A stretch of DNA of 33,565 nucleotides from a virus: positions 1 to 33,565 of IMG/VR virus record IMGVR_UViG_3300003635_000015. One strand, written 5' to 3'. How positions within the stretch are numbered: position 1 is the stretch's first letter; each line of letters begins with the position of its first letter. Under the pieces are notes generated by a model. The model had not been told where the DNA came from. It did not search any database and saw only the letters and a program-made list of their open reading frames with translations. Of this stretch, positions 1 to 33,565 are shown piece after piece. The position numbers and the translations under genes were made by a program.

Positions 1-99
1 CCACGTTCGACGACGTGGCAGCGGGCGCCCTTAATACGTTCAAAACGGCGGCCGGGTCGGCGTTCGAAAGTATTATTTTCGACAGCGAAAGCGCCGAGG
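1..99. repeat. Left copy of the 99-bp exact end overlap
   Basis: Bases 1-99 are identical to 33467-33565 by direct comparison. Confidence 0.95.
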
Positions 100-782
100 A
101 CGCGGTTAAAAATTTCGCGGAATCGATGGGCCGTTCGATTATCAATGCCCTGGGCCAAATGGCGGCGGAATGGGCAGCTTATTACCTGGTGCAGTCGCTA
201 ATGGGTAAAACCGCCCAAACAGGCGCAGCACTAGCCATGACCGCCAACGCGGCAGCTACGTCGGTACAGGCTGGACTTGCGGCGTTTGCATCGACCGCAG
301 CAATACCGATTGTTGGCCCAGCATTAGCGCCTGGCGCAATGGCGGCAGCGATTGCGGCCACGTCGCCAATGGTTGCGGCTATTTCGGCCCTATCCTCGGC
401 AGCAGTTGCAGGTCGCGCCCTGGGCGGCCAGGTACGCGGCGGCGAGTCGTATATCGTCGGCGAACGCGGCCCCGAATTGCTAACAATGGGCGCCAGCAAT
501 GGTCGCATAACACCAAACGAAATGCTGCGCGGCCAGACCAGGTCGAAATCGCCCCAGGCAAACGGTAAAACCGAGCTAAACGTCCAGGTGCAAAATTACG
601 GGTCGTCGGAAATCGAGGTCCAGCGTATCAGCGAAACCGACGTGCGTATTATTGCGCGCGAGGTTGCAGCGCAAACCGTACGCGAGCAGGCGCCGGGCGT
701 CGTCGCGTCCGATATCAATAACCCGAACGGTCGCGTATCGAAATCGCTATCGAATAACGTGATCGCACAGCGGAGGCGCTAA
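1..782 (+). CDS. Tape measure protein, 3' part (continuation of the ORF starting at 31837, joined through the 99-bp end overlap)
   Basis: The frame is open from base 1 to TAA at 780-782. Base 1 equals base 33467, and the frame is continuous with 31837..33565 (33481-31837 is divisible by 3). It contains a long Ala/Gly-rich hydrophobic block (AALAMTANAAATSVQAGLAAFASTAAIPIVGPALAPGAMAAAIAA), typical of tape measure proteins, and lies directly upstream of the tail-tip genes. Confidence 0.85.
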   Translation, partial: TFDDVAAGALNTFKTAAGSAFESIIFDSESAEDAVKNFAESMGRSIINALGQMAAEWAAYYLVQSLMGKTAQTGAALAMTANAAATSVQAGLAAFASTAAIPIVGPALAPGAMAAAIAATSPMVAAISALSSAAVAGRALGGQVRGGESYIVGERGPELLTMGASNGRITPNEMLRGQTRSKSPQANGKTELNVQVQNYGSSEIEVQRISETDVRIIAREVAAQTVREQAPGVVASDINNPNGRVSKSLSNNVIAQRRR

Positions 783-784
783 CG

Positions 785-1270
785 ATGCCGACAAAATTTG
801 TCATACCACCAAACCAAAACAGCTACCGGGTAAAGGACGGCGAAACAACGATCGCCGTTAAACTGGACGGCGGCGCCTCGAGGTACCGTCGCGATATCCT
901 TAACGCGTATTTTATGATCGATTGCGAATGGCGATTAAGCCAGGATGATTACCAATATTTCCGGGCGTTTTACAGCACCGAAACGATAAACGGTTCCCTA
1001 CCATTCCTTATTGATCTAATTACCGATACAGCAGACCTTGTCGAGCACGAGGCCCAGTTTGTTCCGGATTCGATGCAGCTTTCCGTTTATAACGGTGGAT
1101 ATTTCACGATTCGAGCGCAGCTTGAGGTTAAGCCAGTTGCACGGGATACAACCCTCGACGCCGCCCTGGTAATGCTATTTACTCAATACGGCGGCGATTC
1201 TCAAATTATCGGCGCGTTTAATCAGCTTGAGCAGTTGGTTAACGTAGATTTTGCGGGGTCTTTCGCATGA
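785..1270 (+). CDS. Minor tail protein (lambda gpM / distal-tail position)
   Basis: The ATG is preceded by GGAGG about 9 nt upstream. It is the first gene after the tape measure and its stop overlaps the next start (ATGA). The function is inferred from position only. Confidence 0.55.
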   Translation: MPTKFVIPPNQNSYRVKDGETTIAVKLDGGASRYRRDILNAYFMIDCEWRLSQDDYQYFRAFYSTETINGSLPFLIDLITDTADLVEHEAQFVPDSMQLSVYNGGYFTIRAQLEVKPVARDTTLDAALVMLFTQYGGDSQIIGAFNQLEQLVNVDFAGSFA

Positions 1271-2103
1271 GCGCGTATACTGAATTTTTCCTAAACTCGC
1301 CCTCGAGCATTGTACAGCTTGAGCTTTTGATGATATCGCACCCGAGCTTTTCCCAGGATTTCTACCTAGTGCGGAATGCTACAAATGGCGTATCAGTTAG
1401 CGGCCTCGGTTTTGACGGTATAAATCTATTCGATCCAAACGATCCAGATTTTTTAACCGATTACTACGTGGCCCAGGATGGAACAACACAATACAATAAT
1501 TTATGGTCGGCGACCGGATTTATACCACTGGTTCCTGGCGCCACTTATCGCCGATCATCTTGGTCTGTTTTTTATGCCTATTATGACGAAAACAAAAATT
1601 TCATTGCAGAGTACGAGGGAACAACCGTAAGCGCCAGCGAGTTTACCGTACCGCCAGGCGTTACTTATGGCCGTTTCAGCATAAGGGACACCGGTTTAAG
1701 CGGATTCCGTATTGTAAGAGGAGCAGAGCTATTGCCCTGGCGCGCATTCGGCGAAGCAGATTTTCAGTATTATCCGTTAAAAATTTCCGGTATAGGGACC
1801 AGGGAAAACTTGGATTTCGGAATTCGTATCGACTTAGGCGACCTGGGCGAATTATTGCCAGATCAATTAGATAAAATATTTTCCGACGCAACGTTTGATA
1901 CTTTACCGACTGTAAAATACTGGACATACCGCAGCGACGACCTTACGACGCCGTTATACGGCCCTTTGGTACTCGAGGTTAAGAATGTAAACTTTACGCG
2001 CCTGGGCGCCACCCTAGACGCCAAAGCGCCGTCGTTAAACGTTAACCGGACCGGCGAACGATATAAAACGAGCAGGTTTCCAATGCTGCGCGGGTTTTTA
2101 TGA
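1267..2103 (+). CDS. Minor tail protein (gpL position, DUF1833-like ends) with an inserted beta-rich domain
   Basis: ATGA overlaps occur at both ends. The N-terminal IVQLELLMISHPSF and the C-terminal LVLEVKNVNF...NVNRTGERY segments resemble gpL/DUF1833-type tip proteins. The central part (about 1390-1750) has lower GC and is rich in Tyr, Phe and Asn. Confidence 0.5.
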   Translation: MSAYTEFFLNSPSSIVQLELLMISHPSFSQDFYLVRNATNGVSVSGLGFDGINLFDPNDPDFLTDYYVAQDGTTQYNNLWSATGFIPLVPGATYRRSSWSVFYAYYDENKNFIAEYEGTTVSASEFTVPPGVTYGRFSIRDTGLSGFRIVRGAELLPWRAFGEADFQYYPLKISGIGTRENLDFGIRIDLGDLGELLPDQLDKIFSDATFDTLPTVKYWTYRSDDLTTPLYGPLVLEVKNVNFTRLGATLDAKAPSLNVNRTGERYKTSRFPMLRGFL

Positions 2104-2462
2104 GTATCGACCAGTTTTTTAACCGCACGTATAATCGAAATACGTATAACTGCGCGCATTTTGTCGTTGAGGTTATCCACAGGCTAAAGGGCGTCGATAT
2201 CAGCGAAGCAATGCGCGGTTTTTTGATGCCACCAAAGGAAAGGACGGTGCGAGCGTCATTACGCCGATCGTTTGTTAAGTTGGAAAAGCCCGAAAATTAT
2301 TGCATTGTACTAATGCAACGGGCCAGGACGACGCCGCACGTCGGCGTTTATATTGATGGCAGAGTTTTACAAATTCACGAGCGAGGCGTCGAATACGTCG
2401 ATATTCAGCTTGCCAGCCGGGGATTTACTAAGGTGGGACTGTATAAATGCTTAAACAAATAA
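2100..2462 (+). CDS. NlpC/P60 (C40) family tail-tip peptidase, gpK-like
   Basis: It has a Cys motif (YNCAHFV) and a downstream His motif (PHVGVYIDGRVLQIHERG), the usual NlpC/P60 catalytic pair. It sits in the K position between the L-like and J-like genes. Confidence 0.75.
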   Translation: MSIDQFFNRTYNRNTYNCAHFVVEVIHRLKGVDISEAMRGFLMPPKERTVRASLRRSFVKLEKPENYCIVLMQRARTTPHVGVYIDGRVLQIHERGVEYVDIQLASRGFTKVGLYKCLNK

Positions 2463-5400
2463 TCGTCGCAGAAAACCCGCTCGACCCGGATTCGTGGGAA
2501 TCGCATTTTTCGGCAGATATTCGCGATTTCCTGGTCGATCGGTACGGCGATAAATTCCCGGATACCGCCAGGATTTACCACGGGCACGTTTCCGTCGATC
2601 ACGACGTAACACCGAGCGACGAACGCGGTATCGAGCGCCTGGGCGAGTTACAGGGGCCGTTTTACGTCGTGGTATACCCGCACGACCCGATTACAATTAT
2701 CGTCGCCGTCGTGGCGGTTGCGGCCGTCGCGGTGGCGGTTAGCCTGGCGCTAACGCCCCCGGTTCCGTCGCTACGTAACACGCAAAGCGAGTCGCCAAAT
2801 AACGAGCTTTCGGCTAGGGAAAACCGGGACAGGGTTGGCGGGCGTATACCGGAAATTTACGGGACCGTTACCTCGACCCCGGACCTTATCGCGGTGCCGT
2901 ATAAGGAATTTATCGACCACCAGGAAATCGAATACGCGTATATGTGTATCGGCCGAGGTACGTACCAGGTCGACGCCGACAGTATCCGCGACGGCGAAAC
3001 GATCCTAAGCGAAATCGCCGGGGCGTCCGTATCAGTTTATGGCCCTGGCACGTCGCCAAACAGCGGCACGCCGCAGCTTACCGTCGGTTCGGCGATCAAC
3101 GAACCTGTTTGGAAGGTCGTTCGATCGAACGCGGTAAACGGCCAGGAATTGCTCGCGCCGGACGCGTCGAATTTTACCGGGTTCTTTAATACGAAATTCG
3201 TATCGACGAACCAAATTACGACAACGGCAACGGGTATCGACTTTACCGAGCTATTCACGGCGGGCACCAGCCTGGTAATTACGAACGCGACGTATACCGA
3301 AATCGTAACGGCCGGGCAGACGGATACACCGACGGCGAAATTTACCGATTCCGGTACGATCGTTTATTCGAGCGGCAGCCCGTCCTTTTCGGCTGGCGAC
3401 GTGATTACAATTACCCAGGCAGTATTTTTAACCGAGCTGGATACCGTGCTCGACCTTAACGGCACGTATACGATTTCGTCGGTTACCTCGACCACGATTA
3501 CCCTATCCAGCCCGGCCAGCGTAAACTCGGATTGGAACGATATTACGGCGGGGTTCGCAGCGGGCGAAACATACGCCAAAGGCGTAACGATCGAAAGCGA
3601 GGGCGAAAGCCTTACCGTAAACCTGGCGGGCACGTACACGATTTCGAGCGTAACGGCGTCGAGCATTTATTTATCGTCGCCGTCGTCGGTAAATTCCGAC
3701 TGGAACGAGCTTACCAATTTCACCAATAACGAAACTGGCTTAACGTCGCCGACCATGTACTCGACCGGTATTGTATGGATCGGACCGTTTACCCTGGACG
3801 TCGACGACCTCGAGCAAATTTACGTTAACCTGGTGGCCCTTAACGGCTTGTATAAGGACGACGGCAAACAGCAGTATTCCTTTAATGTGCAAATCGAAAT
3901 CGAGGCAACACCGGTCGACGCAAACGGGAACCCGACAGGCAGCGCAGAAACGACGACCGGTACGGTAATCGGGTCCTCGAGTTCGCGCGGCACCAGGGCG
4001 CTAACGATTAAATTTAACCCGACTTTTACCGGGCGCTGCAAAGTACGCGCGCGTCGTATCACGAATTCGGATACGTCGTTCGAGGGTACCGTCGTCGACG
4101 AGGTAAAATGGCGCGACCTTTACGCCATGTCGCCAGTATCGGAAACCGATTTCGGCGACGTTACGACCGTGCATTCGCTTACGTACGCGACCGACGGCGC
4201 CTTGGCGCTGAAATCGCGCAAGCTAAATATGGACGTTACCCGGAAGCTACCGGCCAGGGTATCGGGCGATCAGTTTACGACCACCCTTTCGGCGACGAAT
4301 AGCGCGGCCGATATTATGTCGGCAATCGCCCTGGACCCCAAAATCGGCAATCGTAAAAAGTCGGAAATCGATTTCGACAGCATTTACGACACGGTCGCCG
4401 AGGTCGAGGCGTATTTCGGCACCAGCGAGGCGGGCGAGTTTAATTACACGTTCGACAGCGATAACTTTTCATTCGAGGAAACAATGGCCACGATCGCGAC
4501 GGCCATTTTTTGCACGGCGTACCGTCGCGGGAATGTGCTTAAACTATCGTTCGAGAAAGCGACGCAAAACTCGACCCTGCTATTTAACCACCGAAATAAA
4601 TTACCCGGCACCGAGGCGCGCACGGTCCAGTTTGGCGGAATGAACGAGCAGGACGGCGTCGAATACGAATACGTCGATTCGACCGACGGGTCGCTGGTTA
4701 CGCTTACGATCCCGTACGATACGCCACCGGATAACCCGCAAAAGGTCGAATCCGTCGGTATCCGTAATTACTCGCAAGCGTATTTCCAGGCGTGGCGGAT
4801 ATGGAACAAAATTCAATACCAGAACGTCCTTACCGATTTCGACGCGACCCAGGAATCCGATATCCTGGTGCTAAACGAGCGTATCCTGGTCGCGGATAAC
4901 ACCCGGACCGGAACCCAGGACGGCGAGGTATTGGCCCAGGATAACCTTACCCTTACGCTTTCCCAGGATATCGAGTTCGAGGCAGGCGAAACGTACACGA
5001 TATTTTTACAGCACGTCGACGGCACGATCGAGTCGATCGCGGTTACAGCGGGCAGCGCAGCAAACGAGGTTATCCTGGCGACGGCGCCAAAGGCAGCCCT
5101 TTCGCTGGATTCGGCCAATTATGCGCGCGCGACGTTTCAGGTTGTTAAGGACTCGAGCGACCGAGAGCAGGCGTTCCTTGTAACCGAGAAAACGCCCAGG
5201 GATAACTTTACTTCTGGCATTACGGCGGTAAATTATTCCGACCTTTATTATGCAAATGACAATATAACCCTTTATTTACCAATGGGTTTAAGCGCATATT
5301 CCGACAGGGGGCCTTATACCTGGTCCGTAATTCCAAAAAATGGCGCAGCAATTTACACCGACAGTATTCGCGGACAGGTTCACAGAGGCCAGGCAACGAT

Positions 5401-5845
5401 CGATTATTGCCAGATTGTTGATTTTGTTGCGCCAGCGTCGTACACAAAAGCAGCTTGGATATACAAGGATGACGACCTAACAAACGGTAACGTATTGTCG
5501 TCGAGTTCGGGAAATTATGAGGTTATGCAAGTAATGGATGACTCTAGCATACGATCAGGCCATTCCGGATCGTTTAACCAGGTAACGGCGGCGATACCTG
5601 GCGCGACGACATGGTTTCATGCTTGCGTTACTTATGACCAGGCCACCACAACGATGCGAATGTATATTAACGGCGCACTTTCCGACGAAAACACCTCGGT
5701 AGCACAACGCACACTTGGTGGGCTATCATTAGGGGCGTATGGTACTGGAAACGCAATGGTCGGCAGGCTTGACGATATACGCGTATTGAACCGTGCTATT
5801 GATGCGGCCGAAGTAAAGTCGCTATATAACAGCACGAAAGTATAA
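2447..5845 (+). CDS. Host-specificity / central tail fibre protein (gpJ-like) with a gpI-like N-terminal segment and a C-terminal LamG (concanavalin-like) domain
   Basis: It is a 1132-aa ORF in the J position. After a hydrophobic stretch (ITIIVAVVAVAAVAVAVSLAL) comes the J-type motif GGRIPEIYGTV. The C-terminus (WFHACVTYDQATTTMRMYINGAL...GRLDDIRVLNRAIDAAEVKSLY) is a typical Laminin_G_3 signature. Confidence 0.8.
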   Translation: MLKQIIVAENPLDPDSWESHFSADIRDFLVDRYGDKFPDTARIYHGHVSVDHDVTPSDERGIERLGELQGPFYVVVYPHDPITIIVAVVAVAAVAVAVSLALTPPVPSLRNTQSESPNNELSARENRDRVGGRIPEIYGTVTSTPDLIAVPYKEFIDHQEIEYAYMCIGRGTYQVDADSIRDGETILSEIAGASVSVYGPGTSPNSGTPQLTVGSAINEPVWKVVRSNAVNGQELLAPDASNFTGFFNTKFVSTNQITTTATGIDFTELFTAGTSLVITNATYTEIVTAGQTDTPTAKFTDSGTIVYSSGSPSFSAGDVITITQAVFLTELDTVLDLNGTYTISSVTSTTITLSSPASVNSDWNDITAGFAAGETYAKGVTIESEGESLTVNLAGTYTISSVTASSIYLSSPSSVNSDWNELTNFTNNETGLTSPTMYSTGIVWIGPFTLDVDDLEQIYVNLVALNGLYKDDGKQQYSFNVQIEIEATPVDANGNPTGSAETTTGTVIGSSSSRGTRALTIKFNPTFTGRCKVRARRITNSDTSFEGTVVDEVKWRDLYAMSPVSETDFGDVTTVHSLTYATDGALALKSRKLNMDVTRKLPARVSGDQFTTTLSATNSAADIMSAIALDPKIGNRKKSEIDFDSIYDTVAEVEAYFGTSEAGEFNYTFDSDNFSFEETMATIATAIFCTAYRRGNVLKLSFEKATQNSTLLFNHRNKLPGTEARTVQFGGMNEQDGVEYEYVDSTDGSLVTLTIPYDTPPDNPQKVESVGIRNYSQAYFQAWRIWNKIQYQNVLTDFDATQESDILVLNERILVADNTRTGTQDGEVLAQDNLTLTLSQDIEFEAGETYTIFLQHVDGTIESIAVTAGSAANEVILATAPKAALSLDSANYARATFQVVKDSSDREQAFLVTEKTPRDNFTSGITAVNYSDLYYANDNITLYLPMGLSAYSDRGPYTWSVIPKNGAAIYTDSIRGQVHRGQATIDYCQIVDFVAPASYTKAAWIYKDDDLTNGNVLSSSSGNYEVMQVMDDSSIRSGHSGSFNQVTAAIPGATTWFHACVTYDQATTTMRMYINGALSDENTSVAQRTLGGLSLGAYGTGNAMVGRLDDIRVLNRAIDAAEVKSLYNSTKV

Positions 5846-5874
5846 ACGGCACAAATTAACGAGGGGTTAAAGAC

Positions 5875-8727
5875 ATGGCTGTAATCACACAACAAGAGCT
5901 TGAGGACGCAGCAACGGATGCGAAATCGCTTGAAGATGTCGTTAACGGTTCAGATACTTTCGACGGTACTGGGATCGTTACGACTAGACTAGGACAATCG
6001 GTAAAAACATTATCCAAAGTAATTACCGACCTATCAAACGAGGACGTCGGAGCGTCGGCGGCGGCATTGATTAACCAAAAATTTATTGGCCTGGCGTCGC
6101 AGATTTTTATTGATGGTCGAGTATATTGGAATCCCTTAACCAGGACGATCAGCTTTCCGACCGTGGTTTCCAGAACGCGCGACGTTGGTACAAATACAAT
6201 TTACAGCCCAGCGACGACTTTTGATATTCAATTTTCGTCGTCAGGCAATAGCCTATTATATTTCGATATGGCGGTCGCGGCCGGATCAAATAATCCATTC
6301 GTGGCTGTAGAAAACACAGCGGTTCCATTGGACGAATATAAAATACCCGTCGCAGTGTATCGCGCGAATCGTATCATTCCGTTTATTGATATGGACCTCC
6401 AATTCTCAAACCGTCCAGGGCTTGAGATTCAGCACGTAAGCGCGTCGAAGCCAATTATTTACGTCGATAAAGACCATTACGGCGTAACAGTTGGCACCTG
6501 GATGATCCATAACTCATTTCGCTTTAGAAATAATGGGATAAGCACGTCCCTTGCTTTAGGTAATACGCTATCGACCGCAGTTGATCCGACAGGGCGTTTT
6601 TATTGGGCGGATTATTACGAGGTGGCCGGAGGTTTTGCATCAGCGAATAGCTTGTATGTTGATATTTCGGACAGCACAGCAAAATGCGTTACGTCGACGA
6701 CGGCAATTTCTGGCGATGCTGGCGGTTATGTTCCGTTGGCTATGTACAAAGACGGTACAATTTCGTCGTTAAATGGTTGCGAGGTTAAAAAAGTAAGCCA
6801 GGAAGTACGCGACGAGCCAGAAATATATTTCGCCGAGAGGACGGTATTAAATCCTCAAACTCATGTTATGAGCTTCAAAAAATCAGCTTGGAAAATACCG
6901 TCAAAACTTGGCGATGGCGTAAATATCAATACACCAGCGACAACGTACGATATAACGCTTTCACCATCAGGCGCCCAAGTGATCGTTTACGATACAACGG
7001 TCGCGGCGGGTTCAAATCCTTATGTCGTAAGGGATTTCGATACGAAATACGATTATGACGATACGCAAATCGTATTAGGTTATTACTGGCTGAAAACCCT
7101 TGTAAATGTAAAGCTGGGGAATGTTCAGCTAACGACAGAAGTCGACAGAAACGTCCAGCATTTAATCAGTAATTACCCGATTATTTTTATCAACGAGGGC
7201 GATACCTCGTTCGGAATTACGCCAGGCACAAACGGAACTTGGATGGTTCCGATAAATACGCGATATCGGTTTATTGGCGTCGACCTTATTTCAACAAACG
7301 ACGGGACGCCGAGCGCGGCCACCGATCCAACAGGAACGTACGACTGGTCGAATTATACTCAAGTTGATGTTGAGCATAACGCCGGTTCTACGCTGTACCT
7401 GGACCCTGGTGCAAACCTTGTTTACGAGGCGCCAAATAACGAGACAATTTCCGGCACTGGTTCAGGTTATGTACCAATGGCGACCCGTCACTATAGCAAT
7501 GGGGAGTTGCAAACCACTTGCGGAATTCGTGCGTTTTATGCAGGACAGGACCCGCTAACCTTGTTTACGCGGGTTTCGCAAAACGAGGCCGATATTGCAG
7601 CAAACGCCGAAGCAGTTTCGATTCCTGTATTGTTAAGCAATGGCGAGAAATTGCGAAAGTTTAATAAAAAATTATCAGTAATCAAAAACGGCGGCAGCGA
7701 AGTAATAAAAATTGCATCATGTTTTTGCGATAGTTGGTGGGATCGTAATTATTCCGGCGACGAATTATTGTCGAGGTTTAGCGACGATGGAATCGCGATG
7801 GGTAGTTCCGGTTATATATCGCTTAATCCACACTGGCCGCAATCAAACGGCGTAACGCTAAAAAATGGCGACGGAACAACCGATCCAGACGGCGGGGCGT
7901 ATCCCTGGGATGTCGACGACGGTTCAGACGGGGCCAGTTCTCAAGCATTATTGAGCGGTTCAGGAAATGCGTTAAGTACGATCGGAAATGATCAAACTTT
8001 GCTTATTTCAAATATTAAAGGTTCGTCGATATATCTTACTTACGAGGACCTAAACGGGATATTCGAGTATCAAATAAACGGCGGTTCCTGGACTACTGTA
8101 GTCGGCGGTTCGACAGGTAATGCAATTCGGTTGCAGATAGCTAGCGGCCTTTCCGGTTCGGCTAATACTGTGGGGGTTCGAACTACGTTAAACACCGGAA
8201 CAGTAAGATTGCTTGATATGTACGCAGACGGGCCAGATACAGGCGTACAATACAGTAAGATGGGCAACGGCAGCACAACGGCGGACGATGCAGTTTTGTG
8301 GCTTAATGCGATGAAGCGAGAGCTAACGGCGATGGATATCGACGTCGGGATTTTTGCTTATGGTGTTAACGACCAAAGGCAAGGAAAGGACCCAGCCACG
8401 TTTAAAACGTTAATGGAATCTCTTGTCGCTGGATTTTTCCAAGCGTTACCGGATGCGACGCTTTTGCTTGTTTGCCCGCCGCGATGCGTAAATGATGGGG
8501 ATTCAGGCACTAGCCCGATGCAGGATTTTGGCAGCGCATACCAAAGCGTTTATTATGACAACGACGCAGTGGAAATTGTGCGGCTTGATAAATTATGGGG
8601 CGACTATGCGATGGAAAGCGCGGACCCGTCCACGTTCGCCAGCGATGGCGCGCATTTAAATGTCGGAAATGGATATAAACGGTATATCGGTTCGTTTTAC
8701 GATCACATGATGAAAAGATATGCCTAA
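5875..8727 (+). CDS. Tail fibre / tailspike with a C-terminal SGNH (GDSL) esterase domain
   Basis: The RBS is GAGGGG. The N-terminus is fibre-anchor-like (ELEDAATDAKSLEDVVNG). There are two roughly 240-aa internal repeats. The SGNH blocks are CDSWW (block I Ser), YGVNDQ (block III) and SDGAHLN (block V, DxxH). Confidence 0.75.
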   Translation: MAVITQQELEDAATDAKSLEDVVNGSDTFDGTGIVTTRLGQSVKTLSKVITDLSNEDVGASAAALINQKFIGLASQIFIDGRVYWNPLTRTISFPTVVSRTRDVGTNTIYSPATTFDIQFSSSGNSLLYFDMAVAAGSNNPFVAVENTAVPLDEYKIPVAVYRANRIIPFIDMDLQFSNRPGLEIQHVSASKPIIYVDKDHYGVTVGTWMIHNSFRFRNNGISTSLALGNTLSTAVDPTGRFYWADYYEVAGGFASANSLYVDISDSTAKCVTSTTAISGDAGGYVPLAMYKDGTISSLNGCEVKKVSQEVRDEPEIYFAERTVLNPQTHVMSFKKSAWKIPSKLGDGVNINTPATTYDITLSPSGAQVIVYDTTVAAGSNPYVVRDFDTKYDYDDTQIVLGYYWLKTLVNVKLGNVQLTTEVDRNVQHLISNYPIIFINEGDTSFGITPGTNGTWMVPINTRYRFIGVDLISTNDGTPSAATDPTGTYDWSNYTQVDVEHNAGSTLYLDPGANLVYEAPNNETISGTGSGYVPMATRHYSNGELQTTCGIRAFYAGQDPLTLFTRVSQNEADIAANAEAVSIPVLLSNGEKLRKFNKKLSVIKNGGSEVIKIASCFCDSWWDRNYSGDELLSRFSDDGIAMGSSGYISLNPHWPQSNGVTLKNGDGTTDPDGGAYPWDVDDGSDGASSQALLSGSGNALSTIGNDQTLLISNIKGSSIYLTYEDLNGIFEYQINGGSWTTVVGGSTGNAIRLQIASGLSGSANTVGVRTTLNTGTVRLLDMYADGPDTGVQYSKMGNGSTTADDAVLWLNAMKRELTAMDIDVGIFAYGVNDQRQGKDPATFKTLMESLVAGFFQALPDATLLLVCPPRCVNDGDSGTSPMQDFGSAYQSVYYDNDAVEIVRLDKLWGDYAMESADPSTFASDGAHLNVGNGYKRYIGSFYDHMMKRYA

Positions 8728-9133
8728 TATATCGGACCTAATACGGGGCTGGGATTACCAGGCGGATATATACGCCGATAACTGGGAAATCCTGGTCCCG
8801 GATGCCGACGGGGCGTACCGGGGCGATTGCGACGATTTCGCCGTAACCGCCCTTTACCTTGTAAGCGGCGAGAGCTTAACGAAATTTTGGCGTGCACTTT
8901 TGACCAGGCGCGCTAAAATACATTTCGTACAGGTCGGCGGGGTCGGCCATGCAGTTTTGGAATGCCAGGGGCGTTACATTGATAACATACAAAGGCGGTG
9001 GGTAACGCTCGACGAGTTGACGAACAGCGAACCACCATACGATTTTAAGTTCCGGTGCTGGGTACCGTTTATCGCGGTAAAAATGGCCCTGGGAAAACTA
9101 AAACGGTGGTACGAATGGATCAAACAATCGTGA
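8720..9133 (+). CDS. Transglutaminase-like cysteine peptidase (BTLCP / C93-like) protein
   Basis: The Cys-His-Asp motifs appear in BTLCP order: RGDCDDFAVTALYL, GHAVLEC and YIDN. The start overlaps the fibre gene stop by 8 nt. Confidence 0.55.
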   Translation: MPNISDLIRGWDYQADIYADNWEILVPDADGAYRGDCDDFAVTALYLVSGESLTKFWRALLTRRAKIHFVQVGGVGHAVLECQGRYIDNIQRRWVTLDELTNSEPPYDFKFRCWVPFIAVKMALGKLKRWYEWIKQS

Positions 9134-9381
9134 ATTGGATGTTGGCCGCATTCTCGGGGGTACTCGGGTTCCTTTTGCGGGCAATATGGCAGGCGGTTAC
9201 GGACCTGCAAAACAGCGATAAAGAAATAACCGAGAAAATTACAGCGATCGAGGTTTTGGTCGCAGGTAATTATATCAAGCGCGACGAGTTCGACCGGGCA
9301 ATACAACGGATATTCGAAAAACTCGACCATATCGATGCAAAGATCGACGGCAAGCGCGACCGCGATTATACACCCAGGTAA
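9115..9381 (+). CDS. Small membrane protein (one N-terminal TM helix plus a coiled-coil tail)
   Basis: I chose the internal ATG at 9115 of track ORF 9055-9381. The product starts MDQTIVNWMLAAFSGVLGFLLRAIW (TM helix) and continues as a charged heptad-like segment. The upstream 20 codons lie inside the previous gene and are Lys/Gly/Thr-rich and basic, unlike the rest of the product. Confidence 0.55.
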   Translation: MDQTIVNWMLAAFSGVLGFLLRAIWQAVTDLQNSDKEITEKITAIEVLVAGNYIKRDEFDRAIQRIFEKLDHIDAKIDGKRDRDYTPR

Positions 9382-9394
9382 ACGAGGTTAACCC

Positions 9395-10141
9395 ATGCCG
9401 TACCAATTCGACAAAAACGACACAATCGCCCCGCTAATTGATATCGCACGCGGCCATTATAACGAGTTCCGGCCGGTGCAATTATTCGGGTTTAATCGTT
9501 CGGTCGGTACGGATTTTGAAACCATTTATAACAACGGCGGCGGCCTGTACCCGTTCCCGGCAGCAGCGGGCACGATTAGCGCAGTAAGCAGCGCAGCCGA
9601 TACGATGGGCGTATATATCGAAGGTTTGGACGCCAATTACGCGCCAATAAGCGAAACGATTACCCTTACCGGCACCACCCCGGCCATCGGCAGCAAATCG
9701 TTTTTACGCGTTAACAAGGCCAGGATTACCGCGAGCAATAACGCCGGGAATATTACGTTAACGATCGGCAGCGACACGGTGGCGTATATCGAGGCGACGA
9801 CCGGCACGCACCAGGCGATCGCCTACACCACCCCAGCAGATACGAAACTGTTTATTGCTGGCGTATCGTTCGCCTCGGGCACGGTTAACCCGAACAAGTA
9901 TTTAACCGGGCGAGCCTGTATCGAAACCCAGGGCGGCCCGGAGTTGCATTTTTGGCAATCGACCTGGTCGCTCGGGTTCCTGCAATTCGACGTTAAAATG
10001 CCGTTCGTTATTCCGCCCCGGACCGATTTTTCCCTCGAGGTTAAATCGAGCAGCGGCGAAAACGAAATCGATTGTTTCGTAAACGCATTCCTCGAGGCCG
10101 ACGGTTGGATCGTCGACGCACTCGCCAGGGAATGGGAATAA
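9395..10141 (+). CDS. Hypothetical beta-rich protein, possibly virion- or tail-associated
   Basis: The RBS is GAGGT and the codon and CpG style match the core genome. The sequence is rich in Thr, Ser, Gly and Ala with short alternating hydrophobic runs. I recognised no catalytic motif. Confidence 0.45.
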   Translation: MPYQFDKNDTIAPLIDIARGHYNEFRPVQLFGFNRSVGTDFETIYNNGGGLYPFPAAAGTISAVSSAADTMGVYIEGLDANYAPISETITLTGTTPAIGSKSFLRVNKARITASNNAGNITLTIGSDTVAYIEATTGTHQAIAYTTPADTKLFIAGVSFASGTVNPNKYLTGRACIETQGGPELHFWQSTWSLGFLQFDVKMPFVIPPRTDFSLEVKSSSGENEIDCFVNAFLEADGWIVDALAREWE

Positions 10142-10157
10142 CAGAAAGGGCGTACCG

Positions 10158-10571
10158 ATGGCCATTGGATTAACAGACCTTATCGCCGGGATATTCAAAC
10201 CGGCGGCCGATTTAATCGACGACTTGCACACCAGCGAGGAAGAAAAACTCGAGCAAAAACGACTATTGCTCGAGGTCCAGGCGCGGGCAATGGACCGCGT
10301 GCACGAATACAATTCGCAGCTACTCGAGGGCCAGGCGAAAATCGTTAACAGCGAGGCGTCGTCCGAACACTGGTTAACGGCAAACTGGCGCCCTCTGGTA
10401 ATGCTTACCTTTACCGGCCTGGTCGTGGCCCGTTTCCTGGGATTCGAGGCCGAGGGTATGACCGACGCCGAATACGAGTCGCTTTGGAACCTAATTACAA
10501 TCGGCCTCGGCGGCTACATTGCCGGGCGATCCGCAGAAAAGGCGATCAAAACGTACAAGTCGAGCGAATAG
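10158..10571 (+). CDS. Holin (GTA_holin_3TM-like)
   Basis: The N-terminal segment is amphipathic (LIAGIFKPAADLIDDLHTSEEEKLEQKRLLLEVQ). It is followed by WRPLVMLTFTGLVVARFLGF and LWNLITIGLGGYIAG hydrophobic helices. The gene lies immediately upstream of the endolysin. Confidence 0.65.
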   Translation: MAIGLTDLIAGIFKPAADLIDDLHTSEEEKLEQKRLLLEVQARAMDRVHEYNSQLLEGQAKIVNSEASSEHWLTANWRPLVMLTFTGLVVARFLGFEAEGMTDAEYESLWNLITIGLGGYIAGRSAEKAIKTYKSSE

Positions 10572-10584
10572 AAAGGCCTTGTAT

Positions 10585-10977
10585 ATGAACGGTTTTAAAT
10601 TCAGCAAGCGATCGCTGGAACGAATGGACGGCGTGCACGACGACCTGGTACGCGTGGCGCATTACGCCCTGGCGATTAGTAAGGTCGATTTCGGTATCCC
10701 GGAATACGGCGGTTTACGCACGGCGGAACAGCAGCGGACCCTATTTAACGACGGCAAAAGCAAGGCCGACGGCGTCCGTAACAAGTCGTACCACCAAACC
10801 GGGCGCGCCCTGGACGTATACGCGTTCGTCGACGGTCGGGCGTCCTGGGACGAACACCACCTCGCAATGGTCGCGGCGGCCATGCTGCAAGCGGCCAGCC
10901 ATTGCGGCGTCGCGCTCGAATGGGGCGGCCTTTGGCGGTCCTTTATCGATATGCCGCATTTTCAAATCCGGGAATAA
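10585..10977 (+). CDS. Endolysin, M15 family (VanY / L-alanyl-D-glutamate peptidase-like)
   Basis: I chose the internal ATG at 10585 (RBS GAAAGG). The zinc-ligand motifs are SYHQTGRALDV and DMPHF. It is the last gene of the late operon. Confidence 0.8.
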   Translation: MNGFKFSKRSLERMDGVHDDLVRVAHYALAISKVDFGIPEYGGLRTAEQQRTLFNDGKSKADGVRNKSYHQTGRALDVYAFVDGRASWDEHHLAMVAAAMLQAASHCGVALEWGGLWRSFIDMPHFQIRE

Positions 10978-10981
10978 AAAA

Positions 10982-11002
10982 GCCCAGGCGCGAAGCCTGG
11001 GC
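10982..11002 (-). terminator. Rho-independent terminator at the convergent junction of the late and leftward operons
   Basis: The hairpin is GCCCAGGC (10982-10989), loop GCGAA, GCCTGGGC (10995-11002). On the minus strand a TTTTTTATT run follows it. On the plus strand it is preceded by AAAAA and has no T-run after it, so it is mainly a minus-strand terminator. Confidence 0.7.
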
Positions 11003-11085
11003 AATTAGACCTTTAGGAGTTAGCGGCGCCGGGGAGGTCAAACGCCGCACGATCAGCATACCAAACCAGGCGCGCAGCGCGAACC

Positions 11086-11262
11086 CTATTTTTTCTCTGG
11101 TGGCGTTTTAAGGCGGTTATTCGCGACCAGGGGAATTTGCCCGGCGTCGAGTTCCCAGGGCCAGGTGCGCGAACAATCGGCACAAATCCGTTTGTTTTGA
11201 CTCGACAGCCCAATAAGCGGGCCACCGCAGGCCGGGCAGGTTTTGCGTAAATCCTTATTCAC
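11086..11262 (-). CDS. Small zinc-ribbon protein (58 aa), not in the ORF track
   Basis: The GTG start overlaps the upstream stop (GGTGAATAA). The hand translation is VNKDLRKTCPACGGPLIGLSSQNKRICADCSRTWPWELDAGQIPLVANNRLKTPPEKK, with two CxxC pairs. The competing track ORF 11013-11225 is in another frame and has no motif. Confidence 0.6.
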   Translation of the reverse strand: MNKDLRKTCPACGGPLIGLSSQNKRICADCSRTWPWELDAGQIPLVANNRLKTPPEKK

Positions 11263-11395
11263 CAGCCCAGGCCCAGGTTAGCGACCAAACGCCGTCGCGG
11301 CGTACGGCGATAATATTCGTTACCTGGCGTTCGAACCCGGCGACGTACTGGATAAGCGCGGAAAAGTCGCGACCCTGTTTAACGTGCTTTTGCAT
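11255..11395 (-). CDS. Hypothetical 46-aa protein, not in the ORF track
   Basis: The ATG is preceded by AAGGGGG. The hand translation is MQKHVKQGRDFSALIQYVAGFERQVTNIIAVRRDGVWSLTWAWAGE. It is tightly coupled to both neighbours. Confidence 0.5.
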   Translation of the reverse strand: MQKHVKQGRDFSALIQYVAGFERQVTNIIAVRRDGVWSLTWAWAGE

Positions 11396-11406
11396 GATAA
11401 CCCCCT

Positions 11407-11532
11407 TTAACCGACAAAAAGCGGCAGAAAAACAAACAGGCCGATGCCCAGGATAAACAGGGAAACGGCGCCCAAAATATCGCCGACGATCGATTCGTCC
11501 AGGCGGCGCAAGTATTCGATAACGTTTTGCAT
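11407..11532 (-). CDS. Hypothetical 41-aa single-pass membrane peptide, not in the ORF track
   Basis: The ATG is preceded by GAGGGG. The hand translation is MQNVIEYLRRLDESIVGDILGAVSLFILGIGLFVFLPLFVG, with a C-terminal hydrophobic helix. Confidence 0.5.
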   Translation of the reverse strand: MQNVIEYLRRLDESIVGDILGAVSLFILGIGLFVFLPLFVG

Positions 11533-11567
11533 AATAAACCCCTCGGGTTGTTGTTGTGGATAACTTT

Positions 11568-11597
11568 ACATTATCCGCAAATTTACACGAGGCGCAA
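11568..11597 (-). promoter_or_regulatory. Candidate sigma70-type promoter for the micro-ORF cluster
   Basis: On the minus strand I read TTGCGC (11597-11592), an 18-nt spacer and TAATGT (11573-11568), in the 72-bp gap after the VRR-NUC gene. The inverted repeat GGATAA/TTATCC (11558-11563 and 11571-11576) overlaps the -10 element. Confidence 0.3.
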
Positions 11598-11604
11598 CAC
11601 TTTT

Positions 11605-11943
11605 TTACCTTGCGAGGTAATTATTTACCTGGTCGATCGCGTCGTCGCACCCTTTGCATACCAGGACGGTATGGCCCAGGCCCTCGAGGTACTCGATCCA
11701 GCCCTTTTGATGGTCCGATAATTTCCCGCCCTTTTGCCGTTTCATTTCGACCCACAGCGACCAGGCGGGGACGTACAGGTCCGGGACGCCTGGCAGCACG
11801 CCCTCGAGCTTTAACTGCATGGCGGTTGCTTTTGACCTGGCGCCACCATTAGGGATCGCAAATATGCGAACCCCTCGGTATTGCTGGCGGAACCAAACGA
11901 CGAAATTACGTTGCTCGATATGCTCGGTTGGTATTGTGCTCAA
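11605..11943 (-). CDS. VRR-NUC domain nuclease
   Basis: The PD-(D/E)xK-type pattern is EHIEQRNFVVW...IPNGG...GVPDLYV...LWVEMKRQKGGKLSDHQKGWIEYL. The apparent start is TTG, overlapping the upstream stop (TTGA). Confidence 0.75.
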   Translation of the reverse strand: MSTIPTEHIEQRNFVVWFRQQYRGVRIFAIPNGGARSKATAMQLKLEGVLPGVPDLYVPAWSLWVEMKRQKGGKLSDHQKGWIEYLEGLGHTVLVCKGCDDAIDQVNNYLAR

Positions 11944-12152
11944 AACGGTACCTCGTCGCTAAAATCCGGGCATTCGGCAGAGCCATACGATACGAAATCG
12001 TCGGGCGGCCGAACCCCGGCCAGGTTACAAATTCCGTCGTGCGAATAATGCTCGCAGGTATGGCAGCACTTAGGCACGGCGTTAGTTAGTAGGCGGATTT
12101 CCCGCCAAACCCGTAAAAACTCGGGTTCCGGTGGTCGTTTGTTATCAGTCAT
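11940..12152 (-). CDS. Small Cys-rich hypothetical protein
   Basis: The sequence contains CCHTCEHYSHDGIC...ECPDF. The gene overlaps both neighbours (8 nt upstream, 4 nt downstream) and has core-genome codon style. Confidence 0.6.
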   Translation of the reverse strand: MTDNKRPPEPEFLRVWREIRLLTNAVPKCCHTCEHYSHDGICNLAGVRPPDDFVSYGSAECPDFSDEVPF

Positions 12153-13737
12153 TAAACACCCTTTCTTTTATATCGAAAAACTTTCCGTTTTTCGCGTACT
12201 TGATTAAACCAGGCGGTGGCAATCGCCCCATAAGGTGCGCGATATCCGAAAGGCACGAACACGTTTGGATTTCACGCTTTGCCGCCAGGTCGTCGTTTGT
12301 CAGTTCGAACAGCGTACGGCGTGCACGCTGCCCGGCGTACCCGTCGTGCATTACGGTAACGTATTCCTTTACCGGTGGATCGGATAAGGCGCCGTAATAC
12401 GTAACGACCAGCATTTCGATACCGGTTTTTCGGCTTTCCTGGGTCGTCCATTTCCAGGACGTAACCTCGAGGTCGTCCAGGCCGCCCCCCATAATATCGA
12501 CGTCGTGCAGTTCGTAACGTTTCTCGGGCGCTGGAAATTCGTACCCGCACGCCTCGCACGCCCTGGCTGATAGGTGGACGATTTCGTCGCAGTTGGGGCA
12601 GAGCTTTACCGGCGCCTCGCCGGTGCCCTTGCTGCCCTGGCGCGGCGGTCGTACGGCCGTAATCGGTCCGTGCGTTTGTACGCACCCGGCGAAATCTAAT
12701 ACTAGGCAATGGTCAGCCTTAGACTTTAGTCGCATTCCTCGGCCTACCATTTGAACGTATAGCGTCGGCGATAGCGTCGGGCGCAGCATAGCGATAAGGT
12801 CGATATCCGGGTAATCGAACCCCGTCGTAAGCACGTTCGCGTTTGTCAGGGCGCGAATACGCCCGGCCTTATACTCGGCCAGGATACGGTCGCGTTCGGC
12901 CGTGGGGGTGTCGCCAGTCACGCAGGCGGCGGTTATTCCGTACTCGGTCAGCAAGTCGGCGATCGATTCGGCGTGCTTTACCCCGGTGCAGAAAAACAGC
13001 CAGGCGCGACGGTTGCCCGCCAGCTTGATAACCTCGCGGACGACCTGGTCGTTTTGCATCGGCGTATTAACGGCAGCCTGCAATTCCTTTTCGATGTATT
13101 CGCCCCCGCGTTTGTGTACGCCGTCGGTTTCGAGTTTTAGGTCGGTAACCTTTGACCGGACCGGCGCCAGGTAACCCCGGTGGACCAGTTCCTCGACCGT
13201 TACCGGTTCGATCAGGTCGTCGAATAGGGCGTCGCCGTCGGTAATGTAACCATGCCCCAGGCGGTACGGCGTGGCCGTTAACCCGATAACGCGCAGCGCC
13301 GGGTTTATCGCCTCGAGGTCGCCGATCAGTTTACGGTAACCGCCCTCGTCGCGGTGGTTGATTAGGTGGCATTCGTCGACGATAACCAGGTCGACGTGGC
13401 CCAGCTTTTCGGCCTTGTTGCGTACCGACTGGATACCGGCAAACGTGATCGGTTCGCCCAGGTCACGCTTTCGCAGCCCGGCCGAGTAAATACCCAGGGG
13501 CGCGCCTGGCCAATGCTGGCGCATTTTCTCGGCGTTTTGTTCGATCAGTTCCCGGACGTGCGTTAACATAAGGACCCGCGTTTCGGGCCAGCTTTGCAGC
13601 GCGTCCTTACATAGCGCGGCGACGACGTGCGATTTACCGGCACCGGTGGGCAGCACCAGGCACGGGTGGCCCTGGTCGTTACCCCGGAACCATTCGTAAA
13701 GGTGGTCGATTGCCCGTTGTTGATAATCCCGCAGCAT
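12145..13737 (-). CDS. Superfamily 2 DEAD/DEAH-box helicase with an internal zinc ribbon
   Basis: It has the Q-motif-like LRDYQQRAI, Walker A LPTGAGKS, DECH, the helicase C motifs TNANVLTTGFDYP and QMVGRGMR, and CPNCDEIV...CEACGYEF. Confidence 0.85.
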   Translation of the reverse strand: MLRDYQQRAIDHLYEWFRGNDQGHPCLVLPTGAGKSHVVAALCKDALQSWPETRVLMLTHVRELIEQNAEKMRQHWPGAPLGIYSAGLRKRDLGEPITFAGIQSVRNKAEKLGHVDLVIVDECHLINHRDEGGYRKLIGDLEAINPALRVIGLTATPYRLGHGYITDGDALFDDLIEPVTVEELVHRGYLAPVRSKVTDLKLETDGVHKRGGEYIEKELQAAVNTPMQNDQVVREVIKLAGNRRAWLFFCTGVKHAESIADLLTEYGITAACVTGDTPTAERDRILAEYKAGRIRALTNANVLTTGFDYPDIDLIAMLRPTLSPTLYVQMVGRGMRLKSKADHCLVLDFAGCVQTHGPITAVRPPRQGSKGTGEAPVKLCPNCDEIVHLSARACEACGYEFPAPEKRYELHDVDIMGGGLDDLEVTSWKWTTQESRKTGIEMLVVTYYGALSDPPVKEYVTVMHDGYAGQRARRTLFELTNDDLAAKREIQTCSCLSDIAHLMGRLPPPGLIKYAKNGKFFDIKERVFND

Positions 13738-13743
13738 ACGCCA

Positions 13744-14769
13744 CTACCTCACAATTTTTGCGCCTGGAAAATGCTTTTTAACCTCGTGCACAAATTCGTC
13801 GTCGAGCGAGCATATTTTCGGGTTGGCGATAATTTCGGTCGAGCAGTAACCGCCCTCGCCGTTTATTACCGGCTTGCCCTCGATGATATACACGGGTTCC
13901 CATTCGGTGCTGGCGTCCTGGTCCATTTCCCAGGGCACCAGGTCCGGGTGCAGCGCGTGGTTATCGCAGCCCGTACGCTGGAATTCGACCGGGATACCGT
14001 CGGCCTGGTGGCGTTCACAGCGCCAGGTCGAGTCGCTGCACGGCGTCGAATGCGCGCAGGTGCGACAATTTACCGCAGGCAGCGCGCCCTTATGGCAAAA
14101 TTCGTGGTAATTGCACATTCGGCACTGGTACCAGGTCGGGTCGTTCGATATCGGCGGCGGTGGTGCAGGTTCGGCGACGATCCGGTGCCCTCGATCGACG
14201 TATGCCTGGGCGCGTTCCTTGTCGAGTTTGACCCGCTCGAAATAATACCGGTCGTCGTCCTTACATACGGCGACGTACAAAGCCCGGTCGATTTCCGACC
14301 CCAGCATATAAACCTGGCACTGGGCGAAATGTTGCGGCTTGGATTTCTCGAGGCCGTTTTTTTCCAGGTCGTCGAACGACTTTTTACCGTGGGTTTTGAA
14401 TTCCAGGACGTGGCGCGATTTCGGGGCCTCGGGTACGCCGGAATTCGCGATCCCGTCCATACTACCCGATACGTGATTACCAAAGTCGACCCGGTCCTGG
14501 GCGCCCCCGGTGGTTTTGACGTCGACGCCGATTGCCCGCAGGTCGGAAATAATAATCCGTTCCTCGTTTTGCCCTCGGCGGAAAAGGCGCAGGATACGCC
14601 CAGGGAACCGCTCAGGGCGCGCCCAGCGAAAAGATAACCAAAGGTACCGGTCGCAATGATGGCCGAGCAGGGACGCGCCCAGGTGCGGCCGTGGGTCGTC
14701 CTGGTGGGCCTCGTGGTGCTGGTCGATCAGCGTCGCGGTGCTTACGGTTGGTTCGGGAATAATTGCCAT
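13744..14769 (-). CDS. PD-(D/E)xK exonuclease, Cas4/RecB-like, with Cys clusters
   Basis: The nuclease motifs are D(GIANSG)...EFK...QCQVY. The Cas4-type Cys pattern is an N-terminal HHCDRY plus CRMCNYHEFC (C-x2-C-x5-C). An extra C-terminal Cys/His cluster reads CRTCAHSTPCSDSTWRCERH...GCDNH. Confidence 0.7.
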   Translation of the reverse strand: MAIIPEPTVSTATLIDQHHEAHQDDPRPHLGASLLGHHCDRYLWLSFRWARPERFPGRILRLFRRGQNEERIIISDLRAIGVDVKTTGGAQDRVDFGNHVSGSMDGIANSGVPEAPKSRHVLEFKTHGKKSFDDLEKNGLEKSKPQHFAQCQVYMLGSEIDRALYVAVCKDDDRYYFERVKLDKERAQAYVDRGHRIVAEPAPPPPISNDPTWYQCRMCNYHEFCHKGALPAVNCRTCAHSTPCSDSTWRCERHQADGIPVEFQRTGCDNHALHPDLVPWEMDQDASTEWEPVYIIEGKPVINGEGGYCSTEIIANPKICSLDDEFVHEVKKHFPGAKIVR

Positions 14770-14780
14770 TTCGTTACCTC

Positions 14781-14807
14781 AAATAAAAAGGGGCGCCGTA
14801 GCGCCCC
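14781..14807 (-). terminator. Rho-independent terminator inside the leftward operon
   Basis: The minus strand reads GGGGCGC-TACG-GCGCCCC followed by TTTTTATTT (stems at 14790-14796 and 14801-14807). It lies between the DUF669-like gene and the nuclease gene. The nuclease RBS (GAGGT) starts a few nt after the T-run. Confidence 0.7.
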
Positions 14808-14813
14808 AGGGTT

Positions 14814-15296
14814 TTACTTTTGCCAGGGCGCCTTGCTACCGCTCGAGGCCGGTTGCGACCCGCCGGACTGTGCCGACGGTTGCGGCGCAGCGGACCCGGC
14901 GATCGCCTTGTACCCTTTAACGTCGTTCGAATCGCCGTATTCCTCGGACTTGCGGATCGCGAGCTTAATTTCCAGTTCGCCACCGATTAGCTGGTCGGTG
15001 TCGCGGACCTTGGCGAGGCCGATTGCCCCCATAAGTTCGGCGAGTTGCTGGCGCCCGATTTCCTCGGCTTTCGGGTTCGGGTTTTTAATGTTCAGGTTGC
15101 CCCAAACGACCCGGCCCTCGTGCGTCGGCCCGGTAATGTCGTACCGTACGGCGATATACTGGCCGTTACCGGCTTTGGTATCGCGCAGGTCGGCGTCGTT
15201 AATTTTTGCGCGGTACCAGCCCGCCGGTAATGGGTCGTATTGCCCGCCGGTGGTTTCTACGGTTGACGCGTCGAATTCCTCGTTAAGAAATGCCAT
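14814..15296 (-). CDS. DUF669-like ssDNA-binding protein
   Basis: The sequence contains LPAGWYRAKI...GNGQYIAVRYDITGP...GRVVWGNLNI, followed by a low-complexity Ser/Gly/Pro/Ala tail. Its position next to a Sak4-like ATPase is the usual arrangement for this family. Confidence 0.65.
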   Translation of the reverse strand: MAFLNEEFDASTVETTGGQYDPLPAGWYRAKINDADLRDTKAGNGQYIAVRYDITGPTHEGRVVWGNLNIKNPNPKAEEIGRQQLAELMGAIGLAKVRDTDQLIGGELEIKLAIRKSEEYGDSNDVKGYKAIAGSAAPQPSAQSGGSQPASSGSKAPWQK

Positions 15297-15301
15297 TTTT
15301 G

Positions 15302-15694
15302 TTACCTCGCTTTGGTTTCGGTTGTGATATTAAAACTCGGGCGGCCCTCGCTGGTGGTGATCGCGTCGAGTAAGGGGTCCGTAATGGACGGGTCGGCAGC
15401 TTTCCAGGCGGCCAGGTTTAGGTCGGGTTTCCAGCGAAACAGCGTTCCCAGGTGATCGGTAAGGCCGTGCTCGGCCGCCAAATCCTGCAATAGGTCGCCG
15501 TCGATCCGACGGTTAAGTCGCGTCGTAACCTTGATCGTTACGCCGTCGAGCTTGGTTGTGGCCGATCCGTCCGGCTTGGAATTTACCAGGCCGATAAGTC
15601 GGTCCTCGATTTCGCGCCGGGCCTCGGTTGCCTGGCGTTCGGTTTCCTTTAGGGCCAGCCAGTCGCCGACCATTGCGTTAAGTTCGTCGTTCAT
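15302..15694 (-). CDS. Hypothetical protein of the recombination module
   Basis: An ATGA overlap joins it to the upstream ATPase gene. It has core codon style and I recognised no motif. Confidence 0.6.
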   Translation of the reverse strand: MNDELNAMVGDWLALKETERQATEARREIEDRLIGLVNSKPDGSATTKLDGVTIKVTTRLNRRIDGDLLQDLAAEHGLTDHLGTLFRWKPDLNLAAWKAADPSITDPLLDAITTSEGRPSFNITTETKAR

Positions 15695-16371
15695 TTTGCA
15701 CCCCCTGCAATTTTATTGATGATTTCGCCCAGGTCGGGAGCCTCCCAGGTGTCGAGCTTGCCCGAGCGATCCTTTGCCAGCCAAAGGCCGTCGGAATCGC
15801 ACATAAGCGCGCGCTGGGTAACGCCGTCGGCGTCCTTTTCAACACGCAAGGCCAGGACCTCGTCGAAAAAGTACGGCAATTGCTGCCCGGTTTTATTGCC
15901 CGGCATACTGGGCGAATACAGCACGCGCCCCATTTCATCCTGGGTTTTCTCGAGCTTGGCCGACATATACACATTACGGCCCGGCAAATCACGAAACGCC
16001 CGGATAATATCGGCCATTTGTTCCTGCATGGCGCCGTAAGCCTGGCGTGGGTCCTTGGCGACCTTTTTTTCGTGGTTAAGGCAAACCTCGGCGATTTCCG
16101 ATATCGAATCCAGGGCGACCGATTTATACGGTTTCGCCTCGTCCGATTCGGTTAACCAGGTATAAGCCTCTTTTAACGTCGCCATATTCGTAACCTCGAT
16201 ATAAGGCACGTCGGCGTCGTGCAGGGACAAAAGCCCGCCCTCGGCAGATAGGACGATCGGGTCCGGCAAAGTCGCCACCAGGGACGTTTTACCGGCGCCA
16301 GCCTGGCCGTACACCAGGACCTTTACACCATTGGCAGCAAACCCGCCGGTGCGTTTCAGTTGAATAGCCAT
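15691..16371 (-). CDS. RecA-fold AAA ATPase, Sak4-like (AAA_24 type)
   Basis: I chose the ATG at 16371 (RBS AAGGA) rather than the track start at 16428. Walker A is VLVYGQAGAGKTS and the Walker B-like segment is SVALDSISE. Confidence 0.75.
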   Translation of the reverse strand: MAIQLKRTGGFAANGVKVLVYGQAGAGKTSLVATLPDPIVLSAEGGLLSLHDADVPYIEVTNMATLKEAYTWLTESDEAKPYKSVALDSISEIAEVCLNHEKKVAKDPRQAYGAMQEQMADIIRAFRDLPGRNVYMSAKLEKTQDEMGRVLYSPSMPGNKTGQQLPYFFDEVLALRVEKDADGVTQRALMCDSDGLWLAKDRSGKLDTWEAPDLGEIINKIAGGAK

Positions 16372-16495
16372 AAAGTTTCCTTTTGCGTTTACACCCGGTC
16401 GGCCAATTCCGTTCGGGATGGTTGACACGATACACCCGGCGCGGTTAACCTGTCAACAGTTCAATGTCGAAAAACTAACACGAGGTAAAAAACCA
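16372..16495. promoter_or_regulatory. Divergent early control region
   Basis: It is a 124-bp gap between divergent genes. GTTGACA (16421-16427) and TGTCAAC (16451-16457) form an inverted repeat that gives a TTGACA on each strand. On the minus strand TTGACA-N18-TATCGT can be read, and on the plus strand TTGACA-N17-TTAACC (weak). TACACCCGG is directly repeated at 16390-16398 and 16431-16439. Confidence 0.45.
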
Positions 16496-16705
16496 ATGGC
16501 AATCGCAGCACTCGAGGAAATCCGGGAACGCTTGCACGACCGCAAGCTAACCGTCGTCGCGCAGCATACCGGCCTGCACTACAACACCATTTATCGAATC
16601 GCCAACGGCACGAGTAAGGACCCGGCTTATAGCGTCGTAAAACGCTTGTCGGAATACTTGGACCAGGAAGGGGGCGACCGTGGCAGACATAACGCAAATA
16701 TTTAA
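16496..16705 (+). CDS. Small HTH DNA-binding protein (Cro/XRE-like)
   Basis: I chose the internal ATG at 16496 (RBS GAGGT about 10 nt upstream). The helix-turn-helix-like segment is LTVVAQHTGLHYNTIYRIANG. It is the first gene of the rightward operon. Confidence 0.6.
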   Translation: MAIAALEEIRERLHDRKLTVVAQHTGLHYNTIYRIANGTSKDPAYSVVKRLSEYLDQEGGDRGRHNANI

Positions 16706-18704
16706 CGGCGGGTTTACAAAGCCCGTCGAGGTGGCCCCAGCGCCACCCGAGGACCAGGTCCGATCGCAAATGATCGAATTCGGCCTCGAGGCACCCGACC
16801 AAATAATAATCGACGGCAATATTCACCGGTTCCGGGCCGGGACCAAAGGACGCGGCGGGAACGGCGATAAAACCGGGTGGTATATCATTTTTCCCGATGG
16901 CGTACCCGCCGGGCGGTTTGGTTGCTGGCGCGCCGGGATCGAGGCCACGTTTAAGGCCGACGTCGGGCGCAAGCTAACCCAGGCCGAGGAAATGGCGCAC
17001 GCGCGCCGTATGAACGAAGCAAAGCAGCGCCGGGACGAGGAACGGGCACGAAAGCAGGAAATCGTCGCGGACACGGTCGGCACGATATGGTCGGACTGCA
17101 CGGCGGCCCAGGATTCGCACCCGTACCTGGCGAAAAAAGGCGTTAAGGCGCACGGCACCAGGGTAACCGGCGACGGTCGCCTAGTGGTACCATTGTTTGA
17201 CGACCGGGGCGAAATTACGTCGCTGCAATATATCGACGCCAACGGCGGCAAGCTATACCACAGCGGCGGCAAAACCGGCGGGGCATACTGGCAGGTCGGC
17301 ACCCTGGACGACGACGGCGTAATTTATATCGCCGAGGGATTCGCCACAGCGGCGACGATTTACCAGGAAACCGGGCGGCCTTGCGTGATCGCTTTTAGCG
17401 CCTCGAACCTGGTACCGGTTGCTGGGTCGCTGCGCGATCGATACGGCGCCCAGCAGTCGATCGTTATTATCGCAGATAACGACCAAAGCGGCACCGGGCA
17501 AAAGTACGCGGACCAGGCCAGCGCAAAACATGGCGCCCGCGTCGCAATTCCGCCAATATCGGGCGATGCGAACGATTACGTACAGGCCGGGCACGACCTG
17601 GTCGAGCTTTTGACCCCTAAAACGTCGGACTGGTTGATCCAGGCGGACGAATTCAGCGCCAAACCGGCGCCGTTATCCTGGGCACTTAAACGCTGGTTAC
17701 CCTCGAACGGCTTGGTAATGATGCACGGCCCCAGCGGCGGCGGTAAAACGTTCGTCGTACTCGACTGGTGCCTGGCGATCGCTGGCGGCCTCGAGGAACG
17801 CATGGGGCACAAAGTTAACCAGGGAACCGTCGTTTACCTGGCGGGCGAGGGCCACCACGGACTGCGCGGTCGTATCGCCGTATGGAAACAGGAAAACAAA
17901 GTCGGCAGCCTGGATATGTACCTTTCGCGCGACGGGTGCGACCTAAACACGGCCGAGGGATACCAGCGCGTCGTCGATAACATACGAGGCACCGGGAAAA
18001 CCCCGTCGCTAATCGTCGTCGATACCTTGCACCGATTCCTGCAAGGCGACGAGAACAGCGCCCAGGATACAAAAACAATGCTCGACGCGTGCGGCGGCCT
18101 TATAACCGAGTTCGGTTGCGCGGTTATCCTGGTACACCATACCGGCGTAAATTCCGAGGCGCAGCACCGGGCCAGGGGTTCGAGCGCCTGGCGTGGCGCC
18201 CTGGATATCGAAATATCGATCGTACCGGCGTCGGAACACGGCGACCCGATGGAAATAATACAGCGCAAAAGCAAGGACGCCGAAATCGCCGAAACGATGT
18301 ATTGCCGCCTGGATAGCGTAGCAATCCGGGGGTGGTACGACGAGGATAACGAACCCGTTACCTCAGCCGTCGTTCGCCAGGTTGACGCCACCGAGAAACG
18401 CGAAAAGGCCAAAGCCCCGTCGCAGCTTGATAAGCACCGAAAACTAATCGAGCGCGCGTTTTGGCACGGTGGCGCCGAGGTCCGCGAGGATTCGCCATAT
18501 ATTAGCCGGTCGGCGTTTAAGGATATGCTCGAAAACGACGGGATCGCAGCGAGCAGCGTTAAAAATTACGTAAAGGCCAGTTACCAAAATGGCCCGGTCG
18601 CGAATTTACTTAATTCGGAAATTATCGCCACGTACGAGCACGGTTGGATCGTTACCGACCTGGTTATGGCGTCGGCGCTATTGATGGCGAAAGGGGGCAA
18701 GTAA
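16680..18704 (+). CDS. Toprim primase fused to a RecA-type (AAA_25 / DnaB-like) helicase
   Basis: The start is GTG with RBS GAAGGGGG. The Toprim motifs are IYIAEGFATAAT and IIADNDQSGTGQ. The helicase Walker A is MHGPSGGGKTF and Walker B is LIVVDTLHRF. About 100 aa at the C-terminus have no assigned motif. Confidence 0.8.
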   Translation: MADITQIFNGGFTKPVEVAPAPPEDQVRSQMIEFGLEAPDQIIIDGNIHRFRAGTKGRGGNGDKTGWYIIFPDGVPAGRFGCWRAGIEATFKADVGRKLTQAEEMAHARRMNEAKQRRDEERARKQEIVADTVGTIWSDCTAAQDSHPYLAKKGVKAHGTRVTGDGRLVVPLFDDRGEITSLQYIDANGGKLYHSGGKTGGAYWQVGTLDDDGVIYIAEGFATAATIYQETGRPCVIAFSASNLVPVAGSLRDRYGAQQSIVIIADNDQSGTGQKYADQASAKHGARVAIPPISGDANDYVQAGHDLVELLTPKTSDWLIQADEFSAKPAPLSWALKRWLPSNGLVMMHGPSGGGKTFVVLDWCLAIAGGLEERMGHKVNQGTVVYLAGEGHHGLRGRIAVWKQENKVGSLDMYLSRDGCDLNTAEGYQRVVDNIRGTGKTPSLIVVDTLHRFLQGDENSAQDTKTMLDACGGLITEFGCAVILVHHTGVNSEAQHRARGSSAWRGALDIEISIVPASEHGDPMEIIQRKSKDAEIAETMYCRLDSVAIRGWYDEDNEPVTSAVVRQVDATEKREKAKAPSQLDKHRKLIERAFWHGGAEVREDSPYISRSAFKDMLENDGIAASSVKNYVKASYQNGPVANLLNSEIIATYEHGWIVTDLVMASALLMAKGGK

Positions 18705-18934
18705 TGGCAAAAACCCAATATTGCGACGAATGCAAATACAAACGCGACCTAATACCGCTATCTCGGTCTGATCTGTTATGCGAAAAAGGGCACCGACCAC
18801 GGTTTTACAAGCCAAAGAATTTACACCAGGTCGTTTTCGGCAGTTCCTGGGGATATAAACGCCGGTGCGACGATTTCGTCCTGGGCGACCATGTACACGT
18901 TATCGACGTGGGGGTGCTAAATGCCAAAGGCTAA
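18704..18934 (+). CDS. Small hypothetical protein with Cys/His residues (76 aa)
   Basis: I chose the ATG at 18704, which overlaps the primase stop (TAATG), with an AAGGGGG RBS. The product begins MAKTQYCDECKYK...CEKGH. Confidence 0.55.
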   Translation: MAKTQYCDECKYKRDLIPLSRSDLLCEKGHRPRFYKPKNLHQVVFGSSWGYKRRCDDFVLGDHVHVIDVGVLNAKG

Positions 18935-19418
18935 AAAGCGAAACAAGCAATACGACCCATTAAAGGCAGCGGGCCGGGTTTCCGATTATTTACTGCGCGG
19001 GCACGCCGTCGTTTACCTAGCAAGCCTGGACCGCGTCGCCCTAATGGACTGCAAAAAGCGCCAGCAGGTAATACCCTCGAGCGCCACCGCCAGGGCAATA
19101 ACCGATATCCCGCACCGGTGGGCGATTACCTGCGCGGTGCTATGCCGGGACCAGCTAGGCAAGGAATACCTGGTAACGCAGCAGGTCGCGTGCAAGGATC
19201 GTTATTACCATGCCGACCTTATCGATATGCTAAACGAGCAGCACCAGGCGCTAATTAAATCGTGCAATTCCTTGCACGCAATAAATTACGGCTGGATGGC
19301 CACCGTAAACGACGAGGAAATCGACCTTAAAACCCAGGAATCGATTTACCGTATGCTCGAGGGATTCGAAACACTTACAAAAAGGGAAGCCATAGCGGAG
19401 GGAATAATCGACCAATGA
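18921..19418 (+). CDS. Hypothetical protein (165 aa)
   Basis: The ORF overlaps both neighbours and has core codon style. I recognised no motif. Confidence 0.6.
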   Translation: MPKAKKRNKQYDPLKAAGRVSDYLLRGHAVVYLASLDRVALMDCKKRQQVIPSSATARAITDIPHRWAITCAVLCRDQLGKEYLVTQQVACKDRYYHADLIDMLNEQHQALIKSCNSLHAINYGWMATVNDEEIDLKTQESIYRMLEGFETLTKREAIAEGIIDQ

Positions 19419-19618
19419 AAACAAAACAACGTTTTATCGACCATATCGAAATACGCAATAACGACGCCGTAATCGTCCTGGACGACGGTTCGACCCTGGG
19501 CGGTTTAATTACCGTCGGCGCGTCCGCCAGCGTACAGCAAATTTCGGTCGCCTATATTACGGCGTATATTATGAACAAGGATACGATCCTACCCGACCAG
19601 GACGATACCAAACATTAA
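19415..19618 (+). CDS. Hypothetical protein (67 aa)
   Basis: It starts with an ATGA overlap on the upstream gene. It contains the motif DAVIVLDDGSTL, which resembles GARVILADGSVF in the next ORF. Confidence 0.5.
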   Translation: MKTKQRFIDHIEIRNNDAVIVLDDGSTLGGLITVGASASVQQISVAYITAYIMNKDTILPDQDDTKH

Positions 19619-19630
19619 GCGAGGCACAAA

Positions 19631-19813
19631 ATGGCAGAACGTAAACAAATCGTACGAGTAACCAGGACCCCAGGCGGGGCGCGCGTTATCCTGGCGGACG
19701 GATCGGTATTCGATGCCGCCACCAAACAAAACGACCCCCAGGACCTCGAGAACCTTATCGAAAACCTGGATGCGACCCGCATTAAATTAAAACCGGGGGC
19801 AATGCTTAAATGA
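19631..19813 (+). CDS. Hypothetical protein (60 aa)
   Basis: The RBS is GAGG, upstream of the ATG at 19631. The gene is coupled to the next small ORF by an ATGA overlap. Confidence 0.5.
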   Translation: MAERKQIVRVTRTPGGARVILADGSVFDAATKQNDPQDLENLIENLDATRIKLKPGAMLK

Positions 19814-19899
19814 TAGGGATTGTTTCCGCCCTGGGTTTCGTCGCAGTAATTGCGATCGCAGCCTGGGCAATGCTTAATGACGACGAGGACCTGGGATAA
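19810..19899 (+). CDS. Hypothetical 29-aa membrane peptide, not in the ORF track
   Basis: The hand translation is MIGIVSALGFVAVIAIAAWAMLNDDEDLG. The start overlaps the upstream stop (ATGA) and the stop overlaps the next start (TAATG). Confidence 0.45.
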   Translation: MIGIVSALGFVAVIAIAAWAMLNDDEDLG

Positions 19900-20081
19900 T
19901 GAATACACGCGAGAAAATACTTACCGGCCTGGCCCTGGCGTTTATCCTGGGCGCCTTTGGCGTCGTCGGCGAGGCCGACTACCAGGAAGCCATACGCCAG
20001 GAACAGGAATACCAGCGCATGGTATGCAGCGGCGCATGGCCCAATTACAAACAAATCGACGTAAATTGCGAGGATAAATAA
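19899..20081 (+). CDS. Small membrane or secreted hypothetical protein (60 aa)
   Basis: It has an N-terminal hydrophobic helix (ILTGLALAFILGAFGVVG) followed by a charged tail with two Cys residues. Confidence 0.5.
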   Translation: MNTREKILTGLALAFILGAFGVVGEADYQEAIRQEQEYQRMVCSGAWPNYKQIDVNCEDK

Positions 20082-20082
20082 A

Positions 20083-20394
20083 ATGCCAATACCACCCATT
20101 ACAGAAACAATCGAAAAGGTTATCGACTGGCACGACGCCCGAAACCTTATCCTGGGTTCGACCGATAAAGACCAATACCTTAAACTGGTGTCGGAGGTCG
20201 GCGAGCTTGGCGATAATATCGCCAAAGGTAACGACGTCGAGGACGATATCGGCGATATCCTGGTCGTGCTAATCAATATCGCGCACCGGAATAATACCTC
20301 GCTCGAGGATTGCCTGGCCGTCGCGTACGACGACATAAAGGACCGAAAGGGCCGCATGGTCGACGGCGTATTCGTTAAGGACCTGGGCCAATGA
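20083..20394 (+). CDS. MazG-like nucleotide pyrophosphohydrolase
   Basis: The all-alpha NTP-PPase metal-binding pattern is SEVGELGDNIAKGNDVEDDIGDILVVLINIA (ExxE ... ExxD). Confidence 0.7.
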   Translation: MPIPPITETIEKVIDWHDARNLILGSTDKDQYLKLVSEVGELGDNIAKGNDVEDDIGDILVVLINIAHRNNTSLEDCLAVAYDDIKDRKGRMVDGVFVKDLGQ

Positions 20395-20545
20395 TAGGGG
20401 TACAAGAGGGTACAAATTGTACCTTTTTGTACTTGTACCAAAATCGACCAATTTTTGTGCAAAATGGGTACAAAAAGGTACAACACCCCTTTAGGGGTTG
20501 TACCCTTGTACCCTTGTACAAGTAGCGCAAACTTGTACTCGAGAG
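20395..20545. repeat. GTAC-core iteron cluster (GGTACAA / TTGTACC)
   Basis: GGTACAA starts at 20399, 20409, 20467 and 20477. TTGTACC starts at 20417, 20433, 20498 and 20506. The variants TTGTACT or TTGTACA start at 20427, 20514 and 20533. That is eleven GTAC cores in about 140 bp of non-coding DNA. Confidence 0.85.
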
Positions 20546-20558
20546 GATTACGGATAAA

Positions 20559-20837
20559 ATGAACCTGGCAGTTGATATTTTAGCGGACGCAGCGGGCCAC
20601 CTCGGCGACCGTGCGAAAACATACGACGCACCCGGCGGCGAACGATCGATGCAGAAAACCGTCGACGCGTTCCGGTGCATTACCGGCGTGGATATGACCA
20701 CCGAGCAAGGTTGGTTATTTATGGCGGTGCTTAAAGCAGTACGAACGCAGCAAGGCGCGTTTAAAATTGACAATTACGAGGACGGCGCGGCGTACTTCGC
20801 CCTGGCAGGCGAACAGGCAAAAGCGGACCGAGGTTAA
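20559..20837 (+). CDS. Conserved phage protein, DUF6378-like
   Basis: The pattern DRAKTYDAPGGERS...DMTTEQGWLFMAVLKAVRTQ...KIDNYEDGAAYFAL matches my memory of that family. It lies directly upstream of terS. Confidence 0.5.
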   Translation: MNLAVDILADAAGHLGDRAKTYDAPGGERSMQKTVDAFRCITGVDMTTEQGWLFMAVLKAVRTQQGAFKIDNYEDGAAYFALAGEQAKADRG

Positions 20838-20840
20838 CCG

Positions 20841-21323
20841 ATGGCGGAAAAGAAAGCGGCACCGAAACGGCGAGGACGACCACCAGGGAAAAAACCCCCT
20901 GCGCTAACGCACGCCCAAACGATGGACGCGATTATCGAATGGCTTTCCGAGGGTAAAACCCTGCGCGAATATTGCAGGCAGCCAGGAAAACCAGCATTCC
21001 GTACCGTTTATGACTGGTGTGATGCCGACGAAAATTTCGCTGCACGCTTCGCGCGCGCGCGAGAAATCGGCCAGGACATGATCGCCGAGGAAACGATCGA
21101 AATTATCGATACCGAACCCGAGTACGCCGAATCCTGGTCCGAGGGCGGCGGATCGAAACGTCGCGACGCGGCGTTTGTGCAATGGCAAAAGAACCGGGCC
21201 GAGCAGCGCCTTAAACTATTGGCGAAATGGAATCCAAAACGATACGGCGACAAAGTCGGCGAGGGGCCGACCGATAATCGACCAATCAATATTGAGATAA
21301 TTAAACCCGATGGCGCAGATTAA
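20841..21323 (+). CDS. terS: Terminase small subunit
   Basis: The N-terminus is basic, followed by an HTH-like segment (IIEWLSEGKTLREYCRQPGKPAFRTVYDWC). The tail FARAREIG...KLLAKWNPKRYGDK is typical of small terminases. The gene overlaps the terL start. Confidence 0.75.
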   Translation: MAEKKAAPKRRGRPPGKKPPALTHAQTMDAIIEWLSEGKTLREYCRQPGKPAFRTVYDWCDADENFAARFARAREIGQDMIAEETIEIIDTEPEYAESWSEGGGSKRRDAAFVQWQKNRAEQRLKLLAKWNPKRYGDKVGEGPTDNRPINIEIIKPDGAD

Positions 21324-22557
21324 ACCGACCTTACCGCAATACCAGTATATGACCAGCGAGGCCAGGTTCCCGGCGTTCGTCGCTGGGTTCGGGTCCGGTA
21401 AAACCGAGGCGTCGGTCCTGCGCGCAATTTACGGCATGATTAAAAACCCAGGCACGAACCGGGGATATTACGAACCGACGTACGACCTTATTCGTATGAT
21501 CGCCTGGCCCAGGTTCGAGGAAATACTTACCCGCCTAGAAATCCCGTACAAGCTATACAAAACCCCGTTAAATCAAATTACGCTCGAGGGCCTGGGAACG
21601 GTATTCTTTCGATCGATGGATAACCCGCAGCGTATTATCGGTTACGAGCACGCCGACGCGGATATCGACGAATTGGATACGCTCAAACGCGACGATGCCG
21701 AACACGCATGGCGCCAGATAATGGCCAGGAACAGGCAGCACAAACCGAACGGCGCACCGAATACCATTGGCGTAACGACCACCCCCGAGGGATTCCGGTT
21801 TGTATATGAGGCCTGGAAAAAGGAACCTCGAGCCGGGTACGAAATAATTAAGGCCTCGACCTTTAGTAACCCGCACTTGCCCGACGGCTATATCGAGGCA
21901 ATCCAGGACCTTTACCCCGACCACTTATTGGCGGCCTACCTTAACGGCGATTTTGTAAACCTAACCTCGGGCACCGTATACGCGTCGTACGATCGCGCCA
22001 GGTGCAACAGCGACGAAACGATCCAGGAACGCGAGGACCTGTTTATCGGGTGCGACTTTAACGTTACGCAGCAGGCGGCCACGGTTTACGTTAAACGCCC
22101 TGGCGTCGAGGGGCCGTCTTGGCACGCGGTCGACGAGCTTACCCGAATGTACGATACGCCAGAAATGATCGAGGTTATTAAATCCAGGTACCCAGGGCAC
22201 AAGGTTTACATTTACCCGGATGCCAGCGGCGGGGCCAGGAAAACGGTTAACGCGTCGGTATCGGATATCGCCTTATTGCAACAGGCAGGGTTTTACGTCC
22301 GCGTAAAATCCAAAAACCCGGCGGTTAAGGACCGGGTCCTCGCAATGAATAGCGCCCTCGATCGTAACCTGGTAAAGGTTAACGCGAAACGATGCCCGAA
22401 CGTGGCCGAATGCCTGGAACAGCAGGTATACAAAAACGGCGAGCCGGACAAATCGAGCGGGAACGACCACCAAAACGACGCCACGACGTACCCGATAGCG
22501 TACGAAATGCCGATCGTTAAACCGGTGGCCTCGGTCGAGTTCGCTTTTGCGATTTAA
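21310..22557 (+). CDS. terL: Terminase large subunit
   Basis: Walker A is AGFGSGKTEA and Walker B is ADIDELD. The nuclease-domain acidic motifs are IGCDFNV and IYPDASGG. Size and position fit. Confidence 0.85.
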   Translation: MAQIKPTLPQYQYMTSEARFPAFVAGFGSGKTEASVLRAIYGMIKNPGTNRGYYEPTYDLIRMIAWPRFEEILTRLEIPYKLYKTPLNQITLEGLGTVFFRSMDNPQRIIGYEHADADIDELDTLKRDDAEHAWRQIMARNRQHKPNGAPNTIGVTTTPEGFRFVYEAWKKEPRAGYEIIKASTFSNPHLPDGYIEAIQDLYPDHLLAAYLNGDFVNLTSGTVYASYDRARCNSDETIQEREDLFIGCDFNVTQQAATVYVKRPGVEGPSWHAVDELTRMYDTPEMIEVIKSRYPGHKVYIYPDASGGARKTVNASVSDIALLQQAGFYVRVKSKNPAVKDRVLAMNSALDRNLVKVNAKRCPNVAECLEQQVYKNGEPDKSSGNDHQNDATTYPIAYEMPIVKPVASVEFAFAI

Positions 22558-22597
22558 TTTACGGTGCTAATATGGCCCAAACGATAGGATTAACATT

Positions 22598-23992
22598 ATG
22601 CCGGTAAGTACAAAACACCCACAATACGAGCTTTATTCCGGCGTATGGGAAAAGACCCGCGACGCCGTTCGCGGTTCGGTCGCAGTTAAGGAAAAGCGAG
22701 CGAAATATTTACCCGTACCCGATGCCGAGTCGAACGCCCAGGGCGTCGATTCCGTGCGATATAAGCAATATTTGAAACGCGCAGTATTCACCAATTACAC
22801 CGGGCGAACGAAAAACGCCCTGGTCGGTGCTGCATTCCGAAAGGCGCCTATCCTGGAAATGCCCGACGGCCTGGAATACCTGGTCGACGATGCCACCGGC
22901 GACGGCTTGAGCCTGGAACAAATGGCAAAGGACGAGCTTTCGAACCTGCTAGAAACCGGGCGATCGTTATTCCTGGTCGATTACCCCCAGGCCGACGACG
23001 GCCTATCGGCCGAGGACGTCGCACGCCTGGACCTGCGCGCCTCGATCGTTCCGTACCCTGCCGAATCCGTGATTAACTGGAAAACCGAGGTTATCGCCGG
23101 GCGGCGATTGCTTACCCTGGTGGTACTGGCCGAACCCTACCTCGAGGCCAGCGACGAATTTACGCACGAATCGAAAACGCAATACCGCGTTTTGCGCCTG
23201 GGCGACGAGGGTTACAGCCAGCAAATTTACCGCGACGACGAGCCATACGGCGAGGAATTTTTCCCGCGTCGTTCGGATGGTTCGACCTGGGACTTTATCC
23301 CGGTAACGTTCGTCGGCAGCAAAAACAACGATCCGACGGTCGACGACGCGCCCCTGGCGGATATCGCCGACGTAAATATCGCGCATTATCGAAATTCGGC
23401 CGATTACGAGGAAAGTTGTTTTATTACCGGGCAGCCGACCCTATTTATTACGACCTCGCTTGATGGCGAACAATGGAAAGCCCTTAACCCGGAAGGTATC
23501 AAAATCGGGTCGCGTGCTGGCCACGTCCTGGGCGAAACCGGGTCCGCGTCGCTATTGCAGCCAAACGCTAACCAGTTGGTGCTCGAGGCAATGAAAGCAA
23601 AAGAGCAGCAAATGGTCGCAATCGGCGCCAGGATTATTACCGACCGAGGCGGAAACGAAACAGCCGAGGGCGCACGTATCCGGTTCGCGTCGGAAAACTC
23701 GGTCCTGGGCGATATCGTCGGGAACCTATCCGAGGCGATACAGGATTGCATTTACTGGTGCGGCGAGTTTATGGGCGCAAACGTCGAGGACGTATCGTTC
23801 GAAATTAACCGCGAGTTTTACGACAAGTCGGTCGACCCGCAGCTAATTATGAGCCTGGTTACCTTGCTCGATCGCCAAATCGTAAGCGACCAGGATATTT
23901 TCGACCGGTTAAAAGCGGGCGGTATAATCGACGGGTCGCGAACCCTCGAGGACGTGCGCGAGGAAATCGGCGAGCTTTCGCCCCTGGCGTAA
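22598..23992 (+). CDS. Portal protein (DUF4055-like)
   Basis: It is a 464-aa ORF immediately after terL. The N-terminal pattern YELYSGVWEKTRDAVRGSVAVKEKRAKYLP resembles DUF4055-type portals. Confidence 0.7.
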   Translation: MPVSTKHPQYELYSGVWEKTRDAVRGSVAVKEKRAKYLPVPDAESNAQGVDSVRYKQYLKRAVFTNYTGRTKNALVGAAFRKAPILEMPDGLEYLVDDATGDGLSLEQMAKDELSNLLETGRSLFLVDYPQADDGLSAEDVARLDLRASIVPYPAESVINWKTEVIAGRRLLTLVVLAEPYLEASDEFTHESKTQYRVLRLGDEGYSQQIYRDDEPYGEEFFPRRSDGSTWDFIPVTFVGSKNNDPTVDDAPLADIADVNIAHYRNSADYEESCFITGQPTLFITTSLDGEQWKALNPEGIKIGSRAGHVLGETGSASLLQPNANQLVLEAMKAKEQQMVAIGARIITDRGGNETAEGARIRFASENSVLGDIVGNLSEAIQDCIYWCGEFMGANVEDVSFEINREFYDKSVDPQLIMSLVTLLDRQIVSDQDIFDRLKAGGIIDGSRTLEDVREEIGELSPLA

Positions 23993-24003
23993 CGAGGTGC
24001 AGC

Positions 24004-24276
24004 ATGGCAAAACGTATCGATAAGTCGAAAATGAAATGCAACACCCCGAAGCGGACCCCGAACCACCCGACAAAATCCCACGTCGTAAAGGCGTGCGAGG
24101 GCGGCAAGAAAAAAATTATCCGGTTCGGGCAGCAAGGCGTATCGGGATCGCCCCCACGTAAAGGCGAGAGCAAAGCCGATGCAGCCAGGCGCGCGTCGTT
24201 TAAGGCCAGGCACGCAAAGAATATCGCAAAGGGTAAAATGTCGGCGGCCTACTGGGCCGACCGCGAAAAATGGTAA
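24004..24276 (+). CDS. Small highly basic conserved phage protein (90 aa)
   Basis: The RBS is GAGGTG. The protein is rich in Lys and Arg (KCNTPKRTPNHPTKSHVVKA...IRFGQQG...SAAYWADREKW). Confidence 0.6.
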   Translation: MAKRIDKSKMKCNTPKRTPNHPTKSHVVKACEGGKKKIIRFGQQGVSGSPPRKGESKADAARRASFKARHAKNIAKGKMSAAYWADREKW

Positions 24277-24286
24277 GGGGGTTCCG

Positions 24287-24427
24287 ATGCCAGTTACCAA
24301 AGTAAAAGGCGGCTATCGATGGGGTTCGAAAGGTAAGGTTTACCCGACCAAAGCCCAGGCAGAAAAGCAGGGCCAGGCAGCGCACGCAGCCGGGTACAAG
24401 AAAAAGGCCAAAAAGGGCAGTAAATGA
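24287..24427 (+). CDS. Small basic protein (46 aa)
   Basis: I chose the internal ATG at 24287 of track ORF 24179-24427 (RBS AAGGGGG). The product is MPVTKVKGGYRWGSKGKVYPTKAQAEKQGQAAHAAGYKKKAKKGSK. The upstream part of the track ORF lies inside the previous gene. Confidence 0.5.
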   Translation: MPVTKVKGGYRWGSKGKVYPTKAQAEKQGQAAHAAGYKKKAKKGSK

Positions 24428-26286
24428 GCGCAAACGACAAACTCGAGGACGGGTTTACCCGGCACCAGGTATTCGTGCAGCGGTACGCAAAAGGCCGCGA
24501 GCGCGAGGCCGAGCGTTATATTAAGCGCCTGGTTACCGGCGTGGTCGATAACCTGGGCCGCGAGGACCTTACCGCGTATTCGCGTGCGCGCCTCGAGCGA
24601 TTACTGGCCGACTTAAACCTTTACATGGCCGAGCTAGGCACCGAGTACAGCGACCAGGTACTCGAGGAAATGGCACGTTTCGCCGAATACGAGGCCGAGT
24701 TTAATTTCGACCTGCTAGGGCAAAACGTCGTCGCCGACCTGGCGCTGCCGACGCCTGGGCAAATCCAGGCAGCCATATTTACGGACGTAATGAACCTCGA
24801 GCCGACGAAAGGGTACACGATCCGCGATGCGCTTTCGGAATTCAACACCAGGAAACAAAACCAAATCGTGCAGCAAATCCGGGACGGCGTGGTCCTGGGC
24901 CAAACTATCGACCAGGTCGCGTCGAATATTACAAGCCTGGCACCGGTACAAAGGCGCCAGGCGGCGACGCTGGCCCGAACGATAACGAACCGGGTATCGG
25001 TTAAGGCGCGCGAAACGACCATGCGCGAAAACGACGACGTGGTCGAGGCGTACAAATGGGTCGCGACCCTCGATTCGCGTACCAGCCTAGTATGCGCTGG
25101 CCGCGATGGCCAGGTTTACAAGGATATCGACAAAAACCCGAAACCCCCGGCGCATTTTAACTGCCGTTCGACCATTACGTACGTGGTCGACCCTAAATAC
25201 GACTTGGGCGCAGCGATCGAGGGCGAGCGCCCGGCGATCGGGCCGAACGGCGAGGTTACCCAGGTAAGCGATAAAACAACGTACGAACGATGGTTACGGC
25301 GCCAGCCCCAGGCATTCCAGGACGAAATACTCGGCCCTGGCAGGGCGGCGTTATTCCGTAAGGGCACGCTGCCCCTGGATCGGTTCGTCGACGAAAACGG
25401 GCGCGAGCTTACCCTGGCGGAGCTGCGCGACCTCGATCGACAAATGGAAGGCACCGGGACAGCACCGACGCCCGAGCAGGAACCACCGGCGCCACCCGAG
25501 CCACCCAGGCCGACGTTTACGTTTACCCCGGTCGAGCAAATCCAGTTCAAGTCGCCCGCAGCGGCCCGTAAGGAAATCGCCCGGCGATTTAAGATTGCCG
25601 AAACCGACGACCGATACGAGGCCGGTAAATTCCGGTTCCGTGGCCGACCACAGGATTACAGTAAACGCGATTCGGCCCTTAAAAATATGCCGCCCGAGGT
25701 GGCCCAGGGATACGCAGCGGTACAGCCCGAGCTTGACGAGTTGGCCCAGGTATTCAATATCCCGCCCTTGCGCGGCATGGCCAGGATTCGCGCCAATTCG
25801 CGAGCCGGGGCCGATATGGGCGACGGTATAATGGGCATTAACGGCGGGTATCAGCAAAAGCAGTTAAAAAATATCGATCGATCGACGGTTCGAGGCGGCG
25901 AATTAAACGCCTGGTCGAGTAATTTCGACGACGCTACCTGGTCGGAGGTTCGGAAATCCCGATCCTGGACGGCGGATTCGTATTTCGACAATCGGTTCGA
26001 CGGGTTCCGGTCGACCCTTTACCACGAGTTCGGGCACCACGTACACCAAATGTACGGCGTTAAACCTGGCGAATACTTATCCAAAGGGTACCGATGGAAA
26101 CCCCAGGTCGAGGAACGCCTGGCGGCGATCCGTAACCGAAAAGGGCCGACCTTTTACAGCGACACGAACGAGCGAGAATGGTTCGCCGAAAATTTCGCCC
26201 TGTATTTTATGGATAAAAAAGACAAAACCGACCCGTTATTCCGTGAGCTAATCGAGGACCTAATAAATGCAGCTAACCGAACGTGA
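24424..26286 (+). CDS. Head morphogenesis protein (MuF / SPP1 gp7-like) fused to a C-terminal HExxH metallopeptidase-like domain
   Basis: The MuF motif is ATLDSRTSLVCAGRDGQVY...PPAHFNCRSTITY. A Pro-rich linker follows (PEQEPPAPPEPPRP). The C-terminal domain carries LYHEFGHHVH and EWFAENFALYF. Confidence 0.75.
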   Translation: MSANDKLEDGFTRHQVFVQRYAKGREREAERYIKRLVTGVVDNLGREDLTAYSRARLERLLADLNLYMAELGTEYSDQVLEEMARFAEYEAEFNFDLLGQNVVADLALPTPGQIQAAIFTDVMNLEPTKGYTIRDALSEFNTRKQNQIVQQIRDGVVLGQTIDQVASNITSLAPVQRRQAATLARTITNRVSVKARETTMRENDDVVEAYKWVATLDSRTSLVCAGRDGQVYKDIDKNPKPPAHFNCRSTITYVVDPKYDLGAAIEGERPAIGPNGEVTQVSDKTTYERWLRRQPQAFQDEILGPGRAALFRKGTLPLDRFVDENGRELTLAELRDLDRQMEGTGTAPTPEQEPPAPPEPPRPTFTFTPVEQIQFKSPAAARKEIARRFKIAETDDRYEAGKFRFRGRPQDYSKRDSALKNMPPEVAQGYAAVQPELDELAQVFNIPPLRGMARIRANSRAGADMGDGIMGINGGYQQKQLKNIDRSTVRGGELNAWSSNFDDATWSEVRKSRSWTADSYFDNRFDGFRSTLYHEFGHHVHQMYGVKPGEYLSKGYRWKPQVEERLAAIRNRKGPTFYSDTNEREWFAENFALYFMDKKDKTDPLFRELIEDLINAANRT

Positions 26287-26446
26287 AATCGAAATAGTCG
26301 ACCAAATATCGGCGATAACCAGTAAGCAAAGCGTAGGCCCCGAGGATATAAACGAGGCCAAACGTTTAATAAATACACTACCGGACGAAATCGCCCGGAT
26401 GTATGACGAGGCGTTTTTTTTGATTGATGATGATAAAACGCAGTAA
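26267..26446 (+). CDS. Hypothetical 59-aa protein, not in the ORF track
   Basis: The hand translation is MQLTEREIEIVDQISAITSKQSVGPEDINEAKRLINTLPDEIARMYDEAFFLIDDDKTQ. It overlaps the MuF gene end by 20 nt and fills an otherwise empty 210-bp gap. Confidence 0.4.
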   Translation: MQLTEREIEIVDQISAITSKQSVGPEDINEAKRLINTLPDEIARMYDEAFFLIDDDKTQ

Positions 26447-26496
26447 TATGACCAAACCGGGGCGGTGCCCCAAATGCTAAAACCGGAGGCTATAGC

Positions 26497-27165
26497 ATGA
26501 GCGATGAAATTTTCGAAGGCGTCGAAATCGACGACGAGGTAAAAACCAAGTTGGCCGAGCGTGTAAGCGCAACGCTGCAAGCCAAACTCGACGAGGAAAC
26601 AAAAGGCCTTAAATCAAAGGTCGACGAATTACTCGGCGAGAAAAAGGCAGCACAAAAGGCCCGCGAGGCAGCCCAGGCCGAGGCGAAAGCAAAGGCCGAG
26701 GAAAAGGCAAAGGCCGAGAACGATTACAAACAATTATTCGAAAGCCAAAAGCAGGAAGCGGACAGCCTGCGCCAGACTATCGAGAAAATGAACGGCGATA
26801 TTACCCGCGAGAAAATCACGGGCCAAGCTGCAAAATTAGCGTCGAGCTTGACAAAAGACACAGGACGCGCACAATTACTGCAACAACAGATTAGCCAGAG
26901 GCTAACATTAGTTGACGGTGAGCTAAGGGTAACCGATGAAAGCGGGCAGTTAACCGTATCCACTTTGGATGATTTAACCGCCTCGATTAAAACGGCGTAC
27001 CCTTTCCTGGTTGATGGTAACCAGGCCAGCGGTGGCAGTGCCACCAGGTCGCAAGGTAGCGCCGAGCGGTCCCAGCAAGTAACCCGAGCCGAATTTGATG
27101 CTATGCCGCAAAGACAACGCGCGGAATATGTCAAATCGGGCGGAAAAGTCGTAAACGACATTTAA
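26497..27165 (+). CDS. Scaffolding protein
   Basis: The RBS is GGAGG. The protein has a Lys/Glu/Ala-rich coiled-coil region (KAAQKAREAAQAEAKAKAEEKAKAEND). It lies directly upstream of the capsid gene. Confidence 0.75.
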   Translation: MSDEIFEGVEIDDEVKTKLAERVSATLQAKLDEETKGLKSKVDELLGEKKAAQKAREAAQAEAKAKAEEKAKAENDYKQLFESQKQEADSLRQTIEKMNGDITREKITGQAAKLASSLTKDTGRAQLLQQQISQRLTLVDGELRVTDESGQLTVSTLDDLTASIKTAYPFLVDGNQASGGSATRSQGSAERSQQVTRAEFDAMPQRQRAEYVKSGGKVVNDI

Positions 27166-27185
27166 CTTAATTCAGGAGGCCGACA

Positions 27186-28331
27186 ATGGCTAACGTACTT
27201 ACAAACCTTGCCGCCGATATTTACAAGGCGGCCGACGTGGTGGGCCGCGAGCTTGTCGGCTTTATTCCCGCTTCAACAATCAACGCCGATGGCAGCGAGC
27301 GAGTAGCAAAGGGCGACACAGTTCGCGCGAGCTTTACCCGCGAAGCGTCAGCAGTTGACGTATCCGAGTCCATGACGGTACCGGAAGGCACCGACCAAAC
27401 GGTCGACAGCAAAACGCTATCGATCAGCAAGTCGCGCGCGGTCCAAATCCCGTACACTGGCGAGGACGTCCGACACCTAAACAACGGTATCGGTTTCGAA
27501 ACCGTATACGGCGACCAGTTGGTCCAGGCAATGCGTGCCCTTACCAACGAAATCGAGGTCGATATGGCGACCGAGGCGTACAAAAATGCGTCGCGTGCGT
27601 TCGGCACGGCCGGTACCACCCCGTTCGGTTCAAACTTTAACGAGGTGGCCGAGTTGCGCCAAATCCTGGTCGACAACGGTATGCCTGCCAATGATGGCCA
27701 GGCGTCGCTTATCGTTAACACTTTGGCAGGTACTAACCTGCGCCAGTTGGCCCAGTTGCAGAAAGCAAATGAGGCTGGCGGCGTGGATATGCTGCGCCAA
27801 GGTATTTTGCTCGACCTGCAAGGCCTCGGCCTGCGCGAGTCGGCGGGTATCCAGTCGCACACCAAAGGCACCGGGGCGTCGTACCTGGTTAACGATGCAG
27901 CGTCGGCGATCGGCGATACTTCTATCGCAGCCGATGGCGGTACCGGTACGATCCTGGCGGGCGACGTAATCACGATTAACGGCGATACTAACAAGTACGT
28001 CGTAAACACTGCCCTTGCTGGCGGTGCGTTCGCGATTGGTGCCCCAGGCCTGCGCGCAGCAGCGGCAGACGATGCAGCGATCACGGTTGGCAACAGCTAC
28101 ACCGCGAATATTGCAATGCACCGTCGCGCCCTCGAGCTTGCGATCCGTGCGCCAGCAGTACCCGACGGCGGCGACATTGCCGACGACGCGATGCTGGTAC
28201 AGGACCCGCACAGCGGCCTAGTATTCGAGGTACGTATGTACAAAGGATACCGCAAGGCAATGATCGAGGTTGCAGTCGCATGGGGCGTTAAGGCTTGGAA
28301 ACCAAACTTTATCGCTACATTGCTCGGCTAA
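27186..28331 (+). CDS. Major capsid protein
   Basis: The RBS is a strong AGGAGG. It is a 381-aa ORF after the scaffold gene and is followed by a strong hairpin terminator. The composition is Ala/Gly/Asp-rich. Confidence 0.8.
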   Translation: MANVLTNLAADIYKAADVVGRELVGFIPASTINADGSERVAKGDTVRASFTREASAVDVSESMTVPEGTDQTVDSKTLSISKSRAVQIPYTGEDVRHLNNGIGFETVYGDQLVQAMRALTNEIEVDMATEAYKNASRAFGTAGTTPFGSNFNEVAELRQILVDNGMPANDGQASLIVNTLAGTNLRQLAQLQKANEAGGVDMLRQGILLDLQGLGLRESAGIQSHTKGTGASYLVNDAASAIGDTSIAADGGTGTILAGDVITINGDTNKYVVNTALAGGAFAIGAPGLRAAAADDAAITVGNSYTANIAMHRRALELAIRAPAVPDGGDIADDAMLVQDPHSGLVFEVRMYKGYRKAMIEVAVAWGVKAWKPNFIATLLG

Positions 28332-28339
28332 CCGAGAGC

Positions 28340-28365
28340 AAAGGGGGCCTCGTGCCCCCTTTACT
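28340..28365 (+). terminator. Hairpin terminator or attenuator after the capsid gene
   Basis: The hairpin is AAAGGGGGC (28340-28348), loop CTCGT, GCCCCCTTT (28354-28362). The downstream T-run is short, so read-through into the connector genes is likely. Confidence 0.6.
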
Positions 28366-28384
28366 TAATCGGAGGGAATAAAGC

Positions 28385-28555
28385 ATGACAGAACAAAAGA
28401 AACCGACGCGACGCGCAGCGCCTAAAAAGGCGGCCGAGGCGGCGGAACCCAAAAAGGTAAGCCTGGTTAAAATGGTACGCGAGGACGGCAAAACGGCCGA
28501 CGTGCACCCCCAGGAAGTCGAAAATTACCGCACCGGCGGCTATCGCGAGGCGTAA
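28385..28555 (+). CDS. Small basic 56-aa protein, not in the ORF track
   Basis: The RBS is GGAGGG. The hand translation is MTEQKKPTRRAAPKKAAEAAEPKKVSLVKMVREDGKTADVHPQEVENYRTGGYREA. The antisense track ORF 28361-28687 covers the same DNA, but that ORF also runs antisense into the start of the next well-supported gene. Confidence 0.55.
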   Translation: MTEQKKPTRRAAPKKAAEAAEPKKVSLVKMVREDGKTADVHPQEVENYRTGGYREA

Positions 28556-28558
28556 GGT

Positions 28559-29032
28559 ATGGCACTGGTAATCGAGGACGGCACGCGAGTAAGCGGCGCA
28601 AATAGTTACGTTACCCTGGCAGAATTTAAGGCCTGGGCGGATTCGCGCGGCATTACGTACGGCACCGACCAGGTTATCGAAACGCAAATCCTGCGCGCAA
28701 TGGATTATATCGAGGGCCTAAGCTTTATCGGGTTCAGGGAAACCCAAACGCAGCCCTTGCAATGGCCCCGCGTAAACGTCGTTATCGACGGTTTCGGACT
28801 CGAGGCCAGCACAATACCGGCCCAGCTAAAAACGGCCGTATACGAGGCAACAAAGGTCGAAATCGACGGCGATTCTAAATTTGCCCCAGTCGATCGCCAG
28901 GTAACCAGCGAAACGGTGGACTCGATTTCGATTACGTACAAGGATAACGCGGCAATGCAGCGCGCGACCCCGGCGTTAACGTCGGCCTTGCGTAAACTGG
29001 TGCAGTCACCAATGGCGGTAATTCGGGCATGA
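28559..29032 (+). CDS. Head-tail connector / adaptor (gp6-like, DnaT_2-type N-terminus)
   Basis: The N-terminus ALVIEDGTRVSGANSYVTLAEFKAWADSRG is the usual start of this adaptor family. Position fits. Confidence 0.65.
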   Translation: MALVIEDGTRVSGANSYVTLAEFKAWADSRGITYGTDQVIETQILRAMDYIEGLSFIGFRETQTQPLQWPRVNVVIDGFGLEASTIPAQLKTAVYEATKVEIDGDSKFAPVDRQVTSETVDSISITYKDNAAMQRATPALTSALRKLVQSPMAVIRA

Positions 29033-29379
29033 GTTACGATTATACGGGCATAACGAATTCGGCGACGGACCTTATAACCAGGTTTGGCAAATCGTACACG
29101 TTTACCCGTACGGTGAACGGCGGGTATAACCCGGCCACCGGGACAACGTCACCCAGTACAACGACGTTCGAAAAATACGCGTGCGTATTTAATTACACCG
29201 ACCAGGACCGGGCCGACGGTACGATCCTGGCAAACGATCGGCGTATGTTGGTCGAGTCGGGCGTTTACCAGGTCGGCGACCAGGTGGCGATCGGATCGGA
29301 CGCATACCAAGTTATCAGCGTAAGCGAAATCGCCCCAAGCGGCGAGGTCGTGGCCGCAAATTTGCAGGTGCGGAAATAA
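29029..29379 (+). CDS. Head closure / head-tail joining protein
   Basis: It is a 116-aa ORF coupled on both sides (ATGA, TAATG). The function is inferred from its position between the adaptor and the gp10-like gene. Confidence 0.5.
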   Translation: MSYDYTGITNSATDLITRFGKSYTFTRTVNGGYNPATGTTSPSTTTFEKYACVFNYTDQDRADGTILANDRRMLVESGVYQVGDQVAIGSDAYQVISVSEIAPSGEVVAANLQVRK

Positions 29380-29804
29380 TGGCCAAATCATTTACCCAGG
29401 CAATCGAAGGTTTCGCAAAATTCCCGGAGCAAGTCGTCCGAGGGACGGTCCTTTCGATGGGTTCGAAAATTATCGAACGATCGCCGGTTGGTAATCCGTC
29501 GACCTGGAAAAAGCCCAAAAAGGGATATGTCGGCGGCCGATTCCGTAATAATTGGCAGTTCAGTATTAACAGCCCGGCAGCCGGAACAAACCAGGGCGTG
29601 GACCCTAACGGCGCAAAGGCAAACGCCGAATTAAAAAACCTGGCTAATTCGTTCGATATGGGACAAACGTTTTATATGACGAATAACCTACCGTACGCCG
29701 TTCGACTCGAATTCGGTTGGTCAAAACAGGCGCCCCAGGGTATGGTTCGAGTTGTGGTCGCACAATACGAGCAGGCGATCCGAGAGGCAGCGGCGAAATT
29801 ATGA
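29379..29804 (+). CDS. HK97 gp10-like tail completion / neck protein
   Basis: The C-terminal motif NNLPYAVRLEFGWSKQAPQGMVR is typical of the HK97 gp10 family. Confidence 0.65.
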   Translation: MAKSFTQAIEGFAKFPEQVVRGTVLSMGSKIIERSPVGNPSTWKKPKKGYVGGRFRNNWQFSINSPAAGTNQGVDPNGAKANAELKNLANSFDMGQTFYMTNNLPYAVRLEFGWSKQAPQGMVRVVVAQYEQAIREAAAKL

Positions 29805-30208
29805 CGACGTATTTTAACGATATACAGGCGGCGCTTGATACGCAGCTAAATAGTTTACCGGGCGGTTACGATATCGCCTGGCCAAACGTCGAATATAAAC
29901 CGACGGCGGGATCGACATTTTTACGCGCGAGCTTTATACCAGGGGAAACAGCCCAGGTATCGCTCGGCGGGTCCGGTAAGGACGAAACAAACGCTATTTA
30001 CCAGGTCGACGTGGTAACGCCTCGAGGGGCCGGGCGTACGTCGATCGTCGATAATGTCGCGGACCACTTTTCGAGGGGTTCCGTATTGGCATACAATGGT
30101 ACGAAATTGCGCGTTCGTTCGGTGAGTATCGGGCCAGCAATAAACGACGGGGCCTGGCATTTCGTGCCGGTTTCCATATCGGTACAAACTTACACGGAGG
30201 CTAGATAA
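29801..30208 (+). CDS. Tail terminator (gpU position, DUF4128-like)
   Basis: I chose the ATG at 29801, which overlaps the upstream stop (ATGA), rather than the track start at 29717. It lies directly before the tail tube gene. Confidence 0.6.
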   Translation: MTTYFNDIQAALDTQLNSLPGGYDIAWPNVEYKPTAGSTFLRASFIPGETAQVSLGGSGKDETNAIYQVDVVTPRGAGRTSIVDNVADHFSRGSVLAYNGTKLRVRSVSIGPAINDGAWHFVPVSISVQTYTEAR

Positions 30209-31125
30209 TGGCTATTGCAAACGGTGCACAGCACAGCATGGCGTATATCGCGGAAACCACTTACGGCACGACCCCCGCGACGCCAGCATTTACACCCCTA
30301 CCCCATACGGGCACGACCCTGGGAATTACAAAGGACGGGATCGAATCCGAGAAACTGCGCGGCGATCGCCAGGTTGAGGATTTCCGCCACGGTAATAAAT
30401 CAGTCGCGGGCGATGTATCGTCCGAGCTTGAATACGGCGCGTTCGACGATATCCTCGAGGCTATACTTTGCGGTTCCTGGTCGACCGACGTTTTGATGGC
30501 AGGCACGACCCGTCGTTCGTTTACCCTCGAGCGCAAGTTCGGCGACCTCGATACGCCAGAATGGCACCGCCATACCGGATGCGAGTTTAATACGATCGCG
30601 CTTTCGGTATCGCCTAATTCGATGGTTACCGCGACGTTCGGAGTCGTGGGCAAGGACCTATCGATCGGAACGGCGGCCCTTTCGGGTGCGACGTACGCGG
30701 CGGACGTAGGCAACAGCCCGTTCGATTCGTTTACCGGGTCAATTCAGGAAGGCGGCGCCAGCATTGCGACAGTTACCGCCCTGGAATTAAACCTCGAAAA
30801 CGGTATCGAGCCACTTTTCGCAATCGGCAGCCAGACCACCCAGCGACCCAGTATTGGCAAATCGCGACTAACTGGTACGGTTACGACCTATTTCGAAAAC
30901 AAAAACCTGTACGAAAAATTCCTAAACGAAACCGAATCGTCGATGGTCCTGGTATTAACAGACCTCGACGGCAATTCGTACACGATCGAGCTGCCACGTT
31001 TGAAATATAACAGCGGCCAGCCGGACGTATCGGGCGAGGGAGCTATCACGATTGCAATGGAATTTGTGGGACTGTACGACGCGGCAGAAACGACACAAAT
31101 TAAAATCACGAGAGCGGCCGCATAA
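30208..31125 (+). CDS. Major tail (tube) protein
   Basis: It is a 305-aa ORF with a TAATG-coupled start and GGAGG upstream. The N-terminus (YIAETTYGTTPATPAF) resembles Phage_tail_3-type tube proteins. It is followed by the G/T chaperone pair. Confidence 0.75.
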   Translation: MAIANGAQHSMAYIAETTYGTTPATPAFTPLPHTGTTLGITKDGIESEKLRGDRQVEDFRHGNKSVAGDVSSELEYGAFDDILEAILCGSWSTDVLMAGTTRRSFTLERKFGDLDTPEWHRHTGCEFNTIALSVSPNSMVTATFGVVGKDLSIGTAALSGATYAADVGNSPFDSFTGSIQEGGASIATVTALELNLENGIEPLFAIGSQTTQRPSIGKSRLTGTVTTYFENKNLYEKFLNETESSMVLVLTDLDGNSYTIELPRLKYNSGQPDVSGEGAITIAMEFVGLYDAAETTQIKITRAAA

Positions 31126-31529
31126 TGGATTTTGACAAACTGGCAACAGTTGGCCGTCACGAGGCCGGGGGCGAGTGCAATATTCTCGACCCCGGTACCG
31201 GGAAGCCGACCGACGTATTTATTAAAATGCAGGGGTCGGATTCGAAAGCCTGGCGAGCAGCTAAAAAAAACCAAACGGCGAAAATTATTGCAGCGCGAGC
31301 AGCAAAAAAGGACCTCGACGGCGATATTAACGACCTGGGAATCGATTTCGACCAAATGGATATCGACGCCCTGGTATCGGTTACGATCGACTGGCGAGGT
31401 ATTAGCAAGGACGGGAAACCGTACAAATTTTCGGCAGAAAACGCCGAGGTACTTTATTCGCAAGCCCCGACTATTGTTAGGCAGTTGTTAAACTTTATCG
31501 GCGACGGCGAAAATTTTACCGGCGGCTAA
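31125..31529 (+). CDS. Tail assembly chaperone (gpG-like)
   Basis: It is a 134-aa acidic ORF between the tube and tape measure genes. A slippery heptamer lies 10 nt before its stop. Confidence 0.75.
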   Translation: MDFDKLATVGRHEAGGECNILDPGTGKPTDVFIKMQGSDSKAWRAAKKNQTAKIIAARAAKKDLDGDINDLGIDFDQMDIDALVSVTIDWRGISKDGKPYKFSAENAEVLYSQAPTIVRQLLNFIGDGENFTGG

Positions 31530-31852
31530 TCGACGAGTTTATACTTTTCGGTCGCTGGTGCTTTTATATGCGATCGAAACCGAAAGGGTCGGAGGTTAGC
31601 CGATACGACACGTTAAAACAGGTCGAAAAAAGCACCGGTAAAACACCGGCCGGGTTGTTAAATGGTCCTATATTGCGCCAAGAGCACGGCGACGCCTGGG
31701 ACGCATTTAACACCCTGGCCGAACACAGTTACCAAGAAATCGACGCATACGGTCGGTTAACTGGTAATTTCTTGAGTGCCTGGGAGGTTGACGCCATAAT
31801 GACGTTAAGTAGATATATTGGCGAGGACTTATCCCAATGGCCACCGAAGTAG
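31125..31852 (+). CDS. Tail assembly chaperone frameshift product (gpGT-like); -1 shift at 31511-31517
   Basis: The -1 frame is open from 31481 to TAG at 31850-31852. Track ORF 31568-31852 is in exactly that frame. That ORF has no Shine-Dalgarno sequence upstream of its ATG. Confidence 0.65.
31511..31517 (+). other. Slippery heptamer A_AAT_TTT (X_XXY_YYZ) for the -1 frameshift
   Basis: In the G frame the codons are GAA AAT TTT (31509-31517). After a -1 slip the next codon is TAC at 31517 and reading continues into the T frame. Confidence 0.6.
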
Positions 31853-33565
31853 GACAGTTAACCCTTAAAGTCGATACAGGCGACGTCGCACGCGCGACAA
31901 AGCAAATCGACGATATGGGCAATTCCGCAAGGGATACCGCCCAGAAAATCGACAAGGTCGGCCCCTCGACCAAAACAGCAGGCGCCGGAACCCGTGGGCT
32001 GGGCAACGAGGCCCAGAAAGCAGGCAAGCGAATAAACGATTTCGGCGACGAAATCCAGGATGCCAACGCCAAACTTAAAACGATGCCGACCCAAACAAAG
32101 GCGGCAAACGACGCAATGGGTAATTTCGGTCGCAAGGCCGGGATGGCAGGTATTCAGTTCGAGCAGTTGGCGGGCCAGATTGCAATGGGCCAGAACCCAA
32201 TGCAGGCGATCGGCGTACAGGCGGCCGACCTTGGGTTTATCCTGGGCGTGCCTTTGCTGGGCGCCGTCGTCGGTATCGGGTCGGCTATTGCGTCGGTCCT
32301 ATTGCCGAACCTGCTAAAAAGCGAGGACGCATCCGAAACCCTATCGAATGCAATGGAGCGACTTTCGGAGGTTATCGAAAGGACCGAAACCGGGTCGTTC
32401 CAGCTTACCCAGCGATTCGTTACCCTGGCGGAAAAATCCCGCGAGCTTGCGGCGATCGACCTTGCGATCGGTATCGCCCAGGCGACGATCGCATACGAAA
32501 CCGCGACCGAGCAGATACGCGGGCAGCTTGAGGGTATTGTCGGCATGATCGGGCCGACCACCGCAGCGTTTGAGGAAATAAACGACGCGATCCGGGAAAC
32601 CGGCGAGGTGCCCCGCGAGTTGCAGGGGTTCTATAACTGGACCAGAGAAATCGGCGAGGAATTCGGCATTTCACGCGACCAGGCCCTCGACCTGGTACTG
32701 GCGTTTAAGCGATTCCAGGACGGCGTTATCCCATTGGCGGATTTACGTACCGAGGTGCTGCGCCTGGCCGAAAATGGCGATATGTCGCGCGACAGTACGC
32801 GCCAGCTTGTATCGGCGTTCCTGGATAACGTCGTCGCAGCGGGTAACGCGGAACAAGCCCTCGAGGCATTAAACGCGGTCCTAAATAATACCGATACAGC
32901 CCTGCAAACAGCAACGCAGCACGCGGACGGGTTCGCCCAAAGCGTGGCGGGCATGGTTTCGGTGCTCGAGCGACGCGACGCAGCCCTTAAAAATTCCGAG
33001 GAAACCCTGGCGGTGCAGGCAGCGGTCGCACGAGGCGCCAGCGAGGCGGAGGTACAGCGTATCCGCGACCTTTACGCGTCGATCGATGCAGAGGAAGCGC
33101 GCCAGGAAGCGGCCAGGGAGTCCGCCAGGGAGCAAGAGCGGGCCGCCAGGGAAGCGGAACGCACAGCCGAACGCGAAGCCAGGGCAGCCGAAACAAAGGC
33201 CGAGAGGGAAGCCCAGGCGGCCCAAGATTCGATTACCCGCCGAAACCAGGAAGCGCAAAGCGTCGCCGAATCCTTGTTGCGTGAGGAGGAAGCGATCGCG
33301 CTATCGTACGAACGTCGGCGCGAGGCGATCCTAGCCTCGACCCAGCTTACCGAGGAACAGAAAAACGAGCTTATCCGGCGTTTAACCGAGGAATCGAACG
33401 CGGAATTGCTCGAGCTTAACGCGAGTTACTGGGACCAATGGCTTACCAAACAGCAAGAAAGCATGACCACGTTCGACGACGTGGCAGCGGGCGCCCTTAA
33501 TACGTTCAAAACGGCGGCCGGGTCGGCGTTCGAAAGTATTATTTTCGACAGCGAAAGCGCCGAGG
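31837..33565 (+). CDS. Tape measure protein, 5' part (open at the window end, continues at 1-782; about 803 aa in total)
   Basis: The ATG is at 31837 with RBS GAGGA, and I saw no stop through 33565. The ORF track omits it because it is open-ended. It contains GMAGIQFEQLAGQIAMGQNPMQAIGVQAADLGFILGVPLLGAVVGIG and a long Ala/Arg/Glu coiled-coil region (about 33080-33240). Confidence 0.85.
   Translation, partial: MATEVGQLTLKVDTGDVARATKQIDDMGNSARDTAQKIDKVGPSTKTAGAGTRGLGNEAQKAGKRINDFGDEIQDANAKLKTMPTQTKAANDAMGNFGRKAGMAGIQFEQLAGQIAMGQNPMQAIGVQAADLGFILGVPLLGAVVGIGSAIASVLLPNLLKSEDASETLSNAMERLSEVIERTETGSFQLTQRFVTLAEKSRELAAIDLAIGIAQATIAYETATEQIRGQLEGIVGMIGPTTAAFEEINDAIRETGEVPRELQGFYNWTREIGEEFGISRDQALDLVLAFKRFQDGVIPLADLRTEVLRLAENGDMSRDSTRQLVSAFLDNVVAAGNAEQALEALNAVLNNTDTALQTATQHADGFAQSVAGMVSVLERRDAALKNSEETLAVQAAVARGASEAEVQRIRDLYASIDAEEARQEAARESAREQERAAREAERTAEREARAAETKAEREAQAAQDSITRRNQEAQSVAESLLREEEAIALSYERRREAILASTQLTEEQKNELIRRLTEESNAELLELNASYWDQWLTKQQESMTTFDDVAAGALNTFKTAAGSAFESIIFDSESAE
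33467..33565. repeat. Right copy of the 99-bp exact end overlap
   Basis: Bases 33467-33565 are identical to 1-99 by direct comparison. Confidence 0.95.

Follow-up and report, generated by a model that had tools for sequence, protein, structure and literature searches.

The genome of an uncultured siphovirus follows a nearest-neighbour (W/S) rule along its whole length, combined with intense avoidance of restriction sites and a separate excess of the palindromes CCWGG and CTCGAG. The bias acts at the level of the DNA and is maintained between lineages; it is probably caused by a pressure from the host on the DNA itself and not on the proteins.

Genome organisation

The window, i.e. the whole stretch of 33,565 nt analysed here, contains the complete genome (Table 1). 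The 99-bp repeat at its ends stems from overlapping ends in the assembly of a genome that is circular or circularly permuted, and the unique length is therefore 33,466 bp. A DNA polymerase gene was not found in the phage genome, which therefore depends on the host for replication and mismatch repair. No methyltransferase, base-modification, ThyA-like/thymidylate-synthase-like, PurZ, DpdA-type or glycosyltransferase gene was detected when the called genes and several extra ORFs were scanned against Pfam and PHROG (several structural genes at 24.4–31.5 kb were left out). This agrees with a preliminary description of the sequence, in which no methyltransferase had been recognised; for its suggestion of a protective base modification, the phage offered no supporting gene. 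No function could be assigned to several small early genes, and a 165-aa protein, for which a structure model of low confidence was obtained, gave no significant fold match. The sole clue to the type of host is the endolysin, whose 60–63% identity with endolysins of Pseudoalteromonas phages weakly suggests a marine Gram-negative bacterium.

Table 1. Features of the phage genome and local runs of CTCGAG (positions in the window)
Feature	Position	Strand	Remarks
Uncultured virulent-looking siphovirus, complete genome	1..33565		33,466 bp circle, unique part
99-bp direct repeat, copy one	1..99		repeats 33467-33565
99-bp terminal repeat, copy two	33467..33565		
Receptor-binding/tail-fibre gene	5875..8727	+	SGNH-hydrolase-like end; GC 45-49%, below rest; same word signature
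CTCGAG, local run of five sites	10034, 10091, 10248, 10269, 10323 (10034..10328)		
Holin and M15-type endolysin	10158..10977	+	
Recombination/replication module	11605..16428	-	VRR-NUC, SF2 helicase, Cas4-like PD-(D/E)XK exonuclease, DUF669 (SSB-like), DUF7173, AAA_24 (Sak4-like)
Toprim/AAA_25 primase-helicase	16680..18704	+	
MazG-like nucleotide pyrophosphatase	20083..20394	+	sole nucleotide-pool gene
CTCGAG, second run of four sites	24442, 24592, 24661, 24796		
Tape-measure gene	31837 to 782		spans 33565/1 junction

Word composition and the nearest-neighbour rule

Two null models were used, one permuting synonymous codons with proteins and codon usage kept (null A), the other additionally holding all dinucleotides constant (null B). 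At a GC content of 54.5% (previously given as about 57%), the observed/expected ratio (o/e) is 1.55 for CpG, 1.39 for AA/TT, 1.06 for TA, 0.74 for CA/TG and 0.61 for AG/CT; among the trinucleotides, WSW words lie at 0.19–0.55, AGA/TCT at 0.19 and CGA/TCG at 2.1. CpG was counted 3861 times (3240 under null A, z 30) and TCGA 391 times in the circle (394 in the window, approximately one per 85 nt; 127 expected, 229 under null A, z 14.6). CCWGG has 332 copies (approximately 84 expected, 114 under null A, z 27), CTCGAG 43 (zero-order expectation 9.5, 7.2 under null A, z 15), CGATCG 59 (21.5 under null A, z 9.7) and GGCGCC 41. The excess of CpG, TCGA, CCWGG and CTCGAG claimed in the preliminary description therefore persists under a codon-preserving null. 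Its counts of 41 CTCGAG, five TCGA within positions 1–140 and eight CCWGG within positions 1–600 were close to exact or exact, and its 8 to 11 CpG per 60-nt line hold for the five lines quoted, which are GC-rich; the genome mean is 6.9 CpG per line.

With dinucleotides fixed (null B), 1.9x remains for CCWGG (z 19), 3.4x for CTCGAG (z 10), 1.8x for CGATCG (z 6), 1.3x for GGCGCC, 1.19x for TCGA and 0.91x for GTCGAC. On this basis, TCGA, GTCGAC and GGCGCC are mostly by-products of the CpG/junction (W/S) rule, and CGATCG is so in part; TCGA is enriched in one frame only, xTC GAx.

The rule is restricted to nearest neighbours, with a W/S autocorrelation of 0.20 at lag 1 and approximately 0 at larger lags. 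At codon junctions, codons end in C or G if G or C follows and in A or T if A or T follows; the share of GTC among Val codons, for instance, is 68% when the next base is G, 2% when it is A and 0% when it is T. The third-position rule described earlier (C before G, otherwise A or T) is thus real but too narrow, since either C or G is used before both G and C. A context preference acting on the DNA, as had been proposed, is borne out by the symmetry of words and their reverse complements (AGA 0.29 and TCT 0.16; TCA 0.40 and TGA 0.41; CGA 1.46 and TCG 1.35) and by 1,386 nt of non-coding DNA, in which the bias is equal in kind to that of coding DNA. CpG is enriched in every codon phase (1.36, 1.50 and 1.48) and in all 1-kb windows (o/e 1.31–1.88), and the signature is present in both gene orientations and in the low-GC tail-fibre region.

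Among 116 other loci, nearly all of them TerL relatives, the W/S autocorrelation averages 0.003 (sd 0.037, maximum 0.069), and within this set the rule is unique to the clade of the phage. A clade member with only 76% nucleotide identity (L221) retains CpG at 1.58 and AG/CT at 0.58, and in a sister contig (L165) the tail-fibre position is taken by a non-homologous 1081-aa gene which itself bears the signature.

Avoided restriction sites and CTCGAG

Of the 64 hexamer palindromes, 24 are absent, a feature missed in the preliminary description; null A predicts 0.8 and null B 3.2 absences. Even with fixed dinucleotides, 13 palindromes that are absent or nearly so reach significance individually. 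The absent hexamers are also missing from 26 kb of sister sequence with approximately 19% third-position divergence, and palindromes are all-or-none in every relative examined. CTNAG is at 0.07 o/e, and the non-palindromic CTGGAG is absent (14–19 expected), the codon pair CTG GAG being unused. Restriction avoidance is real and ongoing, and a host without restriction systems, as considered earlier, is contradicted by the 24 missing hexamers and by the absence of CTGGAG.

The CTCGAG excess is partly displaced from CTGGAG: removal of 100 depleted words in a simulation doubled CTCGAG from 13 to 26. The statement that CTCGAG is not a single Leu-Glu codon-pair effect did not stand, as 34 of the 43 sites (79%) lie in frame CTC GAG, so that the Leu-Glu pair dominates, and 34 of the 60 Leu-Glu dipeptides are encoded in this way. 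There is also a palindrome-specific effect, seen in the ratio of GAG to GAA, which is 34:5 after CTC compared to 47:42 after ATC, GTC and TTC (p 1.5e-4). Two local runs of CTCGAG occur (Table 1); the overall spacing does not depart from random.

The pentamer CCWGG

The enrichment of CCWGG amounts to 2.3x in frame 1, 3.5x in frame 2 and 3.1x in frame 3, and there is an interaction between its two flanks, with odds ratios of 6.4 (CTG, p 1e-9) and 3.6 (CAG). A trinucleotide model yields 210 copies, which leaves a 1.6x excess, and the displacement simulation raised CCWGG only from 176 to 202; avoidance alone is therefore insufficient. The excess is left unexplained by the codon, dinucleotide, trinucleotide and displacement nulls. 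CCWGG is conserved between sister lineages, with a third-position divergence of 0.093 inside the motif and 0.191 elsewhere (p 1e-4); the corresponding values for CpG are 0.123 and 0.212 (p 5e-11).

Among polarised recent changes, 254 CpG were lost and 174 gained (ratio 1.46, compared to 1.14 from simulated parsimony bias), and 239 WSW words were gained and 152 lost (0.64 compared to 0.82). The asymmetry beyond parsimony bias is only modestly significant, with p of about 0.01–0.03 per motif under a rough normal approximation and with non-independent motifs. Recent substitutions thus tend to run counter to the signature, a hint that it is actively maintained.

Comparison with known systems

The footprint of Dcm/Vsr very-short-patch repair in E. 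coli is an increase of CCWGG and a decrease of CTWGG and CTAG. The phage resembles it in its raised CCWGG, in CTWGG/CCWAG and CTAG at 0.5 and 0.4 of the codon null, and in the conserved third positions of CCWGG. The footprint proper was not seen: CTWGG/CCWAG are no rarer than outer-position or some transversion neighbours, so that depletion is not confined to the inner transition neighbours, inner-position transitions at CCWGG are not rare among lineage differences, and in a relative (L021) a 1.9x enrichment of CCWGG goes together with normal CTWGG. The magnitude is also far above that in coliphages, CCWGG being unenriched in lambda (71, 111 expected) and the E. coli phage ST20 (68, 87 expected), whose hosts are Dcm+Vsr+ (for Vsr biology, see PMC2715241 and PMC6116569).

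Cyanobacterial highly iterated palindromes (HIPs; HIP1 GCGATCGC, alternates TCGATCGA and GGCGCC) are comparable in kind, in that all frames show over-use of a few GC-rich palindromes (here CGATCG with 59 and GGCGCC with 41 copies). HIPs are linked to orphan methyltransferases (PMC4390886, PMC5861425); palindromes of this type, among them GGCGCC and those based on CGATCG, are found together with cognate methyltransferases (PMC4390886). An origin driven by repair or methylation has been proposed for HIPs. However, GCGATCGC and TCGATCGA have just seven copies each in this phage, the enrichment is 2–6x compared to 15–300x reported for HIP1 in cyanobacteria (PMC5861425), the spacing is random, the phage has no cognate methyltransferase and its dominant motif, CCWGG, is not a HIP.

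In large DNA viruses of invertebrates, a codon-usage-independent CpG excess and CpT/ApG depletion are ascribed to host pressure (PMC4219779), matching the deviations found here. These are eukaryotic viruses, however; W/S clustering or palindrome bimodality is not described there (PMC4219779), and the proposed host non-CpG methylation has no known bacterial counterpart. Palindrome avoidance in phages is likewise matched by the 24 missing hexamers, by CTGGAG and CTNAG and by the same words missing in sister lineages, but here an excess is shown by 12 of the 16 tetramer palindromes and by CCWGG, CTCGAG and CGATCG. The genome-wide, strand-symmetric bias in a phage relying on the host replisome recalls amelioration or host mimicry; its magnitude is unusual, and recent substitutions oppose the signature.

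Origin of the bias

Plain amelioration would mean that the phage drifted to the neutral mutational equilibrium of its host via host polymerase and repair, that the host shares the di-, tri- and pentanucleotide profile, and that selection is limited to restriction avoidance. We consider this less likely than not. It fits the uniform, strand-symmetric signature, present also in non-coding DNA and swapped cassettes, and the lack of a DNA polymerase gene. Other clades of the family have their own coherent host-like signatures (one with CpG 1.3 and TCGA 2.4x), an unrelated phage group with 35% GC (L192–L208) has a milder one of the same type (CpG 1.2–1.45, AG/CT 0.61–0.73, W/S 0.09–0.15), and CpG is reported to be over-represented in extreme halophiles (PMC2643941). 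Against it, the recent net flux leads away from the signature beyond parsimony bias, the flank interactions of CCWGG and CTCGAG concern the palindrome as a whole, an effect that neighbour-dependent mutation does not predict, and the Salicola phage CGphi29 from a saltern, the sole cultured phage of similar architecture, has an ordinary profile. The combination of CpG 1.55 and TA 1.06 is of unusual strength; we know of no bacterial signature as strong, and phages usually carry a damped version of the signature of their host.

The whole-palindrome interactions and the conservation of CCWGG would fit positive selection for 'safe' palindromes, methylated by orphan or very efficient host methyltransferases for CCWGG, CTCGAG/CCTCGAGG and CGATCG, with the remaining bias as a side effect; methylation might, for example, block overlapping or nearby cleavage or mark the DNA as self. 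The relatives either lack CCWGG or have it at 1.5–2.4x the codon-aware expectation, CCSGG and GCWGC behave likewise, and these states are grouped according to clade. The same set (CCWGG, TCGA, CTCGAG and CGATCG) recurs in a subclade whose dinucleotides are normal, and HIPs that track orphan methyltransferases offer a possible analogy. Such selection is nonetheless improbable: to our knowledge, more methylatable sites bring no advantage, the sites are randomly spaced (coefficient of variation approximately 1), CGATCG shows no extra conservation (12 sites lost, 12.5 expected), the genome-wide W/S rule and WSW depletion are left unexplained, and the enrichment falls short of that of HIP1 (2–6x against the reported 15–300x; PMC5861425). 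Very improbable is a non-canonical base in the virion DNA, e.g. a fully substituted modified cytosine, whose chemistry would alter the mutability or repair of neighbours, cast the word bias as a mutational shadow and make restriction sites irrelevant. The MazG-like pyrophosphatase, the small early genes of unassigned function and third-position C-to-T changes, rarest in CCN, NCC and NCG and commonest in NCA and NCT, point towards it, but the scans described above revealed no modification-type gene, the 165-aa protein matched no fold, a 33-kb genome leaves scant room for a modification pathway and the 24 avoided hexamers indicate that restriction still matters to the phage.

Tentatively, we favour a host-imposed, context-dependent selection or repair which, together with restriction avoidance, shaped synonymous and non-coding sites in three layers. 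In a clade-specific layer, G:C beside G:C would persist, CpG foremost, and isolated G:C amid A:T would be lost, raising CpG, AA/TT and TA, lowering AG/CT, CA/TG and WSW words and, via NTC|GAN codon pairs, inflating TCGA, GTCGAC, GGCGCC and part of CGATCG. We know of no bacterial repair activity documented as favouring G:C beside G:C in general. Intense restriction avoidance, common to the whole phage family, rids the genome of CTGGAG as well as of two dozen hexamer palindromes and drives Leu-Glu toward CTC GAG. A third, separate preference would concern the whole pentamer CCWGG and CCTCGAGG as host-tolerated words, most simply via host methylation and/or T:G mismatch repair at these sites. Since the phage has neither polymerase nor methyltransferase, the first and third layers are attributed to the repair or defence environment of the host; by inference, the agent is encoded by the host and involves methylation or T:G repair. 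On a recombining phage population, such an environment would exert selection or bias the correction of mismatches, and would not amount to a neutral mutation bias.

Sequence bias relative to codon-preserving expectations

The enrichment of CpG and of several palindromes in the window was confirmed and the interpretation offered for it in the preliminary description was partly supported; the enrichment is a composite of several layers. Earlier hand counts were right or nearly so (CTCGAG 43, TCGA 394, CCWGG 332, CpG observed/expected 1.55 in the window); the GC content of about 57% was too high (measured, 54.5%). Under a permutation of synonymous codons which kept the proteins and the codon usage (null A), none of these motifs lay at expectation. 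CpG exceeded it with z = 30, and TCGA (391 vs 229), CTCGAG (43 vs 7.2, 6-fold), CCWGG (332 vs 114, 2.9-fold) and CGATCG (59 vs 21.5, 2.7-fold) were all in excess. A second permutation (null B) additionally held all dinucleotides fixed.

The first layer is a nearest-neighbour rule, by which A/T (W) and G/C (S) bases cluster with their own kind. The third codon base was G/C if the next base was G/C and A/T if the next base was A/T. The preliminary description had given this as C before G and A or T otherwise; the dependence on junction context stood, and the rule is wider than stated there. At codon junctions, the observed/expected ratio was raised for CG (1.48), GC (1.23), TA (1.61), AA (1.58) and TT (1.73) and lowered for CT (0.38), AG (0.49), CA (0.58), TG (0.55) and TC (0.46). 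CpG was raised within codons as well (1.36 and 1.50). The W/S string of the genome showed an autocorrelation of 0.20 at lag-1 and none at longer lags. All four trinucleotide pairs with a G/C base flanked by A/T (WSW) were low (AGA/TCT 0.19, TCA/TGA 0.34, ACT/AGT 0.43, ACA/TGT 0.55), while CGA/TCG and AAA/TTT were high (2.1 each).

The bias was uniform, strand-symmetric and independent of coding. On the coding strand, words and their reverse complements deviated alike, the 1,386 bases of non-coding DNA were biased likewise (CpG 1.41, AG/CT 0.69), and the signature was found in every 1-kb window, including minus-strand genes and the low-GC tail-fibre region. Since these three observations coincide, the pressure is on double-stranded DNA and not on translation, which upholds the DNA-level preference suspected earlier. 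A codon-pair bias at the translation level is ruled out by the strand-symmetric deviations and the non-coding occurrence, and local islands by the presence of the signature in each 1-kb window. With dinucleotides held (null B), TCGA was found at just 1.19 times, GTCGAC at 0.91 times and GGCGCC at 1.3 times the expected level. The TCGA enrichment was restricted to the xTC GAx frame (265 vs 116) and did not extend to TCG Axx or xxT CGA. A single W/S rule thus accounts for the whole CpG excess, for the greater part of that of TCGA, GTCGAC and GGCGCC and for some of that of CGATCG.

Avoided words and their displacement

The second layer, overlooked in the preliminary description, is the absence of 24 of the 64 hexamer palindromes, where the number expected is 0.8 under null A and 3.2 under null B. 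Among 31 palindromes present at most twice, 13 were significantly avoided under null B (Poisson p < 0.01), including CCGCGG (0 vs 23.9), GCCGGC (0 vs 23.2) and CCCGGG (0 vs 10) as well as GGGCCC, ATTAAT, CTGCAG and GGATCC. Restriction pressure on the phage is intense, which contradicts the earlier suggestion of a host lacking matching restriction systems. Non-palindromic words were affected too: CTGGAG/CTCCAG was absent (14-19 expected) and CTNAG was present in 9 copies (observed/expected 0.07). Further rare words were TGGAG/CTCCA (2 copies, 26-42 expected) and, with expectations from the codon null, GGAGA/TCTCC (none, 46 expected) and GAAGA/TCTTC (2, 58 expected). The missing non-palindromic words may be targets of Type IIS-, IIG- or III-like systems or by-products of the trinucleotide bias. 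The absent hexamers were also missing from 26 kb of sister sequence with about 19% third-position divergence, so their avoidance is maintained.

The excess of CTCGAG is real, but one frame dominates, whereas the preliminary description had set aside a single Leu-Glu effect: 34 of the 43 sites read CTC GAG. They account for 34 of 60 Leu-Glu pairs, and CTG GAG is unused. Most of the CTCGAG sites are thus a Leu-Glu codon pair, partly driven there by avoidance of CTGGAG. In a simulation of such displacement, in which codon usage and dinucleotides were preserved and 100 strongly depleted 4-6-mers were removed, copy numbers changed from 13 to 26 for CTCGAG (43 observed) and from 3 to 8 for CCTCGAGG (13 observed), but only from 176 to 202 for CCWGG (332 observed), from 329 to 349 for TCGA (391 observed) and from 32 to 40 for CGATCG (59 observed). 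Displacement by avoided words was rejected as the sole cause, as it covers approximately 40% of the residual CTCGAG excess and little of that of CCWGG.

Preference for whole palindromes

The third layer is a preference for complete palindromes: CCWGG is favoured as a whole word and CCTCGAGG to a lesser degree. CCWGG was enriched in each frame (28 vs 12, 72 vs 20 and 223 vs 71), and its 332 copies compare with 172 under null B and 210 at which a second-order (trinucleotide) model settled under the protein constraint. More than half of the CTG codons (54%) lie within C-CTG-G. The flanks interacted around CTG (odds ratio 6.4, p 1e-9) and around CAG (3.6), but not significantly around the control codon CCG (1.3). 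A symmetric interaction was also found for CTCGAG, where Glu after CTC was encoded by GAG 34 times and by GAA 5 times, compared to 47:42 after ATC, GTC or TTC (p 1.5e-4); the site extends to CCTCGAGG (13 copies). A functional periodic spacing was ruled out, since the sites are randomly spaced (coefficient of variation 1.00 for CCWGG and 0.99 for TCGA; random placement, 0.98-0.99).

Gene content and search for a host

The first 99 bases of the window recur exactly at its end, so that the window represents an entire genome, either circular or circularly permuted (closed assembly of 33,466 bp). Its gene set is typical of a small siphovirus (see table). No DNA polymerase, integrase or tRNA gene was found in the window. 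The preliminary description had recognised no methyltransferase gene, and the Pfam/PHROG scans, which covered the called genes except several structural ones between 24.4 and 31.5 kb and took in some additional ORFs, had the same outcome for methyltransferase domains. A search for recognisable base-modification genes, including ThyA-like hydroxymethylase/methylase, PurZ, DpdA and glycosyltransferase, found only the MazG-like pyrophosphatase. Two proteins of no assigned function gave no informative match by sequence or fold: a 165-aa early protein (predicted structure with pLDDT 64, no fold match with E < 0.1) and a 248-aa protein (pLDDT 34, uninformative). Three long antisense ORFs opposite real genes are probably by-products of the depletion of TGA/TCA and TAG/CTA and not genes.

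Features of the window and their coordinates
Feature	Position	Strand	Product	Remark
Exact direct repeat	1-99 and 33467-33565			99 bp
Tape-measure gene	31837 to 782			crosses the circular junction
Tail assembly chaperone gene	31568-31852			overlaps the start of the tape-measure gene
Tail genes
Tail-fibre gene			950 aa
Segment exchanged in sister contig L165	5242-8735			L165, 4301-8212
Holin
M15 endolysin
Recombination/replication block				helicase, Cas4-like exonuclease, DUF669, DUF7173, Sak4-like AAA_24, primase-helicase, VRR-NUC
MazG
Terminase				both subunits
Portal
P22-type coat protein
Antisense ORF	13627-14637	+	336 aa	opposite a real gene
Antisense ORF	19806-20486	-	226 aa	opposite a real gene
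Antisense ORF	27221-28093	-	290 aa	opposite a real gene

A megablast search with 25 kb of the window against GenBank phages gave no match, and an exact look-up of the terminase large subunit (TerL) and tail-fibre proteins retrieved no record. The literature yielded no mention of the sample identifiers. The TerL was approximately 53% identical to that of Guernseyvirinae-like enterobacterial phages. The endolysin shared 60-63% identity with its counterparts in Pseudoalteromonas phages, which may hint, if only vaguely, at a marine Gram-negative host. A TerL scan of GTDB genomes retrieved only two short MAG contigs (70% TerL identity) of ordinary composition and no prophage, and therefore identified no host. 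Composition was also ordinary in the tail-fibre relatives from IMG/VR and the protein database and in the nearest cultured phages by architecture or lysis genes, Pseudoalteromonas phage H40/1 and Salicola phage CGphi29.

Distribution among related viruses

TerL scans of IMG/VR and the JGI metagenomes yielded about 160 loci. Every TerL relative (L003-L163) lacked far more hexamer palindromes than by chance, for example 40 of 64 (1.1 expected) in L033. In these relatives, four 5-bp palindromes (CCWGG, CCSGG, GCWGC, GGWCC) as well as CCGG and GATC were mostly all-or-none (about 0 or about 2-4-fold). With a codon-aware null, CCWGG was either nearly absent (0 vs 26, 0 vs 19, 0 vs 27) or enriched 1.5-2.4-fold. 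The palindrome states track TerL clades. One clade (L017, L020-L026, L032, L060) carries the CCWGG, TCGA, CTCGAG and CGATCG set with normal dinucleotides, and the whole-palindrome preference is thus separable from the W/S rule.

The W/S rule itself was found solely in the window's own clade; the autocorrelation in 116 other loci of at least 8 kb, nearly all of them TerL relatives, was 0.003 +/- 0.037 and did not exceed 0.069. The window clade has several members from independent samples, of which L003, L084-L086, L165, L217-L219 and L220 are approximately 90-92% identical to the window. A more distant member, L221 (Logan SRR24204724, 5.6 kb), is 76% identical and shows the same dinucleotide signature (CpG 1.58, AG/CT 0.58, W/S 0.18), but a different word set with 5-fold enriched CCWGG and neither CTCGAG nor CCSGG. 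Members of one clade therefore differ in their forbidden palindromes but keep the W/S rule. In L165, a non-homologous gene of 1081 aa takes the place of the tail-fibre (receptor-binding) gene; the full signature is present in either version, so that the donor pool shares it.

DNA methyltransferases were Pfam-confirmed in some relatives, of the C5 type in L008, L031 and L053 and of the N6/N4 type in L032, L096, L109 and L049. L032 and L096, which belong to the clade members enriched in CCWGG, encode an N6/N4-type and not a C5-type enzyme. No C5 or N6/N4 motif candidates were found in the window or in the scanned clade contigs L003, L084-L086, L165, L217, L218 and L221.

A milder signature (CpG 1.2-1.45, AG/CT 0.61-0.73, AA/TT 1.3, W/S 0.09-0.15) was observed in an unrelated group of distant endolysin relatives (L192-L208) with a GC content of 35%, in which TCGA is nearly absent; these gave no match in a megablast search against GenBank phages. 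The 38.4 kb contig JGI20153J14295_10000365 carries two TerL copies near opposite ends (L138 and L139); it probably represents a circular genome assembled to more than unit length.

Maintenance of the signature and possible causes

When the window was compared with the L003-type lineage, third positions differed less within CCWGG (0.093 vs 0.191 elsewhere, p 1e-4) and in CpG (0.123 vs 0.212, p 5e-11), while CGATCG and CTCGAG showed no extra conservation. Across 12.3 kb, singleton changes in three lineages were polarised by parsimony. Losses of CpG numbered 254 and gains 174, CCWGG was lost 31 and gained 17 times, WSW gained 239 and lost 152 times and AGA/TCT gained 44 and lost 20 times. C-to-T changes were least frequent in the contexts CCN, NCC and NCG and most frequent in NCA and NCT. 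The raw asymmetry is partly a parsimony artefact and counts only as suggestive: in a truly stationary process simulated on the same tree as a control for parsimony bias in skewed sequence, the lost/gained ratio was already 1.14 for CpG (observed 1.46) and 0.82 for WSW (observed 0.64). The asymmetry left after correction was modest (p about 0.01-0.03 per motif by a rough normal approximation, the motifs not being independent). These data are suggestive, not decisive, of mutation running against the signature and of selection or biased correction restoring it.

Plain amelioration to the genome signature of the host is a serious rival explanation. It accords with the uniformity of the bias, its symmetry between strands and its presence in coding and non-coding DNA alike; against the neutral equilibrium that it implies, the CpG and WSW ratios in excess of parsimony bias are suggestive, not decisive. 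For CCWGG, the nearest established mechanism is a Dcm/Vsr (VSP) footprint, which shares with the phage the over-representation of this word. The pattern was not assigned to it, as a specific depletion of neighbours did not emerge clearly: the inner neighbours CTWGG/CCWAG stood at 0.44-0.50 (null A) or 0.73-1.08 (null B) and the outer ones were equally or more depleted (0.26-0.39), and lineage differences included 28 inner and 21 outer transitions. Moreover, CCWGG is not enriched in lambda (71 vs 111) or E. coli phage ST20 (68 vs 87), whose hosts are Dcm+Vsr+. Over-represented palindromes linked to orphan methyltransferases are described for cyanobacteria (PMC4390886, PMC5861425), where they are far more extreme and quasi-periodic. 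In the phage, enrichment is 2.7-6-fold and not one to two orders of magnitude, GCGATCGC has only 7 copies, the sites are randomly spaced, and no cognate methyltransferase was found by Pfam/PHROG. Phages with hypermodified or substituted bases encode a base-modification pathway; in the window, only a MazG-like pyrophosphatase was found. Classical restriction-site avoidance is matched by the palindromes under-represented against the codon-aware null, 24 hexamers being absent. CpG excess with CpT/ApG depletion is known from large DNA viruses of invertebrates (PMC4219779), and CpG is over-represented in extreme halophiles (PMC2643941). No description of a phage with this combination was found in the literature; the pattern is read as a variant of known compositional phenomena.

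Since the phage uses the host replisome and repair and no modification genes were found in it, we attribute the W/S rule and the CCWGG preference to the repair or defence environment of the host, which would impose them as selection or as biased mismatch correction. It is conceivable, though rather doubtful, that a context-dependent correction or selection rewrites nearly every free position and protects G:C beside G:C and whole palindromes (CCWGG, CCTCGAGG). One candidate would be a repair of heteroduplexes that is biased from T:G to C:G and acts in phages that recombine frequently; this would be the counterpart, in viruses of prokaryotes, of GC-biased gene conversion or of the formation of highly iterated palindromes (HIPs). 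Alternatively, there would be positive selection for host-methylated "safe words".

Significance

Short-word statistics serve phage host prediction and the inference of restriction pressure. In this clade, some sites are avoided to an extreme degree, other palindromes are strongly over-used, and the nearest-neighbour rule lies far beyond the range of the 116 other loci. Host predictors based on k-mers, and likewise codon-pair analyses, will be misled by CpG-rich phage genomes of such limited vocabulary. The finding would gain interest if the host proved not to share the profile. If host repair or methylation is the cause, the pattern would be a readable footprint of the DNA-handling systems of an uncultured host; if selection is the cause, it would reflect a logic of defence and counter-defence so far undescribed. 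Either biased repair or safe-word selection, if true, would be a new route, past site avoidance, by which host repair and defence shape phage sequence.

Follow-up and report, generated by a model that had tools for sequence, protein, structure and literature searches.

A repeat array at the early/late boundary

The viral genome analysed here (hereafter the window; 33,565 nucleotides, a circular assembly with a 99-nt overlap) raises the question of what function is served by a dense cluster of short repeats that fills a non-coding gap (20395–20545) between the early and the late genes. The initial annotation described this cluster as a platform that offers many binding sites to an oligomeric DNA-binding protein, a general reading that our analysis supports, and named three candidate roles for it: a pac/cos site, proposed because the array lies where the early genes give way to the late ones, about 300 bp ahead of the small terminase gene terS; an origin of replication to which the primase-helicase would bind through its C-terminal region; and an activator site for late transcription. 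Comparison with related loci strongly favours the second of these roles, disfavours the first and provides no specific support for the third. Judged by this comparison, the array is very probably the replication origin of the phage, of the iteron type.

The array comprises 11 GTAC cores within 20399–20539, namely eight exact copies of GGTACAA/TTGTACC and three variants, arranged in two blocks (Table 1). The core count, the positions of all direct and inverted copies, the exact 10-bp phase of both direct pairs and the perfect dyad GGTACAA-A-TTGTACC (20409–20423), all reported previously, were confirmed in the sequence. As the counts against shuffled controls show, the clustering is far above the chance level. 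Eight of the 14 copies of the exact 7-mer in the window fall inside the 140 bp of the array, as do 12 of the 33 copies of the 6-mers GTACAA/TTGTAC; the maxima per 150 bp in 300 first-order Markov simulations were two for the 7-mer, three for the 6-mers and seven for GTAC, and the number of 7-mer copies expected from whole-window shuffles is 3.4. The earlier statement that only one other GGTACAA is present has to be corrected, as six exact copies were found outside the array (6187, 6754, 24393, 24945 and 30181 on the plus strand, 14908 on the minus strand).

Table 1. Features of the putative origin and of its proposed initiator in the window
Feature	Position	Strand	Description
Primase-helicase gene	16680–18704	+	674 aa; Toprim_3 and AAA_25 (Pfam; PHROGs); RSF1010 RepA-like ATPase; proposed initiator in trans
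C-terminal domain of primase-helicase	18402–18701	+	Residues 575–674; winged-helix-like model; proposed iteron-recognition module
Iteron block 1	20399–20439	+	Direct GGTACAA at 20399 and 20409 (10-bp phase), then inverted TTGTACC at 20417, TTGTACT at 20427 and TTGTACC at 20433
Spacer between iteron blocks	20440–20466		27 bp, 70% A+T; contains GTGCAAAAT; candidate melting region
Iteron block 2	20467–20539	+	Direct GGTACAA at 20467 and 20477; hairpin; inverted TTGTACC at 20498 and 20506, TTGTACA at 20514 and TTGTACT at 20533
Dyad/hairpin	20477–20504	+	GGTACAACACCCC-TTTA-GGGGTTGTACC; outer arms are iterons, inner stem CACCCC/GGGGT(G)

The spacer is indeed AT-rich, as had been claimed (the genome as a whole has 45% A+T), and it is the only A+T element of the array; no long unwinding element is present. 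Its GTGCAAAAT segment matches a family-wide spacer motif, G(G)GCAAAA, and the longer form ggggcaaaa(c)agc is common to lineages with differing iterons. An IHF-type site, said to be one mismatch from the pattern, was rejected: AATCGACCAATTT (20442–20454) has two mismatches from WATCAANNNNTTR and is shared by no relative but the closest, L083. The sole pair of DnaA boxes in the window lies at 11555–11579, and no DnaA box is present at the array; a tRNA search found no tRNAs, and GC skew is uninformative about the origin because the direction of transcription dominates the signal.

The array follows the primase-helicase gene in related phages

A megablast search of positions 16000–24000 against a phage collection gave no matches, and relatives came from protein-level searches, in which the C-terminal 111 residues of the primase-helicase retrieved two homologues and a 205-residue query retrieved 391; among viral contigs the relatives number at least 584. 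An array of the same architecture, including the direct-then-inverted blocks, recurs in about 95 further loci that encode a homologous Toprim + RepA-like primase-helicase, within the 275 nt after the stop codon of that gene, and in most relatives it directly abuts the stop. A GGTAC array begins a few bases past the stop in L026, L035, L042, L048, L056, L062, L110, L111, L123, L135 and L197 (60% identity), and likewise in L101 (33% identity), L143, L234 and L257. A hexamer is repeated at least five times in these 275 nt in 49 of 75 distinct sequences (72 viral-contig loci, the window, L143 and L234); most of the remaining 26, the window among them, have weaker or displaced arrays. Displacement amounts to 2.1 kb in L261, 1 kb in L318 and 0.3 kb in L264, L265 and L309, with the hexamer in each case being the one expected from the subtype of the C-terminal domain. 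All 20 genome and MAG loci analysed carry an array, and arrays are found in unannotated gaps of the cultured phages CGphi29, PB15 and 1N2-2. The arrangement of block 1 is repeated in L083, L234, L257, L297, the L042-type loci and phage 1N2-2, and the order of elements in block 2 is identical in all family members examined. When metagenomes were scanned with the hairpin-core pattern, L143, L197 and L234 were the relatives among the matches listed, the rest being mostly chance hits; L143 and L234 turned out to be decisive for the comparison. GGTAC(A) arrays also occur in other viral contigs; none of the window proteins has a homologue there, and these contigs were left out of the evidence.

The genes beyond the array vary: terS, a ParB-methylase gene, Dps/GroES-like genes (with terS 1.5 kb away), MazG or, in L234, 4 kb of small ORFs before a DUF6378 gene. 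In L083, a 92% identical copy of the array has unrelated flanks, with an HTH-like gene on one side and a minor-tail gene on the other, and the replication module beside it is only 74% identical. As far as these loci can be compared, the linkage of the array to the initiator gene is conserved, independently of its other neighbours. In the window the array lies beside terS and the early/late boundary because six small early genes (18704–20394) part it from the primase-helicase gene, 1.7 kb away. Just upstream of the packaging genes, its position alone would also fit a role in packaging or late transcription.

If it were a packaging site (pac or cosB-like), the Sf6-type TerS (20841–21323) would oligomerise on the phased repeats, the large terminase would cut nearby and headful packaging would begin there. 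The arrangement of two blocks around a central spacer is reminiscent of P1 pac and lambda cosB, and the terS-terL pair about 300 bp downstream agrees with such a role, as do the location of the array directly before terS in several relatives (L042, L035, L062) and two near-identical metagenome contigs that end or begin near it, at the window equivalents of 20352 and 20879. However, the array parts company with the terminase in both directions. TerS relatives at 46–53% identity (L002–L015) come without any GGTAC array; L006–L012 have instead, downstream of a VapE-type primase-helicase of their own, a GGTGACAT array and an AT-rich tract. The array is unchanged where TerS is only 34% identical and TerL belongs to another PHROG family (L042-type loci) and where there is yet another TerL (the L135 group); in L135, L234 and L083 it lies far from any terS or at least has none adjoining it, with 4 kb between it and the DUF6378 gene in L234, and it precedes a tail gene in L083 and MazG in 1N2-2. 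The repeats vary in step with the primase-helicase's C-terminal domain, and half of the family has DnaA boxes flanking its arrays (see below); neither observation suits a packaging site. Across these relatives the array appears neither to co-occur nor to co-vary with the small terminase, which makes a pac function very unlikely. For the window, this corrects the tempting inference that repeats just before terS mark a packaging site.

A different identity was considered for the array since CGphi29 is the source of TasH. A TIGR array (TIGR-Tas) was rejected, as the 7-mers run in either direction and both variable spacers of constant length and box C/D motifs are missing (definition in PMC13421893), and a Nop domain was absent from the 10 window proteins scanned.

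The iterons co-vary with the C-terminal domain of the primase-helicase

The helicase part of the primase-helicase has a single phmmer match in the PDB, the RepA structure 1G8Y (E = 4.5e-8). Its C-terminal domain is modelled with high confidence (pLDDT 93.7, pTM 0.82) and is predicted to consist of a helix-turn-helix and a beta-hairpin wing, with the topology H-b-H-H-H-b-b-H. In a Foldseek search with the 100-residue model the best matches were all winged-helix DNA-binding domains (CprK, PrfA, GntR, IclR and TubR), at non-significant scores (best E = 0.027), and a 205-residue model gave generic winged-helix matches, none of them significant. The origin-binding domain of P4 alpha (1KA8) was not among the top 50 Foldseek matches of the C-terminal domain model, and no P4 alpha chain was matched in the phmmer search of the PDB. 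With neither sequence nor structural homology found, membership in the 1KA8 family is not claimed for this domain, although it would work similarly.

The repeated hexamer differs by lineage (GGTACA, GGTAAC, GGGTCA, GGGACA, GGTTCA and others). A shared iteron core is predicted by identity over the C-terminal ~95 residues with an AUC of 0.92, compared with 0.71 for the helicase segment next to it. Cassette swaps are seen as well: L267 and L326, for example, are 98% identical in the helicase segment and 52% identical in the C-terminal domain, and their iterons are different. In the L042-type proteins (60% identical) the C-terminal domain is shorter and aligns poorly, and yet their arrays are still built of GGTAC iterons. 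In these comparisons the iterons and the C-terminal domain of the initiator vary together; the association is confounded in part by their physical linkage, as the region encoding this domain usually abuts the array.

Perfect DnaA boxes (TTATCCACA) are enriched about 60-fold at the arrays of the family: 82 of them occur in 36 of the 75 distinct arrays, against an expectation of 0.017 per 275 nt derived from the rest of the same loci.

The boxes and the co-variation are both left unexplained by control of the early/late switch, according to which a phage regulator (the Cro-like HTH protein encoded at 16418–16705, or a late activator) would bind the repeats and activate, repress or insulate the late operon. 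The array does fill the only non-coding gap of appreciable size that separates the early operon from the late genes, has the same orientation in the window and in L083, upstream of late genes in both, and is followed by a good sigma-70 promoter (TTGACA-N17-TATGAT) in L056, L111, L135 and L143. In the window, however, promoter and terminator scans of 20395–20558 were empty, and near 16430, where the early promoters diverge and a Cro-like protein would be expected to act, no GGTAC copy was found; 11 sites in two convergent blocks would also be atypical for an activator. We consider transcriptional control unlikely as the main function, and an effect on transcription could be a secondary consequence of initiator binding.

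A conserved hairpin in block 2

The bulged hairpin noted earlier in block 2 does fold: as single-stranded DNA, the segment 20462–20525 has a predicted energy of -15.4 kcal/mol (z = -3.0 relative to shuffled sequences). A perfect stem is found at the equivalent place in about 30 distinct family members, with differing inner sequences (for example, CTCTCC/GGAGAG, CCATC/GATGG, AACCC/GGGTT and CACACC/GGTGTG) around a T(T/A)TA centre. Whatever the iteron specificity, compensatory changes preserve the hairpin, which invariably adjoins the second of the two direct iterons in block 2. This covariation is based on the list of stems and the sequences of the relatives; a per-position table was left out, as automatic centring of palindromes misplaced the dyad in several loci, the window among them.

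Such compensatory changes, together with folding better than that of shuffled sequence, would also be expected of an RNA element, that is, a terminator or processing site of the early transcript to which the repeats are incidental. Yet the stem is followed by no T-run, the terminator scan is empty there, and an Rfam search matched no family (the best hit was a chance-level miRNA, E = 0.5). The outer stem is itself built of iterons, and an RNA function would leave block 1, the 10-bp phasing and the DnaA boxes unexplained, so that we regard it as very improbable.

Tentatively, the hairpin may instead be part of a composite origin, in which it would act as a structured single-strand initiation signal that, once extruded, could load or prime the self-loading RecA-type (RepA/DnaB-class) primase-helicase. 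Such an origin would unite, in a single phage element, iterons used as in P4 and SaPI with an ssi used as in IncQ plasmids. In addition, the C-terminal domain and the origin would behave as a cassette that can be exchanged. If this proposal is true, dozens of natural variant pairs (GGTACA, GGTAAC, GGGAAC, GGGTCA, GGGACA, GGTTCA, GGGTAG and others) amount to a readable recognition code between winged helix and hexamer.

Proposed mechanism and implications

In the mechanism that we propose for the iteron origin, the phage's own primase-helicase (16680–18704) would serve as the initiator and its winged-helix-like C-terminal domain (residues ~575–674) would recognise the GGTACA(A) iterons. These are placed one helical turn apart in two convergent blocks, direct copies being followed by inverted ones. 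Many subunits may bind cooperatively, and helicase rings may in this way be assembled on the DNA. The inter-block spacer would then melt, the conserved dyad would extrude, or both; the melting role is assigned by analogy with SaPI and PICI origins (PMC9371898, PMC6092414). Finally, the RepA/DnaB-like ATPase would load itself and the Toprim domain would make primers for the host polymerase.

Although the design of this origin is classic, the widespread phage family that appears to use it has never been annotated with one. Origins are rarely annotated in phage genomes and almost never assigned in metagenomic phages. The relationship described here suggests a simple rule, an iteron array right after a Toprim/RepA-like primase-helicase gene with its repeat matched to the last ~95 residues of the protein, which points to the probable origin of hundreds of uncultured phages. 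Four cultured phages in which the gap is now unannotated are covered as well: Salicola CGphi29, Idiomarinaceae 1N2-2, and Alteromonas PB15 and XX1924. In addition, the family offers a natural panel of putative cognate protein-DNA pairs, differing at one or two bases and at a few residues, that should be useful for studies of winged-helix specificity.

Comparison with known replication origins

By its predicted organisation the window's origin appears to be of the P4 alpha or SaPI Pri-Rep type, but with a helicase of a different class. In the pri-rep-ori modules of SaPIs and other PICIs (the S. aureus islands and Gram-negative PICIs such as EcCICFT073), as proposed here, the initiator is the replicative helicase and the primase is adjacent or fused (PriRep5). 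The C-terminal winged-helix domain of SaPI Rep binds 6–12 penta- or hexanucleotide iterons right downstream of rep, around an AT-rich centre (PMC9371898), and origins of Gram-negative PICIs consist of an AT-rich region flanked by two sets of iterons (PMC6092414). Short iterons (5–6 nt in these islands), two sets with copies in opposite orientations, an A+T-rich centre (in the window, the 27-bp spacer) and allele-dependent specificity are features that these tested origins have in common with the array described here (PMC9371898, PMC6092414). The SaPI Reps, in contrast, are AAA+ helicases of SF3 or MCM-like clades, while the ATPase of the window is an AAA_25 protein of the RecA-type RSF1010 RepA/DnaB-like class. 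Furthermore, SaPIs and PICIs are satellites whereas the window is a complete phage with its putative origin 1.7 kb from the gene, and the arrays of the phage family have a compensated hairpin and, in half of the family, DnaA boxes.

P4 alpha binds short repeated octamers in both orientations. As is proposed for the window protein, it unites a primase of the DnaG/Toprim type, a helicase and a C-terminal winged-helix domain for origin binding in one polypeptide; its helicase belongs to SF3 (PMC2777425), unlike the RecA-type enzyme of the window. P4 uses two separated loci, ori and crr, in contrast to the single two-block array of the window.

The oriV of RSF1010 (IncQ) contains iterons together with hairpin-forming single-strand initiation sites, and the RepA helicase, the RepB' primase and the iteron-binding RepC of this plasmid are separate proteins acting with 20-mer iterons. 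RepA is homologous to the window's helicase domain (1G8Y, see above); no homology of the window primase-helicase to RepC or RepB' was seen. By analogy, the ssi hairpins suggest a possible role for the conserved hairpin of the phage family. In contrast to RSF1010, the window appears to fuse the three activities in one protein and has iterons of 6–7 nt. It would extend the self-loading initiator-helicase design from SF3- and MCM-type enzymes to a RecA-type helicase.

Repeat array and its genomic setting

The first 99 nt of the window (1–99) recur exactly at its end (33467–33565), so the assembly is circular, with a length of ~33,466 bp (about 33.47 kb), and the window's ends are arbitrary. The repeat array is located at the junction of the early and late genes, a position compatible with all three roles proposed in the initial annotation (a pac/cos site for the small terminase TerS, a replication origin, and an activator site for late transcription), so position alone cannot choose between them. 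The helicase part of the primase-helicase, the proposed initiator, is homologous to RSF1010 RepA (1G8Y).

Features of the window around the repeat array
Feature	Position	Strand	Remarks
Replication/recombination module	11605–16428	-	VRR-NUC, DEAD helicase, PD-(D/E)XK exonuclease, DUF669 protein, AAA_24/Sak4-like ATPase; from translations and homologous loci
Cro-like HTH protein	16418–16705	+	
Primase-helicase	16680–18704	+	674 aa; Toprim_3 and AAA_25
Six small ORFs	18704–20394	+	last one MazG
Array gap	20395–20558	none	164 bp, from MazG-like gene (20083–20394) to DUF6378 gene
DUF6378 gene	20559–20837	+	
TerS	20841–21323	+	Sf6-type
TerL	21310–22557	+	Terminase_6; 53% identity to Kagunavirus/Tsm2-type
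Portal	22598–23992	+	

The repeat positions initially annotated were confirmed in the sequence: GGTACAA at 20399, 20409, 20467 and 20477 (10 bp apart within each pair), TTGTACC at 20417, 20433, 20498 and 20506, and variant copies at 20427, 20514 and 20533, making eleven GTAC cores. The perfect dyad (20409–20423) and the bulged hairpin (20477–20504) were confirmed as well. The window contains 14 exact copies of the 7-mer (whole-window shuffles expect 3.4 in total), 8 of them in the array; the six copies outside it replace the single one originally counted. In 300 Markov simulations, no 150 bp held more than two copies of the 7-mer or three of the 6-mer, compared with the 8 and 12 observed. The spacer (20440–20466) is 70% A+T, and the 13-mer described as IHF-like differs from the consensus at two positions rather than one. 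Folded as single-stranded DNA, the hairpin region (20462–20525) reaches -15.4 kcal/mol (z = -3.0).

Two near-identical contigs from other metagenomes break off close by: L259 ends at window position 20352, 47 nt before the array, and L001 starts at 20879, ~340 nt past it. The breaks may stem from the effect of the repeats on assembly, from differences between strains or from a physical end.

Linkage of the array to the primase-helicase gene

A TerS-based search of viral contigs retrieved relatives of 46–53% identity (L002–L015), none of which contains a GGTAC cluster. Of these contigs, L006–L012 carry eight GGTGACAT repeats and an AT-rich tract directly past their own VapE-type primase-helicase (e.g., L006 2160–2400), which is unrelated to that of the window, while their TerS is related. 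Judging by these contigs and by L005, the rule that iterons adjoin the initiator gene seems to be general. In L005, ten GGGACA repeats (1071–1187) lie within a 371-aa ORF.

In an exact search for GGTACAANNNGGTACAA, most matches were due to chance, and ~12 of the loci encode homologues of the window primase-helicase and of its replication module; there, the array starts a few bases past the primase-helicase stop codon. The layout is the same as in the window, with the 10-bp phase of the direct copies conserved: a first block of two to four direct GGTACA copies followed by inverted copies, then the spacer, then a second block of two direct copies, a dyad and two inverted copies. The dyad centre is CACCCC-TTTA-GGGGTG, its left arm being the second direct copy of block 2. 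The genes past the array vary. The next gene is terS in L042, L035 and L062, or a ParB-methylase gene and then terS in L048, L110 and L123; in L056, L111 and L135, a sigma-70 promoter and genes for Dps-like and GroES-like proteins follow, with a different terS/terL 1.5 kb off. In L042, TerS is only 34% identical to that of the window and TerL belongs to another PHROG family.

Among the matches listed in a metagenome scan for the hairpin core, two loci were informative, both with the array at the primase-helicase stop codon: L143, whose primase-helicase is 49% identical to that of the window, C-terminal domain included, and L234, whose C-terminal domain is 53% identical. A DUF6378 homologue lies 4 kb past the L234 array, without an adjoining terS, and a weak match is found upstream of the primase-helicase gene in L258 (7760–8029); the DUF6378 gene is small, belongs to the early region and is mobile. 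In L143 (3030–3250), the array is followed by a TTGACA-type promoter and by a stretch whose end, GGTTCGATTCC, resembles a tRNA T-arm. In L083, the whole 122-bp array recurs at 92% identity with unrelated flanks; an HTH-like gene lies on one side of it and a minor-tail gene on the other. It is found on the opposite side of the replication module, whose DNA is only 74% identical to that of the window. Conservation is thus higher in the array than in the surrounding genes, and the array is movable.

These comparisons contradict the proposed pac/cos role and make it unlikely: TerS relatives of 46–53% identity lack the array, the genes past it vary, and the repeats track the C-terminal domain of the primase-helicase across relatives, as described below. 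GGTAC(A) arrays of 6–9 copies were also seen in viral contigs without a homologue of any window protein (the L055/L076/L089 group, L102/L117, L017 and L105), where they adjoin a PD-(D/E)XK exonuclease gene and terS, separate VRR-NUC from an SNF2 helicase, adjoin an integrase gene or separate divergent modules.

Co-variation of iterons with the C-terminal domain

With the 205 C-terminal residues of the primase-helicase as query, 391 homologues were found in the protein collection, and an alignment (A1) of 29 of them led to 80 viral-contig loci and 25 genome/MAG loci. The 75 distinct sequences comprise 72 viral-contig loci, the window, L143 and L234. A hexamer is repeated at least five times within 275 nt past the stop codon in 49 of these; the other 26, the window among them, mostly have weaker or displaced arrays. 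In this interval, a hexamer occurs 5–13 times in each of the 20 genome loci that could be analysed. Throughout the family, direct copies are followed by inverted ones, then by a spacer containing a G(G)GCAAAA motif, two more direct copies, the hairpin and inverted copies; this layout is constant, and the hexamer varies by lineage in step with the C-terminal ~95 residues.

Iteron hexamers by C-terminal subtype or phage
Subtype or source	Iteron
NM(V/I)NPSY.DKLIGAL	GGGTCA
AKQY(I/L)KPS.PGKPI	GGTAAC
AKVYIKPSANGKPI	GGGAAC
AKLY.KPSQAGRP	GGTACA
KNY.K.SY..G (window, L257, phage 1N2-2)	GGTACA
Phage PB15, L355	GGTTCA
Phage CGphi29, L328	GGGACA
L258	GGGTAG

Over 2,346 pairs of distinct proteins, identity of the C-terminal domain predicts a shared iteron core with an AUC of 0.92, versus 0.71 for the adjacent helicase segment. 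In 220 pairs, the helicase segments are at least 85% identical and the iterons nevertheless differ, which indicates that the C-terminal domain and the array are exchanged together as a cassette. For example, L267 and L326 share 98% identity in the helicase segment and 52% in the C-terminal domain (iterons GGGGC and GTAAC), and L323 and L333 share 98% and 86% (GGGAAC and GGTAAC). Such comparisons point to a recombinational swap of the domain with its putative origin, and to few specificity-determining residues. Physical linkage adds to the co-variation signal because the coding region of the domain usually abuts the array. It cannot account for the displaced arrays (2.1 kb away in L261, 1.7 kb in the window, 1 kb in L318, 0.3 kb in L264, L265 and L309), all of which have the hexamer that matches their subtype.

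Residues 575–674 were modelled with a pLDDT of 93.7 and a pTM of 0.82 (30 aligned sequences) as a helix, a strand, three helices, a beta-hairpin and a helix. The top Foldseek matches in the PDB were all winged-helix DNA-binding domains (CprK, PrfA, CAP, GntR, IclR, TubR, Rpa2-WH). On this model, the domain has a predicted winged-helix-like DNA-binding fold that would work like the domains of P4 alpha and SaPI Rep. We do not claim membership in either family, as no PDB match was significant (best E = 0.027, TM about 0.42) and the P4 alpha origin-binding domain 1KA8 was outside the best 50. Residues that differ between specificity classes fall in helix 624–630, the next loop, helix 639–645 and the wing.

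Hairpin and DnaA boxes

A perfect stem occurs at the same place in ~30 distinct relatives, with the centre always T(T/A)TA and inner stems as different as CACCCC/GGGGTG, CACACC/GGTGTG, CTCTCC/GGAGAG, CCATC/GATGG, CTACC/GGTAG, AACCC/GGGTT and GGCCC/GGGCC. Retention of the stem with unrelated inner sequences indicates selection on pairing rather than on sequence. No T-run follows the stem, so an intrinsic terminator was rejected, and no Rfam family matched the hairpin. A reasonable guess is that it forms a cruciform, or acts as a single-strand loading or priming signal in the manner of the ssi sites of IncQ oriV.

Iterons with DnaA boxes on either side are the classic composition of plasmid and phage theta origins. 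Perfect DnaA boxes (TTATCCACA) number 82 in 36 of the 75 distinct arrays, versus ~1.3 expected over 75 arrays from the background in the rest of the same loci (0.017 per 275 nt), and often form tandem pairs ahead of block 1 and again past block 2. None was found in GGTAC-type arrays, including that of the window, so this evidence holds for the family and not for the window's copy. At the opposite end of the replication module, in the gap past the VRR-NUC gene, there is an inverted pair, TGTGGATAA (perfect, 11555–11563) and TTATCCGCA (11571–11579), which may be a second site connected with replication or a promoter regulated by DnaA. Initiator bound at the boundary of early and late genes may incidentally control late transcription; a late-control role by itself leaves both the DnaA boxes and the C-terminal co-variation unexplained.

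A TIGR array was also considered because the TIGR-TasH system comes from a relative, Salicola phage CGphi29 (PMC13421893), and was rejected on anatomy. An 800-bp unannotated gap (6609–7415) immediately precedes terS in CGphi29 (L339); the GGGACA iteron array of this phage lies elsewhere (5496–5737).

Proposed mechanism and comparison with known systems

Judging from the repeats and their phasing, the family-wide linkage to the initiator gene, the C-terminal co-variation, the DnaA boxes in half of the family and the confident fold model, the array is quite probably the iteron replication origin of the phage. Primase-helicase subunits would bind the iterons through their C-terminal domains and form rings on both convergent blocks; the A+T-rich spacer would melt and/or the dyad extrude, the RepA-like ATPase would load itself and the Toprim domain would prime.

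Iteron origins recognised by a winged-helix domain at the C terminus of a self-loading primase-helicase are a well-known kind of element. In SaPI Rep, such a domain binds 6–12 iterons just downstream of rep, with an AT-rich centre (PMC9371898), and Gram-negative PICIs have the same iteron layout (PMC6092414); in P4 alpha, a winged-helix domain is joined to an SF3 helicase and a DnaG-type primase (PMC2777425). The scheme proposed for the window resembles that of SaPI Rep, but the helicase differs in class from those of SaPI Rep and P4 alpha, being RecA-type and RepA-like. We found no description of this variant in the literature searched and no annotation of the array in the three GenBank records inspected, those of the cultured relatives CGphi29, PB15 and 1N2-2. 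In addition to the RecA-type RepA-like helicase, the system is distinguished by a family-wide hairpin kept by compensatory changes, by exchangeable cassettes of C-terminal domain and putative origin with many specificities, and by optional DnaA boxes.
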